Position numbers and translations under genes: made by a program. From positions 62,001-126,000 of the forward strand of contig JAYWIR010000105.1 in NCBI GenBank assembly GCA_036172245.1: a DNA stretch of 64,000 nucleotides. The letters run 5' to 3'. A model generated the notes under the pieces. That model was given only the letters and a program-made list of their open reading frames with translations, ran no database searches and was not told the origin of the DNA. Below are positions 1 through 64,000 of this stretch, in pieces. Positions within the stretch are counted from its first letter, which is position 1. The number at the start of each line of letters is the position of its first letter. Origin of the DNA: Raillietiella orientalis. Its lineage: Eukaryota.

Positions 1-3000
1 AAGGTTGTGGAGAGGAGGAAAGAAAAATCTCCAAAGAAAGCTCCGCAACCTCCATCCCTGAGCTCTTCCAAAGGAAAAAGCAGTCACGCGAATACGAAAA
101 CACGCGCGGCTTGTGACTCTTCCAAGGAAAAAGCCAACGCCTTCAACGCGTGCAAGTCCGCTTCTGTGACCGCCGAGAAGACCACTCCGGTGCAATCGGA
201 CGGATGCAAGCGCACGTCGATCGTGCGAGCATCAGACTTCGCAAAGGAGTCCGATAACGCAGCTGAACGACGCGTAACTCGCGCGGGAGCGAGCGCCCGC
301 AGGGCTGAAGCCCTGAGGCGTGACACACTCGCCGCGGAACGGCGAGTGCTCACCCCGGAACCCACAGGTTCTGCACCCGGGGAGGAGCACCAGATTACGT
401 GCAGCACAGTTGAGGCCGGTGGCGACCGCGCCCTCCAGCCCGTCGTGCTGCTTACTGCCCGCTCGCCGGGTGAGGCGAGCACCACGGCCTCGCTTTCACA
501 GCCGTGATGAGGGCAATCGCGTCTTCTCGTCGTGTTGCCGTAACGTCTTGGAACGTCAACGGGCTCCAACACGAGGAGAAGAGGCGACTAGTGGCTGACG
601 CCCTGCGCGCCTTCGACTTGACGCACCTGCAGGAGATTCACAGCATCTCCGGAGAGCAGGCTGCCGAAATCGAACGGCGCGCGGGCGGAACGCTACTTTA
701 TAGGTGCGGCGTTGCACGTACGTGCGGCGTCGCTTTCCTCGTCGAGGAACTTTGGCGGGAGCGGTGCGCAGCGTTCGTTTCGACACGGAAGGCCGAGTGG
801 GACAGCTTGTACTCAAGTGGTCCGACTCGATCGACCTTGTCGTAACCCACGTGTACGCGCCGAGCGGTGCTGGACGATGGGCCGAAAGGATTGAGTTCTT
901 CGGTACCCTTCAAGGCCAGTGGCTCACTCGATCTCACCCTACTGTGGCCCATCTCATTGCGGGGGACTTTAACGTCCACCTGCTTTCTGAGAATAGATCC
1001 CACAAAAGGGAAAAGTTGCTAGCGGAAGAGATGTGCGCGTCCGTGCACGCGTGCAACTTGTTAGCTAGCGACCCTGTTATGGCAGCAACGCCGGACCACG
1101 TATACCTTGATGAACACTTGCTCTGTCGAGTGGGTCGGAGAGGTCCCGTGCCGTCCGTGCTTTCAGACCACAACAGGCTCGAGTTCGAGTTGCTCCCGCC
1201 AGGCAAGGGGCCTCCAAACTGTTTTTGGAGGATGCGAGCAGACTGGCTAAGCCACCCGGAGGCGGCTGAGCATCTTCGCCAGTACCTCCTCTGCTTTGCC
1301 ATAAGTGAGCTCGAGGACTGGGACGATCTGAAAAGATCGGTCCGCGAGTTCTGCTGCCGGTTTCCCTTGCACCAGCTTCCGCGCGGCTTCGGAGAGGGCG
1401 TAGCCAACAGCAGAGATTTTCTGCAGGCCCGCTCCTTTTTGAGGCGCGCGGACGTTGGTCGATTATCCGAGTACAAGGCCAAGGCCGAGCGCCAGGTCTG
1501 GCAGTCAGGGGCGACAGTTCTGCTCGACGACCAGGACCGGGAATGCTCGGCTCCAGCCGACGTGCGACGGATAGTCAGGCGCTATTACTCTTTGTATGCA
1601 GAGGCACCGACGGAACGCAGCCTCTCCCGGCTGCTTCTGCCGATTGATGCACCTGTTGTAGGCGAGGAGGAACGCGCGCGTCTTGATGAGCCCTTCACGG
1701 CAGAGGAAATTTCCTCGGCCATCTCGGGGCTCAAGAGACGAAAAGCGCCAGGCGAAGATGGGCTCCCCGCGGACTTCTTTCAGTGTTTTGCGGCGGAGCT
1801 CATCCCTCTGGTGCTCCAGCTCTCGTCGCTGATGCGAGACTCGGGCGATGTCCCCGCCTCGTTTCGCTCAGCGAAGGTGCGTCTACTGCCGAAAGGCGGA
1901 GATTTGCGCCAACTGAACAACTGGCGTCCGATCACATTAGTGAATTCGGACGTCAAGTTGTTCTCGAAACTTGGGGTGGCGCGGATGGGTAGGATCGCGG
2001 AATCCTTGGTAAGTCCGGAGCAGACGTACGCTGTTCCTGGGCGGTCCATGGACGCGAATCTCTTGTTCATCCGCACATGGCTGCAATTGCAGCATCATGT
2101 GGCGGTGGATCGTCGTGCGGAAGCGACGCCTTCGATCTCTCACCGACGGAGGCGCGGGACGCAAAGGGAGACACCGGGAGCCTTGGCGGTTGCAGTCGAT
2201 CTGCACAAAGCTTTCGATTGCGTGAACCAAAAGCTTCTTCTTGAGCTTTTGGAACGTCTGGGTCTTCCGGCATCTTTGTTGGCGTACTTGCGCTCCTGCT
2301 GGCGCCACGCGATTACATCCATTGTTTTCAGTGGCTGTCGCGTGTACGGCGTGCCGGTACGACGAGGACTTAGGCAGGGTGACAGCTTAAGCCCGCTGCT
2401 CTTCAGCATCTATTTTGAATTGGTGCTGGAGGCTTACAGGCTGACGCTAGCCAACCTGCCGAGCTCCTGTCCAGGTACGCCTGCCGTGGCAGCCTATGCC
2501 GACGACCTGCTTCTCCTGTTGCCCATGTCCACCCCGACAGCGTCGCTTGAAGATTTCTTTGAGTTGATCCGTCGTGGTGCGGGCGTGAGCGTTAACAGGA
2601 GTAAGTGTATGGTTGTTCCGGTTGGTGCGACGTGGGAGGGGCAGTCCGACTGGATCGACCTGGGGATCCCCACGGTCAGGTACCTCAGGTACCTTGGCGT
2701 GCCGTTGGGCGACTTCTGCGTCTCAGAAGCGTGGTCGGACTGCCTTCGGAAGGCAGAGCGTGCACTTAGCCCGTTTTCAGGAGGCGAGTTCGTCTTGCCG
2801 GAACGGGCCTGCATCTGGAACACCTTCGTTGCCCCCCTCCTCCGCCCCCTGTTTTTTGTTTGTCCACCCCCCAGGAAGTCAAAGTCTGGGCGCAGCGCCT
2901 TCTACGCAAAGCGTTGTGGGGCGCTGCAAGATCCCGTGTTAGACTTAAAGACTTGGTGGCGCCGCGTCAGGATGCAGGCTTGGGCATCCTCGACTTGAAC

Positions 3001-4429
3001 AGCATCGAACTGCAGGTGCAGTTTCGCATGCTGCGGCTCTGTGCCAAGCTGTGGTGTACGCCGTGGTGCTTACCCGCACGCCTTATACTGAGGCGCTGCA
3101 CGGGAAGCGAGGGACTGCTTTCGTTGCTACCCCACTTTCGGCACACCAGAATAGGGTTTGGCTTCCCGCTGAGGCAGCTGTCCTCACTGCTGGAAGCCCA
3201 AAGCTGGATCTCCTGCCGCCCCATGAACATTAATCTATGGCGGCAGGAATCTTTTTCATCGTGGGCAGCTTCCGAAGGAACGCGCCCGGAAGATCTTCGA
3301 CGCCTCCGACTTCTCCTCAGTCATCAAATGGACGAAGTCAAGCAGGACAAGAAGTTGTCGGATCGTCTGTCCGCCACACCACTCGCCGTAGCGCTGTCTG
3401 CCCTCAGGGCAAGCAACGACGGTTGCCTACCGGCGGAATGGGAGTTCTCCTGCAAAATAGCGGGAGTCAGAAAGCTCCTCGGCAGCTGGACGACAAAGGA
3501 GCTGGTGCAAGCCGCCACACCTCGGAATCGGGCGAAGGGACTGCTTCGGTGGAGCGAACATTTAAGTGTGCCCCCCGGAGAGATAGTGGTTCTTCCCGTT
3601 TGTTTGGACAGCTCCGTGTTCCCCCTTAAGTGGAAACAAGATGTGCTGCTCTTTTTACATTGTGCATTTCACTGTAATAGGCAGCGAAGCATCGTTTCCG
3701 GGGGAGCTGCTTTGCCAAACTGTTTAAGGTGCGGAGAGATCGAGTCTTTTCCGCACCTTTTGTTGGACTGCGTTGACCTCCGGGAACTGTGGCGAAGGCT
3801 CACTTCGGCCATCATGCCACAAGGAGGCACTGCCATTGATGTGCTGCGGAGCTTCTTCAGCAGAAATGGACTTTCGGTTGGCGCGATTGTCGCAACCATG
3901 TGTTGCGTTCGCGCCATCGTGAAGGCCCGCTACGCCCTGGAGTTGTCATCGCAGCGAACGGAGGCTCACCTGCTTGCAGCTCAATTCATGGAGAAGGCTT
4001 CAAGGTGGTCTCATCTTCGTGACAAGGTGAATGAGGACATCACCGGCATACATCGCCGGTTTACACACCTTTGAGAACGGCGTAATCCGGTGACCCCTGC
4101 GACCTCTCGCCCACCCATAGCCCGTCCCCGTTCGCTCGGTAAAATTTCCGGTGCCCATGCTTTTATCCCCGTGTCTTCCAGAGCGATCCCAAAGACCCTT
4201 ATCCCGTCCTCCTTATTCATTGTTTTTATTTTATTTTGGTTTATTTGTGTTTCCCGCCCCCCCACACCGTTCACAAAACTGTTACTCTGGCCTGCGTGCC
4301 AGCAATATTCTCTTCATTCTTGTTCAGTCGTCGGTTGGGAGTTTGGTTCCCAACTGGTTTATTTTGTATAATTGCTTTTTTTTTGGTTATGTTATATGGA
4401 ATAAACGCCCCGGCGTGACCGGGTGAGAA
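1..4429 (+). mobile_element. L1/Tx1-type non-LTR retrotransposon L-a (5' end outside window)
   Basis: ORF1 C-terminus to 507; ORF2 with WNVNG, QE, YAP, GDFN, SDH (APE), PGEDG, WRPI, KAFD, QGD, YADD, YLG (RT), CLRCG..HLLLDC; 3' UTR ends AATAAA-cgCCCCGGcgtgaCCGGGTG-agaa. Confidence 0.95.
507..4074 (+). pseudogene. ORF2 (APE endonuclease-reverse transcriptase) of L-a, two frameshifts (~750, ~2870)
   Basis: ORF-track pieces 504-845, 704-2998 and 2860-4074 join into one ORF2; the second shift lies in a C run and could be a sequencing error. Confidence 0.9.
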
Positions 4430-6318
4430 ATCTCTTGCGCTTGTTCTGCAGAGATCACATGGATCTCCTGCAGCAGCACAAGGTCGAACGATCCTAGAAT
4501 GGCGGCCATGTCTCGTTTCCTACCGGCGTCTGTCATGCCGTTCACATTCCAAACGGCGATGCGCAGACGACGGCGGGAGGAGATTCCCGGCATTACTGCC
4601 GGGAAGATGACGGTGTGGGGGAACCCGCCTCTTCCGAGGCGGGTGAGATGACCATTAGGGTTTCAGCCTCCGCAGGCACCTTCGGTACCTCTCCGGCTTC
4701 AACCCCCTCCATCTCTCCGTTTCTGTGCGTAGTGGTCTCTCGGGTGACGATTCCCGGGATTCTCCCACGCTCATGGCACCCTCGCAGTCGGAAGTCATCT
4801 CCACGCCTTCGGCCTGGAGAGGGGCTTTCCAGGGTTTGCTAGACTTCTTTCCAGCCTTCCGGCGGGGTGCCGCGTAGATGGAAACTTGGTTTCCGGCCTG
4901 CGCTTCGGGGTCGGAAGTTACCCACTCCTCGGTGGAGGCCGGACGCCTCGCTGCCTTTTTGCCAGCCTTGGAGGGGTCTGGCTGCAACGATGCAGACAGC
5001 TCCTCCGCCGCACGCTCCAAGGCGGCGTCATCCATCACGGTCTCGATGACGGACGCTTCCGCCGGTTCGCTCCCCACGCTGTTGACATTTTCAACAGTGG
5101 GTTGCTCGTCGGTAGCAGCGATTTCTACCTTGCGGCGTTCGGCGGGGACGCGTTCCACGACGACGCTGCATTCTTTAAATTCTCGCTAACCTGCTTTTTT
5201 TATTTTGGTGGGCGAGCTTTTTTGCAATTCGTCGTTCATTCTTCCACTTTTTCTTTTTTGCTGTGGCTTCTTACCATTTCGTCAACTGAGTGCTTTTGTC
5301 GATCTTTTCAGCATTCGTTGCCGGAATGTCGGCTGCGGCCTCGACCACGGATGTGGGTGGCACAGCTTGAACGGCAGCCTTCGCCGCCAGCCTTTGCTGT
5401 GGCAGCCGCGCGCGTTTTTTTAGGTTCCTCGCGGAAACCACGCGCACAGCGGATTGTGGACACACTTCCTTCGTGTGGCCCATTGTCCCGCATACCAGGC
5501 ACTGTACGTTGAGGCACCTCCTTTTCAGGTGTCCCGACGTGTTGCAGAAGTCACAGTATTTGGGCTTCCCCACGTACCAGAGGTCGACGCTTTCTGCGCC
5601 GACCACCAGTTTCTGGTGAAGGGTAGAGCCCTCCCGAACGGTTACACGGGCAGCCGTGAGGCCGCACTGAACTGTGGTATAGTCCTCGAAAGGACTTGGC
5701 TTGGTCTATACCGCATGGACCGTGCCTTCTTTTCCCAACGCGGCGCGTAACTGCTCTTTCCGCATCCGCGCGGTAACTCCTAAAATGTGGACCACCATAC
5801 TGTGGTTCGCCATAATGGGAAGGAGCCTGCGTTGTTCCATCACCACGGAAGTTTTGAGCAGACGTTGGGCCAGATCTGCGTATTTGCAGATCACCTGTAC
5901 GTACTTCTTCCTGCTACGAATGGTCATAGCGCAGAGCTTCTCCTCTTTAAAATCGAGAGCGCGCATCTTCTTCGAAAAGGCGCGCCCACTCTCAGGAGAA
6001 TACAAATCTCCTTCCTTGTAGAATAGTGATGGGTTATAACCCTCTTCTACATAGGCAGATAATTCCGCCGCGGCAGCAGGTGATGGCGCCGACACGACGG
6101 CGCTATACGCCCGCGCTGCAGCGGGGACCGGTTTTGTGATGGCGGACGCCCTTACCTCCTTCGCCACTAAAGGCGACGTTACCGCCGCCACCTGGCACGC
6201 ACTGGCGGTCGTGTCAGGCATTGCTGCCTGATCGACCACCACAACACACGAAGCCTACACCTAGGAACGGTTCCCGGCACGAGGAGCACCGAGGAATTAC
6301 GTCCGCTCTAACTGACGT
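4430..6318 (-). mobile_element. LINE L-b: 5' end, decayed ORF1 and first ~55 codons of ORF2, cut by L-a
   Basis: ORF1 ATG at 6221; knuckles CDFCNTSGHLKRRC and CLVCGTMGHTKEVC; ORF2 MPGISSRRRLRIAVWNVNG from 4593. Confidence 0.9.
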
Positions 6319-8476
6319 AAAGCGTTCGATTGCGTCGACCAGGAACTCCTTCTGGAGCTATTGGAACTCTTGGAATTCCCGAAGGTCTTCCGAACTTACC
6401 TGCACTTTTGCGGACGCTTCGCTGTAATAAACATTTCTTTTAGCGGTTTGGCACGTGTACGGCGTGCCGGTTTGGCGTGGCATAAGGCAGAGTGACAGTC
6501 TGAGCCCCTTGCTCTTAAGCTTCTACTTCGAGATGGTGCTGAGGGCATACAGGGAGGCTTTGGCATCCCTGTCGAGCTCATGTCCCGGCACGCCTGCCGT
6601 GTCGGCCTATGATGACGACCTTCTGCTCCTGCTCCCCGGGTCCACTCCGGAGTCGGCGCTCGAGGATTTCTTTGAGTTGCGGCGCCGCGGGACGGGCCTC
6701 GAGGTGAACAGAAACAAATCCCCAATCGTTCCTACATCACCACTGCTTTTTGCAAATACGGCGTGGGCCGGACGGTCGGACTGGATCCGCTTAAGGATAC
6801 CCACGGGCAGGTGCTTCAATTACCTGGGCGTTTCGTTGAGGGACTTCTGCGTTGCAGAAGCCTGATCCGACCGTCTCCAAAAGGTGGAGTTGGCGATCGG
6901 CCTGGTCCGGAAGGGCAAGTTTTACTTGAAGGAGCGAGCCGCGGTGTGGAACGCTTTCGCGGCCTTCCTCCTTCGGTCCTTAATTTTTGCTTGCCCCGCC
7001 CCTTCGATCATGCAGAGACGGACTAAAGCCCTCTTGAGAACTGCCCTTTGGGACACAGCGAGGTCGCGTGTCCGATTGAAAGACTTGCGCGCTCCACGCA
7101 GGGATGGTGGCTTGGGCCTCCTTACGTTGGAGCGCATTGAACTGCACATTTCACTTCGTAAGTTAGCCCTTGCGGCTACCTTATGGATGACGCCTTGGTG
7201 CGATCCGGCACGGCTCCTCGCCAGAAGAGCGACCGGCTTCGAAGGATTGTCCTCGATCCTCGTGACCTACCAGCACAGCCTCTGCATATGTGGCCCCCAT
7301 TTGCGCCAGATTGTCGTCCTGATGAGGAAGAATACCTGGATCTTCTGCCTCCCCGCGAACTGCACTGTCTGGCTTCAGGAGTCAGCCTCCGCGTGGGCTA
7401 AGATCAACGGCACGAGCGAGACGGAATACAACTGCGTACGACGAGGACCGTACGATCGACAGCCGCCGCAGGAGATTATCAACACACCCCGGAAGTGTCT
7501 GTGGGTTTCTTTTAGCCTCCTTGCCCCCGTTCTTTCCTCACTTGAAAACACTAGAAGCAGCAACGAGCGGACATCGTGGGAAGTGTCCTGTTTCATCCGA
7601 GGCAGAAAAAAACCTTTAAAGGCGTGGACGACTCGGGATCTAACGGACGCTGCCACCCCGAACGTCCCGCCTCACGGACTTGCGCGCTGGGAAGAGCTGC
7701 TCGCAATACCTCCGGAGTAGGTGAAGTGGCCCCCAGCGTGTTGAAATTGCGGCACACTTCCGTTAAAGGGGCAGGAGACGCCGTTGCTATTTCTGCAGTG
7801 GGGACTGTTAAGCACAGCACGTTTTTCTCACTGGACACTAGGGAATGTGGATGCTCGCTGTGTCGAGTGCGGAGAAACAGAAACCTTCCCCCATCTCACC
7901 CTAGAGTGTGTCGCCCTGGATGGACTCTGCAGTCGAATTGCTCCAATCCTCCATCTTCCAGTAGGCGACCCTAAGGAAATTAACCGTCGCCTCTTTCTGC
8001 GTGACGGCCTGCGCCCCGCTGCGTTTCTAGCAGTCGTTTGCTGCGTGTGCGGCATTGTGCAAAGGTGGCACGCCAGAAGAATAGGCCCAAGATGCAGGGA
8101 CGTCATCCACTGGACGACGATCTCTTTGGAGACGGCGACAAGGTGTGGTCTACCTTTCACAGTAAAAGCTGACTTGACTGCATCCTGAACAGGATGCGGA
8201 AGACCGAACCAGGCGCCCAGTGATCCCTTTACTCTCCTCCACCTCCCCATAGAACAGTTTCTCATCCCGTTATTTCCGTTTTTTTTTTTTGTTTCCTTTT
8301 TCCCCTTTCCCAGCGCCTGGGGAGATAAACTCGGCAATCTAAGGACCGAGTAGGGAGTACATTGTAGCGTGAGAGAATTCAGTGTTCCTCAAAGAAAATT
8401 TTTTTTTTAATCAGTTTATTATCTAATTTTTGGAATAAATTTGAAAGATGAATGCCCCTATATATCCGGGTGACAA
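6319..8476 (+). mobile_element. LINE L-c: 5'-truncated (mid-RT to 3' end), decayed
   Basis: KAFDCVDQ at start, SAYDDDLL, CVECGETETFPHL; ends ccgggtg-acaa. Confidence 0.9.
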
Positions 8477-11400
8477 ACGTTGGCAGTTCCCGAGCACTGC
8501 AGGCCTTGGTCGTCGAGCAGACATGCCGCTCCTGACTGCCAGACCGGGCGCTCGGCCTTGGCCTCGTACTCCGCAAGGTACCAGACGTCCGTGCATCCAG
8601 AGAATTGGCGGGCCTGCAGAAACTCTTTGCTGTTGGCCACTCCTTCCCCGAAGCCATGACAGAGCAGGTGCAAGGAGAAACGGCTACAGAACTCGCGGAC
8701 TGATCTTTTCAGATCGTCCCAGTCCACGGGCGAAAGCGGACGGCTTTTATTTCGCTCTTCAGCGTTGGTGGTTTTATTTTTTTCTTTTTTTTCTTGGTGT
8801 GTTAGTGGATTCGGTGGTGGCTAGGCAGCCATGCCTGGGATCACCACCAATGTTAAGGAGGGAGCGAAGTCTATGTGTCCTCTTGAATCAATGGATGTGG
8901 GGGCAACCGCCCCCACAGAAGCGACTCCCTTGCTAGGGAGAAGCTGGAGTTCCGTGGCTGCGGCGCCAACGCAAGCGGCTGCGGCTGAGTTGAAAGCCTA
9001 CCTGGAGGAGGGGTACAATCCCCCACTACTCTACAAGGTAGTCAACCTTTACACCTTTGAGAGTGCACGCGCTTTCTCAAAAGCGATGCACTCCCTCAAA
9101 GTACCCCAGGAGGAGCTCTTGGCGATGGCCATCAGGAGTGGTGGACAGTACGTTCAGGTGATTTCCAAAGAAGCAAGTCTTGCCCAGCGTTTGCTCCGTA
9201 TACCTGTTTTTTTAGGGAATCGCCGGCTCTTATTAATCACGGAGGATAGATCTATCGTGATCCACCTTCTTGGAATCACCTTCCGGATGGCCCAAGAGGC
9301 TGTCCGAAAGAACTAATTGAATTTGGGACTGTCCACGCGTTGTGGAATAGGTCGACTCCGTTTTGGGGGTACGATCTCCTGAATTGCGGTGTGGCTTCCG
9401 CGTGCATCACGGTCCGCGAGGGTTGCTCTCTACCTAACGAGCTGGAGGTCAACGGCGAACCCGTTGACTTCTGGTATGTCGGTAAGCCGCATTTCTGCGG
9501 GCATTGCAGCACTTCAGGTCACCTGAAAAAAGGGTGCCCCCACTTGCAGTGCAAGCAATGCAAGCAACCCAAGCACACTCTTCCTGTGTGCCCGCAAAAT
9601 GAAGTCCGCGTCGCGTCCGCACGGAATGCGAAGAAGCGCGCGGCGAGAAAAAGAAGAGTTTAGGCAGCCCGAGAGAGAGCCGCCGCTCGAAAAACAACTA
9701 TCGTGACGCAGGTGAAGGTTAGCTCCGAGATCTTGAAAAACTCGGACAAGGTCGAGGAGAACGGCGAGAAACCTTTATGGCAAGTAGTAAAATTCAAGAG
9801 GTAGAAAAGCCTCAAGGAACCAAAAAAAAATGTCGCGAAACGCAGCGAGAATTTGCCGCGTCGCGAAAATATCAAACGCTGCTCTGTCGTCATCAAGCGC
9901 ATTCCTGCGGTCGAACCGAGCGGCAAAATTGCACTCGTCGCTGCCGACCTTCAGCCCTCCGGTAAATTAATGCCGGCGGCTATCGACCCGGCGGTGGCAT
10001 CCGTCCTCGAACGCATGCTCGATGACGTCACCTTTGAGCGAACGGAGGAGGAGCTCGCTGCGTCCTTGCAGCGTCCCCTTAAATCCGCGAAAAAGGCCTT
10101 AAGGCGTCCGACCTCGATCAAGAAGTCGGAGATTTCGATCTCTGACGCAGAGACGGAAAACACAGCCTGTGGCATCGCGGCATATCGCCCGAAGCCAATC
10201 GCACGAAGCAGGCTACCCGCATAATTATCCCGTCCGTAAAAAAGGGTTAGATAATTGAGGGAACCGAGCGTGCGTATAAAGTGGGGAACTCCGGGGACTC
10301 TCCTCGAGAGGTAACCTTACGCTGCGACCCCGGAGGGAGGGAAAGGGTAGAGTCTGTGCCCCAGATGCTTCAAGTGCCTGAGATGGCCGCGGTCCCCTTA
10401 CTCGTCCCTCCCACCTGTCCGTAGACAGGTGCTGCAACGCCACGTTCCCAGCTTTAATGCCAGAAATCGCCTCTTGCCGCCGTCTGCGGATTGCCTGTTG
10501 GAACGTCAACGGGCTAAGCGACGACGGCAAGAGACGAGACTTGGCCTTCACCCTGGCATCGTTCCACCTGGTGCTGCTGCAAGAGATCCACGTGATCTTC
10601 GCTGATCAAGCAACGAAGATCGAGCGTATCACGGGTAGACGGCTGCTATCGCGTTGCGGCACCGTCAAATCTTGCGGTGTCGCGTTCCTACTTCGTCCAG
10701 CTTTCGAGGCTGCGGCAAAGAGCGTACGGTTCGATAGTGCCGGTCGCGTCGGGCAGTTGACCATTAGGTGGTCGGACTCCATTGATCTGATCATTACCAA
10801 CGTGTACGCCCTAAGCGGCAGCGACGCAATAGGGGCAAAGGCAAGTTGAGATTGCTTCCTTACCCTGAGGCGCGAATATCTGGACGAAGCGGTAGTGCGC
10901 AAAGCGCATCTAATCGCAGGTGTCTTTAACCTGCGCCTGCTGTCAGGTGCGTGCGACACACTTCGGGACCGCATGAACGAGCTGTGCGCAGAGATGCACA
11001 CGCTTAACTTGTTTGCGGGAGATCCGGAAAGGAACGACAGCATAGATCACGTGTTTCTTGACCAGCACCTATGCTCACGCGTGGGCAGGCGCGGCAATTT
11101 ACCGTCGGAACTGTCAGACCATGACCGGATCGTACTCGAGGTGCTCCCACGCGATAGGGGTCCGCCGTCATCTGCGTGGCGCTTACCGGGGGACTAGCTG
11201 AATCTTCCGGAAGCCGCAGAGCATCTCCGCGGATTCATACGAGGTTTCAGTTTGCCGACGCTCCAGGACTGGGACCGCTTCAAGCGCTCGGTCCGGGATT
11301 TTTCCGACGAGTTCCCTATGAATCTCCTGCCTGCCGGGTTTGGTGAAAGCGTGCGTAACGAGAGATGGTATTTAAAATCTCGATGTTACGCGCGAACACC

Positions 11401-14400
11401 AGACGTACGCAGGCTAGCCGAATACCTTGCGGGAACCAAGAGGCAGGCGTGGCAGCCGGGTCGGCCAGCTTACTGGACGACCAGGACACTAAGCACTCGG
11501 CTCCCGTTCAGGTAAAAGGCTTATTAAAAAAATTCTACTTATCCCTGTACGCGCGCGCTTTACCGGAACAGGATGTTTCGCGACTTCTTCTTCCGGAAGG
11601 CGCTCCGGCGATCCGGGAGGAAGATAGAAAGACCCTCGACGAGCCTTTCACAATGGGCGAGATCATCTCGGCCATCGGAAAGCTCAAGAGGCGGAAGGCT
11701 CCAGCGAAGGACGGAATGAAAGTGGAATTTTTTTAATGTTTCCCAACAAAGCTCACTCCTCTGGTGAAGAAACTCACCTTGCTGATCCGCGAAACGGGCG
11801 ACGTCCCCGCCTCGTTTCGTTCGGCAAAGGTGCGTCTCCTCCCTAAAGGAGGAGACCTTCGGAGCATGAGCAACTGGCGGCCGATTACCGTGATAAACGC
11901 GGACGCCAAGTTGCTGGCGAAATTGTGGGCTCAACGCCTGGGGCGGTCAGCGGAAAGCTTCATTAGCCCGGAGCAGACATATGCTGTTCCTGGGCGGAGC
12001 ATGGATGCCAACCTGTTCCTCGCCAGCACCTTTTTCGCGCTCCAACAGGGAAGGGTCAGGAAGGGCAACCGGACTTCCGGAATGTCCGCCGCTAGGAAAC
12101 GGGATGGTTGGGGGGGGGAAAGATTCCTCGCAGTCGCAGTCGATTTGCATAAAGCATTCGACTGTGTCGACCAGAGGCTCCTCCTGGAGCTCCAGGAACG
12201 CTTGGGCTTCCCGGTCTCTTTGCTGACCTACCTGCGATCCTGCTGGCGCGACGCGCTCATCCAGATCTTTTTCAGTGGACACACCGTGCACGGCGTACCG
12301 GTGCGACGCGGCATACGGCAGGGAGACAGCCTGAGTCCCTTGCTCTTCAGTACCTACTTCGAGTTGGTACTGAGAGCGTACAGCGAAACTCTAGCGCACC
12401 TGCCGCGCGACTATCCCTGTACGCCCGCGGTGTCAGTATATGCAGCCGACCTACTGCTGCTGCTTCCTATGTCAACCCCGGCATCGGCGGTGGAGGAATT
12501 CTTCGACCTTCTAAGTCGGGGAACCGGGCTTGAGGTGAACAGGGCGAAGTCGTCCGTCATGCCAATCGGTGCGGCGTGGGCAGGGCAGCCGGACTGGGTC
12601 CATTTAGGGATTCCCACGGTACCGTACTTCAAGTACCTCGGTGCACCGATGGGTGATTATCTTCCTTCGGATGCGTGGTCCAGCTGCCTTCAAAAGGTAG
12701 AACGGCGATCGGCCCGTTCCAAGGCCGCAGGTTTTTCATGCCGGAACGGGCCGCGGTGTGTGACGCATTCGCGGCCCCCCTCCTCCGTTTTCTGCTTTTC
12801 GTTTGTCTTCCCACCACAGAAACTAAAAAGCGGACAAAGGACCTCCTAAGGATTGCCCTGTGGGGTAATGAGGTGCACGAGTCCACCTTGAGGACTTGAG
12901 CGCTTCGCGTCGGAACGGCGGTCTCGGCCTCCTGACGCTAGAGCGGCTGGAGCTCCAGCTCCAGTTTGGGTTACTCGCCCTAGTGGCGAAATATTGGAGT
13001 AACAGTTGGTAAGAGCCCGCACGTCTCCTCGTCGAGCAGGCTACAGGCAAGGTGGGACTGTCATCCTTTCTTGCGCTCCGTCGGCGCCGCCAAGTCGGTC
13101 ACGGCGGGTTGCAGCTGCGGACAGTGGCTGACCTGATGAGGAAGAACGCGGGATGGCTCTGCTGTCTCCCCATTAATGGACCTTCATGGCTGCAGGAAAC
13201 CGTTCAGACGTGGGCAAGGATCAACCATCAACGCACCCAAGAAGAACAGAGACAATTCTTCGCCCGTAATGACCGCCTGACGCTCCGGGAGGTCTTGGAG
13301 AGCCCCCAAAAGCAAGCGTTGAAAAGAAAAACTCCTCTATCTCAATGCTGTTTTCCCCAGTGAAATATCCTGACAGCAACGCTGCGGCGGCATAGGAAGT
13401 GAAAGCTGAAACCTTCGGTACGGAGAAATAAATTGGGCAATGGAAAACAGGGATTCCTTGAGAAACTGCTGCTTGGATAACAACCCAATTGGACTTTTGC
13501 GCTGAGGCAAGCTGCTAAATGTCACGCGGTAACAATTAAAGTGGTCCCCGGTGCTGATGAACACCTCCACCCTCCTTTTAAAATGGCAGGAGTCGGCGCT
13601 TCTGTTGCTGCATTGGGGACTCCCCTGCAACGCCCGCCGACACCATTGGACCTGGGGAGCGGTGAGCTTTAATTGTGCGAGGTGTGGAGCACAAGAGTCC
13701 CTCTCTCACCTCCTTTTGGATTGTGTGGCTCTTCGGCCCCTTTGCAACCATTTTGCCGCGGCAATCGGTATCCCCTGTGGCAATCCCAGAGACGCAGTTA
13801 GGTCCCTCTTCGTTTGCAATGCCCTTCGGCCTTCGGCCTCGTTTGCAGCCCTGTGCTGCTTTCGCAGGATCGTCGCTGCATGGAGCAAGGCAACGGGAGG
13901 ACCACGCGATATAGGTGCCGTCCAGTGCGCAGCCGAATTTATGAGGACGGCGACTGGATGGACCCATCTGGATACATCAATCATAGAACAGCTTGTTGGC
14001 ATTATAGAAAGAATTGAACGGCCCCGCAGCAGATTGTGATCCCTTCCCGTGCTCACCAGATCTTGTTTTTATATTTCCTATTTTTCATTTATTACTTATT
14101 GTTTTATCCCAACCCCCTTAATTTTCGTGGTGGACCGTACCCGACTGGGAACCGGTGAACCGGCAGACTTATTTTTGTTTGTTATTGCGTGGCTGGAACA
14201 CCAGTTTTGCCACAGTGTCTCGATTTATTCGAAACAATAAGCAACTTGGCGCAACCGGGTGAGAAGCGAGTTTACAGATGGCGAAGCCACTCAAGTGCTG
14301 GCGAAGATGCTCCGCCGCTTCCGGATTGCTAGTCCAGTCGGCCGACAACCTCCAGACATTCATCGGAGGTCCTTTGCCAGGCGGAAGATGCTCGCACTCT

Positions 14401-15430
14401 GTCTAGGATGATCCGAAATTTCGGACAGCAGACGCTCTCTTCGATCTATTTGTGAAAGCAGGTGTTCTTCGATGAGCGCATTTCCCGGAAATCTCTCCAT
14501 CCTGGGTTCACAAGCAAGCAAGTTTTAAACGCGCATACCTCGCTCAGGAGTTGCTTGTCCTTCAAGCGGCATCTTTCTTCTGTGAGCAGGTGCACGTTGA
14601 AGTCTTCTGCAAGGAGGTGCGCCACGTTGTGGCCGGAATCGGCGATCTAGAGGCTGCGCAGTTCGCCCAGGAATGCGAGTCGTTTGGCGTAATATGGGCC
14701 GCCGATCAACTCGTAGATGTTCGTAACGAACAAGTCTATTCATTCGGACCATTTGAGAGAGGGTTGAACCATACGATCTTTCTTTTCAAAACAAACGCTC
14801 CGTACCGCCTCCTTCACACTGTCCCGGACGACAAACGATACTCCGCACGTGTGTGCGGAACGCTGCCGCCAGTGTAGCGTCCCGCCCGCGCGATCTTCCG
14901 GATCCGTTGCATGCCGTTCGGATATGCTATGTATCTCCTGCAGCAGAATCAGATCGAACTCGCGCAAAGCGCTGCCTGCCGTCCGCCTTTTGTCAGCATC
15001 GGGGAAACCGTTGACGTTCCAACAGCCCACGCCGACGCGACGAGCGGACGCGAGTCCACGCATCACTGCTGCGGACATGACGGCGTGCTCCTCGCCCCGT
15101 CCGGCGAGAAGTCAGCTGGTAGCAGAGCGAATTGGGAAGCCGAATCGCTCCCGTTCACCGCCACATCGCACCCTGCTGAGTCCTGGGAGCCGAGAATCTT
15201 CGCCTCGGGCTGCGTGTAGGGGCCGGAACCGCCTCCGGCAACAAGCTCGTGCTTGCGCACATTAGCCCGGCGCGCTTGCGGGCTACCCCGGAGTGCGCGC
15301 ATTATTTGTTTGCAATCCGACTCCACCTTGGAGTCCGAATGCCTAGCGCTAGACTGGGGTTTCGCGTGTCTCTTTTGTTTTGGCAGATGGAAGCTTGCCT
15401 CGCCAGCGCGTGGGTTTCCGCAGATCATCT
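8477..15430 (-). mobile_element. LINE L-d (8477-8729 plus 14266-15430), split by L-e and cut by L-c
   Basis: ORF2 start at 15063 (WNVNG); reading ..HLSGFAICKLA at 14266 resumes as DWDDLKRSVREF at ~8725. Confidence 0.85.
8730..14265 (+). mobile_element. LINE L-e: full-length (~5.5 kb), ORF1 8831-10457 and ORF2 10457-14039 with many stops and frameshifts
   Basis: 5' GCGGACG motif, CGHCSTSGHLKKGC knuckle, APE/RT motifs, ends ccgggtg-agaa. Confidence 0.92.
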
Positions 15431-16999
15431 TGGATTATCAGAACATCACAATGTACCGATTCTTGATTAATTACACTGCTTTCTTTCAATGTTCAGTTTG
15501 CACATGAAGAAGGACGTATGATTTCTATGAGCAACAGTTTTCACGTAGCCAACGTGAAGATATTGTCATTATCCGTCGCGGAAAATCTGGAAAAGCAATC
15601 ACAAAACCCTAGAAGTAATACTGATATTTCTTTGGAAATCCTGAATATCGTGAAGATAGCAAGCGACAGGATTCGTAGGAAAGCTAAGAGGTAAGCTGCA
15701 GTATAGTTAGTAGACGAGACTCCTTGCTTGAAGAAATACGTGATTGCCGGATCCAGCTGCTTCTTTATGTGTTTCGAACAAAGTTCTGTTACGCAAGAGC
15801 GGGCTCAGAAGATTCTTTCTGCTACGTGTGTTTTCGAAAGTAACTTCCCAATATGCGTAGAAATTTAATGCAAGCATTTTATTCTTATATTTCACCTTGT
15901 CTCTTAATGTTCAAGTCATGAATTAAAACTGTTTATTGTATATTTTTCCAGCTGTAACGAAATACCACCTATAAAAATCCAAAGTAATGTTCAGAACGTT
16001 TTTATTCTCAAAAGCTCATTCTGCAAGAAGATCTTCAGAGGAACTGTGAAAAACCGTCCGATCAATCACGTGGAGCGAGGAAGCCAACTGTCAAAGGGTT
16101 GTCTCTAAGAGAGGACCAATCACACCTCAACTTGCTCGGAACAGTTCCAGGATTTCGCCCAGGCTGCAGCCTTAAGTATATTTAATAATAAACACGAAAT
16201 TAGAAAATGCAAGAACAGCAATAGAAAAATTAAGCAATGGTTCATAAGCACAGTCACTCAGAAGGGCGCGTTTTCGATATCGATAACAACTGAAAAACAG
16301 TTAATCCAAAAACAGATTACAGAAATACAGAAAATTTTAAAAAAAGAACTATGGAATGTATACAAACGTTAAAAAATTAGGTTACAATGAGGTTACACTA
16401 AGATGTACAAAGTTATACTAAGATAACAATAAGTTCTACTACGGTTATAGGGAGATATGAAAAAAAAAGTACGTACACGGATACCCCAAAATACAAAGGA
16501 CATAGAAACCAGCTTCGAATATACGGACATTCAAAAATCTTTTTCAGGAGAGCTGAAAACCACAGAAAAACAAACGACAATCAACACTCAAACTTTCACA
16601 ACATGCGCCATTATACACACGTGAAATCAGCACAAGAAGTACATACCTATAAGTTGCACCTCCTGGAAAATCCAGATAACAGTTTCCTATGAATTGCTTT
16701 AAAAAAAAACTAACTGACAGAGTAGTTTGGGGATGAAATGGCTGAAATGCTAATAAGAACAGTGCGCATGAGAAAACAACTTACAAAAAGAGACACAGAG
16801 CAACCCCCACGACCCAACATGGGACGTGAATTTTTCAGACCTATCTCGCATGCTCCTGCAACGTTTACAAAAAAAAAAAACAAGGTCCGCGTAGCTCTTC
16901 GAAGACCAATACTTGTGAGAGAGATCTATCCAAAGCAACACTATAATTTCCAATGTCAGAAGAATCACAACCAATTTCGTTTAAGCATAATAACCCAGG

Positions 17000-19900
17000 A
17001 ATCACCTGAAAAAAACAAGACGTGAATGATTTGGTGAAGTGTGAAAATCGCCAAATGCGAAGAAAAAAATTTCTCAGCAATGAACAAGCTCTTTGCGCAA
17101 CGCGAAGCCAAGCCATTCTGAAGAATCGCAATGCCTCATAGCACGGCGAGTAGTGGACGCAATTTAGTGATGAGCACTTTCACGAGCCACACGAATCCAC
17201 AAAGAATCAGGTGACTTTTCGACTGGGCGGCTTCCATACAAGTGGAAACATCCAATGGGCATTGCATGGGGAACCACAAAGGACATGAGAAAAGCAAAAA
17301 CATTCCGCGAACGAGGTCGGAATTACCAAAATAAAACGGACAGAAGAAACAACGGAGCCTGCATTTCAAAGAGAAGCAACAAAGGAAAGCACTGTGACAA
17401 AGAATGCATGAAAACTTGGAGGAAGAGAAGAAAACCATTACTTCCAATGTATGCACACTCAGAACCCGTACGCAACTGCGCACGATAGCTGGACGCATGA
17501 CAAGAGGGCACGTGAATCTCTGGAGGTCGCAGCTCAGGTTCACTGGATACGTGACTCCGAATTCCAATTCATTCGAGTCTTCTCCAGAAGCCCTCAGTAA
17601 CCAACAAGGATGGCTGCCGTGAGAGCGCAAATGGTCAGCAAAAGGACACTGCGGAACAACGCACATTCCGCAACGAGCAAGTGGATAATCTCTGAACTTC
17701 GGAGAAGACATAACAGCAGCACATACGCCATGTAAAGTTCCAGCTTCGCAAAGAAGCAATCACTTCTTTAGAGAGTACCACGTAGCTCAAGTCTATCGAG
17801 AAACTCGGCAAAACTCCGGGAAATGCTATTCAGGGGCGCGATGAACGGACGTGGAGAAGAAGCTTCCTTTCGACGGTAGCAGCGTGCGCGCCCCAGGAAG
17901 AAACATACCACATTCTCCGGCAGTTGGTATGCAAACGAACGAAGAGAAAAGGAAGCGTTCCGTATCTGTGAGGTGCGCGATGCTTGTCGACTTCGCGACG
18001 CCGGATACAACAAGCCGCACGCAGGAAGAGGAAACGCGGTCCGACCAGCGATGCAATGACTCTCTCTACTAATGCTGCTTACGATGGTGAACAAGATGCG
18101 CCACAGCATACTGCTGCCTTCCATAACTTCACACAGGACGAACGGTTTCTTGAGAACTGCATTCAGTAGAGGCGCGTACCTTCTATAGCATTTATACCGG
18201 TTTACGCACATTTCCAGCCAATCCCATCCATGGTCAACACTTGGAACGACATAACTCAAATGTGTCGAACACTCATAGTTTTATGTAGACTCGCACAGTG
18301 GTTTCGGTGATGCAATCTTAAAGTATTCCCAGCTGCATGAACGTTAGCTGCAAATCAGAGGAGCGAAGTCGCTACGAATCTGCGCTACAGAGATGCGTTT
18401 ACGAATATCGGCAATACGCCGTGTGAAGGCACGGATCACTGCAGCCTCCCAATCCGCGCTGCAAGACGGGAAAGAAACTCATGCAGCCAAGGGAAAATTC
18501 TTCCAAGATCTGCCGTTTCCACAGTAGCTTCTAACAAGAAATACCTACAAATCAAGTGATGCAAAACGAATGATCTGCGTATCATAGGAAAAAGGACCTC
18601 GTAGCTTGATAAACAAAACTACATGTCCACAGGTATAATAAACGATGAAAGGCCAACTTTATGAAGTAGGATATAGCAGCCGTTTTTTTGTTCTTTGGGG
18701 CTGCGCTGCGTCAATGTGCTTCGTAAGCTGAGCAATGCAAGATAGAGGCTTTCTTGAACGAAGACATCCTATCAGACTGTCGCAATGCTCCAAAAACATA
18801 CGTCTCAAACGTGTCCACTTCTTTCTTCGCAATTCTCGCCTACAGTCAGATTTGCTGCGAGAACACATAATCTATATCAATAATAATAATGCATCTCCCT
18901 CTCAGCGGCGTCGTCTGAGATTCAACAAACGTATGCGGAATTTCTCCAGGAGGAAGGGAAGCCATCTAGAAAGTGGGAACTCTCGGAACTTACAGGATGG
19001 CCGTCAACTTTCGAGCAGGTTTTGCGGGAATTCCGATTTTACGCTTTTTGTCCTGCGATCGCTTTTCAAATGCAGAAGCTGTGAAGCGAAGGCTTCACTG
19101 ATTGAGACGGAGTCTTCCATGAATTCAGTGACATGGTAGATTTAACCGCATTCACGAGTTGCTTTGCGTGACAGTTGAGAAACAACATACGCCAAACTTA
19201 CTTCAAGGACCAATTCTCAGTATATGTGCTGTGAACAACACTACCTATGATGCCGTTTTTCAGCACAAGCAGCATACCGTTGGTGAGCGAGCAGAAAATC
19301 TCATATTCACTGCCGATTCTGCCTGAAAAGCAGACGACAGTTGGGATGCTTCCTTCGAGATTCTAGGAAAGAACGCCACCTGCTTCGTCCCAGGATAAGG
19401 GCACATCTGCTTTTAAAGTAGCAAATCGGAAGTGGTGTAAAAGGAAGAAACCTACGGGAGTAAAGAAATAGTTATCGGAATTAAAAGAAGAAGCGGAGAA
19501 CTGGCATACAAAAACGATAGAATTAAGAAGTTCGTCGATCGAGAACGCACAAAAGAGAGCAAAAAGTTCCCGAACACGGTACTGATGGTCCCGACAGCTG
19601 GATGTGCATTTCTTGTGCACCAACCGACGATTAAGATGCTGACTTGTTCACTAAACCCGCACGGCAGCAAAGAGCTTGAAATCTCGTGTGCTCTCGTCCA
19701 GCAGTTTGGATCGGTGCGCCTACTCCTCCTCGGGATCGACAATTAGTTTGTTTAGAATCCAAGTCTTCTTTGAGGATCACTGTCATCAGCACGTGACAAA
19801 GATGCCTCCAAACGACAACTGGCGATCTCGGAAGGCTAGAAATCGTTACAAGCTATTAGTGTGGCTAAGAGTCGGTACACAAGAAGTACGCATGCCTCGT

Positions 19901-22900
19901 GCATGTAAGCGAAAGGGAACAAGGTGTCGCATCGGCGTTGACAGCATGCTGGACTGAGCATCCTCAGGACACAAACGATGCAGCGTCATCACCTGTTTCG
20001 TAAGTGTGCCCCAGCGGCCAAGTTTGCGAACACCTATATTCAGGTCCCGGCACTGATGGGCTGCAGTTTCTCTTCATCTACAGAGACCAAAAAATGCCCC
20101 GACTTGCACATTTCTACCGACAGATAGATGCCGCAGTGCTGTTCAGAGCTTAAAGAAAAAATAAGTGCTCCGTATACATTCTCATTGTCAGCTCATGCTC
20201 ATTGCTCGTTCCACCAAAGCATCCAGGGAAGAAAGAAGACGTCGTTGCCTGGAAGTAATTGAACTGCTTTTGCGAAAATTATCGTGAGGAATAGCGTAGA
20301 TAAAAACTTGACGACAAGTGGAGGCAGATCTGCTGCAGTATCGTAAGGTACACAATTCTGTTGGTTGTTTGTTTCCAGTTTCAGCTGCTTGACGCTTAAA
20401 ATCCCACCGCTGTGCCAGGAGGAGATATTTTCAAGACCGATTTAACTTGAAACCTCGTTGGCTGAAGTGGAAATGCCCGTACATTCTTTAGATAACCTCG
20501 AATGCTTCCCTTTACACGCGCGACTCGGCTTCGTGATCACGCATTCGAGCATGCCTTGCAACACACGCTTCTATCGGGTATGCAGAAAGACCAGGATTCC
20601 AGATCCTGCCGGATTGGATGAAGGGCTGCTGCTGCGGACGCTCTGTGTGTTTTGTTGTGCCAGAAATTTTTTTGGCACCGTCGACTTCTCTGCAATCGCT
20701 GAGTGTCTTGCGTGCGGAAAAGGTGAACGATGCACAACTGCTGTGAAAGAGCCACGATCGTCAGCAGTTTCGCGATTCCGCCTTTTCACTCGCATGAGCG
20801 CGTCGCTTAATGGACACCCAGGAAGACGTTCCCATTGTTTTTCTAATTTCTAGGATGAAAATGTTTTAAACGGGAGCACTTCGAACGATCTACGGTACAC
20901 CTGGTCTGACGTATTCGTCTGGCTTTCCGAATAGGAAGAGTGCAAACTCGAATTCGATGGGAACGGAGAAGACTGTCTTCGGAGCCTCGGTAGGAACAAA
21001 GGGCCACAGGACACTGTTAGTTGTTAAATCGCAGATTCCTCCGGAGAGTTTGTGATGTTTGAGATGCTGCGTGAGAACTTGAAACTCTGTGTATCTGAAG
21101 TACGAAGAAAATTGAAATCAGATGCATCTTAGAGAGTTGTTCGATCACCGTCTCATGTTAGGGAACATTAAAAAATGTGTTCCTTAATTCTTAAAGAGGA
21201 CATGCGTAAAACACATTAGAAAAAACGCACTTTCTTTGGTTTCAAAGGTCGGCTGTATAGAAAGAGAGAACCTCGCTTGAGAGCAAGTCGACCATCCCGT
21301 GGATGAGGTGTCACCTTTGCATTTTCGTAAAGTGCATAATCTTGCAAAAAACGACAGAATATTCTGGAGTTAATCATCCGGTTCTTGACAGAGTTAGTGA
21401 CCTCATCATTGTCAGACACTATTTGCTTGGATGGATTTTGAGTTGTGTGGACTACTGGTCGCCGATAGAGGATCTGAGTATCTGATTAGGCGCCGCATTC
21501 ATAAGAGTGAAAAGGGGGAGATGCCAGGCGGCTGACCATCTTGGCTCTCTCACAGCACTTGTCCATCGTGCACTTTTTCCGCATGCAAGACACTCAGCAA
21601 TTGGGGAAAAGTCCACGGAGCCAAAAAAATTTCTGGCACAACAAAACACACAGAGCGTCCGCAGCAGCAGCCCTTCATCCAATCCGGCAGGATCTGGAAT
21701 CCTGGTCTTTCTGCATACCCGATAGAAGCGTGTGTTGCAAGGCATGCTCGAATGCGTGATCACGAAGCCGAGTCGCGCGTGTAAAGGGAAGCATTCGAGG
21801 TTATCCAAAGAATGTACGGGCATTTCCACTTCAGCCAACGAGGTTTCAAGTTAAATCGGTCTTGAAAATATCTCCTCCTGGCACAGCGGTGGGATTTTAA
21901 GCGTCAAGCAGCTGAAACTGGAAACAAACAACCAACAGAATTGTGTACCTTACGATACTGCAGCAGATCTGCCTCCACTTGTCGTCAAGTTTTTATCTAC
22001 GCTATTCCTCACGATAATTTTCGCAAAAGCAGTTCAATTACTTCCAGGCAACGACGTCTTCTTTCTTCCCTGGATGCTTTGGTGGAACGAGCAATGAGCA
22101 TGAGCTGACAATGAGAATGTATACGGAGCACTTATTTTTTCTTTAAGCTCTGAACAGCACTGCGGCATCTATCTGTCGGTAGAAATGTGCAAGTCGGGGC
22201 ATTTTTTGGTCTCTGTAGATGAAGAGAAACTGCAGCCCATCAGTGCCGGGACCTGAATATAGGTGTTCGCAAACTTGGCCGCTGGGGCACACTTACGAAA
22301 CAGGTGATGACGCTGCATCGTTTGTGTCCTGAGGATGCTCAGTCCAGCATGCTGTCAACGCCGATGCGACACCTTGTTCCCTTTCGCTTACATGCACGAG
22401 GCATGCGTACTTCTTGTGTACCGACTCTTAGCCACACTAATAGCTTGTAACGATTTCTAGCCTTCCGAGATCGCCAGTTGTCGTTTGGAGGCATCTTTGT
22501 CACGTGCTGATGACAGTGATCCTCAAAGAAGACTTGGATTCTAAACAAACTAATTGTCGATCCCGAGGAGGAGTAGGCGCACCGATCCAAACTGCTGGAC
22601 GGAAACGAGATTTCAAGCTCTTTGCTGCCGTGCAGGGTTTAGTGAACAAGGAATCAGCATCTCGCATCGTCGAGTTGGTGCACAAGAAATGCACATCCAG
22701 CTGTCGGGACCATCAGTACCGTGTTCGGGACCTTTTTGCTCTCTTTTGTGCGTTCTCGATCGACGAACTTCTTAATTCTATCGTTTTTGTATGCCAGTTC
22801 TCCGCTTCTTCTTTTAATTCCGATAACTATTTCTTTACTCCCGTAGGTTTCTTCCTTTTACACCACTTCCGATTTGCTACTTTAAAAGCAGATGTGCCCT

Positions 22901-25290
22901 TATCCTGGGACGAAGCAGGTGGCGTTCTTTCCTAGAATCTCGAAGGAAGCATCCCAACTGTCGTCTGCTTTTCAGGCAGAATCGGCAGTGAATATGAGAT
23001 TTTCTGCTCGCTCACCAACGGTATGCTGCTTGTGCTGAAAAACGGCATCATAGGTAGTGTTGTTCACAGCACATATACTGAGAATTGGTCCTTGAAGTAA
23101 GTTTGGCGTATGTTGTTTCTCAACTGTCACGCGAAGCAACTCGTGAATGCGGTTAAATCTACCATGTCACTGAATTCATGGAAGACTCCGTCTCAATCAG
23201 TGAAGCCTTCGCTTCACAGCTTCTGCATTTGAAAAGCGATCGCAGGACAAAAAGCGTAATCTCGGAATTCCCGCAAAACCTGCTCGAAAGTTGACGGCCA
23301 TCCTGTAAGTTCCGAGAGTTCCCACTTTCTAGATGGCTTCCCTTCCTCCTGGAGAAATTCCGCATACGTTTGTTGAATCTCAGACGACGCCGCTGAGAGG
23401 GAGATGCATTATTATTATTGATATAGATTATGTGTTCTCGCAGCAAATCTGACTGTAGGCGAGAATTGCGAAGAAAGAAGTGGACACGTTTGAGACGTAT
23501 GTTTTTGGAGCATTGCGACAGTCTGATAGGATGTCTTCGTTCAAGAAAGCCTCTATCTTGCATTGCTCAGCTTACGAAGCACATTGACGCAGCGCAGCCC
23601 CAAAGAACAAAAAAACGGCTGCTATATCCTACTTCATAAAGTTGGCCTTTCATCGTTTATTATACCTGTGGACATGTAGTTTTGTTTATCAAGCTACGAG
23701 GTCCTTTTTCCTATGATACGCAGATCATTCGTTTTGCATCACTTGATTTGTAGGTATTTCTTGTTAGAAGCTACTGTGGAAACGGCAGATCTTGGAAGAA
23801 TTTTCCCTTGGCTGCATGAGTTTCTTTCCCGTCTTGCAGCGCGGATTGGGAGGCTGCAGTGATCCGTGCCTTCACACGGCGTATTGCCGATATTCGTAAA
23901 CGCATCTCTGTAGCGCAGATTCGTAGCGACTTCGCTCCTCTGATTTGCAGCTAACGTTCATGCAGCTGGGAATACTTTAAGATTGCATCACCGAAACCAC
24001 TGTGCGAGTCTACATAAAACTATGAGTGTTCGACACATTTGAGTTATGTCGTTCCAAGTGTTGACCATGGATGGGATTGGCTGGAAATGTGCGTAAACCG
24101 GTATAAATGCTATAGAAGGTACGCGCCTCTACTGAATGCAGTTCTCAAGAAACCGTTCGTCCTGTGTGAAGTTATGGAAGGCAGCAGTATGCTGTGGCGC
24201 ATCTTGTTCACCATCGTAAGCAGCATTAGTAGAGAGAGTCATTGCATCGCTGGTCGGACCGCGTTTCCTCTTCCTGCGTGCGGCTTGTTGTATCCGGCGT
24301 CGCGAAGTCGACAAGCATCGCGCACCTCACAGATACGGAACGCTTCTTTTTCTCTTCGTTCGTTTGCATACCAACTGCCGGAGAATGTGGTATGTTTTTT
24401 CCTGGGGCGCGCACGTTGCTACCGTCGAAAGGAAGCTTCTTCTCCACGTCCGTTCATCGCGCCCCTGAATAGCATTTCCCGGAGTTTTGCCGAGTTTCTC
24501 GATAGACTTGAGCTACGTGGTACTCTCTAAAGAAGTGATTGCTTCTTTGCGAAGCTGGAACTTTACATGGCGTATGTGCTGCTGTTATGTCTTCTCCGAA
24601 GTTCAGAGATTATCCACTTGCTCGTTGCGGAATGTGCGTTGTTCCGCAGTGTCCTTTTGCTGACCATTTGCGCTCTCACGGCAGCCATCCTTGTTGGTTA
24701 CTGAGGGCTTCTGGAGAAGACTCGAATGAATTGGAATTCGGAGTCACGTATCCAGTGAACCTGAGCTGCGACCTCCAGAGATTCACGTGCCCTCTTGTCA
24801 TGCGTCCAGCTATCGTGCGCAGTTGCGTACGGGTTCTGAGTGTGCATACATTGGAAGTAATGGTTTTCTTCTCTTCCTCCAAGTTTTCATGCATTCTTTG
24901 TCACAGTGCTTTCCTTTGTTGTTTCTCTTTGAAATGCAGGCTCCGTTGTTTCTTCTGTCCGTTTTATTTTGGTAATTCCGACCTCGTTCGCGGAATGTTT
25001 TTGCTTTTCTCATGTCCTTTGTGGTTCCCCATGGAATGCCCATTGGATGTTTCCACTCGTATGGAAGCCGCCCAGTCGAAAAGTCACCTGATTCTTTGTG
25101 GATTCGTGTGGTTCGTAAAAGTGCTCTTTATTTGGACGTGTCTACTTCTCGCTGTGATATCAAGCATTGCGATCATCTAGAATGCCCTCGTTTCACGTTC
25201 CTCAAACTGCTTGCTCAATTCTGCGCAATCTGCTTTTCGTTTTCATTTCCGGTTGTTTCCAGTTCACTGAGAGTTTGTTTTTTTTAGGTT
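17000..25290. repeat. Large inverted duplication: arms ~17185-20676 and ~21620-25113 near-identical, diverged extensions to ~17000/25290 and ~20810/21485, spacer ~675 bp
   Basis: Mirror-image ORFs with constant coordinate sums (17759+24539, 18259+24039, 18735+23563 and 19363+22935 all equal 42298). Confidence 0.95.
18906..20810 (+). pseudogene. Decayed multi-exon gene of unknown family in arm 1 (mirrored on the - strand in arm 2)
   Basis: Candidate introns 19019-19075, 19220-19263 and 20343-20384; the first two splice in frame to give protein-like text with internal stops. Confidence 0.5.
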
Positions 25291-27349
25291 TCGATTGTTC
25301 TTCTGTGCTGTAGTAGGGGTAGCCAATGTTTCTCTCTGTGTAATAACGTCACTTTGAATGAGGATAGATATATAGAAGATCAGCTGCGGTTTACAAGTCA
25401 GACAGGACCGTGCCTTCTTTATTTTGACAACACTGGATCTAATTGTAATGTATGGCTGAGTAATCGTAAAAGTCCTACAGCTGGAGGTTGTTGCAGTTTG
25501 GACATTGAGGTGAGAAAATTTTGTCTGAGCCGCGGATATTTTTTGATTTTAGGTGCAGGGACCTCGTGCTTCTGAGCAGATTAATTTCTTCCTTGAGGGA
25601 CCAGACCGTTCTTGTTCTGTAACTTCTTCCGGAAAAGTTGTAACGTATGTATTTTTGTGCATTCTTGTTTCTAGTTTGGAACGTTTTGTTTTAAGCCGCA
25701 TTGCAATAGAGTACATATTTCCTAAAGACTTCTACTATTGTGTATAGCTTCTTCGAAGTCATTTACTAAGAAGCGTCTCTGCTTTCTTGTGTTTATTATA
25801 CAAAATGCGTTAACGGGAATATCTTTTTGATTTGTGTGCATCTGTGTTATTTAAAATTTTCGTCTGAATTCGCACGAGTTCCAGAAATTTTTTATAGAGT
25901 TTTAGGTTTGCAATTATGTATTTCATACTTCTCTATTTTCTCACATCGTCTGGCAGGAATGTAATTTGCGGAAGCAAGGTGTTCTATCCTTTGATTGCTC
26001 TGCCGCATTTAAATGGATAGTTTTCAATTGCTAACAAAAGCGTGGATAATTTTTTAGGCTAAGTCAAGGCCGGAATGTGAAGCCTGTACCTAGCAAACTG
26101 ATATGCACATGGACAGCTGGAACGACATTCACTGTAAAGTTGAAGGGCTTAACTGACTAGAAGTGTTATCATTATTTAATTCGAGTAGAATAAAGTGTTT
26201 GCATTTTGCTGTATTTTTTTCTTGGAAATTTAAATTATTCTAAATAAAAAATTCATTGCACAGATATCCTTCCTCCATAGGACCACATGTGTCGACCTAC
26301 TAATAAAAGCACAAGCGAATCGACTCTTTCTATCCTCGTTTACATTCTTGATACCGCATAACAGACAAAACTGATATCTTCCAAAGATATAGATGCTACA
26401 TTTCCTGTCTTTTGTGCATTTGAAAATGGGTTTGATTTTCTGATGTTCCAGAATTTTATCTGTTAGTTGTTAGACTTCCTTGTTATTTGTTTCTAATCGA
26501 AACAACTAGTTGTGTGCATTTTTTGATAAATAGTTGACTGGTTTGTTTGAGGATGTTACAACAATGTCAAACATTGAAACCCAAATTATAGTATCCTTTT
26601 GAAGATCTACATGAATTATTAATTAGATCATTGGTTAGCATAATGGCAAACACTCCACCAACAATTATTTCATCGTTATTTTCCATCCCTCTTATAGAGT
26701 TTTGTTTACTATAACATTAATTAGCATCATCTGTCATCAATACCACCGATTATTTACATTCAACATGATCATAATAATCTCTAGCTTCTTAACATTTGAT
26801 CCTTCAACTTTTTCTTCTGCACTTAGTTTGCACTGTTATTCAGACCATCTTTATCAGCAATATTCAAAGATACACTTATTCAATATTCAAATGCATTTCG
26901 AATCCAACTTGCAAGAACTCATGTGCACAAATTATTCCTTGATTTTAACAGTTTTATCAGAGAATTTTCCATTTCCAGTCTCAACTTACGCACCATACGC
27001 ATATCCTTTTTTTCCCTACCTCAGATATAACTTTCTTTAAGTGGAAAATGTGAAGACAGTCCATCCGCAGAGAGTCGATACGCTGGAAAGACTACAAACC
27101 CTCGATTGACTCTTCAGATCCTGCAAAATTGTCCGTACCTTGCGATAAGAAGGTGCAAAAGGCAATTGTGACGAGAAAGCAACTGGCTTTCATAGCCCAA
27201 CGGGAAAACGTCGAAAGGCCCTCGCATCGAACCGAAGCAAATTAGAGGACGACGAAGCCGTGTGAATCCTTGTGGGGGGAGAAGAAACAGGGAAAGACAA
27301 GAGATCCTTTCCATTCACCCATCAGAAAAGTAGGAGGGGTGAGGAGGTA

Positions 27350-28104
27350 TCCCCGTGCGTCTAGGAATTCGCAAGAAAAAGTTTCCGCTGCGGTTGCGTG
27401 AGCTGTCGCTGCCGCCCTCTGCGAAAGGGAAGTTGACAACGCCGAGACCTTGAAAGAGGGATCGTCGACGGCGCCACCCTCTCTGAATGCTGGAGCAGGT
27501 TCAAGCTGCCAGCAAAAGAGCAGGTAGAAAAAACATCTATCGTAAACACGAAATTTCGACTCCGAGGTGGAGTCCGATGGCAGCTCAAAGGTTCCCTAAG
27601 TCCCTTGGAAACCCTAGCCTGCGCAAAAACGCCAAGTTTATAGGAGAAAGCATGATGCCGCGAACGGATTTTGATAATCCTTGAAGTCCAAGACAGTGTT
27701 CTTTCACTCCAGAGAGAGCGCCGCGCGCGGCGTGCAGGAGAACGAGTGCGGCTGCGCTCCCCAACATGCTGCGCTCCAGGCTGATGCCTCGCCGGACGGG
27801 GCGGGGGAAGCACCGCCATTTCCGCAGCAGTGATGAGTGGGTTCGAATCTTCTCGTGGCATTCGCATGATCTGTTTAAAAGTCAACGGGCTGCAGGTTAA
27901 TAATAATAGGCGGTTGTTGGCTCACGTATTGCGCGAAGTTCCATCTGGTCCTGCAGCTGAAGATACACGCCTTCTCCGAACAGCAAGCCGCCGATCTCTC
28001 AGGTAGGACACAGAATTAATGGCAAAGCTCACAGAATGCCTGCAGAATGTCACTTCTCGTCCGAAACAGGATGGAAGGGTAGGTGCGGAACTTCCGTTTC
28101 CATG
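27350..28104 (+). mobile_element. LINE L-f: highly decayed ORF1 end and ORF2 start
   Basis: TGATG junction at 27831 followed by RGIRMICLKVNGLQ..RRLLAHVLR (degenerate APE N-terminus); left boundary uncertain. Confidence 0.6.
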
Positions 28105-28770
28105 TTGCCACCCGGTCACGGAGGGGTATTTACTATAAACAGAACAACCGTTTCGGAACAAGGGCCTCTCAAAGGCTAACACAACAGCGAACCTGCCGGG
28201 ATGTTGGGAAGAACAACGACTTGACTCTCCACTGCAGCGGACGTGGATATGGGAAAAAACAAAAAGAAAAATGAACTAAAATTAAAAAAAAAAAAATCTC
28301 TGGAAGGTCGGTAAGGGATCTTTACCCGCTTGGTGCAAGGTGCATTTACTGCAGGATTTCGTCGGAGTCCTTCATTATATTTGTTTATAGTTGGGGCAAT
28401 CGAATTGCCATCCACATGAAGCGAACTGTATATTCGATCACGTTCCTGTCGTAGTCATCACCATCTTAGTCACATCATCTCCAGGTGGCATCAATACCGC
28501 GGAAACATCAAAACGCTGCTACAGCTACGCCTCGCTACTGTCCGTCCTACACGAAGAGGAGCCGAAACACGAATCTGGGAACCTAACGAAAATCTTCCAC
28601 GCTACGAACCAGAGTGTGCAGCCGAGAGGACTAAAGAGATGGGGCGAACAACTCGGAACCGGGCGCATGAACTGAAGTGGCCCCCGGTAATGACATGATC
28701 CAGGATTCCACCCATAAAGTGGGAAAACTTAGCACTTACGTTGTTGCATCGCGGTCTATCCTGCAATGCG
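28105..28770 (-). mobile_element. LINE L-g: short 3' fragment with an inverted upstream segment (~28575-28770 on +)
   Basis: - strand terminus ccgggtg-gcaa at 28105; + strand QPRGLKRWGE..LKWPP..LHRGLSCNA. Confidence 0.7.
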
Positions 28771-31700
28771 GTTGAACGTGAAAGAGGTGAACCTGAAAGG
28801 TCTTTCAGAGCTCAGTGGGGGTCAGCGGTTGGAGATGATTGGGACCTTTTTAAGGCCTCGGTCCGCGAGTTCTGCGAGGAGTTCCCCTTGTACCGCCTGC
28901 GTCCCGGATTTGGGGATGGGGTGCGTAACGAACGGGCGTATTTGTATGCCCGCCGTTACGCAAGGACCCCCAACATTCGTCGCCTTGCGGAGTATCGAGC
29001 CGGGACCGAACGTCAAGCCTGGCAATCCGGGTCGGCCAGCTTGCTTAACGACCAGGGCCGGGAGCACTCTCCGACTAGAATACGGCACCTCGTGCGGCGT
29101 TATTATTCTTCCCCTTACGCCAGAGCGCCACCGGACCAAGATGCCTCTCGGCGCTTGCTTCCGGACGGTGTCCCGGCAATAAGGGAGGAGGAGAAGGAAA
29201 GCCTCGACGAGCCTTTTATTATCGGCGAAATTCTCAACAGTATCAAAAAGCTCAAGAGGCGGAAAGCACGAAAGGAGGACGGCCTGCAAGCGGAGTTTTT
29301 TCAATACTTCGGGGCAGAGTTTTCACCCCTGGTGCTTTAGTTGACAAGGCTTATCCGAGACCAAGGCGATGTTCCCGCCTCGTTTCGGTCAGCCAGAGTG
29401 AGGCTCCTTCCCAAGAGAGGAGTCCTCAGAGAACTCAGCAACTGGCGTCCGATTACCATTGTGAATACAGACGCCAAGCTGATCGCCGGACTGTGGGCGT
29501 CGCGTCTAGGACAAGTGGCAGAATCCGTAATTAGCCCGGAACAGACTTACGCTGTTCCCGGGCGAAGTATGGATGCCAACCTGTTCTTCGCGAGCACATG
29601 ATTTTGCTGGCAGAGTAGTAAACATGATCGAGAGCGTGTGAGTGGCTACCCCGCTTTGGAAGCGCCGGCCGGGCAGGGAAGGGACACCGGGCCGGAGAAG
29701 GGGGCCCCTGCGATCGCGGTCGATCTGCATAAAGCGTTTGACTCCGTGGACCAGGAGCTTTTGTTGGAGCTCCTGGGTCGCATGGGCTTCCCACCCTCCC
29801 TACTAACCTACCTGCGCTCCTGCTAGCGCAACGCTATAATCAACGTCTCTTTCAGTACTCAACAAGTGTACGGCGTGCCGGTGCGACGGGGTATCAGGCA
29901 GGGCGATAGCCTTAGTCCCCTGCTCTTCAGCGCCTACTTCGAGTTGGTGCTGAGAGCATACAGGGTGACTTTGGCTGCCTTGACGAGCTCGTGCCCCGGC
30001 ACGCCCGCCGTAGCGGCTTACGCCGATGATCTTCTTCTTCTTTTGCCAATGTCCGCCCCGGCAGCCGCAGTCGAAGATTTCTTCGACCTGCTGAGTCGTG
30101 GGACGGGACTACGGGTAAATAAGGCAAAGTCATCTGTGGAAGCGGTTGGTGCGACGTGGGTCGGACGGCCTGACTGGATCGGTTTGGGGATCCCCACGGC
30201 GAGGTGCTTGAAGTACCTTGGTGTGCCGTTGGGGGACTATTCCCCTTCGGAAGCGTGGGCGGGACGTCTTCAGAAAGAAGAGATGGCGATCCGCCCGTTT
30301 TTGGAAGACAGGTTTCTCCTTCCGGAACGGGCCGCGGTGTGAAACGCGTTCGCGGCTCCCATCCTCCGCCTTCTGCTTTTTGTTTTCCCCGTCCCGCCGC
30401 ACTCGAAGAAACGGACGAAGGACCTCCTAAGGATCGCAATTTGGGGGAGAGGGAGGCCCCGAGTCCCGTAGATGGACTTGTGTGCGCCGCGTCGGGATGG
30501 CGGTCTAGGCCTCTTGACGCTGTAGCGAGTGAAGACTTGGCTGCGATGGCGTATCCTGGCCATCGCAGCGAAGTTATGGAGCACCTTTTGGTGCATTCCG
30601 GCCCGCCTCCAAGCCAGCCGTTTGTCCCGCTGCGATGAACTCGCGTCTTTTCTTCTGCGCTCAGGCCAGAAGATAAGAAGATGCGGCCTACTGCTCAAGC
30701 GCATGGTAAAATTGGTCAAGGAGAACTTCTGGATGGCATGCAGCCCCGCCAACTCTTTCGCATGTCTGGAGGAATCTGTTAAAACGTGGGCGAGGTTAAA
30801 TGCCCAAGGAGAATAAAACTTCAACTGCCTGCGATTCTACAACCGTGCCCGCTGCAGCCTCCGGACCTTCTTGCAATGTTCCGCCCGGTGCACGTGGGCC
30901 GAGACCAGGCCCCTAGCTACGGCGATGCCCTTCCTGAAGAAGGCGCTCTCCAGCAGCCGCACGCCTAGGTGTCAAGTCTACTGCCGAATCGCAGGCAGAG
31001 AGAAGAAGTTAAGCGGCTGGACCACGGTGCAACTGCCCGATGCCACTACCCGAAGTGTCCTCCCGCGTGGTTTAAAGAGATGAAGCGAGCTGCTCAGCAT
31101 CCCGATGGATGACCTGATGTGGCCCCCGGAATTTATTGGATCGAGGATCCTCCCCATGAAGTAACAGGAGTCGGCGCTTCTGCTGTTGCATTGGGGTCTA
31201 CCCAGCAACGCACGCCGCCACCACTGGACCAGGGGTCGAGTAGATCCTGCCTGCATCAGGTGTGGGGAGCGGGAAACCCTCCCCCACCTCCTTGTTGATT
31301 GCGCAGCCCTATGACCCCTGTGGGAGGGTCTTGGTAACTCCCTACGGCTGCAGGAGGACAGCCAGCCCAGAGACGTTTTTCGGCTTCTTTTCGTGCGGGA
31401 TGCACTGCGACCAGCCGCCGCCCTGGCAGCACTCTGCTGCATCCGAGGAATCGTGACAAGCTTGAGCGATTACAGAAGACCGAGCCACGAGAGGGGTGCC
31501 GTCGAACTAGCAGTCCGCTACCTGCAGCTTGCAACCAGATGGCCCCACCTGGGAATCATTCGAACGGACCTCGAGGGCATCCAGGAAAGGATGGACCCTC
31601 CTCCCAGTAAACCGTGATCCCTTTCCCCCCCTCCAAATTCTTTTTGTTTTTCTGTTTTATTTATCTTTTTGTTTTTCCCCACCCCCTTCCGCTGCCGAGC

Positions 31701-31823
31701 AGAATCGCGCCGGTCTGCGTACCGCCGACCCGGCAGGTCCTGTTGAGTTGTCCGTAGTGGGGCCTAGTACCACTAATTGTAAAGAGAATTTACATTAAAC
31801 ACCCCGGCGTGACCGGGTGGCAA
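28771..31823 (+). mobile_element. LINE L-h: short ORF1 piece joined to the 3' three-quarters of ORF2, decayed
   Basis: LSELSGGQRLE (ORF1), then DWDLFKASVREF, WRPI, QGD, YADD; ends ccgggtg-gcaa. Confidence 0.9.
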
Positions 31824-32041
31824 CGTATAGAGAGGAGTAAAATTTTTTCACTATCCCGCGTCTCTGAGCGGGAACCGAGTGCTCCCGGCTTTGGTCGTCC
31901 AGCAAGCTGGCCGACACGGATTGCCAGGCTTGCCTCTCGGCTCCCGCTCGGTATTCCGCTAGCCTGCGCATGTCGGGGGTTCTCGCGTAACGTGGGGTCT
32001 AAAGATAGCACATTTCGTTACGCGGCCCCTCCCTAAATCCC
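31824..32041 (-). mobile_element. LINE L-i: ~220 bp ORF2 remnant between two antisense insertions
   Basis: GFREG..RRLAEYRAGAERQAWQSVSASLLDDQ..FYSSLY on the - strand. Confidence 0.8.
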
Positions 32042-34082
32042 TCTCCTCCAGAGCGGACGTGTTTTTCCTGAGCTCCCGAGTGAGTCGACAGGAAGCGGTT
32101 TTTTCTTTGTGTGTGTTCGTGTGGAACATCGTTGGTGTCCGATGGCAGCGATGCCTGAGGACACCACGATGGAGGTAGGCGTGGGGGAGGCTTGCCCACC
32201 CCCACAGCCTACGGAATCAGTGGCGTCCGCCCCGGAATCGCCCTCGCCGCCCAAGGCGAGGAGCTGGAGCGCCATGGTGGCCGCGCCGAGCGCGGAAACC
32301 ATGGCAGAGATGGCGGCCTAACGGGCAGCTGGGTACAAGCCCAGCTTGGTGTACCAGGTAGGCAATCTCCTTGACGGACGTACTGCTCGCGCTTTCTCGA
32401 GGGCGCTGCAGAACGCCAACGTATTAGAAAAGGATCTTGACGGTCTATCCGTGCTCAGCGGAGGTCAGCGCGTCGAGGTTGTCTGCAAGGACATCACCTT
32501 GGCGCAAAGCTTGATTACCACCCCACTGAACGTGGACGGACGCAAGATCCTTCCAGTGACGATGGACCGCTCCGTAGTGGTCCATCTGACAGGGATCACC
32601 AGCCGCATGACGCGGTCTGCGGTAGGTGATCAGTTAAGAAAATATGGCGATGTTCACGCGCTATGGCGAAAAGCCACAATCTTCGACGGCTACGATAGCC
32701 TGTTCGGAGGGCAGGCCGCCGCGCGCGTGATGGTGAAGGAGAGTGGGCTTCCCCACAAACTAGAGGTCAATGACGAAGTCGTAGACCTCTGGTACGTGGG
32801 GAAACCCCGCTTTTGTGGCTACTGCAATGCAGTAGGACACTTGCGCAAGCGGTGCCCGAACATTGCGTGCCACTTATGCGGGGAGAAGGGCCACGTGCGC
32901 CGCGTATGCCCTAAACGCCCCACTCCGGTACCGCCTCCTGCAAAGAAAGCACAGGCAAAACGCGGAAAAATGATCGAAAGACCAAAAAGAGATACTGGCC
33001 GGCAGCAGCCGCTAGCCCCTGTTCCTCCCACACAGGCGTCGGAAGAAAAACCTTACGAAGACGCGGGACTCCAAGACGGCTGGCAGCTGGTCAAGGCCAG
33101 GAAGGAGAAAAAGGTGCCCCCCGCGGAACCCGCGAAAGCGGTCAAAAAGACAGCCGGCAAGGCGAAAAAACCTGGGCCGCGCTGCAAGACCATGCGGGAA
33201 TGTACGGTGGCACTGGAGCGCATAGCCGTTCCCGAGACTGCCACCCGGGGCGACGAGCCTTCCCACGCCGTTTCCGCCGCGCCCGAGGTTCGCGACGACG
33301 AAGCCTCTGTTTGCACAGAGGGTGAGTCGCGCGAAGCGCGCCGAAAGCGAGGACGCCGCGTTCGCGCAGGCGGCGGAGGAGCTCGCGGCCACGCTGGCCG
33401 AGCGTGAGAACCCCTCACGCAAGGCCGTGCGAAGGCCGGCTCCGCCGAAGAAGGCCCCCGCAGGTGAGTGCGACCTGGGGGCCGGAAGTGCATCCTCCTC
33501 GTAGGAGGCACCCCCCCGGAAGACGGAACGCAAGTCCCAAAAGCCGAGGAGGCGCCTCCCCTCCACGAGCGAGGAGGAGAAGCAGGAAGCCGACGGCAGC
33601 GTGGGAATCCAGGATTGGGAATCCCACGCGCGGAAGTCGCCGAGCAGGCCACCCCCATGGAGGAGGGTGAGCAGGGAGGCGAAGTCCTCCTTGCCGGCGC
33701 GGACCCTGTACCGCCCACCCGTATGGAGGAGGGCCAACAGGTAGGCGCGACCCCACCGGAGGGTGACCCGCCCGACGCCCCGTCACCGATGGAGCAGGGG
33801 GACCAGGTGCTCGAGGCACCTGTCCCTCCTGCCCCAACTAGCGTCCCGCCCCAACAGGTGGCGGACGCCGCAGAGCGGATTTCCCAGGAATAACACCTGG
33901 GCTCGCCTGTCGCCGTCGAATCCGCGTAGCCAGTTGGAACGTCAACGGGCTGCGCGACGACGGCAACAGACGAGATACGGCCGACACCCTGCGTGAGTTC
34001 AACCTGGCCCTGCTGCAGGAGATCCACGTGATCACCGCGGCAGACGCCCAGGAGATCGAGACGATCGCGGGGGGTCGGTTGT
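32042..34082 (+). mobile_element. LINE L-j: 5' end, ORF1 and ORF2 start, cut by L-k
   Basis: AGAGCGGACGTG 5' motif; CGYCNAVGHLRKRC and CHLCGEKGHVRRVC; WNVNG after 33893. Confidence 0.92.
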
Positions 34083-34290
34083 TTGTCACCCGGGTGCGCC
34101 GGGGCGTTTATTATAAACTATCCGGGAACAGGGTTCCCGGACAAAGGGTAGAACAAGAGACGAAAGGGGTGGGATCCCCGACACGCAGGTCGGTATGCCG
34201 AAAGTCCGGAACGGGAAGGAAGGGACCACAAACACACTACTATATAAAAAAATAAAAGAAAAATATGGAGGGCAGGGGACAGGGGTCTTT
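34083..34290 (-). mobile_element. LINE L-k: 3' UTR-only fragment
   Basis: - strand AATAAA-cgCCCCGGcgcacCCGGGTG-acaa and a CCGAC-ctgcgt-GTCGG hairpin. Confidence 0.8.
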
Positions 34291-35283
34291 GGTGAGTCCG
34301 TTCCTTCCTTCACCCCCCTTGCCCCAGTGCTGCCCTCCCTCAGGAAAGTTCCGGACAGCCACCAACAGGCATCGTGGGAAGTGTCCTGCCCCATCGGAGG
34401 CAGGAAAAAATCACTGAAGGCGTGGACGCCTAGGGAACTAGCGGACGCTAGTACCCCGAGTGTCCCGCCGAACGGACTTTTACGCTGGAGCGCGCTGCTC
34501 GGTATACCTCCGGAGGAGGTGAAGTGGCCCCCAGCGTCATGGGACAACGGCACCCTTCCCCTGCAGTGGCAGGAGACGGCGTTACTTCTGCTCCACTGGG
34601 GACTTTTAAGCAGAGCACGCCTGTCTCGCTGGACATGGGGGAATGTGGATGCTAGTTGTGCAGAGTGCGGGGAAAGGGAGACCTTCCCCCACTTGATTCT
34701 GGAGTGTGTTGCCCTCCACGAAATGTGGGACAGACTCTCGTCGATCCTCAACATTCCGGAGGGTGACCCAAACAATTTATTCTAACGCCTCCTGACGCGA
34801 GACGGCTTGCCAGCCTCCGGGAGCGTAGCAGTACTCTGCTGCATACGCGGTATCTTGGAGAAGTGGACCGCGTCTAGGAGAGGAAGGACCAGCCGGAATG
34901 GCATCCACTGGGCAGCGATCTCCTTGGAGAAAGCGTGCCGTTGGCGCCGACTTCAAAAACATTTGCCGGCACTTGTTCGCATCCGAAACCGGATGCAAAG
35001 GCCTGCTCACGGCGCACCGTGATCCCCTCCCTCCCTCCCCCTCCCCAAGAAACATTGCCTTCCAGACGTTTCTCTTTTTGTTTTTGTTTTCTTTTCTTTT
35101 TCCCGTCCCGGTGCCAGTGAAGGACCTTATCGGCCCCCGGGTCGGTAAGCACGAGTGCTACTGAACTTCTGAACTTAACTTCTGACGACGTAAAAAGAAA
35201 AAGTTTAACTACATAGACTTTGTTACAAAATTTTGTAATATCAAAATTTTAGTAATAAAAGCCCCGGCTTACCCGGGTGAAAA
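34291..35283 (+). mobile_element. LINE L-l: 5'-truncated 3' fragment (L-c-like lineage)
   Basis: WEVSCPIGGRKKSLKAWT, CAECGERETFPHLILEC; ends ccgggtg-aaaa. Confidence 0.9.
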
Positions 35284-36899
35284 ACCTGAGCTGGGCTGGA
35301 GCGTTCTTGGTTCTGATGGTCCAGCAAGCAGGCCGAGACTGACTGCCAGGCCTGCCTCTCCGCCTCAGCTTTGAATTCCGCCAAGCGACGGACGTCGGGA
35401 CGCCTGGAATACCGGCGGGCCTGAAGGTAGGGCGGCACGTTCCTGACCCCATCGCCGAAGCCCGGCGGAAGACGTTCCAGGGGAAACTGGTCGCAAAACT
35501 CGCGGACTGAGCACTTCATTTCGTGCCAGTCCGCGAGCGTCTCAAGATGGAATCCTCGCAGGAAGGCGCGTAGATGTTCCGCCGCTCCTGCGAGGCGCAA
35601 CCAGCCCCCTGGCAGGCGCCACGTTTTCAAGGGAGGGCCCTTATTCCGCGAATGCAATCCGAGCACGAGCCGTGGATGGTCGGACAGCTCTGCCGGGAGC
35701 GTTCCTCGAGTTCCCACCCGCGTGCACAGGTGGTTCTCGAGGAACATGTGATCGATGTTCCGATCTCTCCCGGCATCACCGGCCAACAAGTTACGCGCAT
35801 TCATTGCTGCGCACAACTCGTTCACCAGTTGTGCTCGACTGCTGGGCGCACCTGCAAGCAGGCGGAGATTGAAGTCGCCCGCGATGAGGTGCGCCCGCCC
35901 TACGCTTGCTTCAGCCAACCAGTCTCGCCTCAGGGATTCGAAGAACGCAGTGCGTTCCTCGGCCCTGTGGCTGCTCACCGGAGCGTACAGGTTCGTCACC
36001 ACGAAATCGATCGAGTCAGAACACTTGAACGCAAGCTGCCCAACTCGACCGTCCTCGTCAAACCTGACGCTGCGCAGTGCGTTGTCGACGGATGGCTTCA
36101 GCATAAAGGCCACTCCGCAGGAGCGGTCGTTTCCGTTTCTCCACAGTAGCCGCCCTCCCGCGATTCTTTCCATTTCCTGGACATCTCCCGGTCGGAGAAC
36201 GTGCGTCCCTTGCAGGAGCACCAGGTCGAAGTCTCGCAGTATGGCGGCTACATCTCGCCTCTTTCCGTCGTCGCGCAACCCGTTGACATTCCAACAGGTG
36301 ATGCGCAAGCGGCGGCAGAAGGCGAGCCCACGCACTGATGCGTTTATTGTGGGGTGGAGGCGGCCTCCTCCCTTGCGGGAGGCGGCTTGTTGGCGGCCGT
36401 GACGACGGTCGGCTGCTCACACGGGAGCACGTCGTCCACAGCGACTTCCATGAGGCTGGCTTCCGAGACACGGATCGGAGAGGGGTCGCGTGGCGCGACG
36501 CACATTGCCTCCTCCTCCGTGCCCAAGGACATGGCATCCTCCACCTGCGGAGGGGCGACCAGTCTCGGGCAACCGGTCTTCTTGCCAGCTTTCCTCTTCG
36601 GCACGGCTGCGGAAGTAGAACAACAGGCTTCGGTTTCGGACTCGGAATTTTCCGGGCCCTTCACCGTTGCCGGTCGTCTCAAGGCCTTCTTTTCGGCCTT
36701 CGCAGGCCGCCTGAACATGGCTGCCAGCTCTTCCGCGGCCTGCGCGAAGGTCGCGTCCGTTATGCGCGCCGCCTCCTCACTTTCCGCACCGACGTTTGCG
36801 CAGGCGCGACAGGGGCGGCTTCATCGATCGGCGCGCAGACGTCCTTCGCTGGCAATGCCGGAACGGCATTGTCGTCAGCTAATGGTGACGTCACTGCGG
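35284..36899 (-). mobile_element. LINE L-m: ORF1 3' part plus ORF2 APE region
   Basis: ORF 35241-36335 carries the APE motifs; ORF1 tail 36344-36718. Confidence 0.92.
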
Positions 36900-39839
36900 T
36901 TGACACCCGGATGTGCCGGGGCATTTATTTCCTTGAAATAAAAGTACATGAAGTGTCGCGTGGCGAACTCCAAGGTTCACCACTGCAAAACAGCTCGCTG
37001 GTTACCGGCTCCATGCCGGAGAGGTCCTTCCGGTTCGCGGGGATGGGAAATAAAGAAAAACAAAAGGTAACAAAAAGTTTAAATGTGGGGGGGAACAAAT
37101 GTTGTAGGGGTGGGAAGGCCGGGAAGGGATCACGGTGCGCGTGGGAAGGTCCTCTAGTTCCTATTCAGGATCCGCACAAGCTGAGTCCTTTCAGCGCCCA
37201 AGTGGCGCCACTTGCAGACACTGCGCGCGAAAAGGCGAGTCCAGTGTAAGGCGTTGCCGGTTGGCTGACGCCATCTTCTGGTGGCGTTCCAAGCCGCCAC
37301 TATTCCTCTGATGCAGCAGAGGAGTGCTACACTAGCGGGCGGGGACAAGGCGTCACTACAGAAGAGGCGCCTGAAAACGTCCTTAGGGCCGCATCCGTGC
37401 AAGTCCAGGATCCCCGCGAGACGATCCCACAAAGGGCGGAGGGTGCTACACTCAAGGAGAACGTGGGGGAATGTTTCTTTTTCCCCACACCAGTCACAAT
37501 TGGGATCCACAGCCCCACGGGTGGTGTGGTGCAGGCGAGCTTTAAATGGTAATCCCCAGAGTACCACAAGCAACGCCACATCCTGCAATTTCAGGGGGAG
37601 GGATGCACTGTTCCAAAACGCTGGGGGCCACTTCATCTCCTCCGGAGATAGTCCGAGTAGCTCGCCCCAGCGTCGAATTCCGTTGGGCGGGACACTCGGC
37701 GTCGCAGCGTCAGCTAGCTGCCGAGATGTCCACGCCGTTATCGATTGTGTCCTGCCGCCTATAGTGCAGGACACGGTCCATTTCCCCTGCTCGCTACTGT
37801 CCCTGGCATTCACAAGGAAGGGCAGCACTGGGGCGAGTGGGTTTATCAAGGCCCACAGAAGCTTGTCGTGGGACTGCACGATCTCCTGCAGCGTCCAACG
37901 GGCGTGCCTTTTCATACAAGTGTTCCTTGTGCCCGCCGGAACGTGGATCTTTTCCCAGGTGGAGACTGACTCGTGCAACCAGGCGGAGTAGTTCCCTGGG
38001 AGGCAGGAGATCCAGGCGTTCTCCCGAACCGTAACAAAGATGCGCCGCAGCATAGAGCCACAGTATGGTCTTCTGCAGACGCGCGCAGACAGAAACGACA
38101 AAAGTCCGCCGATTCCGCAGGCTCGTTGGGCCAGGAGGCGTGCTGCAACGCACCAAGGCGTGTCCCACAATTCCGCCGCAAGGGCGAGAGTCCTGAATCG
38201 AAGTTGTAGTTCCATGCGCTCCAGCGTAAGTACGCCAAGTCCACCGTCCTTACGTGGAGCGCACAAGTCTTTGAGCCTCACACGGGACCTCCCTTTGCCC
38301 CAAAGGACTGTCCTCAGGAGGCCCGCTGCTCGTTTCCGAATAAAATAAGGGGCGGGGCAAACAAAAAGTAGGGGGAGAAGGAGGGGAGCCGCAAACGCGT
38401 TCCACACAGCGGCCCGTTCCTGCAAGTAGAACTTGCCTTCTTGGAACGGACCGATCGCCAACGCTGCCTTTTGGAGTCGGTCGGACCAGGCTTCTGCTGC
38501 GCAGAAGTCCCCCAACGGTACGCCGAGGTACTTGAAGCACCTGCCCGTGGGGATCCCCAAGCGGATCCAGTCCGACCGTCCAGCCCACGCCGAACCGACG
38601 AACACCATGGACGACTTCGACCTGTTCACCTCCAGGCCCGTCCCGCGGCGCAGCAACTCGAAGAAGTTCTCGAGTGCACTCGCCGGGGTGGACCCGGGAA
38701 GCAGCAGCAGAAGATCGTCTGCATAGGCCGACACGGCAGGCGTGCCGGGACACGAGCTCGGCAGGGTTGCCAGAGTTACCCTGTATGCCCTCAGCACCAA
38801 CTCGAAGTAGATGCTGAAGAGCAAGGGGCTCAGGCTGTCACCCTGCCGGATGCCGCGGCGCACTAACACAGCGTACACGTGCCTGCCGCTGAAACCAATA
38901 TTGATTGACGCGTTGCGCCAGCAGGAGCGCAGGTAACATTGAAGCACGGCAGGGAAACCCATGCGTTCCAGGAGCTCCAGAAGGAGAACCTGGTCGACGC
39001 AGTCGAATGCTTTGTACAAATCGACCGCGACGGCAAAGGCTCCCGCCGAGTCCATCCCACCCTCTGCCCGATCTTCTTGGTCAGAAGGGGGCGCGAGGCT
39101 CCCTTGACCGTCCTGTGCAACGCGTTGTCGCAACTGCCACCATGAGCTGGCGAGGAGCAGGTTGGCCTCCATGGTTCGTCCGGGAACAGCATAGGTCTGC
39201 TCGGGACTCACCACGGAAGCGGCCACCCGCCCCAAACGCTCAGCCCACAACTTGGCATACACCTTTGCGTCCGCATTCACTACTGTGATGGGACGCCAGT
39301 TGCCAATGTTGCGTAAGTCTCCTGACTTCGGCAGGAGACGTACTTTTGCTGACCGGAACGAGGCGGGAACTTCGCCGTGTTCGCGGATCAGCGTACTTAA
39401 CCTGAGCACCAGGGGGGCCAGCTCTGGCGCGAAGTGTTTGTAAAACTCCGCGGGCAGGCCGTCCTCCCCTGGTGCCTTCCTTCTCTTGAGCCTGTTGATG
39501 GCGGAGATGATCTCCGCCATCGTGAACGGTTCCGCCAATCTGGAACGGTCCTCCTCCTTGAGCGCGGGAGCGCCATCCGGCAGCAGGCGCTGCGCGAAAT
39601 GGCGCTCAGCTGTTAGTGGCGCGTACAAGGAGGAATAAAACTCCCGCACGATGCGGCTTACCTGGGCGGGGCTGGAGCGTTCTTGGCCCTGATGATCCAG
39701 CAGGCAGGCCGAGCCTGACTGCCAGGCCTGCCTCTCCGCCTCAGCCTTGAATTCAGCCAGGCGACGGTCGTCGGGACGCCGGGAATAACGGCGCGCCTGG
39801 AGGTACGCCCGCTCGTTCCTGACACCCTCACCGAAGCCC

Positions 39840-41388
39840 TTTCCTGGAAGGCAAGTTTCACTTGCCGGAACGGGCCGCGGTTTGGAACGCCTTCGCGGCC
39901 CCCGTACTCCGCCCCTTGCTTTTTGTTTGCCCCGCCCCCGTGGAATCGAAAAAGCGGACGAAGGACCTCCTCCGCATAGCTCTTTGGGGCAAGGGGAGGC
40001 CCCGAGTCCCTTTGAAGGACTTGTGCGCTCCGCGTCGGGACGGCGGTCTCAGCATCCTGACGCTGGAGCGCGTGGAAATCCAGCTGCGATGGCGGACCCT
40101 CGCCATCGCAGCAAAGATGTGGAGCACCGCTTGGTGCATTCCGGCCCGTCTCCTGGCCAGGCGTGTGTCCCGCTGCGAAGGACACGCATCGTTTCTCTTG
40201 TGCCCTGGCCGGAAGATTCGAAGATGCGGTCTACTGCTCGGCCGCATGGCAACCCTGGCAAAGGAGAACGACTGGATGGTTTGTGTCCCTGCCAACTCCT
40301 CCGCTTGGCTGAAAGAGACTGCTGGCACCTGGGCCAAGCTGAACCAGAGGTGCGAAGACCAGATGAACTGCCTGCGAGTCGGCTTTTACGCCCGCCGAAC
40401 TCTCCGTGAAATACTTGAATTTCCACCGAGTTGCACGTGGGCGGAAGGCACACCCCTTGTTACGGCGATGCCCTTCCTCCAAAGGGCGCTTCACGGAAGC
40501 CGCAAGCCAAGGTGGCAAGTCTGCTGCCGTATCGCAGGCAGAGAGAAGATGATCAGCGGCTGGACCATGGGAGAGTTGACAGATGCAACGACCCCTAGTC
40601 TCCAGGCGCGTGGATTAAGAAGATGAAACGAGCTGCTCGGCATTCGATTGGATGACCTGAAGTGGCCCCCGGTTCTTCTTGGATCCAGGATTCATCTTCT
40701 GAAGTGGCAAGAATCGGTGCTTCTGTGGCTGCATTGTTGTCTACCCTGCAACGCGCGCCGCTTCCACCGGACGCGGGGAAGAGTAAATCCTGCGTGTGCC
40801 AGGTGTGGGGAGCGGGAGTCGCTCCCCACCTTATAGTTGAATGCCCTGCCGTCCAGTTTCTTTAGTATCGTTTGAAAACGGCCCTCCGGATACCGGATGG
40901 TGGCAATGTTGGATGTGTCTTCAGTCTTGTCTTCGTGCGGGACGCCCTCAGTCCAGCCGCAGCCCTGGCAGCACTTTGCAGCATTCGTGGTATCCTTGCC
41001 TCCTTGAGTGATGCCAAAGATGAAGACTACATCGTGAGGGACGTCAACGAGTATGCTTCTCGCTTCCTGCAGAGAGCTACCCGATGTCCCCACCTAGGAA
41101 AACTGAAAATGGAACTAGAAGGCATCCTGCAAAGGATGGGCGCTCCCAGCAGTTTTCTGTGATCCCTTCCCGGCCCTCCAAACTTTTTTTTTTGTGGTTT
41201 TTTTTTCTATTTCATCTTATTTTTGTTTTTTCTTCCATCCCCCTCTACTGCCGAGAAGAGCCACACCGGGCTGCGTCCCGGTGTACCGGCAGTTTCGGCA
41301 TTCCGTGGCCGTCAGTGGGGCTTTGTACCACGTTCTGTATTGACCGTTGAAATGTTTTTAATAAACGTCCCGGCGTATCTGGGTGGCA
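39840..41388 (+). mobile_element. LINE L-o: 5'-truncated copy closely related to L-p
   Basis: Nearly the same sequence as ~45505-47050; ends ctgggtg-gca. Confidence 0.93.
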
Positions 41389-41400
41389 TCGCCGAAAGCC

Positions 41401-44400
41401 GGTGTGGGTGGACGTGTTTTTTGGTCGCTCCGCCAGCGCTTGTCTGGGAAGCAACCGGAGTTTTTAGTGTAGTCAGGTGTAAAGTGTGGGTCGTCGGTGT
41501 CCGATTGCAGCCGTGCCAGACGACACCGCAATGGATGTAGTTGTGGGGAAGGCAAGTCCTTCCACAGGACCTACGGGTATGGGTGGAATAGTCCCTGGAA
41601 CGTCTTCGCAGCCGGCGAAGACTTGGAGTGAAATGGTCGCCGCCCTTAGTGCGGAGGCCATGGCCGAGGAAGCCGCCTATCGGGCCTCTGAATACAAGTA
41701 ATCGCTTGTATACAAGGTAGGCCCTTTGTTTGAAGGAAACACGGCGCGCTCTTTCAGCAGAGCGCCACAAAATGCTAATGTCCGTAAGGAAGTTCTGGAC
41801 GGTCTGTGCGTGCTCAGCGGGGCGCAGCGGGTTGAGCTGGTGTGCAAGAGCATCAGCCTAGCCGATCGCCTTATATATACCCCGCTAATCATGGACGGCC
41901 GTAAGATCTTCCCGGTGTCAATGGACCACTCGGTAGTGGTCCACTTGACAGGAATATCCAAGCGCATGACGGGCACTGCCGTAAAAGCAGAATAAAGTAA
42001 GTACGGGGACGTACACGCGCTGTGGCCGAAGCCCATAATCTTTGAGAATTACGGACGCCACTTCGGGGGCCTCGCCGCGGCACGCGTAACCCCAAAAAAC
42101 GAAGCGAAGCTACCCCACAAACTTGAGGTCGCGGGAGAACCAGTAGACCTCTGGTATGCTGGCAAGCCACGGTATTGCGGCTACTGCGATGCGGTCGGAC
42201 ACATCCGTAAGAGGTGCCCGAACATCGTATGCTACTTGTGCGGGGAGAAGGGACACGTCCGTCGCGTGTGCCCTAAACGCCCCACCTTGATTTTCTCGGC
42301 CGCCAAAAAGGCGCAAGCGAAACGCGCGGGGAAAGAAAAATTAGAAAACCGTGAAACTGGCCGAGAAAAGCTGCCAATAACCCAAGCTCCAAGCGCGGCA
42401 TCGGAGAAAAATCTTCCCGAAACCGCAGAGGGTGAACAGGGCTGGCAGCTAGTCAAAGCCAAAAAAGAAAAACAGGACAAGCATGTCCCGAAGAAAGGAG
42501 AGAAGGCGGCGGCCGGAACAAAAGCTCAATCCGTGTCGCGCGTAAAAACTCTCCGAGAATGCACGGTTACGCTGGAGCGCATTGACGTTCCCGCCGACAC
42601 CACCGGAGGCGATACGGCTTCGATCGATTTTCCCGCCGCGACGAATGCGCGCGAAAACCCACCCCCTGCTTGCGAAGAGGGTCAGCCGGACGACCAAATT
42701 GCCGAAACCAAGGACGCAGCCTTCGAGAAGGCCGCCGAGGAGCTTGCGGCAACGCTTGCCGAACGCGAGAACCCTTCGCGAAAGGGGTTGCGTAGGCCGG
42801 CAGCGGCTAAAGTGGCCCCCGCAGGTGAGTCGGACCGGGAGGCCGGAAGTGCATCCTCCTCTGCGGACGCACCACCAAGGAAAGCGGGGCGAAAATCCCA
42901 GAAACCCCGAAGGTGCATTCCGCCTCCGCGCGAGGGGGATCCAATGGAGGAGGAACCAGTGGATGACAGCGTGGGAGCCCAAGTCGGGCATTACCCACGT
43001 GCGGAAGCCGACGAGAAGGCGACTCCAATGGAGGAGGGTAACCAGGGGTCAGCAATGCCCTCTGAAACCGCCGAACCTGAACCACCCGCACCAATGGATG
43101 TGGGCCAACAGGTACCAACAACACCCCCTTCGCACGGGCAGCCGGAGACGTCGGCACGTGAGAAGGATGGGGAGTTGGTGGGCAAGACGCCAACCCCGTC
43201 CAGCGACCCGCCCCAAAAGGTGGCGGGAGCACCACCGCCAGGTTCCCAGGAATAACACCTGGACTCGCCTGTCGCCGTCGGATCCGCGCGGCCAGTTGGA
43301 ATGTTAATGGGCTGCGCGACGACGGAAAAAGACGAGATACAGCCGCCACCTTGCGAGATTTCGACCTGGTGCTTTTGCAGGAGATCCACGTGATCACCGC
43401 AAAAGACGCTCAGGAGATCGAAACGATCGCGGGAGGGCGGTTGTACTGGCGATGCGGCGCCCGCAACACTTGTGGGGTCGCGTTCTTCCTAAAGCCAGCC
43501 ATTAACGCAGCCGTGAAGGACGTGCGCTTTGGGGACGACGGACGGATCGGCCAACTGATTCTCAGATGGTCCGATTCGATCGACCTCATCGTCACCAATG
43601 TGTACGCTCCTAGCGGTAAACAGGGATACCAGCAGCGCAACGCGTTACTGCAAACCTTAAAGCGCGAATGGCTGGTGGACGCGGACGTGCGAAAGGCGCA
43701 TCTGATAGCAGGGGATTTCAACGTCCGTCTGCTCTCAGATCAGCCCGGAGCACAGGGGAACGCGATCAACGAGTTGTGCGGCGCCATGCGCGCGCTTAAC
43801 TTGTTGACAGAAATAAGCGGGATGGTCAACAGCGTGGACCACGTCTTCCTCGACGAAGACCTGTGCACACGGGTCGGAAAACGAGGGACGCTTGGATCGA
43901 CGCTGTCGGACCATTCCCGGTTAGTATTCGAGATGCGCCCGCGCGACAAGGGACCGCCATCCAGGGATTGGCGTATGCCAGGGGACTGGACGCGCCTGTC
44001 AGGAGCGAAAGAACATCTTCGCGAATTCCTGCGAGGCGTCACCCTCCAGAATCTCGCGGATTCGGACCTATTTCAGGACTCGGTCCGGGAGTTCTGCGAA
44101 CAGTTCCCAGTGCAACGTCTGCCCCGGGGATTCGACGAAGGGGCTCGCGACGAACGCGCGTATTTGCACGCGCGTCGTCACGAGAGGAACCCCAATGTCC
44201 GTCGCCTGGCCGAATACCGCGCCGGAGCCGAGCGACAAGCCTGGCAATCCGGGTCAGCCAGCATGCTGGATGACCTGGGCCGGGAACGTTGGTCCCCGTT
44301 TGCGGTACGGAATCTCGTGCGGTGTTTTTATTCCTCCCTTTACGCCAAAACTCCACCCGAACAAGACGCCTCGCGGCGATTGCTCATGAGTGGTTCCGTG

Positions 44401-47050
44401 GCGATAGGGGAGGAGGAGAGAGAAAGCCTCGATGAGCCTTTCACGACCGGTGAAATTCTCGCCGGTATCAAAAGGCTCAAGAGGCGTAAGGCGCCAGGGG
44501 AGGACGGCTTGCCCGCGGAGTTCTTTCAGAGTTTCGCGGAAGAGCTGGTTCCCCTGGTGCTCGAGTTGACAAGGCGAATCCGAGACGAAGGCGATGTTCC
44601 CGCCTCGTTTCGGTCAGCCAGGGTGAGGCTCCTCCCGAAGGGACGAGACCTCAGGAAACTTTGCAACTGGCGTCCGATCACGATTGTGAACACGGACGCC
44701 AAGTTGATTGCCGGGCTGTGGGCGTCGCGATTGGGGCAGGTGTCCAATTCCATAATTAGCCCGGAGCAGACATACGCTGTTCCCGGGCGAAGTATGGAGG
44801 ACAAGCTCTTCTTCGCGAGCACATGGATGCACGCGCAGCGGAGTAATAAAGAAGGGAAAGGGAAAATTTGCAACCCTACTTTGGGGCCGCCAGTGGGATA
44901 GGGTAGGGACCCTCATGCGGGAAAGGGGGCCTTAGCGATCGCAGTCGACCTCCATAAGGCATTCGACTGTGTTCGGCGAAGGGTCGCATGGGCTTCCCAC
45001 CCTCCTTGATTTCTTACCTGCGCTCTTGCTGGCGGAACGCGATACTCTCAATTTCTTTCAGTGGACAAAAGGTGTATGGCGTGCCGGTGCGGCGGGGCAT
45101 AAGGCAGGGCGACAGCCTCAGCCCCTTGCTTTTTAGCACCTACGCTGAGTTGGTGCTGAGAGCGTACAGGGTGACTTTGGCCCCCTTGCCGAGCTCGTGC
45201 CCCGGCACGCCAGCCGTAGCGGCGTATGCCGACGACCTTCTGCTCCTCTTACCTATGTCCACCCCGGCGAATGCGGTCGGAGACTTCTTCGATCTGCTCA
45301 GCCGCGGGACCGGACTGCAGGTTAACAGGGCGAAGTCGTCGGTTGTGCCAATAGGTGCGCCGTGGGCAGGGCAGCAGGACTGGGTCCATCTGGGGATCCC
45401 CACGGCGAGGTGCTTCAAGTACCTTGGTGTGCCGTTGCAAGACTTCTCCCCTGCGGAAGCGTGGTCCAGCTGCCTCCAAAAAGTCGAGACGGCGATCGGC
45501 CCGTTCCTGGAAGGCAAGTTTCACTTGCCGGAACGGGCCGCGGTTTGGAACGCCTTCGCGGCCCCCATACTCCGCCCCTTGCTTTTTGTTTGCCCCGCCC
45601 CCGTGGAATCTAAAAAGCGGACGAAGGACCTCCTCCGCATAGCTCTTTGGGGCAAGCGGAGGCCCCGATTCCCTTTGATGGACTTGTGCGCTAAGCGTCG
45701 GGACGGCGGTCTCAGCATCCTGACGCTGGAGCGCGTAGAAATCCAGCTGCGATGGCGGACCCTCGCCATCGCAGCGAACATGTGGAGCACCGCTTGGTGC
45801 ATTCCGGCCCGTCTCCTGGCCAGGCGTGTGTCCCGCTGCGAAGGACACGCATCGTTTCTTCTGTGCCCTGGCCGGAAGATTCGAAGATGCGGTCTACTGC
45901 TCGGCCGCATGGCAACCCTGGTAAAGGAGAACGACTGGATGGTTTGTGGCCCTGCCAACTCCTCCGCTTGGCTAGAAGAGACTGCTGGCACCTGGGCCGA
46001 GCTGAACCAGAGGTGCGAAGACCAGATGAACTGCCTGCGAGTCGGCTTTTACGCCCGCCGAACTCTCCGTGAAATACTTGAATTTCCACCGAGTTGCACG
46101 TGGGCGGAAGGCACACCCCTTGTTACGGCGATGCCCTTCCTCCAAAGGGCGCTTCAGGAAAGCCGGAAGCCAAGGTGGCAAGTCTGCTGCCGTATCGCAG
46201 GCAGAGAGAAGACGATGAGCGGCTGGACCATGGGAGAGTTGACAGATGCAACGACCCCTAGTATCCAGCCGCGTGGATTAAGAAGATGGGGCGAGCTGCT
46301 CGTTATTCGATTGGATGACCTGAAGTGGCCCCCGATTCTACTTGGATCCAGGATTCTTCCCCTGAAGTGGCAAGAATCGGCGCTTCTGTGGCTACATTGG
46401 GGTCTACCCTGCAACGCGCGCCGCTTCCACTGGACGCGGGGAAGAGTAAATCCTGCGTGTGCTCGGTGTGGGGAGCGGGAGTCGCTCCCCCACCTCTTAG
46501 TTAAATGCCCTGCCGTCCGGATTCTTTGGGAACGTCTTCAAACGGCACTTGGAATACCGGATGCTGTCAACGGTGGATGTATTTTCAGTCTTGTCTTCGT
46601 GCGGGACGCTCTCAGTCCAGCTGCAGTCCTGGCAGCTCTTTGCTGCATTCGTGGTATAGTGGCGGCCTGGAGTGATGCCGAAGATGAAGACTGCATCGTG
46701 AGGGATGTCATCGAGTATGCTTCTCGCTTCCTGCAGAGAGCTACCCGATGGACCCATCTAGGAAGGATGAAAAAGGAACTAGAAGGCATCCTGCAAAGGA
46801 TGGGCCCTCCCAGCAGTTTTCTGTGATCCCTTCCCGGCCCTCCAAACTTTTTTTTGTGGTTTGTTTTTCTCTTTTATTTTATTTTTGTGTTCTCCCTTAT
46901 CCCCCTCTACTGCTGAGGAGAGCCACACCGAGTTGCGTCCCGGTGTCCCGGCAGTTCCGGTATTGCGTGGCCGTCAGTGGGGCCTTGTACCACGTTCTGT
47001 ATTGACCGTTGAAATGTTTTTAATAAACGTCCCGGCGTATCCGGGTGGCA
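41401..47050 (+). mobile_element. LINE L-p: full-length (~5.65 kb) with stops in ORF1 and a stop plus small deletion in ORF2
   Basis: GGACGTG 5' motif; ORF1 to 43255; ORF2 pieces 43351-44901 and 44988-46826; ends ccgggtg-gca. Confidence 0.95.
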
Positions 47051-48397
47051 TCACCGAAGCCCGGCGGAAGACGTTCCAGGGGAACCTGGTCGCAAAACTC
47101 ACGGACTGAGCACTTCATTTCATCCCAGTCCGCGAGCGTCTGAAGCTGGATTCCTCGCAGGAAACAGCGTAGATCTTCCGCCGCTCCTGCGAGGCGCAAC
47201 CAATCCCCTGGCAGGCGCCATGTTTTCAGGGGAGGGCCCTTATTGCGCGGATGTAACTCGAGCACGAGCCGTGGATGGTCGGACAGCTCTGCCGGGAGCG
47301 TTCCTCGAGTTCCCACCCGCGTGCACACGTGGTTGTCGAGGAACATGTGGTCGATGTTCCGATCTCTCCCGGCATCGCCGGCCAACAAGTTGCGCGCGTG
47401 CATGGCTGCGCACAACTCGTTGACCAGCTGTGCTCGTCCGCTGGGCGCACCTGCCAGCAGGCGGAGATTGAAATCGCCCGCAATGAGATGCGCCCTTCGC
47501 ACGCCTGCTTCGGCCAACCAGTCTCGCCGCAAGGTTTCGAAGAACGCAGTGCGTTCCTCGGCCCTGTGGCTGCTCACCGGAGCGTACAGGTTCGTGACTA
47601 CGAGTTCGATCGAGTCGGACCACTTGAACACAAGCTGCCCAACTCGACCATCCCCGTCGAACCGTGCACTGCGCAGTGAGTTGTCGACGGTTGGCTTTAG
47701 CAGAAAGGCCACTCCGTAGGAGTTGTCCGTTCCGTTCCTCCACAGTAGCCGCTCTCCCGCGATTCTTTCGATTTCCTGGACATCTCTTGGTCGGAGAACG
47801 TGCGTCTCTTGCAGGAGCACCAGGTCGAAGTCTCGCAGTATGGCGGCTACATCTCGCCTCTTTTTGTCGTCGCGCAACCCGTTGACATTCCAACAGGTGA
47901 TGCTCAAGCGGCGGCAGGAGGCGAGCCCTCGCATTGGTGTATTTATGGTGGGGTGGAGGCGGCCTCCTCCATTTCGGGAGGCGGCTCGTTGGCGGCCGTG
48001 ACGACGGTCGGCTGCTCACCCGGGAGCACGTCGTCAGCAGCGACTTCCATTGCGCTGGCTTCCGAGGCGCGGACGGGAGAAGGCTCGCGTGACGCGACGC
48101 ACATTGCCTCCTCCTCCGTGCCCGAGGACATGGACTCCTCCACTTGGGAGGAGGCGACACTTCTCGGGCATCCGGCCTTCTTGCCAGCTTTCCTCTTCGG
48201 CACGGCTGCGGAAGTAGAGCAACCGGCTTCAGCGTCGGACCCGGAAGATTCCGGGCCCTTCGCCGTCGCCGGTCGTCTCAAGGCCTTCTTTTCGGATTTG
48301 GCAGGCCGCCTGAAAATGGCTGCCAGCTCTTCCGCGGCCTGCTCGAAGGTCGCGTCTTCGATTCGCGCCACCTCCTCGCTTTCCGCACCGACACTCG

Positions 48398-48788
48398 TTT
48401 TCACCCGGATATGCCGGGGCATTTATTCAAAAGAATAAAATCACAATGGATTGTCGCATGGTGAACCCAAAGGTCCACCACTACAAAACAGCTTGGTATT
48501 TACGGGCGCTATGCCGTAGAGGTCCATCCGATCCGCGGGGGTTGGGAAAGAACAAAACAAAAAACAAACAAATAGTTGAAGTATGGGAGGGAGCAAATGT
48601 TTCGGGAATGGGAGGGCAGGGAGGGGATCACCGTGCGGGCGAATAGGTCCTCTAGATCCTATTTAGGATCCGTACAAGCTGAGTCCTCTCTGCGCCCAAG
48701 TGGCGCCACTTGCAGACGTCTCGGACGAATAGGCGGGTGAACCGTAAGGCGTTGCCAGTTGGCTGACGTCTTCTTCTGGTGGCGTTCC
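48398..48788 (-). mobile_element. LINE L-q: 3' fragment of the L-n subfamily abutting the satellite
   Basis: NATRRRRQPTGNAL..RILNRI* matches the L-n C-terminus; terminus ccgggtg-aaaa at 48398. Confidence 0.9.
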
Positions 48789-48799
48789 TAGAGTTCTGA

Positions 48800-51700
48800 G
48801 GGCAATGGTGAAATCTTCTGTTTTCTAACTGATTACAAATCCCCAAAAGCTGCAACGTTGGACCGCATAATAAATGAGAGCGAAGGAGAATATTCCCCTT
48901 GTAAGTCCGCCACTGGTTACCATGAAAACAAGACAGAGTAAAAGTGCCACGCCCTAATGAAATTTCGAACTCTTGTTAATCATCCTCTGAAAGCAGAAAT
49001 TGGAAGGGCTTCGGCTCTCCATGAAAGGGATTTGCCACTCACCGCAAAACTTCGTGAAGAGGCGCAAAAGTGCAATGGTGAAATCTTTTGTTTTCTAATT
49101 TCTTACAGATCCGCAAAACCTGCAAAGTTGGACCACATAATGAATGAGAGCGAAGGAGAATATTCCCTTTGTAAGTCCGACACTGGTTACCATGAAAACA
49201 AGACAGAGTCCAAAGTGCCACGCCCTAATGAAATTTCGAACTCTTCTTAATCATCCTCTGAAAGCAGAAATTGGAAGGGCTTTCGGCTCTCCATGAAAGG
49301 TATTTCCACTCACTGCAAAAGGATGCTTCGTGAAGAGGCCCAACAAAGTGCAATGGTGAAATCTTTTGTTTTCTAATTTCTTTCAAATCCCCAAAAGCTG
49401 CAAAGTTAAACCGCATAATTAATGAGAGCGAAGGAGAATATTAACCTTTTGAGTCCGGTACTGGTTACCATGAAAACAAGACAGAGTCCAAAGTGCCACG
49501 CCCTAATGAAATTTCGAACTCTTCTTAATCATCCTCTGAAAGCGGAGATTGGAAGGGCTTGCGGCTCTCCATGAATGGGATTTGCCACTCACTGCAAAAG
49601 GATGCTTCGTGAAGAGGTGCAAAAGTGCAATGGTGAAATCTTTTGTTTTCTAATTTCTTACATATCCGCAAAAGCTGCAAAGTTGGAGCACGTAATCAGT
49701 GAGAGCGAAGGTGAATATTCCCCTTGTAAGTCCGACACTGGTTACCATGAAAACAAGACAGAGTCCAAAGTGCCAGGCCCTAATGAAATTTCGAACTCTT
49801 CTTAATCATCCTCTGAAAGCAGAAATTGGAAGGGCTTTCGGCTCTCCATGAAAGTTATTTGCCACTCACTGCAAAAGGATGCTTCGTGAAGAGGTGCAAA
49901 AGTGCAATGGTGAAATCTTTTGTTTTCTAATTTCTTACATATCCGCAAAAGCTGCAAAGTTGGACCACATAATGAATGAGAGCGAAGGAGAATATTCCCC
50001 TTGTAAGTCCGACACTGGTTACCATGAAAACAAGACAGAGTCCAAAGTGCCACGCCCTAATGAAATTTCGAACTTTTCTTAATCATCCTCTGAAAGCCGA
50101 AATTGTTAGGGCTTTCGGCTCTCCATAAAAGGGATTTGCCACTCACTGCAAAAGGATGCTTCGTGCTGAGGCGCAAAAGGGCAATGGTGAAATCTTCTGT
50201 TTTCTAATTGTTTACAAATCCCGAAAAGCTGCAAAGTTGGACCGCATAATGAATGAGAGCGAAGGAGAATATTCCCTTTGTAAGTCCGACACTGGTTACC
50301 ATGAAAACAAGACAGAGTGCAAAGTGCCACGCCCAAATGAAATTTCGAACTCTTGTTAATCATCCTCTGAAAGCAGAAATTGGAAGGGCTTTCGGCTCTC
50401 CATGAAAGGGATTCACTCACTGCAAAAGGATGCTTCGTGAAGATTGCGCAAAAGCGCAATGGTGAAATCTTTTGTTTTCTAATTTCTTACATATCCGCAA
50501 AAGCTGCAAAGTTGGATCACATAATGAATGAGAGCGAAGGAGAATATTCCCCTTGTAAGTCCGACACTGGTTACCATGAAAACAAGACAGAGTCCAAAGT
50601 GCCACGCCCTAATGAAATTTCGAACTCTTCTTAATCATCCTCTGAAAGCAGAAATTCGAAGGGCTTTCGGCTCTCCATGAAAGGATTTGCCACTCACTGC
50701 AAAAGGATGCTTCGTGAAGAGGCCAAAAGTGCAATGGTGAAATCTTTTGTTTTCTAATTTCTTTAAATCCCAAAAGCTGCAAAGTTAAACCGCATAATTA
50801 ATGAGAGCGAAGGAGAATATTAACCTTTTGAGTCCGGTACTGGTTATGAAAACAAGACAGAGTCCAAAGTGCCACGCCCTAATGAAATTTCGAACTCTTC
50901 TTAATCATCCTCTGAAAGCGGAGATTGGAAGGGCTTGCGGCTCTCCATGAATGGGATTTGCCACTCACTGCAAAAGGATGCTTCGTGAAGAGGTGCAAAA
51001 GTGCAATGGTGAAATCTTTTGTTTTCTAATTTCTTACATATCCGCAAAAGCTGCAAAGTTGGAGCACGTAATCAGTGAGAGCGAAGGTGAATATTCCCCT
51101 TGTAAGTCCGGCACTGGTTACCATGAAAACAAGACAGAGTCCAAAGTGCCAGGCCCAAATGAAATTTCGAACTCTTCTTAATCATCCTCTGAAAGCAGAA
51201 ATTGGAAGAGCTTTCGGCTCTCCATGAAAGTTATTCGCCACTCACTGCAAAAGGATGCTTCGTGAAGAGGTGCAAAAGTGCAATGGTGAAATCTTTTGTT
51301 TTCTAATTTCTTACATATCCGCAAAAGCTGCAAAGTTGGAGCACGTAATCAACGAGAGTGAAGGTGAATATTCCCCTTGTAAGTCCGCCACTGGTTACCA
51401 TGAAAACAAGACAGAGTAAAAGTGCCACGCCCTAATGAAATTTCGAACTCTTCTTAATCATCCTCTGAAAGCAGAAATTCGAAGGGCTTTCGGCTCTCCA
51501 TGAAAAGGATTTGCCACTCACTGCAAAAGGATGCTTCGTGAAGAGGCGCAAAAGGGCAATGGTGAAATCTTTTGTTTTCTAATTTCTTTCAAATCCCCAA
51601 AAGCTGCAAAGTTAAACCGCATAATTAATGAGAGCGAAGGAGAATATTAACCTTTTGAGTCCGGTACTGGTTACCATGAAAACAAGACAGAGTCCAAAGT

Positions 51701-54700
51701 GCCACGCCCTAATGAAATTTCGAACTCTTCTTAATCATCCTCTGAAAGCGGAGATTGGAAGGGCTTGCGGCTCTCCATGAATGGGATTTGCCACTCACTG
51801 CAAAAGGATGCTTCGTGAAGAGGTGCAAAAGTGCAATGGTGAAATCTTTTGTTTTCTAATTTCTTACATATCCGCAAAAGCTGCAAAGTTGGAGCACGTA
51901 ATCAGTGAGAGCGAAGGTGAATATTCCCCTTGTAAGTCCGGCACTGGTTACCATGAAAACAAGACAGAGTCCAAAGTGCCAGGCCCAAATGAAATTTCGA
52001 ACTCTTCTTAATCATCCTCTGAAAGCAGAAATTGGAAGAGCTTTCGGCTCTCCATGAAAGTTATTCGCCACTCACTGCAAAAGGATGCTTCGTGAAGAGG
52101 TGCAAAAGTGCAATGGTGAAATCTTTTGTTTTCTAATTTCTTACATATCCGCAAAAGCTGCAAAGTTGGAGCACGTAATCAATGAGAGTGAAGGTGAATA
52201 TTCCCCTTGTAAGTCCGACACTGGTTACCATGAAAACAAGACAGAGTCCAAGGTGCCACGCCCTAATGAAATTTCGAACTTTTCTTAATCATCCTCTGAA
52301 AGCCGAAATTGGAATGGCTTTCGGCTCTCCATAAAGGGGATTTGCCACTCACTGCAAAGGATGCTTCGTGCTGAGGCGCAAAAGGGCAATGGTGAAATCT
52401 TCTGTTTTCTAACTGATTACAAATCCCCAAAAGCTGCAACGTTGGACCGCATAATAAATGAGAGCGAAGGAGAATATTCCCCTTGTAAGTCCGCCACTGG
52501 TTACCATGAAAACAAGACAGAGTAAAAGTGCCACGCCCTAATGAAATTTCGAACTCTTGTTAATCATCCTCTGAAAGAAGAAATTGGAAGGGCTTCGGCT
52601 CTCCATGAAAGGGATTTGCCACTCACTGCAAAGGGAAACTTCGTGAAGAGGCGCAAAAGTGCAATGGTGAAATCTTTTGTTTTCTAATTTCTTACAGATC
52701 CGCAAAACCTGCAAAGTTGGACCACATAATGAATGAGAGCGAAGGAGAATATTCCCTTTGTAAGTCCGACACTGGTTACCATGAAAACAAGACAGAGTCC
52801 AAAGTGCCACGCCCTAATGAAATTTCGAACTCTTCTTAATCATCCTCTGAAAGCAGAAATTCGAAGGGCTTTCGGCTCTCCATGAAAAGGATTTGCCACT
52901 CACTGCAAAAGGATGCTTCGTGAAGAGGCCCAAAGTGCAATGGTGAAATCTTTTGTTTTCTAATTTCTTTCAAATCCCCAAAAGCTGCAAAGTTAAACCG
53001 CATAATTAATGAGAGCGAAGGAGAATATTAACCTTTTGAGTCCGGTACTGGTTACCATGAAAACAAGACAGAGTCCAAAGTACCACGCCCTAATGAAATT
53101 TCGAACTCTTCTTAATCATCCTCTGAAAGCGGAGATTGGAAGGGCTTGCGGCTCTCCATGAATGGGATTTGCCACTCACTGCAAAAGGATGCTTCGTGAA
53201 GAGGTGCAAAAGTGCAATGGTGAAATCTTTTGTTTTCTAATTTCTTACATATCCGCAAAAGCTGCAAAGTTGGAGCACGTAATCAGTGAGAGCGCAGGTG
53301 AATATTCCCCTTGTAAGTCCGACACTGGTTACCATGAAAACAAGACAGAGTCCAAAGTGCCAGGCCCTAATGAAATTTCGAACTCTTCTTAATCATCCTC
53401 TGAAAGCAGAAATTGGAAGAGCTTTCGGCTCTCCATGAAAGTTATTCGCCACTCACTGCAAAAGGATGCTTCGTGAAGAGGTGCAAAAGTGCAATGGTGA
53501 AATCTTTTGTTTTCTAATTTCTTACATATCCGCAAAAGCTGCAAAGTTGGAGCACGTAATCAACGAGAGTGAAGGTGAATATTCCCCTTGTAAGTCCGAC
53601 ACTGGTTACCATGAAAACAAGACAGAGTAAAAGTGCCACGCCCTAATGAAACTTCGAACTCTTGTTAATCATCCTCTGGAAGCAGAAATTCGAAGGGCTT
53701 TCGGCTCTCCATAAAAGGGATTTGCCACTGACTGCAAAAGGATGCTTCGTGATGAGGAGCAAAAGTGCAATGGTGAAATCTTCTGTTTTCTAACTGATTA
53801 CATATCCCCAAAAGCCGCAAAGTTGGACCACATAATAAATGAGAGCGAAGGAGAACATTAACCTTTTGAGTCCCCTACTGGTTACCATGAAAACAAGACA
53901 GAGTAAAAGTGCCACGGCCTAATGAAATTTGGAACTCTTCTTAATCATCCTCTGAAAGCAGAAATTGGAAGGGCTTTCGGCTATCCATGAAAAAGATTTG
54001 CCACTCACTGCTAAAGGATGCTTCTTGAAGAGGCTCAAAAGTGCAATGGTGAAATCTTCTGTTTTCTAATTTCTTACAGATCCGCAAAAGCTGCAAAGTT
54101 GGACAACATAATGAATGAGAGCGAAGGAGAATATTCCCCTTGTAAGTCCGACACTGGTTACAATGAAAACAACACAGAGTCCAAAGTGCCACGCCCTAAT
54201 GAAACTTCGAACTTTTCTTAATCATCCTCTAAAAGCAGAGATTGGAAGCGCTTAAGGCTCTCCATGAAAGGGATTTGCCACTCACTGCAAAAGGATGCTT
54301 CGTGAAGAGGTGCAAAAGTGCAATGGTGAAATCCTCAGTTTTCTAATTGAATACAAATCCCCAAAAGCTGCAAAGTTGGACCACATAATGAATGGGAGCG
54401 AAGGAGAATATTCCCCTTGTAAGTCCGACACTGGTTACTATGAAAACAAGACAGAGTGCAAAGTGCCACGCCCTAATGAAATTTCGAACTCTTGTTAATC
54501 ATCCTCTGAAAGCAGAAATTGGAATGGCTTTCGGCTCTCCATAAAGGGGATTTGCCACTCACTGCAAAGGATGCTTCGTGCTGAGGCGCAAAAGGGCAAT
54601 GGTGAAATCTTCTGTTTTCTAACTGATTACAAATCCCCAAAAGCTGCAACGTTGGACCGCATAATAAATGAGAGCGAAGGAGAATATTCCCCTTGTAAGT

Positions 54701-57700
54701 CCGCCACTGGTTACCATGAAAACAAGACAGAGTAAAAGTGCCACGCCCTAATGAAATTTCGAACTCTTGTTAATCATCCTCTGAAAGCAGAAATTGGAAG
54801 GGCTTCGGCTCTCCATGAAAGGGATTTGCCACTCACCGCAAAAGGAAACTTCGTGAAGAGGCGCAAAAGTGCAATGGTGAAATCTTTTGTTTTCTAATTT
54901 CTTACAGATCCGCAAAACCTGCAAAGTTGGACCACATAATGAATGAGAGCGAAGGAGAATATTCCCTTTGTAAGTCCGACACTGGTTACCTTGAAAACAA
55001 GACAGAGTCCAAAGTGCCACGCCCTAATGAAATTTCCAACTCTTCTTAATCATCCTCTGAAAGCAGAAATTCGAAGGGCTTTCGGCTCTCCATGAAAAGG
55101 ATTTGCCACTCACTGCAAAAGGATGCTTCGTGAAGAGGCCCAAAGTGCAATGGTGAAATCTTTTGTTTTCTAATTTCTTTCAAATCCCCAAAAGCTGCAA
55201 AGTTAAACCGCATAATTAATGAGAGCGAAGGAGAATATTAACCTTTTGAGTCCGGTACTGGTTACCATGAAAACAAGACAGAGTCCAAAGTGCCACGCCC
55301 TAATGAAATTTCGAACTCTTCTTAATCATCCTCTGAAAGCGGAGATTGGAAGGGCTTGCGGCTCTCCATGAATGGGATTTGCCACTCACTGCAAAAGGAT
55401 GCTTCGTGAAGAGGTGCAAAAGTGCAATGGTGAAATCTTTTGTTTTCTAATTTCTTACATATCCGCAAAAGCTGCAAAGTTGGAGCACGTAATCAGTGAG
55501 AGCGAAGGTGAATATTCCCCTTGTAAGTCCGGCACTGGTTACCATGAAAACAAGACAGAGTCCAAAGTGCCAGGCCCAAATGAAATTTCGAACTCTTCTT
55601 AATCATCCTCTGAAAGCAGAAATTGGAAGAGCTTTCGGCTCTCCATGAAAGTTATTCGCCACTCACTGCAAAAGGATGCTTCGTGAAGAGGTGCAAAAGT
55701 GCAATGGTGAAATCTTTTGTTTTCTAATTTCTTACATATCCGCAAAAGCTGCAAAGTTGGAGCACGTAATCAATGAGAGTGAAGGTGAATATTCCCCTTG
55801 TAAGTCCGACACTGGTTACCATGAAAACAAGACAGAGTCCAAGGTGCCACGCCCTAATGAAATTTCGAACTTTTCTTAATCATCCTCTGAAAGCCGAAAT
55901 TGGAATGGCTTTCGGCTCTCCATAAAGGGGATTTGCCACTCACTGCAAAGGATGCTTCGTGCTGAGGCGCAAAAGGGCAATGGTGAAATCTTCTGTTTTC
56001 TAACTGATTACAAATCCCCAAAAGCTGCAACGTTGGACCGCATAATAAATGAGAGCGAAGGAGAATATTCCCCTTGTAAGTCCGCCACTGGTTACCATGA
56101 AAACAAGACAGAGTAAAAGTGCCACGCCCTAATGAAATTTCGAACTCTTGTTAATCATCCTCTGAAAGCAGAAATTGGAAGGGCTTCGGCTCTCCATGAA
56201 AGGGATTTGCCACTCACTGCAAAAGGAATCTTCGTGAAGAGGCGCAAAAGTGCAATGGTGAAATCTTTTGTTTTCTAATTTCTTACAGATCCGCAAAACC
56301 TGCAAAGTTGGACCACATAATGAATGAGAGCGAAGGAGAATATTCCCTTTGTAAGTCCGACACTGGTTACCATGAAAACAAGACAGAGTCCAAAGTGCCA
56401 CGCCCTAATGAAATTTCGAACTCTTCTTAATCATCCTCTGAAAGCAGAAATTCGAAGGGCTTTCGGCTCTCCATGAAAAGGATTTGCCACTCACTGCAAA
56501 AGGATGCTTCGTGAAGAGGCCCAAAGTGCAATGGTGAAATCTTTTGTTTTCTAATTTCTTTCAAATCCCCAAAAGCTGCAAAGTTAAAACGCATAATTAA
56601 TGAGAGCGAAGGAGAATATTAACCTTTTGAGTCCGGTACTGGTTACCATGAAAACAAGACAGAGTCCAAAGTACCACGCCCTAATGAAATTTCGAACTCT
56701 TCTTAATCATCCTCTGAAAGCGGAGATTGGAAGGGCTTGCGGCTCTCCATGAATGGGATTTGCCACTCACTGCAAAAGGATGCTTCGTGAAGAGGTGCAA
56801 AAGTGCAATGGTGAAATCTTTTGTTTTCTAATTTCTTACATATCCGCAAAAGCTGCAAAGTTGGAGCACGTAATCAGTGAGAGCGCAGGTGAATATTCCC
56901 CTTGTAAGTCCGACACTGGTTACCATGAAAACAAGACAGAGTCCAAAGTGCCAGGCCCTAATGAAATTTCGAACTCTTCTTAATCATCCTCTGAAAGCAG
57001 AAATTGGAAGAGCTTTCGGTTCTCCATGAAAGTTATTCGCCACTCACTGCAAAAGGATGCTTCGTGAAGAGGTGCAAAAGTGCAATGGTGAAATCTTTTG
57101 TTTTCTAATTTCTTACATATCCGCAAAAGCTGCAAAGTTGGAGCACGTAATCAACGAGAGTGAAGGTGAATATTCCCCTTGTAAGTCCGACACTGGTTAC
57201 CATGAAAACAAGACAGAGTCCAAAGTGCCACGCCCTAATGAACCTTCGAACTTTTCTTAATCATCCTCTGAAAGCAGAGATTGGAAGCGCTTAAGGCTCT
57301 CCATGAAAGGGATTTGCCACTCACTGCAAAAGGATGCTTCGTAAAGAGGTGCAAAAGTGCAATGGTGAAATCCTCAGTTTTCTAATTGAATACAAATCCC
57401 CAAAAGCTGCAAAGTTGGACCACATAATGAATGGGAGCGAAGGAGAATATTCCCCTTGTAAGTCCGACACTGGTTACTATGAAAACAAGACAGAGTCCAA
57501 TGTGCCAGGCCCAAATGAAATTTCGAACTCTTCTTAATCATCCTCTGAAAGCAGAAATTGGAATGGCTTTCGGCTCTCCATAAAGGGGATTTGCCACTCA
57601 CTGCAAAGGATGCTTCGTGAAGAGGTGCAAAAGTGCAATGGTGAAATCTTCTGTTTTCTAACTGATTACAAATCCCCAAAAGCTGCAACGTTGGACCGCA

Positions 57701-60700
57701 TAATAAATGAGAGCGAAGGAGAATATTAACCTTTTGAGTCCCGTGCTGGTTACCATGAAAACAAGACAGAGTCCAAAGTGCCACGCCCTAATGAAATTTC
57801 GAACTCTTGTTAATCATCCTCTGAAAGCAGAAATTCGAAGGGCTTTCGGCTCTCCATGAAAAGGATTTGCCACTCACTGCAAAAGGATGCTTCGTGAAGA
57901 GGCCCAAAGTGCAATGGTGAAATCTTTTGTTTTCTAATTTCTTTCAAATCCCCAAAAGCTGCAAAGTTAAACCGCATAATTAATGAGAGCGAAGGAGAAT
58001 ATTAACCTTTTGAGTCCGGTACTGGTTACCATGAAAACAAGACAGAGTCCAAAGTGCCACGCCCTAATGAAATTTCGAACTCTTCTTAATCATCCTCTGA
58101 AAGCGGAGATTGGAAGGGCTTGCGGCTCTCCATGAATGGGATTTGCCACTCACTGCAAAAGGATGCTTCGTGAAGATGTGCAAAAGTGCAATGGTGAAAT
58201 CTTTTGTTTTCTAATTTCTTACATATCCGCAAAAGCTGCAAAGTTGGAGCACGTAATCAGTGAGAGCGAAGGTGAATATTCCCCTTGTAAGTCCCACACT
58301 GGTTACCATGAAAACAAGACAGAGTCCAAAGTGCCAGGCCCAAATGAAATTTCGAACTCTTCTTAATCATCCTCTGAAAGCAGAAATTGGAAGAGCTTTC
58401 GGCTCTCCATGAAAGTTATTCGCCACTCACTGCCAAAGGATGCTTCGTGAAGAGGTGCAAAAGTGCAATGGTGAAATCTTTTGTTTTCTAATTTCTTACA
58501 TATCCGCAAAAGCTGCAAAGTTGGAGCACGTAATCAATGAGAGTGAAGGTGAATATTCCCCTTGTAAGTCCGACACTGGTTACCATGAAAACAAGACAGA
58601 GTCCAAGGTGCCACGCCCTAATGAAATTTCGAACTTTTCTTAATCATCCTCTGAAAGCCGAAATTGTTAGGGCTTTCGGTTCTCCATAAAAGGGATCTGC
58701 CACTCACTGCAAAAGGATGCTTCGTGAAGAGGTGCAAAAGTGCAATGGTGAAATCCTCAGTTTTCTAATTGAATACAAATCCCCAAAAGCTGCAAAGTTG
58801 GACCACATAATGAATGGGAGCGAAGGAGAATATTCCCCTTGTAAGTCCAACACTGGTTACCATGAAAACAAGACAGAATGCAAAGTGCCACGCCCTAATG
58901 AAATTTCGAACTCTTGTTAATCATCCTCTGAAAGCAGAAATTGGAAGGGCATTCGGCTCTCCATGGAAGGGATTCGCCACTCAATGCAAAAGGATGCTTC
59001 GTGAAGAGGTGCAAAAGTGCAATGGTGAAATCTTCTGTTTTCTAATTTCTTACAGATCCGCGAAAGCTGCAAAGTTGGACCACATAATGAATGAGAGCGA
59101 AGGAGAATATTCCCCTTGTAAGTCCGACACTGGTTACAATGAAAACAACACAGAGTCCAAAGTGCCACGCCCTAATGAAACTTCGAACTTTTCTTAATCA
59201 TCCTCTGAAAGCAGAGATTGGAAGCGCTTAAGGGTCTCCATGAAAGGGATTTGCCACTCACTGCAAAAGCATGCTTCGTGCTGAGGCGCAAAAGGGAAAT
59301 GGTGAAATCTTCTGTTTTCTAACTGATTACAAATCCCCAAAAGCTGCAAAGTTGGACCGCATAATAAATGAGAGCGAAAAAGAATATTCCCCTTGTAAGT
59401 CCGCCACTGGTTACCATGAAAACAAGACAGAGTAAAAGTGCCACGCCCTAATGAAATTTGGAACTCTTCTTAATCATCCTCTGAAAGCAGAAATTGGAAG
59501 GGCTTTCGGCTATCCATGAAAAAGATTTGCCACTCACTGCAAAAGGATGCTTCTTGAAGAGGCTCAAAAGTGCAATGGTGAAATCTTCTGTTTTCTAATT
59601 TCTTACAGATCCGCAAAAGCTGCAAAGTTGGACCACATAATGAATGAGAGCGAAGGAGAATATTCCTTTTGTAAGTCCGACACTGGTTACTATGAAAACA
59701 AGACAGAGTGCAAAGTGCCACGCCCTAATGAAATTTCGAACTCTTGTTGATCATCCTCTGAAAGCAGAAATTGGAATGGCTTTCCGCTCTCCATAAAGGG
59801 GATTTGCCACTCACTACAAAAGAATGATTCGTGCTGAGGCGCAAAAGGGCAACCGTGAAATCTTCTGTATTCTAACTGATTACAAATCCGCAAAAGCTGC
59901 AAAGTTGGACCGCATAATAAAGGAGAGCAAAGGAGAATATTCCCCTTGTAAGTCCGCCACTGGTTACCATGAAAACAAAACAGAGTAAAAGTGCCACGCC
60001 CAAATGAAATTTCGAACTTTTCTTATTCATCCTCTGAAAGCCGAAATTGGAATGGCTTTCCGCTCTCCATAAAGGGGATTTGCCACTCACTGCAAAAGGA
60101 TGCTTCGTGCTGAGGCGCAAAAGGGCAATGGTGAAATCTTCTGTTTTCTTACTGATTACAAATCCCCAAAAGCTGCAAAGTTGGACCGCATAATGAATGA
60201 GAGCGAAGGAGAATATTCCCTTTGTAAGTGCGACACTGGTTACCATGAAAACAAGACAGAGTCGAAAGTGCCACTCCCTAATAAAATTTCGAACTCTTCT
60301 TACTCATCCCCTGAAAGCAGAAATTGGAAGGGCTTTCGGCTCTCCATGAAAGGGATACCCCACTCACTGGAAATGGATGCTTCTTCAAGAGACGCAAAAG
60401 TGCAATGGTGAAATCTTCTGTTTTCTAATTGTTTACAAATCCCGAAAAGCTGCAAAGTTGGACCACATAATGAATGGGAGCGAAGGAGAATATTCCCCTT
60501 GTAAGTCCGACACTGGTTACTATGAAAACAAGACAGAGTGCAAAGTGCCACGCCCTAATGAAACTTCGAACTTTTCTTAATCATCCTCTGAAAGCAGAGA
60601 TTGGAAGCGCTTAAGGGTCTCCATGAAAGGGATTTGCCACTCACTGCAAAAGGATGCTTCGTGAAGAGGTGCAAAAGTGCAATAGTGAAATCCTTAGTTT

Positions 60701-63700
60701 TCTAATTGAATACAAATCCCCAAAAGCTGCAAAGTTGGACCACATAATGAATGGGAGCGAAGGAGAATATTCCCCTTGTAAGTCCGACACTGGTTACTAT
60801 GAAAACAAGACAGAGTGCAAAGTGCCACGCCCTAATGAAATTTCGAACTCTTGTTAATCATCCTCTGAAAGCAGAAATTGGAATGGCTTTCGGCTCTCCA
60901 TGAAGGGGATTTGCCACTCACTGCAAAAGGATGCTTCGTGCTGAGGCGCAAAAGGGAAATGGTGAAATCTTCTGTTTTCTAATTGAATACAAATCCCCAA
61001 AAGCTGCAAAGTTGGACCACATAATGAATGGGAGCGAAGGAGAATATTCCCCTTGTAAGTCCGCCACTGGTTACCATGAAAACAAGACAGAGTAAAAGTG
61101 CCACGCCCTAATGAAATTTGGAACTCTTCTTAATCATCCTCTGAAAGCAAGAAATTGGAAGGGCTTTCGGCTATCCATGAAAAAGATTTGCCACTCACTG
61201 CAAAAGGATGCTTCTTGAAGAGGCTCAAAAGTGCAATGGTGAAATCTTCTGTTTTCTAATTTCTTACAGATCCGCAAAAGCTGCAAAGTTGGACCACGTA
61301 ATGAATGAGAGCGAAGGAGAATATTCCCCTTGTAAGTCCGACACTGGTTACAATGAAAACAACACAGAGTCCAAAGTGCCACGCCCTAATGAAACTTCGA
61401 ACTTTTCTTAATTATCCTCTGAAAGCAGAGATTGGAAGCGCTTAAGGCTCACCATGAAAGGGATTTGCCACTCACTGCAAAAGGATTCTTCGTGAAGAGG
61501 TGCAAAAGTGCAATAGTGAAATCCTCAGTTTTCTAATTGAATACAAATCCCCAAAAGCTGCAAAGTTGGACCACATAATGAATGGGAGCGAAGGAGAATA
61601 TTCCCCTTGTAAGTCCGACACTGGTTACTATGAAAACAAGACAGAGTGCAAAGTGCCACGCCCTAATGAAATTTCGAACTCTTCTTAATCATCCTCTGAA
61701 AGCAGAAATTGGAAGGGCTTTCGGCTCGCCATGAAAGGGATTCGCCACTCACTGCAAAAGGATGCTTCGTGCTGAGGCGCAAAAAAGCAATGGTGAAATC
61801 TTCTGTTTTCTAATTGTTTACAAATCCCGAAAAGCTGCAAAGTTGGACCGCATAATAAATGAGAGCGAAGGAGAATATTCCCCTTTTAAGTCCGCCTCTG
61901 GTTACCATGAAAACAAGACAGAGTAAAAGTGCCACGCCCTAATGAAATTTCGAACTCTTCTTAATCATCCTCTGAAAGCAGAAATTGGAAGGGCTTTCGG
62001 CTCTCCATGAAAGGAATACCCCACTCACTGGAAATGGATGCTTCTTCAAGAGACGCAAAAGTGCAATGGTGAAATCTTCTGTTTTCTAATTGTTTACAAA
62101 TCCCGAAAAGCTGCAAAGTTGGACTACATAATGAATGAGAGCGAAGGAGAATATTCCCCTTGTAAGTCCGACACTGGTTACAATGAAAACAACACAGAGT
62201 CCAAAGTGCCACGCCCTAATGTAATTTCGATCTCTTCTTAATCATCCTCTGAAAGCAGAGATTGGAAGGGCTTCGGCTCTCCATGAAAGGGATTTGCCAC
62301 TCACTGCAAAAGGAAACTTCGTGAAGAGGCGCAAAAGTGCAATGGTGAAATCCTCAGTTTTCCAATTGAATACAAATCCCCAAAAGCTGCAAAGTTGGAC
62401 CACATAATGAATGGGAGCGAAGGAGAATATTCCCCTTGTAAGTCCGACACTGGTTACTATGAAAACAAGACAGAGTCCAAAGTGCCACGCCCTAATGAAA
62501 TTTGGAACTCTTCTTAATCATCCTCTGAAAGCATAAATTGGAAGGGCTTTCGGCTCTCCATGAAAGGGATTTGCCACTCACTGCAAATGGATGCTTCTTC
62601 AAGAGGCTCAAAAGTGCAATGGTGAAATCATCTGTATTCTAATTTCTTTCATATCCCCAAAAGCTGCAAAGTTGGACCGCATAATGAATGAGAGCGAAGG
62701 AGAATATTCCCTTTGTAAGTCCGACACTGGTTACCTTGAAAACAAGACAGAGTCGAAAGTGCCACTCCCTAATGAAATTTCGAACTCTTCTTAATCATCC
62801 CCTGAAAGCAGAAATTGGAAGGGCTTTCGGCTCTCCATGAAAGGGATACCCCACTCACTGGAAATGGATGCTTCTTCAAGAGACGCAAAAGTGCAATGGT
62901 GAAATCTTCTGTTTTCTAATTGTTTACAAATCCAGAAAAGCAGCAAAGTTGGACCACATAATGAATGGGAGCGAAGGAGAATATTCCCCTTGTAAGTCCG
63001 ACACTGGTTACTATGAAAACAAGACAGAGTGCAAAGTGCCACGCCCTAATGAAACTTCGAACTTTTCTTAATCATCCTCTGAAAGCAGAGATTGGAAGCG
63101 CTTAAGGGTCTCCATGAAAGGGATTTGCCACTCACTGCAAAAGGATGCTTCGTGAAGAGGTGCAAAAGTGCAATAGTGAAATCCTCAGTTTTCTAATTGA
63201 ATACAAATCCCCAAAAGCTGCAAAGTTGGACCACATAATGAATGGGAGCGAAGGAGAATATTCCCCTTGTAAGTCCGACACTGGTTACTATGAAAACAAG
63301 ACAGAGTGCAAAGTGCCACGCCCTAATGAAATTTCGAACTCTTGTTAATCATCCTCTGAAAGCAGAAATTGGAATGGCTTTCGGCTCTCCATAAAGGGGA
63401 TTTGCCACTCACTGCAAAAGGATGCTTCGTGCTGAGGCGCAAAAGGGAAATGGTGAAATCTTCTGTTTTCTAATTGAATACAAATCCCCAAAAGCTGCAA
63501 AGTTGGACCACATAATGAATGGGAGCGAAGGAGAATATTCCCCTTGTTAGTCCGCCACTGGTTACCATGAAAACAAGACAGAGTAAAAGTGCCACGCCCT
63601 AATGAAATTTGGAACTCTTCTTAATCATCCTCTGAAAGCAGAAATTGGAAGGGCTTTCGGCTATCCATGAAAAAGATTTGCCTCTCACTGCAAAAGGATG

Positions 63701-64000
63701 CTTCATGAAGAGGCTCAAAAGTGCAATGGTGAAATCTTCTGTTTTCTAATTTCTTACAGATCCGCAAAAGCTGCAAATTTGGACCACATAATGATTGAGA
63801 GCGAAGGAGAATATTCCATTTGTAAGTCCGACACTGGTTACAATGAAAACAACACAGAATCCAAAGTGCCACGCCCTAATGAAACTTCGAACTTTTCTTA
63901 ATTATCCTCTGAAAGCAGAGATTGGAAGCGCTTAAGGCTCTCCATGAAAAAGATTTGCCACTCACTGCAAAAGGATGCTTCGTGAAGAGGTGCAAAAGTG
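48800..64000. repeat. Satellite DNA, ~276-277 bp monomer, ~55 copies, continues past the window end
   Basis: Recurring TTAATCATCCTCTGAAAGC..GCAATGGTGAAATC..GGTTACCATGAAAACAAGACAGAG; homologous small ORFs spaced 277 bp (54018/54295, 57057/57334, 58440/58717). Confidence 0.98.

Follow-up and report, generated by a model that had tools for sequence, protein, structure and literature searches.

Does a LINE family whose copies lie nested within one another choose those copies as its targets and, if it does, at which positions and on which strand? This question is raised by a 64,000-nt window of the Raillietiella orientalis genome (assembly GCA_036172245.1, contig JAYWIR010000105.1, positions 62,001-126,000), which is the whole stretch of DNA that we analysed; every count below comes from this one window. 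A preliminary description had counted eleven element 3' ends, all joined to sequence of the same family, and had proposed that the family itself is the target. An independent run of reads gave only short contigs, at 95-99% identity, which cannot speak for or against the assembly.

The family and the DNA that abuts its 3' ends

ORF2 of the family encodes an APE-type endonuclease, then a reverse transcriptase (RT) and then a C-terminal zinc-binding domain, and ORF1 carries a CCHC knuckle. Pfam matches were found in several copies for PF03372 (E = 1.8e-13 to 2.7e-17) and PF00078 (up to 9e-21), in copy M for PF13966 (zf-RVT; 3.9e-06, 27.9 bits against a cut-off of 27.5), and in ORF1 for PF00098 (2.9e-05 in copy O and 2.3e-04 in copy I). 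Among named matches the best, with 23-30% identity, were hypothetical proteins from fish, tick, frog and Mucorales. The element ends in AATAAA, a CCCGG-N5-CCGGG hairpin and TG-N-N-A-A, with no poly(A) tail. By these features the family is an APE-type non-LTR retrotransposon of the L1/Tx1 superfamily, within which the Tx1 group is a candidate placement.

We built a profile HMM from the eleven claimed 3' ends and ran it on the window with all filters off. It found those eleven ends and nothing else under E = 1, and the strict 3'-end motif taken from the preliminary description gave six matches in the window against zero expected. Junction positions come from tblastn searches that took ORF1 and ORF2 of the near-intact copy O as reference, and from a MAFFT alignment of the ORF2 5' parts. 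ORF2 codons are numbered in copy O's stop-to-stop frame from 43162; the probable ATG lies about 31 codons inside this frame.

Same-family LINE DNA adjoins all eleven ends, as had been claimed, and each junction falls exactly at the element 3' terminus. Nine ends abut antisense ORF2, at codons 86 (4429, +), 382 (8476, +), 299 (14265, +), 125 (28105, -), 395 (31823, +), 95 (34083, -), 382 (35283, +), 326 (41388, +) and 326 (47050, +). At 41388 the antisense flank is just a 14-16 nt copy of a target duplication, followed by the 5' end of copy O. Counted from the likely ATG, codons 86-395 become about 55-364, which agrees with the earlier placement of these nine ends in the first ~370 codons of ORF2. 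The remaining two ends lie against ORF1 in sense, 36900 (-) about 50 codons and 48398 (-) about 15 codons upstream of a conserved FEQAAEEL motif; they too are where the preliminary description had put them. The HMM placed no 3' end of the window in RT, in the C-terminus, in the non-LINE block (15160-27736, measured at 12.5 kb) or in the satellite (48802-64000), again as described before.

Orientation is fixed in ORF2 (9/9 antisense) and opposite in ORF1 (2/2 sense), and the only same-orientation chain runs from Q through M/P to L. Seven of the ORF2 events are plus-strand invaders in minus-strand hosts and two are minus-strand invaders in plus-strand hosts. Because both absolute orientations occur, the bias tracks the host copy and not the direction of the chromosome or of replication. 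Under random landing of flanks in the window's 36.2 kb of LINE DNA, nine or more of eleven such junctions have P = 1.9e-7, or P = 1.3e-6 when N and O are counted as a single event (8/10). The orientation bias on its own gives P = 0.033.

Split hosts, target duplications and reused sites

Three invaders, E, N and O, each divide one host copy whose halves lie on both sides. Copy E (8732-14265, +) is full length and lies antisense in host D/F at codons 297-299. The downstream half of this host is fragment D (8477-8731, -; ORF2 codons 382 down to 297, from alignment column 911) and the upstream half is fragment F (14266-15159, -; codon 299 to about the ORF2 start, to column 916). Both halves are nearest the subfamily of copy A, and the target duplication at E is 5-6 nt at best and degenerate. 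Copies N (39840-41388, +; 5'-truncated, 93% identical to O) and O (41405-47050, +; full length and nearly intact, with ORF1 and with an ORF2 of two pieces, 579 and 622 codons long) stand in tandem at a single site, antisense in host M/P. The downstream half, M (36900-39839, -), covers the element between ORF2 codon 322 and its 3' end, and the upstream half, P (47051-48397, -), runs from codon 326 back to mid ORF1. The two halves are colinear and form a single host copy belonging to the L subfamily (M-L 87%, P-L 90-94% identity). A target duplication of 12-14 nt occurs three times at this site: as the last 12 nt of M (39828-39839), again between the N 3' end and the O 5' end (41389-41402), and as the first 14 nt of P (47051-47064). 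The order is M ending in TCACCGAAGCCC, N, TCGCCGAAAGCCGG, O, and TCACCGAAGCCCGG running into P.

The other copies are arranged as follows. Copy A (1-4429, +; found by tblastn, Pfam EN and RT matches and the 3' end profile) runs from ORF2 codon ~28 to its 3' end; its 5' side reaches the window start or beyond, with homology visible from 462. Its 3' end meets its host, copy B (4430-6309, -), antisense at codon 86, and B retains an intact 5' end, ORF1 and ORF2 to that codon. Eight nucleotides separate the 5' end of B from copy C (6318-8476, +), which faces it head-to-head, begins near ORF2 codon 592 through 5' truncation and abuts D at its 3' end. Beyond F and the non-LINE block lies a decayed host fragment, S (27737-28104, +; ORF2 start to codon 125), which the 3' end of copy R (28105-28320, -; only its 3' UTR recognisable) abuts antisense. 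Fragment S7 (28601-28770, +) is C-terminal ORF2, corresponding to residues 423-487 of O piece 2, without a 3' end. Copy G (28837-31823, +), 5'-truncated at codon 300, abuts fragment H (31824-32040, -; ORF2 codons 395 down to 323) antisense, and after 9 nt of filler (32041-32049) comes copy I (32050-34082, +), with an intact 5' end, ORF1 and ORF2 to codon 95. The 3' end of copy J (34083-34304, -; ~220 nt, of which the terminal 35 nt alone are recognisable) abuts I antisense. J is head-to-head with copy K (34305-35283, +), which is 5'-truncated to C-terminal ORF2 and the 3' UTR and abuts fragment L (35284-36899, -; ORF2 codon 382 back to mid ORF1) antisense. L is bracketed by the inward-facing 3' ends of K and M, since M's own 3' end abuts L's ORF1 in sense. 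Finally, copy Q (48398-48801, -) retains the terminal 400 nt of its element; its 3' end meets P within ORF1, in sense, and its 5' side adjoins a satellite of 277-bp units (48802-64000; 55 copies, 90% matches), which continues to the window end.

Two sites were used more than once. The junctions C-D and K-L share one alignment column (codon 382) in hosts that are 60% identical and stand closest to different autonomous subfamilies, D being nearest A (78%) and L nearest M (87%). Judged from these alignments, the codon-382 site is hit independently in D and L. The 5' end of I meets H at codon 323, 3 nt from the point where M and N meet, and the codon 322-326 site is thus probably used by I as well as by N and O. 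When nine sites were placed at random in 1200 nt, at least two coincident sites arose in 0.03% of trials and at least one in 3%, figures to be read with the fact that the coincidences were noticed post hoc.

Within the window we found precise 3' ends, variable 5' truncation and target-site duplication, as target-primed insertion leaves them. Four copies (B, E, I and O) have intact 5' ends, and the 5' side is truncated or cut in 7 of the 11 copies that have a 3' end, A's own 5' end being out of view. Frequent 5' truncation is usual for target-primed reverse transcription. Nine invaders have a 5' boundary within view; the host continues past three of them (E, N and O) and does not do so at C, G, K, Q, R and J. 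From these six we conclude that the cluster is heavily rearranged and that subsequent insertion, deletion or non-canonical joining has altered many junctions. The intact 5' end of B borders antisense C sequence near codon 592, within RT. Had B simply inserted there, the 3' junction that is out of view would fall beyond the zone preferred elsewhere in the cluster.

Taken together, the split hosts of E, N and O, the duplications at N and O and the reuse of sites bear out, for this window, the earlier proposal that the family is its own target. That such insertions disable relatives, as had also been proposed, follows by construction, because the hosts are split.

Site choice and rival explanations

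We lean slightly towards reading the locus as a nested cluster of one diverse LINE family, built by target-primed insertion at endonuclease nicks, for which the 5' region of ORF2 in the family's own copies is the preferred target. New copies would integrate by endonuclease-initiated, target-primed reverse transcription, strongly favouring resident family copies. The favoured nick would fall on the host coding strand within ORF2 codons ~86-395, which comprise the endonuclease-coding part and the linker before RT. An invader primed there would run antisense to its host and would meet the host's 5' portion with its 3' end. The repeated use of a few positions is observed directly; we infer that the bias reflects site choice at integration and not later loss.

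What marks the sites is a separate matter. Among the eight distinct sites we found no shared motif, the information within 8 nt on each side being reached by 60% of random sets (p = 0.6), and no special local conservation, the sites lying at the 35th-51st percentile of nucleotide conservation. Sequence recognition by the endonuclease alone therefore fails to explain why the same column is reused in diverged hosts. The preliminary description had suggested targeting guided by transcription or RNA homology. This suggestion gained no support: GC skew of the coding strand across the target zone is flat in copies O and E (-0.05 to +0.10), identity between an invader and its host, over the parts that both retain, is 50-76%, which is too low for a stable hybrid of invader RNA with host DNA and argues against guidance by that RNA, and the two sense insertions in ORF1 would take the template strand as primer. 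An R-loop formed by the host copy's own transcript may still play a part. Since neither motif, conservation nor RNA homology accounts for the sites, a family that chooses them would pose a concrete recognition problem.

Recognition could also go by position instead of motif, with the RNP docking on a conserved feature near the host ORF1-ORF2 boundary, an idea to which we give a small chance, just below that of the transcription-coupled mechanism weighed below. The invader 3' end faces this boundary in 11/11 cases, nine downstream in antisense and two upstream in sense, and the boundary carries a covarying hairpin in 9/9 copies together with a stop-start overlap. A docked RNP would nick up to ~1 kb to either side, on the strand running 5' to 3' away from the dock. 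If this were true, a LINE would recognise its own kind across subfamilies just 50-60% identical and would build inverted arrays able to yield double-stranded RNA.

Several other explanations were weighed against self-targeted insertion. The DNA next to the satellite may be heterochromatic or close to a centromere, and may attract the family or be the only place where it is tolerated. An insertion there would mostly meet LINE DNA and so be nested, and local hot spots for nicking, the small sample and subsequent loss would together give rise to the bias in strand and position. The cluster does adjoin at least 15 kb of the satellite, the 6/9 invaders lacking host continuity speak of heavy rearrangement, the orientation bias by itself is modest, and centromeric LINE clusters flanked by satellites are on record (PMC9940879). 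We nevertheless regard this explanation as unlikely, because position and strand together remain improbable (P ~2e-7) even with LINE DNA as the sole target and because one column is reused in hosts of different subfamilies. Moreover, 5'-truncated copies make 3' regions commoner than 5' regions, so random nesting should concentrate in RT and the C-terminus, precisely where no 3' end lies. Marginally less probable is a transcription-coupled mechanism, in which the coding strand, displaced in an R-loop or bubble ~1-3 kb from the promoter, is nicked and primes an antisense insertion. The host coding strand is the primer in 9/9 ORF2 events, the intact 5' ends of hosts B and I would allow both to be transcribed, and the sites are explained by neither local motif nor conservation. 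This mechanism does not sit well with the near-zero GC skew in O and E, with the use of the template strand in both ORF1 events or with exact reuse of single positions, which a diffuse single-stranded zone would not be expected to give; the invader-host identity also speaks against a hybrid with the invader's own RNA.

Insertion need not involve a nick at all if a free 3' end of the host coding strand, left by a break or by unfinished second-strand synthesis, primes another family RNA, or if the polymerase jumps to a second template at its 3' end, so that a chimera, with the 5' part of one copy facing another's 3' end in antisense, arises in one event. LINE reverse transcriptases make such template jumps. 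Chimeras of this kind would account for the absent other host half in six of the nine testable cases and for the head-to-head pairs B-C and J-K, and the two sense ORF1 junctions resemble end-to-end jumps from a truncated template. However, N, O and E have both host halves alongside, and the target duplications at N and O require staggered cuts in double-stranded DNA; we consider the explanation improbable. We attach the least probability, and very little, to a secondary origin of the pattern through segmental duplication of founding junctions, recombinational loss of sense nestings or assembly error. L with the 3' part of M does resemble P with Q in layout, and recombination between direct repeats should remove sense 3' junctions and leave antisense ones. 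Against this, the L/M and P/Q junctions lie 107 nt apart (identity L-P 90%, M-Q 79%), C/D and K/L differ in subfamily on both sides, invaders and hosts, mostly 50-76% identical, are too diverged to recombine efficiently by homology, a position bias would not arise from the loss of sense copies, and 11/11 junctions fall exactly at the element terminus.

Should self-targeted insertion be the right reading, this family would show a kind of target choice new among endonuclease-bearing LINEs, namely backward insertion into one stretch of the gene for its own enzyme, with positions used repeatedly and in subfamilies that have diverged. The inverted arrays may be natural sources of double-stranded RNA and could feed small-RNA silencing of their own family. 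If the pattern is genome-wide, the near-intact copy O would provide a testable system.

Comparison with known systems

Tx1L, Keno, Mutsu, R1 and TRAS/SART are APE-type LINEs that each use one target sequence in a fixed orientation. The family described here resembles them in its precise, reused 3' junctions in a repeated target and in the same APE-RT-zinc-binding architecture of ORF2. Unlike them, it shows no single conserved target in the window; at least seven distinct positions are spread over ~930 nt, they have no common motif, and the target is the family's own coding sequence.

Twin priming in mammalian L1 places an antisense LINE part head-to-head with a sense 3' part, both from one RNA, with the 3' end at non-LINE DNA. 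The arrangement here differs in that the antisense parts come from other subfamilies (D-E 54%) and continue as split hosts. For D with E, twin priming on one RNA was ruled out, the two being 53.7% identical (columns 920-1165) and D continuing as F beyond E. For H with I it is unlikely, with 65% identity between H and O against 86% between I and O, measured over different regions.

Zepp ends in a poly(A) tail and the Raillietiella orientalis family in a hairpin; the likeness drawn here between the two is one of behaviour. Self-targeting clusters of the Zepp kind are typically single on each chromosome and centromeric. Zepp and ZeppL, which are L1-type elements of the green algae Chlorella, Coccomyxa and Chlamydomonas, target their own copies and form localised nested clusters that are GC-richer than the surrounding genome and at times satellite-flanked (PMC3446292, PMC8226300, PMC9940879). 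As in Zepp so described, new copies enter existing family copies (11/11 ends; hosts D/F and M/P split). Zepp insertions, however, form tandem arrays of mostly 3' ends, whereas 9/11 here are antisense, in the 5' third of ORF2, at exact positions that are reused. The non-LTR element Cnl1 of Cryptococcus is likewise described as preferring to insert within itself and as forming nested arrays (PMC9942834). Those arrays are tandem and lie beside telomere repeats, whereas the present ones are inverted and lie beside the 277-bp satellite.

Self-targeting offers mobile elements a way to multiply without harming host genes, and in some algae and fungi it builds centromere- or telomere-associated LINE arrays. 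As a behaviour it is thus already known from Zepp and Cnl1, and the locus analysed here would, on its sequence, represent a variant that is nearly always antisense and in the ORF2 5' third. New here are the hosts split by E, N and O, the tandem of N and O with its triple duplication, and two pairs of independent events that, in hosts from different subfamilies, share sites.

The LINE family and its surroundings

Copies of one LINE family, lettered here A to S, are densely clustered over the first 48.8 kb of the window at a G+C content of 53-63%, and the cluster is interrupted by a 12.5 kb block of lower G+C content at 15160-27736. ORF1 of the family has a CCHC knuckle, and ORF2 combines an APE-type endonuclease with a reverse transcriptase (RT) and a C-terminal zf-RVT domain. 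The 5' end starts near AGAGCGGACGTGTTTT, and the 3' end consists of AATAAA, a CCCGG-N5-CCGGG hairpin, and TG-N-N-A-A, with poly(A) absent. Our reference copy O (41405-47050, plus strand) is full length with a single break in ORF2. Nucleotide identity between subfamilies is only 50-75%, the exceptional close pairs being N-O (93%), L-P (90%), and L-M (87%). A public protein search returned a single close relative at 65% identity, located on a 2.9 kb contig, with all others at 31% or less and the named relatives at 23-30%; an Atlas search led to generic LINE clusters only.

The lower-G+C block contains a near-perfect palindrome at 17053-25248, with arms of about 3.76 kb each (17053-20811 and 21485-25248) that are 97-98% complementary and separated by a spacer of 673 nt. 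Pfam gave no matches for 12 ORFs of the block. On either side of it lies a decayed fragment of the ORF2 5' part (F, 14901-15159, and S, 27737-27996). The two are oppositely oriented and 69-72% identical, and the homology they share breaks off at one family position, close to where ORF2 starts. The block may have inserted into a LINE, or it may be the center of an old inverted duplication. At the other end of the cluster, a satellite occupies 48802-64000, to the end of the window, with 55 copies of a 277 bp unit, 90% matches, 42% G+C, and a positive AT skew. It begins 11 nt past the point where homology ends in Q (48398-48801, minus strand), a truncated copy.

Eleven junctions between copies

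We refer to a copy whose 3' end adjoins another copy as the invader and to the adjoining copy as its host. A profile was built from 11 claimed 3' ends and searched on the window without filters, which returned exactly those 11 ends and none else below E = 1. The flanks beyond them were mapped by tblastn with the ORFs of O, by self-comparison of the window, and by aligning the 5' parts of every ORF2 with MAFFT. Codons are numbered in O's stop-to-stop frame, which opens about 31 codons ahead of the start codon. Nine junctions are antisense in ORF2: A into B (4430-6309, minus strand) at 4429, codon 86; J into I (32050-34082, plus) at 34083, codon 95; R into S (27737-28104, plus) at 28105, codon 125; E into F (14266-15159, minus) at 14265, codon 299; N and O into the split host M/P at 41388 and 47050, codon 326; C into D (8477-8731, minus) at 8476 and K into L (35284-36899, minus) at 35283, both codon 382; and G into H (31824-32040, minus) at 31823, codon 395. 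The endonuclease-coding part contains three of these sites, and the linker before RT contains the others. Two junctions are sense in ORF1, 107 nt apart: M into L at 36900, about 50 codons before the FEQAAEEL motif, and Q into P at 48398, about 15 codons before it. The preliminary description had reported 11 3' ends joined to DNA of the same family, nine antisense in the ORF2 5' part and two sense in ORF1, and this is confirmed as written.

We then considered random landing in the LINE DNA of the window. Of its 36.2 kb, 8.5 kb belong to ORF2 codons 1-400, and with one strand allowed the probability of nine or more of 11 junctions falling there is 1.9e-7; treating N and O as a single event, the probability of eight or more of 10 is 1.3e-6. 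Orientation alone gives P = 0.033. By simple arithmetic, LINE DNA being 57% of the window, all 11 flanks would be LINE with P of about 0.002. Random nesting should favor 3' regions because most LINE copies are 5'-truncated, and the observed positions are the opposite of this expectation. Seven antisense events placed plus-strand invaders in minus-strand hosts and two placed minus-strand invaders in plus-strand hosts. We conclude that the bias tracks the host copy rather than the chromosome.

Every one of the 11 invading 3' ends points toward the ORF1-ORF2 boundary of its host, the antisense ends from downstream and the sense ends from upstream, and both L and P have inward-facing 3' ends on either side. 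Just before the endonuclease-coding part, single folds predicted a hairpin that is kept in nine of nine copies though the stem sequence differs between subfamilies, for example at 43200-43270 in O, 10402-10470 in E, and 4580-4651 on the minus strand in B. RNAalifold returned no hairpins on the boundary alignment, which was out of register. Five copies (A, B, E, F, and S) have an overlap of the ORF1 stop with an ATG, reading TAATG or TGATG and located within or next to a second hairpin; in B and F the overlap is placed in the loop of a predicted hairpin. This predicted arrangement suggests that ORF2 is translationally coupled. The facing ends and the boundary structures would fit an anchor close to the boundary, the strand running away from it being the one nicked; with just two events on the upstream side, this stays a hypothesis.

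Reused sites and a reshaped cluster

One host is split between M (36900-39839, minus strand) and P (47051-48397, minus strand). M ends in TCACCGAAGCCC and is followed by the 5'-truncated N (39840-41388, plus strand), TCGCCGAAAGCCGG, the full-length O, and TCACCGAAGCCCGG, which continues into P. M spans from the 3' end to codon 322, and P runs from codon 326 back into ORF1. We conclude that M and P are one colinear host of the L subfamily, struck twice at the same nick with duplications of 12-14 nt. Full-length E (8732-14265, plus strand) likewise sits between D, which starts at alignment column 911, and F, whose last column is 916; D and F are closest to subfamily A, and any target duplication there is 5-6 nt at most and degenerate. 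Twin priming, as an origin of D together with E, was excluded by their identity comparison, and for H with I the same comparison made it unlikely.

Positions were also reused in other hosts. C-into-D and K-into-L share one alignment column, where both follow the GT of a single valine codon. Identity between D and L is 60%, and their closest autonomous subfamilies differ (D-A 78%, L-M 87%); therefore these were independent events. The junction of H with I, whose 5' end is intact, is at codon 323 and lies 3 nt away from the M-N meeting point, which suggests a third insertion at the codon 322-326 site, in a second host. When nine random sites in 1200 nt were simulated, at least one exact coincidence occurred in 3% of trials and two in 0.03%, figures that apply to coincidences noticed post hoc.

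The nesting is not regular throughout. Nine invaders have a visible 5' boundary, and the host continues past it for three (E, N, and O) but is absent at the 5' side of C, G, K, Q, R, and J. C (6318-8476, plus strand) is arranged head-to-head with B, whose 5' end is intact, across a gap of 8 nt, J lies head-to-head with K, a sense C-terminal fragment (S7) precedes G (28837-31823, plus strand), and Q adjoins the satellite. From the missing host continuity and the head-to-head pairs, it follows that the cluster has been reshaped, by later insertions at old junctions, deletions, or non-canonical joining. As a plain insertion into C, B would have an unseen 3' junction at about codon 592 in RT, outside the favored zone. 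I and K, both about 65-70% identical to O, may be one element with an internal deletion. Fillers belonging to neither neighbor are present at the 5' ends of B (6310-6317, 8 nt) and I (32041-32049, 9 nt). The last four letters of the filler at B, ACGT, also come right after C's 3' end, at 8477, and could be the remnant of a 4 nt target duplication or a chance match.

Choice of site and comparison with known systems

We asked what the sites have in common. At the eight distinct nick sites, with the missing side of each taken from the nearest intact copy, no common motif was present within 8 nt on either side, and 60% of random sets reached the observed information sum. Nor was there local conservation, the sites ranking at the 35th-51st percentile among four subfamilies. 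The preliminary description had raised targeting guided by transcription or by RNA homology. An R-loop from the host's own transcript may be a targeting route; R-loop propensity, measured as coding-strand GC skew, was flat across the zone (-0.05 to +0.10) and lends it no support. Guidance by invader RNA is disfavored because invader-host identity, where comparable, is 50-76% (A-B 58%, E-F 50-58%, E-D 54%, O-L/P 61-71%, G-H 76%), too low for a stable hybrid. With four ideas of site choice tested, preferential integration into the element's own family remains. The proposal that the family inserts into itself is supported within this window by split hosts, duplications, and reused sites.

A metagenome scan with the 3' end motif gave 106 loci, none of which encodes an ORF1 or ORF2 relative by tblastn; these are chance matches. 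Protein-profile scans of genome contigs (236 pattern matches) and viral contigs (142) likewise contained no relatives. Among public sequencing runs, one DNA run and no RNA run was listed as sharing words with the window (share 0.22 for the DNA run). Its 113 short contigs, at 95-99% identity, serve neither as a census nor to confirm the assembly; none among those listed was long enough to bridge a junction. The run has 29 loose ends, of which six are listed. In one contig, position 47062 is connected back to 41389 with a single added letter; this join may be a real variant or tandem arrangement or a mapping effect of the similarity of N and O. Another joins 48394 to 36815 with 20 other letters and fits a further copy of the L/P subfamily with ORF1 uninterrupted where Q interrupts P.

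Target-specific APE-type LINEs each use one target sequence. They share with the present family precise, reused junctions, and differ from it in that single target. Literature listings contained no paper describing antisense LINE self-insertion into ORF2, although such a pattern may already have been published. Self-targeting LINEs have been described, among them Zepp (PMC8226300) and Cnl1 (PMC9942834). Self-targeting is common to these elements and the family described here, whereas in this window the insertions are inverted, aimed at the 5' third of ORF2, and reuse exact positions across diverged subfamilies.

Follow-up and report, generated by a model that had tools for sequence, protein, structure and literature searches.

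One clade of the LINEs found in the window (the whole stretch of DNA analysed here, 64 kb in length) carries in its 3' untranslated region (UTR) a small stem-loop, hereafter hairpin 1, which lies 3' of the ORF2 stop codon and 5' of the conserved terminus, keeps the loop CTGCGT in four lineages, and has altered its stem through compensatory changes. The data below directly support where it lies, the conservation of its loop, the compensatory changes in its stem and its restriction to one clade; from these features we infer an element that acts at the RNA level, is read by a protein, and divides its labour with a separate terminal hairpin. Taken as a whole, the reading of hairpin 1 as a selected, lineage-specific, protein-read stem-loop, most likely recognised by the element's own ORF2 protein (ORF2p) and working together with a terminal module, is put forward tentatively, with somewhat less than even confidence.

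The elements encode an ORF1 with a zf-CCHC domain (in the ORFs at 41996-43255 and 32322-33407) and an ORF2 with Exo_endo_phos, RVT_1 and zf-RVT domains. The nearest named relatives of ORF2, 24-30% identical to it, are of L1 type and come from fishes, frogs, ticks and Mucorales, and the closest database ORF2 outside the family is at most 30% identical; the group is termed L1/Tx1-like on its domains and these relatives, rather than against a reference LINE set. Hairpin 1 is present in five (copies A, E, F, I and J) of the 11 LINE 3' tails in the window. Enumeration of the window found a hairpin in each of the five places where an earlier note on this DNA had named one and, as that note proposed, different stems enclose the same CTGCGT loop: 5 bp in copy A (4287-4302, plus strand), where the hairpin appears in both the local minimum free energy (MFE) and centroid folds; 4 bp in copy E (31711-31724, plus strand), from whose MFE structure it is absent; 5 bp in copy F (34178-34193, minus strand); and 8 bp in copy I (41263-41284, plus strand). 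The variant reported near 46.9 kb lies in copy J at 46925-46946 (plus strand), with a TTGCGT loop and one A.C mismatch. The claimed distance of about 100-130 nt before the terminus agrees with a measured 91-123 nt to the end of ...CCGGGTG (A, 123; E, 95; F, 91; I, 101; J, 101 nt). Copy F is 5'-truncated and extends barely beyond its 3' UTR; upstream of the copy, the sequence is the antisense ORF2 of copy G.

The five hairpins form a gap-free alignment (A2), whose loop columns are invariant save for the first base in copy J; the hexamer is identical in all four of the lineages A, E, F and I. Four of the eight stem pairs in A2 have changed on both sides, and 80% of stem cells pair, as against 30-45% once the partner is slid. 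The covariation score of 0.463 (shuffle mean 0.226) was reached by 3 of 500 shuffles, a control that takes no account of kinship among the five copies, and RNAalifold gave seven pairs, with compensatory changes in four. The earlier claim of a covarying stem around a conserved loop is upheld by these two-sided changes and by the hexamer kept in four lineages, on a base of five copies, four lineages and a single 64-kb window. Outside the last 35 nt, lineages A, E, F and I have no 6-mer in common apart from the loop hexamer and one rich in T; in this alignment-free test, 0.75% of 2000 block-shuffled trials yielded a shared 6-mer containing at least two G. CTGCGT occurs 40 times in the window, counting both strands, and eight occurrences are flanked by a stem of at least 4 bp, where about 0.8 would be expected at the window's own rate of 2.1%. 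Four of these eight are the homologous 3'-UTR hairpin 1 sites; the others comprise one repeated pair (18570 and 23713) and sites elsewhere at 5871 and 42710 (the latter on the minus strand). Covariance model R1, run on the 64-kb window, recovered only its own five LINE copies, the next match scoring 12.8 bits. Copies I and J, which are 92% alike over the last 900 nt of ORF2 and 90% alike in their UTRs, differ at two positions of the 22-nt hairpin 1, neither of them compensatory, as neutral decay after insertion within one family predicts; the deviations in copy J are read as such decay.

Hairpin 1 had been described as possibly lineage-specific, and its loop is indeed borne within a single ORF2 clade, other lineages having a different hairpin at that place. 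In the ORF2 tree, A, the pair C and P0001, and the pair E and J form one clade (support 100/99), with H and B outside it. ORF2 of copy A is 50-51% identical in amino acid sequence to those of E and J, which are 71% identical to each other; the UTRs of the bearer lineages are otherwise 57-70% alike in forced global alignment. Judged by this ORF2 and UTR divergence, the bearer lineages are old. Among the remaining lineages, the two hairpins already reported were recovered, in copy B at 8329-8351 (plus strand; 6-bp stem, 11-nt loop) and in copy H at 37005-37019 (minus strand; 5-bp stem, 5-nt loop). At the aligned place copy G has a stem of 9-10 bp with two G.U pairs and a C-rich loop (35126-35149, plus strand), and copy K, whose UTR is 77% like that of copy H, has a 5-bp stem in a shifted register with an 8-nt loop (48501-48518, minus strand). 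The loop is missing from copies C and D, though by clade or UTR type they belong with its bearers: copy C belongs to the ORF2 clade of the loop bearers, yet its aligned hexamer is off at two of six positions and it has only a small hairpin of 4 bp and 4 nt (14152-14163, plus strand). Both copies look decayed, though they may be cases of true loss.

An outer CTGCCG..CGGCAG helix had also been proposed to enclose hairpin 1 in some copies. Its arms are present in copy E (31692-31697 and 31731-31736, the whole spanning 31692-31736, plus strand) and copy I (41248-41253 and 41287-41292, within 41248-41292, plus strand), and in a wobble version in copy J (46910-46954, plus strand), but they do not covary: five of the six pairs are invariant and the sixth has changed on one side only, giving one wobble and one break. 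With no two-sided change among the six pairs, the outer helix was dropped as a covarying feature.

The setting of hairpin 1 is best seen in copy I, whose complete 3' UTR (41159-41385, plus strand; ORF2 stop within GTGATCCC) consists in order of a T-rich tract, a C-rich tract, hairpin 1, hairpin 2, AATAAA and a terminal hairpin. The other UTRs lie at 4075-4425, 8220-8472, 14036-14261, 31614-31819, 35019-35279 and 46823-47047 on the plus strand and at 28109-28333, 34087-34291, 36904-37133 and 48402-48631 on the minus strand, and throughout them the distal part is a series of hairpins. Hairpin 2 of copy A (4330-4358, plus strand) has 12-13 bp including G.U pairs; its counterparts are at 31755-31775, 41315-41331 and 46977-46993 (plus strand) and 34118-34144, 36960-36983 and 48458-48481 (minus strand). 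Its sequence is unrelated between lineages, and between copies H and K the differences are one-sided, with pairing retained. The terminal module, exemplified by copy A (4400-4425, plus strand), comprises AATAAA, a 5-bp GC hairpin with a 5-nt loop, and TG. Further copies of it are at 31794-31819, 35254-35279, 41360-41385 and 47022-47047 (plus strand) and 34087-34112, 36904-36929 and 48402-48427 (minus strand), and degenerate ones end at 8472 and 14261 (plus strand) and 28109 (minus strand). AATAAA stands 20 nt ahead of where the conserved sequence ends and about 70-110 nt 3' of hairpin 1. The extreme 3' position is held by a separate GC hairpin and not by hairpin 1. The elements end with almost no A tail.

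Further copies were sought outside the window. The terminal-module pattern found no locus in genome_contigs, and its sole match in metagenome_contigs (locus L001) is a chance one, without a LINE tail. Among sequencing runs, one DNA run (X1), containing 0.06 of the sampled words, and no RNA run was listed; 46 short pieces were placed from the contigs of X1 at 80% likeness, mostly less than 90% alike, and among the variants listed none falls in hairpin 1, a result uninformative on covariation. The literature matches listed for the loop hexamer CTGCGT are oligonucleotide or miRNA sequences, none of them relevant.

It is tempting to suggest that the stem of hairpin 1 serves as a scaffold, maintained through compensatory changes, while the six-base loop would be recognised by its sequence, the element's own ORF2 protein being the likeliest reader. 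Hairpin 1 would then confer lineage-specific affinity for the element's own transcript and so select the RNA. The point at which reverse transcription begins would be fixed by the universal terminal module (AATAAA, GC hairpin, ...GGGTG), and copies would for that reason end without a poly(A) tail. A more elaborate version, in which the terminal hairpin joins hairpin 1 as the second site of a lineage-specific code, with one reader seeing both sites or a loop-loop contact linking them, seems distinctly doubtful. The internal and terminal loops do have a word in common, GCG(T) for the clade with the CTGCGT loop and one of GGCAT type for copies H and K, and in each of the five copies a stretch of 5 nt from the internal loop can pair with its terminal counterpart, albeit with only two to four Watson-Crick pairs and partly with a stem base. 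Summed over nine lineages (J being left out as a near copy of I, and D as having no clear hairpin), the longest common substring of hairpin 1 and its own terminal hairpin was 35, against a permutation mean of 27.9 (P 0.003); since two clades carry this signal, it amounts to two or three events. Such a code, if true, would prevent LINE lineages that share a genome and nest in one another from copying RNA that is not their own.

Much the same evidence can be accommodated by a different reader. That ORF1p reads the stem-loop, its CCHC knuckle engaging an exposed loop G in a packaging-type signal for assembly of the ribonucleoprotein, is rather unlikely, although retroviral-type zinc knuckles favour unpaired G beside pyrimidines, the loop presents two unpaired G in just such a context, and ORF1 of these elements has a zf-CCHC knuckle. 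The window data do not discriminate ORF1p from ORF2p: judged by sequence, a zinc-knuckle ORF1p or some host factor would match equally well. It is by comparison that ORF2p, the reader suggested in the earlier note too, is preferred, the tail binder described for the stringent LINEs studied being ORF2 (PMC4176376) or the single R2 protein (PMC11194090).

A host protein might instead bind hairpin 1, as an auxiliary to the AATAAA cleavage signal or as a signal for stability, export or localisation. Its location some 70-110 nt upstream of an AATAAA that is itself spaced normally for cleavage would suit such a role, as would a distal UTR that is entirely a row of hairpins. Nevertheless a host-read signal would be expected in all co-resident lineages, whereas the loop is found in one clade and its sisters have other loops, and known RNA families offer no match, which makes this quite unlikely. 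Rfam release 15 gave no match at the gathering score over the whole window, nor, at E up to 5 in 4000-14400 and 31500-48700, any over hairpin 1, hairpin 2 or the terminal modules. The weak match to NPPA-AS1_3 at 34250-34340 (20.3 bits against a gathering score of 55, E 0.79) is on the opposite strand, touches just the T-rich start of the UTR of copy F, and was set aside as chance. There was likewise no hint of self-cleavage, no ribozyme or other Rfam match appearing even at E up to 5.

Hairpin 1 might also have no function at all, being an ancestral small GC-rich hairpin whose apparent covariation arose by chance in a few related copies. Folding energetics lend it no support: in a fixed 65-nt window (-145 to -80) the 11 copies show no excess stability over dinucleotide shuffles (mean z -0.42), ten being unremarkable and only the copy at 41.3 kb (I) reaching z -3.55, and stability was dropped as support for the hairpin since shuffles are equally stable. 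The minimum-energy tail folds of copies E (31.7 kb) and F (34.2 kb) use competing pairings, a 4-bp stem around any 6-nt loop occurs at 2.4% of LINE-part positions, and the sequences are few. Against this, the hexamer is the sole non-trivial word kept between barely alignable UTRs, and three or four pairs have changed on both sides and yet remain paired, where slid controls give 30-45%; an absence of function is held to be improbable. Least probable by far is a role at the level of DNA or of the minus strand, whether as a hairpin folded by the first-strand cDNA or as a palindrome bound by protein once the copy has integrated: the five CTGCGT-type hairpins have no G.U pairs and therefore fold equally on either strand, and the A.C mismatch of copy J is G.U on the opposite strand, but hairpin 2, the terminal hairpin and hairpin 1 of copy G have G.U pairs on the sense strand only, and a fixed loop with a compensating stem is the usual mark of a loop-read RNA.

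On the favoured reading these elements are hairpin-ended LINEs of the stringent type. Hairpin 1 belongs to the 3' UTR of an autonomous non-LTR element and combines, in a small sample, a compensatory stem with fixed loop bases, as such tails do; it departs from them in location, since stringent-type recognition hairpins are usually at the RNA end. To our knowledge, mammalian L1, which depends on poly(A), is the only member of the L1 clade whose choice of template is well understood. The family described here is an animal L1/Tx1-like one with a hairpin end in place of poly(A) and a second, internal hairpin, whose loop is fixed across lineages of 50% ORF2 identity. The family thus provides a natural series of exchanged stems and loops for testing how template specificity is coded and, because the lineages are co-resident and insert into one another, the series can also probe how they stay separate.

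The closest functional parallels are with the L2-clade tails of ZfL2-1, ZfL2-2 and UnaL2, which are reported to have a pairing-dependent, swappable stem and a cognate-specific loop, with differing loops in different lineages of one genome (PMC4176376, PMC1636434); in zebrafish L2, a conserved region of ORF2 reads the stem and a variable region the loop (PMC4176376). Those hairpins are placed within the last ~60 nt, by a short repeat tail (PMC4176376, PMC1636434), whereas hairpin 1 belongs to L1/Tx1-like elements and lies farther inside, 91-123 nt from a terminus that has a hairpin of its own. Within the L1 clade, a monocot lineage (the LINE1-1_ZM group) carries a 3' hairpin whose loop is conserved and whose stem has changed in compensatory fashion; in this lineage and in Chlamydomonas L1-1_CR, a conserved 3' structure with a few fixed loop bases, as in the present elements, has been interpreted as stringent recognition in a clade that mostly depends on poly(A) (PMC3472496, Ohshima 2012). 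The monocot structure is described as a single hairpin in the last ~45-50 nt, common to SINEs (PMC3472496), while the present elements have at least two conserved ones and no SINE partner carrying the tail was seen within the 64-kb window. The R2Bm protein of Bombyx needs two stem-loops for affinity, of which the 3'-terminal one positions the template, an arrangement of upstream affinity and terminal positioning, with few conserved sequence positions, that resembles the one suggested here (PMC11194090). R2 has a single ORF, a restriction-like endonuclease and adjacent stem-loops (PMC11194090), whereas here another hairpin and AATAAA separate the two, and the likeness is one of functional analogy only. 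SART1Bm, a two-ORF insect LINE of the R1 clade with a 3' UTR that its proteins can recognise in trans, also has internal stem-loops far upstream of the RNA end, but it ends in poly(A), which is needed for accurate initiation (Osanai et al. 2004, as recounted in PMC7265360), where the present elements have almost no A tail. Protein-read 3'-UTR stem-loops are thus established for L2, R2, SART1 and a plant L1 lineage, and hairpin 1 introduces no new principle: it is the stringent-type LINE tail strategy already known, seen in a new family.

The 11 LINE 3′ tails in the window, here called copies A to K, comprise eight sites from a search for the terminal module (AATAAA, a GC hairpin and TG) and three degenerate ones from two looser patterns, and all 11 share one common layout. 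The tail starts with the ORF2 stop within a conserved GTGATCCC box, except in copy A, whose stop is farther 5′, at 4074; there follow in order a T-rich tract, a C-rich tract, a first stem-loop (hairpin 1), a second and often long one (hairpin 2), AATAAA and the terminal hairpin. The long polypyrimidine tract that opens all 11 UTRs, T-rich and then C-rich (for example at 41170-41245), would become a purine-rich run in first-strand cDNA. In most copies a TTTAT-like word immediately before AATAAA can pair with it (for example at 36924-36942 and 48422-48439, both on the minus strand, and at 4360-4405 on the plus strand); the resulting hairpin is weak (-1.5 to -8 kcal/mol) and would conceal the signal. 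The terminal hairpin consists of a 5-bp GC stem and a 5-nt loop and is followed by TG, with an invariant A three bases past the TG and then unrelated flank. Beyond GGGTG (4426-4430, and at the same place in every terminus) there are two variable bases, the invariant A and often one to three extra A. The true end of the element is probably at this place, about 23 nt after AATAAA, nearly devoid of an A tail.

The five CTGCGT hairpins described in the earlier note are real. They are located in copies A (4287-4302), E (31711-31724), F (34178-34193, minus strand), I (41263-41284) and J (46925-46946), with stems of 5, 4, 5, 8 and 8 bp respectively, copy J being the variant with loop TTGCGT and one A.C mismatch. 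Each is 91-123 nt upstream of the terminus. Also present are the outer arms (31692/31731 and 41248/41287) and the hairpins assigned to other lineages (8329-8351 and 37005-37019). CTGCGT occurs 40 times on the two strands of the window, and eight occurrences are flanked by a stem of at least 4 bp, where about 0.8 are expected: four homologous UTR sites, one duplicated pair and two scattered sites. The members of the pair, at 18570-18585 (plus strand) and 23713-23728 (minus strand), are identical 5-bp hairpins with the CTGCGT loop, inverted and about 5 kb apart in an AT-rich part; they are possibly the ends of another element, and are unrelated to the LINE tails.

The five copies of hairpin 1 align without gaps, and eight pairs were drawn around the loop. 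Pairing is found in 80% of cells; sliding the 3′ partner by 1-3 columns lowers this to 30-45%. In four pairs both partners have changed: C-G, T-A and G-C alternate at the closing pair, G-C and A-T at the second, C-G and T-A at the fourth, and A-T and G-C at the sixth. The covariation score is 0.463 (shuffle mean 0.226) and was reached by three of 500 shuffles, which ignore relatedness, and RNAalifold predicted seven of the eight drawn pairs. The proposal of a covarying stem is supported; the covariation, drawn from only four independent lineages, is modest but consistent. In an alignment-free comparison with the last 35 nt excluded, copies A, E, F and I had just two 6-mers in common, that of the loop and a T-rich one; the chance of a shared G-containing 6-mer is 0.75% (2000 block shuffles). 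The lineages are old: ORF2 amino acid identity is 50-51% between A and E/J and 71% between E and J; UTR likeness between lineages is 57-70% in a forced global alignment. Copies I and J (ORF2 identity 87%, UTRs 90% alike) differ at two of 22 hairpin positions, both non-compensatory, which fits decay after insertion, the differences between lineages being compensatory instead.

No thermodynamic excess over shuffles was seen in a fixed 65-nt window (-145 to -80; mean z -0.42), only copy I standing out at -3.55, and the minimum-energy folds predicted for copies E and F favour pairings other than hairpin 1. Comparison of E, I, J and D revealed no covariation in the outer helix, five of six pairs being invariant and the sixth showing one-sided change (one wobble, one break); these data are evidence neither for nor against the helix. 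The earlier note had proposed a covariance model and a search of Rfam. The model, built from the five copies, recovers them at 41-54 bits and detects no others in the window, the next match scoring 12.8 bits. At E up to 5, Rfam contains nothing matching hairpin 1, hairpin 2 or the terminal modules; the single weak match within a tail is on the opposite strand, far below the gathering score, and covers only the T-rich start of the copy F UTR. Searches for further copies gave one match in metagenomes, attributable to chance, and none in prokaryote genomes, while one DNA sequencing run yielded short, diverged contigs.

Hairpin 2 is strongly predicted in copies A, F, H, K and C (-9 to -17 kcal/mol), with sequences unrelated between lineages; between H and K there are only one-sided changes, with pairing preserved by wobble. 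G.U pairs that fit the sense strand only are present in hairpin 2, in the terminal hairpin of C and I, and in hairpin 1 of copy G. The distal 150 nt show a modest excess of stability over shuffles (mean z -1.38).

The window holds a pile of non-LTR retrotransposons abutting a satellite array of 55 tandem copies of a 277-bp unit (90% matches; 48802-64000, reaching the window end). Copy I, which ends at 41385, is followed directly by the nearly full-length copy J, with ORF1 beginning at 41996 (41386-41995 lying in between), and the two form a head-to-tail pair of one family. The 3′ junctions recur at set places in other LINE copies: those of A and F (4426-4632, 33833-34086) in antisense endonuclease codons near residue 95; those of B, E and G (8473-8808, 31820-32046, 35280-35462) in antisense ORF2 near residues 130-149 (H query numbering); and those of H and K (36530-36903, 48162-48401) in sense ORF1 after about residue 229. 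These positions are consistent with site-specific nesting, and the type of target does not track the type of hairpin 1.

The long ORF2 frames, with Exo_endo_phos endonuclease, RVT_1 and zf-RVT, are L1/Tx1-like, and ORF1 bears a zf-CCHC knuckle. Among database proteins, the closest relative of the 964-aa ORF2 is P0001 (65% identical); the remaining relatives, at most 30% identical, are L1-type proteins of fishes, frogs, ticks and Mucorales. An ORF2 tree of six window copies and seven outside proteins, rooted by eye and omitting G and I (short fragments) and D, F and K (without usable ORF2), showed the window copies to be monophyletic. A clade supported at 100/99 unites A, (C, P0001) and (E, J) and excludes H and B. 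Copy C, a decayed member, has only a 4-bp hairpin, with the aligned hexamer differing at two of six positions; the UTR of copy D is E-like and heavily mutated. Since all loop bearers with ORF2 fall within this clade, and B, G, H and K carry other hairpins at the aligned position (stems with a CGG/CCG core, loops different), the family in general has a hairpin here and the CTGCGT loop is restricted to the clade, bearing out the suggestion of lineage specificity.

The core of hairpin 1 has more letters in common with the loop of its own terminal hairpin than with those of other lineages (own-pair sum 35, permutation mean 27.9, P 0.003, nine lineages), and in all five copies pairing would be possible between the terminal loop and five nucleotides of the internal loop. 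Both observations depend on two clades and very short words, and a link between hairpin 1 and its own terminal loop, by likeness or by pairing, is no more than a lead.

It is plausible, by analogy, that hairpin 1 is a protein-read RNA tag. It would offer the element's own protein a lineage-specific handle, and the point at which reverse transcription starts would be set by the terminal module. Precedent favours ORF2p, as originally proposed, as the candidate reader. ORF1p, which contains a zinc knuckle, is a serious alternative; the clade specificity of the loop makes a host factor less likely. The reading of hairpin 1 as a handle draws on parallels in other elements. In zebrafish L2 a conserved region of ORF2 reads the stem and a variable region the loop, and hairpin 1 resembles it in combining a swappable stem with a fixed loop (PMC4176376). 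In Bombyx R2 affinity requires two stem-loops, of which the 3′-terminal one positions the template (PMC11194090), much as hairpin 1 lies upstream of a separate terminal hairpin. The position of hairpin 1 is also reminiscent of SART1, in which the 3′ UTR is recognised in trans by the element's proteins (PMC7265360), and a monocot L1 lineage furnishes a precedent within the L1 clade (PMC3472496). Protein-read 3′ stem-loops are already a known kind, of which hairpin 1, so read, is an additional case.

Follow-up and report, generated by a model that had tools for sequence, protein, structure and literature searches.

Islands of self-nesting LINEs are thought to form the centromeres of some algae and plants, and how the elements of such islands find each other is, to our knowledge, not known; Zepp, one of these self-nesting elements, carries poly(A). 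Target-specific APE-type LINEs, such as R1, TRAS/SART and the Tx1 group (Tx1L, Keno and Mutsu), join a multicopy target precisely, the 3′ junction lying at a single bond, with a fixed orientation and a short pairing between the target end and the RNA end, and Tx1L targets another transposon. By analogy, the closest known system to the locus described here appears to be the self-nesting of Zepp and ZeppL. Zepp (Chlorella and Coccomyxa) and ZeppL (Chlamydomonas) are L1-type LINEs in nested clusters that are GC-richer than the genome, with values for Zepp of 61% versus 53% (PMC3446292, excerpts), and Zepp nesting produces tandem arrays made up mostly of 3′ ends (PMC8226300, excerpts); for neither element do these excerpts of PMC3446292 and PMC8226300 mention lineage-specific sites inside ORF2 that are exact to the nucleotide. 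Celine, a centromere-colonising LINE of poplar, is concentrated in a repeat-rich chromosomal domain and is often nested in retroelements, with duplications of 10-30 bp, each copy having a unique target duplication, a loose AAGA/AATA preference and mainly LTR elements as hosts (PMC11288735, excerpts).

The DNA analysed here (the window) comprises 64,000 nt of Raillietiella orientalis (GCA_036172245.1, contig JAYWIR010000105.1, positions 62,001-126,000 of the forward strand) and is an island of nested L1-like non-LTR retrotransposons. As in Zepp/ZeppL, nested clusters of one LINE family that is GC-rich against the genome are found, the LINE copies having a GC content of 0.55-0.63 and the surroundings of 0.42; this locus differs from Zepp in that 9 of 11 joins are antisense, full-length copies are present, and the elements are without poly(A). 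Nesting and the size of the duplications (here ~12 and 22 bp) recall Celine, whereas the re-use of a bond and hosts that are relatives of the insert do not. The precise 3′ junction and short pairing are shared with the target-specific APE-type LINEs, and the mostly antisense orientation recalls their fixed one, but here the target is the coding sequence of the family itself, several sites are used according to lineage instead of one for all, and the sequence flanking the cut shows little conservation between two hosts. Human LINE-1 resembles these elements in domain order, in providing their best structural relatives, and in target-primed reverse transcription, duplications, 5′ truncation and microhomology; it differs in its poly(A) and its TTTT/AA-type target, both missing here, where the RNA instead has a terminal stem with ..AAC and the elements strongly prefer their own family. 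Taken together, the junctions suggest that these LINEs target set positions within related copies, thereby building a nested island beside a satellite array. The satellite that the island adjoins has a 277-bp unit and extends over more than 15 kb.

The family is an L1-like APE-type non-LTR retrotransposon, with CCHC knuckles in ORF1 and with APE endonuclease, reverse transcriptase (RT) and zf-RVT domains in ORF2. In Pfam, the endonuclease matches PF03372 (Exo_endo_phos; E 1.4e-14 in E11), the RT PF00078 (RVT_1; E 1.2e-20) and the zinc finger PF13966 (27.9 bits versus a cut-off of 27.5), while ORF1 of E9a reaches 21.6 bits for zf-CCHC against a cut-off of 20.8, two CCHC knuckles being visible in the translations. 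Among solved structures, the endonuclease matches L1 EN and exonuclease III, the best RT relative is human LINE-1 ORF2p (E 1.8e-39), with R2 at 1e-14 or weaker, and the neighbours in the protein atlas are L1 ORF2 clusters. All 11 tails in the window end in CCGGGTG plus 4-7 nt, the RNA closing with a small CCCGG/CCGGG stem followed by 4-7 nt that end in ..AAC, ..AUC or ..AGC, and poly(A) or an A-rich 3′ end is absent from all of them; this does not exclude the L1 superfamily, since the feature varies among L1-like clades. In stability the terminal stem does not exceed its shuffled versions (z -0.09 to -1.01).

The elements are listed below by position (aa, ORF2 residues; a caret marks a cut; EN, endonuclease), the two inserts of main interest being L-c and L-l and their hosts H1 and H2.

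1..4428, plus strand: E1, the most divergent lineage, running off the window start; tail GAGA(AAT), joined antisense to E2 at AQEI^ (aa 86/87)
4429..6304, minus strand: E2, full 5′ end (GGACGTAA...), ORF1 and EN to aa 86
6305..8478, plus strand: L-c (E3), RT from the KAFDCVDQ motif to the C-terminus, 3′ UTR, degenerate hairpin and tail GACAAAC; frameshift near 7720-7745
8477..8737, minus strand: E4, downstream fragment of H1, EN-RT linker, ~aa 296-381 (E14 ORF2 numbering)
8738..14267, plus strand: E5, full-length, 5′ GGACGG..., ORF1, ORF2 with frameshifts, tail GAGAAGC; antisense in H1 between E6 and E4, target duplication 0-4 bp (GCTT microhomology)
14268..15111, minus strand: E6, upstream part of H1, EN to ~aa 296; nearest relative E1
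27780-28103, plus strand: E18, decayed EN to ~aa 124, joined antisense to the E17 tail
28104-28570, minus strand: E17, C-terminus and 3′ UTR, tail GGCAAC
28837..31824, plus strand: E7, from aa ~300 of ORF2 to tail GGCAAC, which joins E8 at FYSSLY^A (aa 394/395)
31825..32054, minus strand: E8, linker fragment of a third host type, aa ~319-394, nearest E7 (72% nt); intact across the A-Q site, lying between the tail of E7 and the 5′ end of E9a
32055..34081, plus strand: E9a, E14-like, 5′ UTR, ORF1 and EN to aa 94
34081..34290, minus strand: E10, 3′ UTR-only fragment, tail GACAAAC, antisense to E9a at AGGRL^ (aa 94/95)
34290..35285, plus strand: L-l (E9b), C-terminal ~235 aa of ORF2, 3′ UTR, hairpin and tail GAAAAAC; one in-frame stop (34783-34785), 5′ edge approximate and head to head with E10
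35284..36898, minus strand: H2 (E11), ORF1 C-terminus, complete APE endonuclease and linker, ending at A-Q^V at the L-l tail
36899..39839, minus strand: E12, downstream half of host H3, from the GFG codons to tail GTCAAC, which meets the 5′-truncated end of E11 in the same orientation
39840..41390, plus strand: E13, 5′-truncated E14-like copy, tail GGCATC at GFGD^ of H3
41391..41409, minus strand: piece of H3 of 19-22 nt (codons PTPAFGD) that separates the tail of E13 from the 5′ end of E14 and represents the target-site duplication of E14
41410..47052, plus strand: E14, full-length, 5′ GGACGTG..., ORF1, ORF2 in two long frames, tail GGCATC
47053..48396, minus strand: E15, upstream half of H3, ORF1 C-terminus, EN and linker to GFGD
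48397..48800, minus strand: E16, short 5′-truncated copy between satellite and E15, tail GAAAAC, which meets the 5′-truncated end of E15 in the same orientation

H1 is represented by E6 and E4, contiguous halves around the full-length E5, and was cut twice. The left edge of L-c is probably an interruption rather than a truncation, since it abuts the full 5′ end of E2. A derivation of E10 from the 3′ end of H2, implying a 3-kb deletion at the L-l insertion, was considered and rejected, the UTRs of E10 and of the E12/E16 type sharing the hairpin only.

All 11 tails in the window adjoin LINE DNA, nine of them antisense and two in the same orientation (one-sided binomial, own arithmetic, 0.033), and the nine antisense junctions all fall within a 925-nt stretch between the EN and the start of the RT (aa 86-394 of ORF2). 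Both host halves are seen for three of these nine inserts (E5, E13 and E14); the other half is missing from its expected place for L-l, E7, E10 and E17, and for L-c and E1 that place lies beyond the window, so that for L-c and L-l only the 3′ junctions document the events. Such incomplete hosts may also arise if host and insert exchanged roles or if synthesis itself produced the join, either of which leaves a host without its 3′ half: the presumed host would have been laid down beside an existing tail, whose 3′ end primed at an internal GU of the host RNA, or the enzyme, while copying the sense DNA of the host, would have switched to a second LINE RNA at its 3′ end. The downstream half is absent in four of the seven antisense inserts that can be judged (L-l, E7, E10 and E17), two look-alike triplets occur, each with a plus-strand copy cut in the EN, a short minus-strand 3′ piece and a plus-strand C-terminal piece, and two same-orientation joins of a tail to a 5′-truncated end suggest template jumps. 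Nevertheless, E5, E13 and E14, which share this stretch and orientation, are ordinary insertions in which both host halves and duplications are seen, the host RNA offers only GU to the tail end, so that internal priming would not select the site, and each missing half can be explained by one later deletion; this origin is regarded as improbable.

The L-c and L-l joins were both read directly, and they confirm the starting claim of the sequence-only reading, that the two inserts cut their hosts at the same codon and the same base. The L-c tail ends at 8476-8478 against the minus-strand LINE host H1, after A-N^V, and the L-l tail at 35283-35285 against the minus-strand LINE host H2, after A-Q^V. 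The sense strand reads ...GGA ACT GCC AAC^GT followed by TTGTCACCCGG, the reverse complement of the L-c tail, in H1, and ...CCA GCT CAG^GT followed by TTTTCACCCGG, the L-l side, in H2. The GT at 8477-8478 and 35284-35285 can be assigned to the host Val codon or to the final AC of the tail (GACAAAC or GAAAAAC), and, this ambiguity being the identical 2 nt (GT/AC) in both, codon and base coincide under any consistent convention. Counted from the first base of the AERQAWQS-coding block, the cut is 78 nt downstream in both hosts, without indels, and the 60 codons up to it are gap-free in the alignment of all seven copies compared. Conservation between H1 and H2 is 19/24 nt at -78 to -54, in the WQS..ACLLD block, versus 5/12 at -12 to -1; this block is the best conserved DNA near the cut, and none of the copies has an indel between the two. 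The sequence-only reading suggested that the site is perhaps measured from this block; with no indels, distance from the block and local position coincide in every copy. A splice-donor origin of the site was also considered, the E12-type host reading CAG^GTAAGC at the cut; as the other cut sites are unlike donors, this was taken to be a by-product of the Gln-Val codons.

Several lines of evidence bear on whether the two events are independent. The trees and the dN/dS comparison proposed in the sequence-only reading place L-c and L-l as sisters (support 97/97, tree of eight copies) with a dN/dS of 0.27 across 224 codons; the motifs that this reading gave for the pair are present. The coding parts are 69.7% identical over 806 nt and the proteins at 126 of 226 aligned residues, third codon positions being the most different (0.47 versus 0.35 and 0.24); the non-coding 3′ UTRs can be aligned over only 89 nt. 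H1 and H2 share 65.4% of 228 nt and 45 of 89 residues, with pN 0.30 versus pS 0.72 over 89 codons (pN/pS 0.42, dS saturated), which supports divergence under purifying selection for inserts and hosts alike. The nearest relative of H1 is E1 (76% nt) and that of H2 is E12 (87% nt), and H1 and H2 are 60% identical to each other; judged by these identities they are different lineages and not mutual nearest relatives, and the description of the hosts as separate subfamilies with little identity at the cut stands. The similar divergence of inserts (69.7%) and hosts (65.4% nt) might be read as the trace of a single ancestral junction that joined an insert tail to its host and was duplicated, either as dead DNA or by 3′ transduction, the copies drifting apart afterwards. 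Against this, purifying selection is evident in both pairs, the hosts are nearest to other copies, and similarity is much lower in the UTRs than in the coding parts; the selection signature and the host kinship were judged to exclude such a duplicated junction, to which we would give the slightest of chances, and the earlier proposal of independent insertions is upheld.

A second re-used site is provided by H3, where the tails of E13 and E14 both end at GFGD^ (aa 326/327) of this single host. E15 and E12 are the halves of H3 around these two inserts, 90.0% (over 1343 nt, for E15) and 87.8% identical to E11, and the target duplications of E13 (~12 bp) and E14 (~22 bp) are nested, which makes the two insertions separate events. 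The EN of E9a is 88% identical to that of E14, the next best being 60%, and in a host of another type its 5′ end is found 14 nt upstream of the GF codons, where a nick at GFG[DE]^ would put it; the position fits a tail nick there with a ~26 bp duplication, although the tail itself is not observed. Both observed tails of the E14-like clade are thus at GFGD^, with a third case, E9a, inferred. Two other pairings involving E9a were rejected: with E13 as one element flanked by a duplication, the flanks match at only ~7/15 nt (by eye), and with E9b, the EN of E9a is 88% like E14 while the C-terminus of E9b is 42% like E14 and 61% like L-c.

These coincidences may also reflect a regional preference only, for the EN-to-RT stretch and the antisense orientation, the exact match of L-c and L-l being chance aided by priming microhomology. 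In a simulation of eight random junctions on one strand of the 925-nt stretch, at least one exact coincidence arose in 3.0% of trials, a frequency that is not negligible in a post hoc test and that rises to ~4% (own arithmetic) with the ninth junction, which the simulation predates; over the whole element and both strands the value was 0.2%. A host must also offer G or GT to an RNA ending in ..AC, which leaves fewer eligible positions, six other positions are used by other lineages, and the hosts share little identity next to the cut. On the other hand, two exact coincidences occurred in just 0.03% of trials, both observed pairs are sisters on the tree, E13 and E14 are separate events, and GT is too common a dinucleotide to fix one position in 925 nt; regional preference by itself is therefore considered unlikely. 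The claim of a fixed insertion position holds in part: it gains from the independent pair at GFGD^ and from the strict L-c/L-l clade, both of whose tails in the window are at A-[N/Q]^V, and it loses in that neighbouring lineages use other sites (aa 86, 94, ~124, ~296, 326 and 394), the lineages outside the L-c/L-l and E14-like clades having one tail each. E7 and E17 have the tail letters GGCAAC in common and UTRs that are 68% alike, yet join at aa 394 and aa ~124, respectively, and E10 carries the tail letters of L-c but joins at aa 94. The best reading of these 2+2 events in a single 64-kb window is a lineage-specific nick-site preference, and the probability that L-c and L-l are two independent insertions by sister lineages with a common nick-site preference during target-primed reverse transcription is put at roughly 0.6.

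In the mechanism proposed for this preference, target-primed reverse transcription would bring new copies into resident ones: the resident sense strand would be nicked within the ~0.9 kb between the endonuclease and the start of the RT, and the 3′ end at the nick would pair with the terminal 1-4 nt of the incoming RNA and prime the cDNA. With the resident sense strand as primer, the newcomer would lie antisense to its host, and closely related newcomers would re-use the identical phosphodiester bond, at A-[N/Q]^V in two hosts and at GFGD^ in one. The site is presumably set by the endonuclease, which for L-c and L-l is absent from the window, and no common motif was evident across the different cut sites when the window junctions were compared. 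It is a tentative and rather doubtful extension, though a real possibility, that each lineage has evolved a landing site of its own, exact to the nucleotide, on the sense strand of ORF2 in its relatives and within the EN-to-RT stretch, the whole family inserting antisense into itself. Targeting might be guided by homology, the incoming RNA pairing with the resident copy and displacing the sense strand, and the displaced strand would then be nicked and serve as primer; such pairing would explain the self-targeting, the antisense rule and the weak conservation at the cut. If this is the case, the family would have made its own safe haven, a growing LINE island beside the satellite array.

The two bonds and two lineages suggest concrete, testable target sites and a target choice that can shift between close lineages. 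If confirmed genome-wide, they would amount to a natural set of APE-type endonucleases, each with a different and narrow specificity, and would explain in simple terms how LINE islands are built.

Searches outside the window gave few relatives. The terminal-hairpin pattern was found at 118 loci in metagenome contigs, none with LINE homology by tblastn (0/118), so that all are chance matches; protein searches returned no short proteins across the junction region and two relatives for the EN-plus-linker query. One sequencing run contained a small share (0.06) of the words, and its contigs, collected at ≥80% likeness and mostly <90% alike, provided, among the ends listed, only homologous bridges between copies (such as 29183/31824 and 32051/44126), which served as coordinate checks.

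The GC-rich parts of the window (1-15,100 and 27,780-48,800), with GC at 0.53-0.63 where the flanks have 0.42, consist of piled-up copies of a single family of non-LTR retrotransposons. About 18 pieces, named E1-E18, were delimited within the window from tblastn maps and by examining their ends. The domains recognised in ORF2 are an APE-type endonuclease (PF03372), a reverse transcriptase (PF00078) and zf-RVT (PF13966), and CCHC knuckles are present in ORF1; the nearest solved structure is human LINE-1 ORF2p (E 1.8e-39), with R2 reaching only 1e-14 or weaker, and the best solved relatives of the endonuclease are L1 EN or exonuclease III. Full-length copies (E2, E5, E9a and E14) open with GGACG(T)G and then run into a T-rich stretch. 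Poly(A) is absent from the 11 LINE 3′ ends found in the window, all of which have an AATAAA-like sequence, then a CCCGG-loop-CCGGG stem (of degenerate form in E5 and in L-c, the plus-strand insert E3, 6305..8478) and TG plus 4-7 nt ending in ..AAC, ..ATC or ..AGC; the stability of this conserved terminal stem does not exceed that of shuffled controls (z -0.09 to -1.01). E14 (41410-47052) looks nearly intact, with ORF1 plus an ORF2 that stays open over two long frames (579 and 622 codons) parted by a short break near 44901-44958, and may be a recently active copy.

All 11 tails in the window adjoin LINE sequence, and nine are antisense to the adjoining copy, at sites that fall within 925 nt of the approximately 5.9-kb element. 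The hosts include three minus-strand copies: H1 (E4 and E6), H2 (E11) and H3 (E15 and E12).

Antisense tails, the copies that they enter and the position in host ORF2 (amino acids, E14 numbering)
E1 into E2, aa 86, antisense
E10 into E9a, aa 94, antisense
E17 into E18, aa ~124, antisense
E5 into H1, aa ~296, antisense
E13 into H3, aa 326, antisense
E14 into H3, aa 326, antisense
L-c into H1, aa 381, antisense
L-l (E9b, 34290..35285, plus strand) into H2, aa 381, antisense
E7 into E8, aa 394, antisense

The insertion of E5 into H1 is clean, with 0-4 bp duplicated, E6 ending in ...AICKL and E4 resuming at ...(L)SPVDWDDL (compare ...AISEL-EDWDDL in E1). The next base of the host, known or deduced from relatives, is mostly G, complementary to the C with which the RNA ends, and tail and host may overlap by 1-4 nt, as GT (L-c, L-l), GATG (E13, E14), GCTT (E5), GATT (E1) or GTT (E10), which together points to priming of insertion by short pairing. 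No sequence motif common to the different cut sites was found among the window junctions.

The sequence-only reading had placed the cuts of L-c and L-l at the same codon and the same base, and both joins, read directly on the host sense strand, bear this out: GGA ACT GCC AAC/GT-TTGTCACCCGG in H1 (window 8486 down to 8466) and CCA GCT CAG/GT-TTTTCACCCGG in H2 (35294 down to 35273). The GT may equally belong to the host Val codon, seen at this site in four of the six uninterrupted copies (E1, E5, E12 and E14), or to the AC that closes both tails, GACAAAC and GAAAAAC; since this ambiguity covers the same 2 nt in both, the cuts coincide under any convention, and the shared cut is real. Over the 60 codons that precede the cut, the alignment of all seven copies is free of gaps, and no indel separates the cut from the conserved WQS coding block, 54-78 nt upstream, where H1 and H2 agree at 19 of 24 nt. 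Just upstream of the cut they agree at 5 of 12 nt, in agreement with the low host identity proposed earlier. With no copy carrying an indel in this interval, a cut position measured from the block, as first suggested, and recognition of the local sequence would account for the site equally well. Uninterrupted copies resemble a splice donor at this point (CAG/GTAAGC in E12, 39662-39667; CAG/GTAAAA in E5), but the other cut sites are unlike donors, and the resemblance is taken as a coincidental by-product of Gln-Val codons.

INDEPENDENCE of two events comes, for the inserts, from an identity of 69.7% over 806 nt between L-c and L-l (126 of 226 aligned residues), a dN/dS of 0.27 (224 codons), with third positions differing most, and 3′ UTRs alignable over only 89 nt besides the hairpin. 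A tree built from eight copies over their C-terminal ~235 residues places L-c and L-l as sisters (support 97/97), with E12 next (94/97). For the hosts, H1 and H2 share 65.4% identity over 228 nt and 45 of 89 residues, with pN 0.30 against pS 0.72, dS being saturated and the difference amounting, by our own arithmetic, to ~6 standard errors. In a seven-copy alignment of the 60 codons up to the cut, the nearest kin of H1 is E1 (76% of nt) and that of H2 is E12 (87%), whereas H1 and H2 share 60%. A single junction copied as dead DNA would give neutral change and hosts nearest to each other, neither of which was observed; as judged from this constrained divergence and from the kinship of the hosts, the two insertions are evidently independent, as first suggested.

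A second site was re-used in H3, of which E15 and E12 are the two halves; compared with E11, E15 is 90.0% identical over 1343 nt and E12 87.8% over 180 nt. Between them lie 5′-truncated E13 and full-length E14, sister copies (83% of aa, UTRs 90%) whose tails, both GGCATC, join H3 after GGT/C GAT in the GFGD codons (aa 326/327 in E14 ORF2 numbering). The tail of E13 and the 5′ end of E14 are separated by 19-22 nt of H3 (PTPAFGD), and E12 resumes at GGGCTTCGGTGA, which implies nested duplications of the target, about 22 and 12 bp long; the middle copy differs from E15 at 5 positions in about 22 nt, above expectation, an excess put down to small numbers. In a sequencing-run contig, 47062 and 41389 are joined across a single letter, so this arrangement of tail, short flank and 5′ end occurs there as well. 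E9a belongs to the same clade (EN 88% identical to E14, 60% to the next best), and its 5′ end falls 14 nt upstream of the GF codons in E8, a host from a different subfamily that is closest to E7; with the E9a tail out of view, this position would fit a GFGD nick with a ~26 bp duplication.

In a simulation, run before the ninth junction was known, in which 8 junctions fell at random on one strand of a 925-nt stretch, at least one exact coincidence arose in 3.0% of trials, a frequency that, in a post hoc test on a single window, leaves some room for a regional preference plus coincidence, the main rival; nevertheless, at least two arose in only 0.03%, and both exact pairs, L-c/L-l and E13/E14, are sister copies, and this rival is considered unlikely. 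When the 8 junctions could fall anywhere in the element and on either strand, the figure was 0.2%, and with nine junctions at least one coincidence is expected, by our arithmetic, in about 4%. The best reading, with a probability of roughly 0.6, is a lineage-specific nick-site preference in an L1-like family that targets its own copies.

Target-specific APE-type LINEs are well known. Zepp and ZeppL build up GC-rich clusters at putative centromeres, with their copies nested in one another, and Celine of poplar nests in retroelements of the centromere, where its duplications are unique and its AAGA/AATA preference is loose (PMC11288735), whereas the LINEs of the window re-use an exact bond. They differ from all these systems in targeting the ORF2 of their own family, in antisense and at several sites, and in the exact re-use by sister lineages; a search of literature other than the primary Zepp papers found no published account of exact antisense self-ORF2 site re-use.

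The other half of the host is visible only for E5, E13 and E14; in the window it is absent from the expected place for L-l, E7, E10 and E17, all four 5′-truncated, and for L-c and E1 that place falls outside. Two look-alike triplets (32055-35285 and 27780-28770) consist of a plus-strand copy interrupted within EN, then a short 3′ fragment with tail on the minus strand, then a C-terminal fragment on the plus strand that belongs to another lineage. The missing halves and the triplets could stem from deletions, at insertion or later, or from template jumps. In the two same-orientation joins, the complete tails of E12 and E16 are followed at once by E11 and E15 (window 36899 and 48397), 5′-truncated in the C-terminal part of ORF1 at points roughly 60-80 nt apart, which could reflect template jumping during reverse transcription.

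A large palindrome (17069-25229), AT-richer than the LINEs, surrounds a 673-nt centre, and its long ORFs matched none of the families searched.

Arms of the palindrome
17069-19624 and 22674-25229, outer arms, 98% complementary
19695-20811 and 21485-22601, inner arms, 97% complementary

A tandem array of a 277-bp unit (48802-64000; 55 copies, 90% matches) runs to the window end and lies immediately next to the LINE island, whose edge here is the short copy E16; this region may be centromeric or pericentromeric.

Follow-up and report, generated by a model that had tools for sequence, protein, structure and literature searches.

A 12-bp Gly-Phe-Gly codon word in ORF2 of sibling LINEs as a probable landing site of an L1-type LINE lineage

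Results and discussion

The stretch of DNA analysed in this work (64 kb, hereafter the window) contains deeply nested LINEs, among them a minus-strand L1-like element, H, whose ORF2 is open on both sides of a block composed of two elements of another family, L-o and L-p. This arrangement raises the question of whether the block arose by repeated insertion at one site, as a reading made from the sequence alone (hereafter the sequence-only reading) had proposed, and, if so, which lineage uses the site and whether it does so in more than one host. The explanation that we favor, and that we consider likely to be correct from the sequence features described below, is that L-p, L-o and probably L-j represent a lineage of sequence-specific L1-type LINEs with an AP-endonuclease (APE) domain, which lands on a 12-bp word that encodes the conserved Gly-Phe-Gly (GFG) of ORF2.

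The interrupted host and its empty site

The upstream part of H (47051..48398, minus strand) comprises an ORF1 remnant and the APE domain, with an open frame of 331 aa (47020-48015), and its 5'-truncated end adjoins the 3' end of the element H0 at position 48399. The downstream part (36901..39839, minus strand) runs from the GFG codons of ORF2 via the RT and zf-RVT domains (894 open codons) to the 3' UTR, and the 3' end of the element is at 36901. The Pfam analysis identified in H the domains Exo_endo_phos (2.7e-17), RVT_1 (1.2e-20) and zf-RVT (3.9e-06). The minus strand at the junction reads GGC TTC GGT GAG, i.e. Gly-Phe-Gly-Glu, and the GFG codons share their reading frame with the host ORFs that are open on either side, namely the one of 331 aa given above and another at 37154-40048, of which 894 aa belong to the host.

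The 12-mer TCACCGAAGCCC, claimed in the sequence-only reading to flank the L-o + L-p block, is the reverse complement of G|GGC TTC GGT GA, i.e. of the host G-F-G codons. It has 10 matches in the window with up to 2 mismatches, of which two are exact (about 0.008 exact matches are calculated for 64 kb and both strands), and these two coincide with the outer edges of the block, on the left (39828-39839) and on the right (47051-47062), which bears out the claim. A degenerate third copy between L-o and L-p was also confirmed: the word tcgccgaaagcc (41389-41400, hereafter T') is identical to the outer copies (T) in 9 of 12 letters, while the chance of a match of at least 9/12 at a fixed place is ~4e-4 according to a binomial estimate (p = 0.25).

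The 12-mer is a true target-site duplication (TSD) of host sequence, as follows from two appearances of the site without the insert. H2 (35283..36900, minus strand), a sister copy of H with 87-90% identity, is uninterrupted at this position and serves as the empty-site comparator; its site reads ...ccccaTCGCCGAAGCCCggcggaagacgttcc, with the word TCGCCGAAGCCC at 35452-35463. Additionally, one contig of run X1 covers positions 39622-39839 and then goes on into GGCGGAAGACGTTCCAG, which is the sequence found right of 47062, so that it reads across the empty site and contains the 12-mer once. X1, the single run covered, contains 0.20 of the sampled words; its 91 contigs are short and mostly originate from other copies of the family (70 of the 91 are only 90-95% alike), hence they weigh neither for nor against the junctions as assembled, and parts of the locus without a bridging contig are not to be taken as evidence. 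The insert is antisense to the host and bounded by an exact 12-bp TSD, and the host family carries the site once when it is empty. Three near-cognate GFG sites in the window, in E1, E4 and H2 (1-2 mismatches to T), are empty, which counts against the favored explanation.

Two elements in tandem at one site

L-p (41401..47050, plus strand) is a full-length element of 5650 bp. Its ORF1 (41996-43255) contains a CCHC knuckle (zf-CCHC: 2.9e-05; 2.3e-04 in L-j), and its ORF2 is distributed over two frames, 43162-44901 (APE and the start of RT) and 44958-46826 (RT and zf-RVT), with at least one frameshift. Pfam domains Exo_endo_phos (1.8e-13) and RVT_1 (8.4e-11) were identified in L-p, together with a zf-RVT match that is weaker than that of H (0.0018) and falls under the curated cut-off. 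Among solved structures, the PDB search reported human L1 ORF2p as the best relative (1.1e-33), and the protein search returned 5 matches, the best being a JGI protein (64% identity) and the named ones being those from Nicotiana. Altogether, the features of APE-type (L1-group) LINEs are present, i.e. the N-terminal AP-endonuclease and RT, the C-terminal zinc-binding domain, and the nucleic-acid-binding motif in ORF1; at the level of clade, the Pfam and PDB searches place the elements only as L1-like.

L-p ends with AATAAA, a hairpin and TGGCA, without poly(A); the terminal part (47031..47050, plus strand) has the form CCCGG-CGTAT-CCGGG, followed by TGGCA. This hairpin design is common to the 3' ends of 11 elements in the window: all 11 tails exhibit an upstream AATAAA and the pattern CCNGG-loop-CCGGG TGNNA, after which the flank follows directly with no run of A, while the loops and the last bases vary by lineage (the L-p-type tail is …CCCGGCGTATCCGGGTGGCA). 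The poly(A) or A-rich 3' tail, a trait of L1 proper, is absent from all 11.

L-o (39840..41388, plus strand) is a 5'-truncated member of the L-p family; it starts at residue 181 in the second frame of ORF2, continues to the 3' terminus and shows a 4-nt microhomology (GCCC) at its 5' junction. It is 93.3% identical to positions 45503-47050 of L-p (1452/1557 aligned bases, 7 gap columns), and both elements share the tail ...CCGGGTGGCA, in each case followed by a copy of the target. The proposal of repeated insertion at one site is supported by these observations, as a truncated and a complete copy follow each other here as distinct elements, and a copy of the target separates them. The locus exhibits the marks of target-primed insertion, namely the exact 12-bp TSD, the empty site seen twice (in H2 and in the X1 contig), and a truncated copy with microhomology.

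Alternatively, L-o and L-p could be the outcome of a single event at the site, i.e. one insertion followed by local duplication or unequal crossing-over, or they could represent an artefact of assembly. L-o and L-p lie next to each other, point the same way and are 93% identical, their dN/dS of 0.67 is not far from neutral, the region is highly repetitive, and among the X1 contigs reported none was shown to bridge the H/L-o or L-o/L-p junctions. However, by reasoning, duplication of any single segment of T-Lp-T would start with a full copy or with a 5' part, and never with a 3' fragment placed at T. Hence, a truncated copy between T and T', followed by a full copy between T' and T, fits two target-primed insertions, while a simple local duplication does not account for it. 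The microhomology at the 5' end of L-o also speaks against duplication, since short microhomology is typical of truncated LINE joints, as in human L1. Divergence between L-o and L-p is uneven (2.5-5% in the first 800 columns vs 8-16% in columns 800-1400), unlike the decay in place of a duplicate, and assemblers collapse or copy identical repeats but do not make copies that are 7% apart. Finally, unequal crossing-over between two occupied sites would itself require two GFG insertions. We regard a single event as the least probable of all the alternatives weighed in this work, and retain two successive insertions as the preferred origin of the block.

The middle target copy differs from T by 3 changes in 12 letters, compared to only one difference between the tails of L-o and L-p across the 58 nt next to the target, and it is more diverged than neutral decay predicts (p about 0.04 or less, binomial estimate). 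At the same time T' is closer to the H2-type site TCGCCGAAGCCC, to which it is identical in 10 of 12 letters. This suggests that T' may stem from the read-through RNA of a donor residing in another GFG site, or that it may have been altered in the process of 5'-end joining.

A probable second host with the same codons at the breakpoint

L-j (32042..34083, plus strand) is an L-p-like 5' part that comprises the 5' UTR, ORF1 and ORF2 to approximately residue 95; it is cut at 34084 by a minus-strand element, and its 3' part and the second target copy are missing. The sequence-only reading regarded its ORF1 as most like that of L-p, and the comparison agrees: L-j and L-p show 76% identity in ORF1 residues 1-102, 73% in ORF1 residues 229-317 and 84% in the APE N-terminus, vs at most 64% for any other copy in those regions, so that L-j is the nearest relative of L-p among the copies that keep a 5' part. 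The 5' ends of the two elements align from GGACGTGTTTTT on.

Immediately before the 5' end of L-j stands the sequence ccctccctaaatccc (32027-32041). It lies at the end of Hf (31823..32041, minus strand), a 219-bp fragment of ORF2 flanked by L-i (with its 3' end) and L-j (with its 5' end), which extends from the GFG codons to +216 and contains one in-frame stop. The minus strand at this junction reads GGA TTT AGG GAG (Gly-Phe-Arg-Glu), i.e. the same codons as at the junction in H, and the tblastn alignment of the L-p ORF2 is interrupted at residue 322/323 both in H and at Hf. Hf is closest to L-i (72% nt identity), followed by L-p (66%), and its identity to H is 61%. Thus, with respect to the claim that L-j begins at the same position in a different host subfamily, the identity of the codon and the separate affinity of the host stand. 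However, Hf gives the head junction alone (both tail, or 3', junctions at GFG are in one host copy, H), its target word is identical to T in only 8 of 12 letters, and a 5' inversion is a live rival.

In that rival explanation, the Hf/L-j joint would result from 5' inversion (twin priming) in one element, the second primer having annealed at the element's own GFG word and the 5' part of the RNA having been transcribed from there in reverse direction, so that Hf and L-j would be parts of a single copy and L-j no independent hit. The joint is indeed head-to-head, with L-j, complete at its 5' end, joined to the outermost 5' base of Hf; both are of one broad lineage, judging from the affinity of Hf to L-i and L-p; the 3' part of L-j and the second target copy are absent; and, by reasoning, the incoming RNA would offer a GFG word complementary to the top-strand end set free at a cut GFG target. 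On the other hand, the break falls within 1 nt of the top-strand cut deduced from the L-o/L-p TSD, which insertion predicts exactly and twin priming roughly, and the 5' end of L-p shows the same layout (a T-like 12-mer, ~10 nt, then GGACGTGTTTTT) beside a tail and not beside an inverted segment. Moreover, Hf carries a genuine L-i tail junction, so it acted as a host, and a nearby GFG-type target would still be required. We consider the inversion unlikely, and L-j is probably a member of the putative GFG-targeting lineage.

We also considered and rejected the possibility that one old composite of host and insert had been copied twice, because Hf is nearest to L-i and not to H, H2 indicates that the site was recently still intact in the H family, and both halves of the H ORF2 are open. 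Since H and H2 differ by ~10-13% with H2 still empty, while L-j and L-p differ by ~30% at the nucleotide level, the GFG sites at H and Hf are not copies of one composite.

L-i (28837..31822, plus strand) is the nearest ORF2 relative of L-p and L-o (75% nt identity; 60-64% aa identity in the C-terminal part), and its 3' junction is at +216 of Hf, not at GFG. That it lies there despite this kinship indicates that the lineages sharing one target are narrow. L-i and L-j share no sequence by which they could be assigned to one family.

Other breakpoints and a possible partitioning of ORF2

Two further breakpoints recur in the window, each to the nucleotide and in different hosts: one at +180 nt from GFG (E3 in E4, and L-k in H2) and one at -69 nt (E5 between E6 and E4, and the 5' boundary of L-i). 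E3 and L-k are mutual nearest relatives (60% aa identity in the C-terminal part vs at most 53% to others), the lineages differ in the length of the TSD, which is 12 bp in L-p and does not exceed 3 bp in E5, and at 9 of the 11 tail junctions the element runs antisense to a LINE that hosts it. We speculate that these elements may form a guild of sibling L1-type LINE lineages, in which the endonuclease of each lineage would have its own, functionally indispensable stretch of codons in the ORF2 of the others as target, hit in the antisense orientation, with landing pads that renew themselves; the sites would be GFG for L-p, L-o and L-j, +180 for E3 and L-k, -69 for E5, and +216 for L-i. We find ourselves evenly divided as to whether this broader reading is correct. 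The sequence-only reading likewise held that subfamilies partition distinct target sites within ORF2, for which the recurrence of +180 and -69 speaks, but the basis consists of about a dozen junctions in this window, and L-i, at +216, departs from its nearest kin.

The GFG region might instead be a general fragile or accessible spot open to any lineage, in which case the match between site and lineage would be an accident of a small sample. There are only three GFG events in that sample, L-i is at another site although close to L-p, and the four breakpoints (-69, 0, +180 and +216) are all contained within ~290 nt of ORF2. Nonetheless, all three GFG events involve L-p and its nearest relatives, and both +180 events involve a pair of elements that are each other's nearest relatives. 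The agreement of the junctions to the nucleotide would be unexpected for a merely fragile region, as would the lineage-dependent length of the TSD. We consider a fragile spot very improbable, and prefer the explanation by targeting that is specific to the lineage.

Another candidate, a tail hairpin that mimics the target so that RNA-DNA pairing picks the site, was rejected: when the last 20 nt of the 11 tails were slid over 7 host stretches, the sites scored no better than the background, with the best matches of 12-15/20 found everywhere. By eye, the L-k tail and the host at +180 are alike in 13 of 16 positions. A GFG-like word, GTCTTTGGTGAG, possibly a degenerate TSD, is found at 34285-34296, between the minus-strand fragment and L-k; its flanks gave no alignment with any ORF2 GFG region.

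A model of insertion

According to the explanation that we favor, the landing site would be 5'-GGGCTTCGGTGA-3' on the coding strand of the host, which encodes Gly-Phe-Gly(-Glu) between the endonuclease and RT domains of sibling LINEs. The endonuclease is predicted to nick the host coding strand after GGTGA (GGGCTTCGGTGA^GGG), reverse transcription would be primed at this nick from an RNA that ends with the hairpin and TGGCA, without poly(A), and the second strand would be cut 12 nt off (TCACCGAAGCCC^GG). Since the two cuts would be 12 nt apart, each insertion would rebuild the target on both of its sides, which would make a second hit possible at the same place. The model predicts that L-p-type tails should precede TC[A/G]CCGAAGCC in the antisense strand of LINE ORF2.

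Searches in other sequences

The tail pattern was found in 120 loci of metagenome contigs, none of them similar to the elements by blastn/tblastn, i.e. these are chance matches in GC-rich DNA. In the collections of genome contigs and viral contigs, no relatives of the L-p ORF2 were found and the 29-nt tail gave 0 matches. Rfam reported no RNA family in the window, and Pfam reported nothing in 7 frames of the AT-rich stretch.

Comparison with known elements

LINEs with a defined target have been found in rDNA, snRNA genes, microsatellites and telomeres, as well as in a few foreign transposons, and the L-p lineage may be regarded as a variant of the sequence-specific APE LINEs. Our search found no paper that describes fixed antisense LINE-in-LINE sites. 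The similarity to rDNA-specific LINEs (R1, R2 and their relatives) consists in each of several lineages, related or unrelated, having its own exact site in one conserved multicopy target, an analogy already drawn in the sequence-only reading. The R1Bm EN cuts both strands at fixed offsets (PMC1919474), and R2 uses a restriction-like endonuclease (PMC4640811). The rDNA LINEs target a gene of the host organism, whereas here the target would be the elements' own conserved ORF2 motif, hit in antisense.

LINEs of the Tx1 clade are similar to the present elements in that they are APE-type and have a fixed landing place inside another transposable element. Kojima (2015, PMC4494074) lists Tx1L in the Tx1D piggyBac, crocodilian Tx1-Mar in Mariner-N4_AMi, and Tx1-8_Crp and Tx1-4_AMi in LTR retrotransposons, and states that within a single target element, related Tx1 families differ in position and orientation. 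There, 'tandem insertions sandwiching a TSD' are taken as signs of sequential insertion, and the order of L-o and L-p matches such tandem copies. The Tx1 targets described there are unrelated transposons and form no reciprocal network, in contrast to the case considered here, where the elements would land in the coding parts of sibling LINEs from their own group.

Zepp from Coccomyxa ('Chlorella') C-169 and ZeppL-1 from Chlamydomonas resemble the present elements in being GC-rich L1-type LINEs that occur in nested clusters. Zepp has a poly(A) tail, unlike the present elements, which end with the hairpin and TGGCA. Craig et al. (2021, PMC8226300) describe Zepp/ZeppL as occurring only as clusters of nested copies, where insertion 'targets existing copies' and yields arrays rich in 5'-truncated 3' parts, and Blanc et al. 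(2012, PMC3446292) give the GC content of Zepp as 61% vs 53% for the genome. In our window, the LINE blocks have 55-63% GC vs 42-46% for the neighboring DNA, and the deep nesting is accompanied by the head-to-tail run H0-H-H2 and an adjoining satellite. The Zepp accounts cited here deal with nesting in general, and they contain no fixed positions in coding motifs, no antisense orientation and no sibling lineages with sites of their own.

Implications

If sibling lineages do use one another's conserved coding motifs as precise landing sites that are renewed at each insertion, this would represent a new ecological strategy of retrotransposons. In the broader reading of a guild, every hit would rebuild the conserved coding motif through the TSD, so that the elements would make and renew their own safe landing pads, and gene-free LINE islands would be self-growing; the island studied here lies beside a 277-bp satellite and is possibly centromeric. 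Zepp-like LINE-only islands are putative centromeres in some green algae, and the targeting proposed here would provide a concrete mechanism by which islands of this kind could build themselves. The lineages would also offer AP endonucleases that are closely related yet differ in their 10-12-bp specificities, a natural series from which the encoding of such specificity could be studied.

Probable repeated insertion at one word of a host LINE

The 12-bp word TCACCGAAGCCC (T) occurs exactly twice in the window, at 39828-39839 and 47051-47062, and these two copies flank a plus-strand block of 7.2 kb. A degenerate copy, tcgccgaaagcc (T'), which shares 9 of 12 letters with T, lies inside the block at 41389-41400; both the flanking copies and the third copy reported in the sequence-only reading were thus recovered. 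The DNA on either side of the block is a single minus-strand LINE, the host H (36901-48398), with open frames for its APE part (47020-48015, minus) and its reverse transcriptase (RT) part (39838 down to 37157, minus). On the coding strand of H, T reads G/GGC TTC GGT GA, and the Gly-Phe-Gly (GFG) codons are in frame with the open frames on both sides of the block, within the conserved VREFC..FP...LP.GFGEGVRNER.YL between the endonuclease and RT. The neighbouring H2, a sister copy with 87-90% identity to H, is uninterrupted across TCGCCGAAGCCC at 35452-35463 and represents an empty site. A second empty site is provided by one contig of the public sequencing run X1, which matches 39622-39839 apart from 5 differences and then joins directly to the 17 letters found after 47062. 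Since these two empty sites are independent, T is host sequence that was duplicated on insertion.

The block consists of L-o (39840-41388, plus), a 5'-truncated copy that aligns with 45503-47050 of L-p (1452 of 1557 aligned bases identical), and L-p itself (41401-47050, plus), which is full length. Both end in ...AATAAACGTCCCGGCGTATC[C/T]GGGTGGCA, with a target copy immediately after. The first bases of L-o and the end of the target word have GCCC in common, a microhomology typical of truncated LINE joints. Read from left to right, the block runs T, a 3' fragment, T', a full copy and T again, an order that no duplication of a single stretch of a T-Lp-T locus yields but that two target-primed insertions into one word do give. 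Tandem SINEU-3 copies sandwiching a target-site duplication are interpreted likewise by Kojima 2015 (PMC4494074). Repeated insertion at the GFG word, as initially proposed, is thus well supported by the order of a truncated and a full copy with target copies between and outside them.

The divergence of L-o from L-p is uneven, with 2.5-5% in the first 800 columns of the alignment and 8-16% in columns 800-1400, and dN/dS is 0.67 (328 codons). T' differs from T at 3 of 12 positions, whereas the two tails show 1 difference over the preceding 58 nt; T' is closer to the H2-type word (10/12). This is at most a hint that T' derives from the read-through RNA of a donor residing in another GFG site, or that it was changed in 5' joining.

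L-j and the adjoining host fragment

L-j starts at 32042, and its 5' end can be aligned with that of L-p from GGACGTGTTTTT onward. Its identity to L-p is 76% in ORF1 residues 1-102, 73% in ORF1 residues 229-317 and 84% in the APE N-terminus (next-best copies: 48%, 48% and 64%, respectively), so the claim that its ORF1 is most like that of L-p extends to every 5' region compared. To its left lies a minus-strand ORF2 piece, Hf, running from GGA TTT AGG GAG to position +216 (in nt from GFG), and the break between Hf and L-j falls at most 1 nt from the corresponding break in H. In nucleotide identity Hf is nearest to L-i (72%), followed by L-p (66%) and H (61%), and it lies outside the H family. 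A single old composite as the source of both occupied sites was rejected, given that H2 is empty and the frames of H are open.

Twin priming would also be expected to place a full 5' end head-to-head with ORF2 sequence from the same wider lineage, and the Hf/L-j joint could accordingly be a 5' inversion; we consider this unlikely, as the break coincides exactly with the top-strand cut that was inferred, and a parallel layout is seen at the 5' end of L-p, both of which favour insertion. L-j offers a head junction alone: it is interrupted at about ORF2 residue 95 by a minus-strand element (tail start, 34084), and the 3' part of L-j was found nowhere in the window. Insertion of L-j at the GFG position of a different host, as originally suggested, is supported but not secured. 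The interrupting fragment (34084-34308, minus) comprises only about 200 bp of 3' UTR, and its far end is head-to-head with the truncated 5' end of another copy, L-k; a GFG-like word, GTCTTTGGTGAG, is found beside this joint at 34285-34296.

Genomic context and 3' tails

Mutually nested, GC-rich copies of L1-like LINEs occupy 1-15100 and about 27700-48798 of the 64-kb window. Their ORF1 contains a CCHC knuckle, and their ORF2 combines AP-endonuclease, RT and zf-RVT domains; human L1 ORF2p is the closest solved protein structure, and in a protein atlas the host ORF2 falls among LINE-1 ORF2 clusters. The AT-richer stretch between the blocks carries a 3.76-kb inverted repeat (17053-20811 and 21485-25248, arms 97.5% identical), and seven open frames in this stretch gave no match in Pfam. 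H is part of a minus-strand run in which the 3' end of H0 (48399-48798) adjoins H and the 3' end of H adjoins H2 (35283-36900), a layout similar to that of Zepp-type arrays of 3' parts. The ORF1 truncation points of H and H2 differ by about 100 bp, which suggests separate events. A 277-bp satellite (48799-64000, to the window end; copies about 90-92% identical, 42% GC) begins precisely where H0 is truncated.

Every tail in the window was mapped to the ORF2 coordinates of its host (plus strand: 4428, 8475, 14264, 31822, 35282, 41388 and 47050; minus strand: 28106, 34084, 36901 and 48399). Nine of the 11 are antisense to a LINE host, and the other two are head-to-tail (H0 to H and H to H2) with different truncation points. 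All lineages share one tail plan, without poly(A): AATAAA, a short spacer, a hairpin (CCCGG-5 nt loop-CCGGG) and TGNNA. The stem is invariant except for one G-U in L-o and two decayed copies, and the loop and last bases vary by lineage. Pairing of the hairpin with the target as a means of site choice was discarded, its signal being not above background.

Distribution of insertion sites in ORF2

The tail of E3 (8466-8475, flank 8476-8724) lies antisense at +180 in host E4 (host sense ...CAACGT/), and that of L-k (35273-35282, flank 35283 onward) lies antisense at +180 in H2 (host sense ...CAGGT/). Two different hosts thus carry inserts after one and the same position, 180 nt downstream of GFG, which makes this a second recurrent site; in the C-terminal part, E3 and L-k are closer to each other (60% aa) than to any other copy. 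The full-length E5 (8724/8725 and 14264/14265) splits a minus-strand host into E4 and E6 at -69/-72, before the D-W-D codons, with a duplication of at most 3 bp. The 5' boundary of L-i (28837) is also at -69, where homology to other ORF2 copies begins; the adjoining sequence on the left is something other than a simple antisense insert. Single sites are those of the tails of L-i (+216 in Hf), E1 (about APE residue 87 of E2), the 34084 element (residue 95 of L-j) and the 28106 element (about residue 122 of another copy). At the joint of L-i with Hf (31815-31830) the tail reads GTGGCA and uninterrupted H has aGTGGCg (39620-39640), a 5-nt microhomology between the end of L-i and the target at +216.

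If about 12 junctions were placed at random in a 5.6-kb element, about 0.03 coincident pairs would be expected by a rough estimate, versus 3 observed. The proposal that subfamilies partition sites within ORF2 gains from the recurrence at +180 and -69, but few junctions are available, and L-i, which in ORF2 is closer to L-p and L-o than any other copy (75% nt; 60-64% aa for the C-terminal part), is at a different site. The data fit one site per narrow lineage, which in this small sample is supported but not secured.

Judging from the anatomy of the insertions, endonuclease specificity would select the GFG word. At 44128-44139 the ORF2 of L-p itself reads GGATTCGACGAA (G-F-D-E), in contrast to G-F-G/R-E/D in seven other copies, and its letters beside the inferred nick differ from the target; this single case could be self-avoidance.

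Relation to known elements

Nested, self-targeting clusters are already described for Zepp and ZeppL (PMC8226300 and PMC3446292), and fixed landing places of Tx1-clade LINEs in other transposons in PMC4494074. Full-text literature searches yielded no account of sibling LINE lineages that insert antisense into one another's ORF2 at fixed codons, an absence that is provisional. The L-p lineage is probably a sequence-specific APE LINE, here inserting antisense at fixed ORF2 codons of sibling LINEs.
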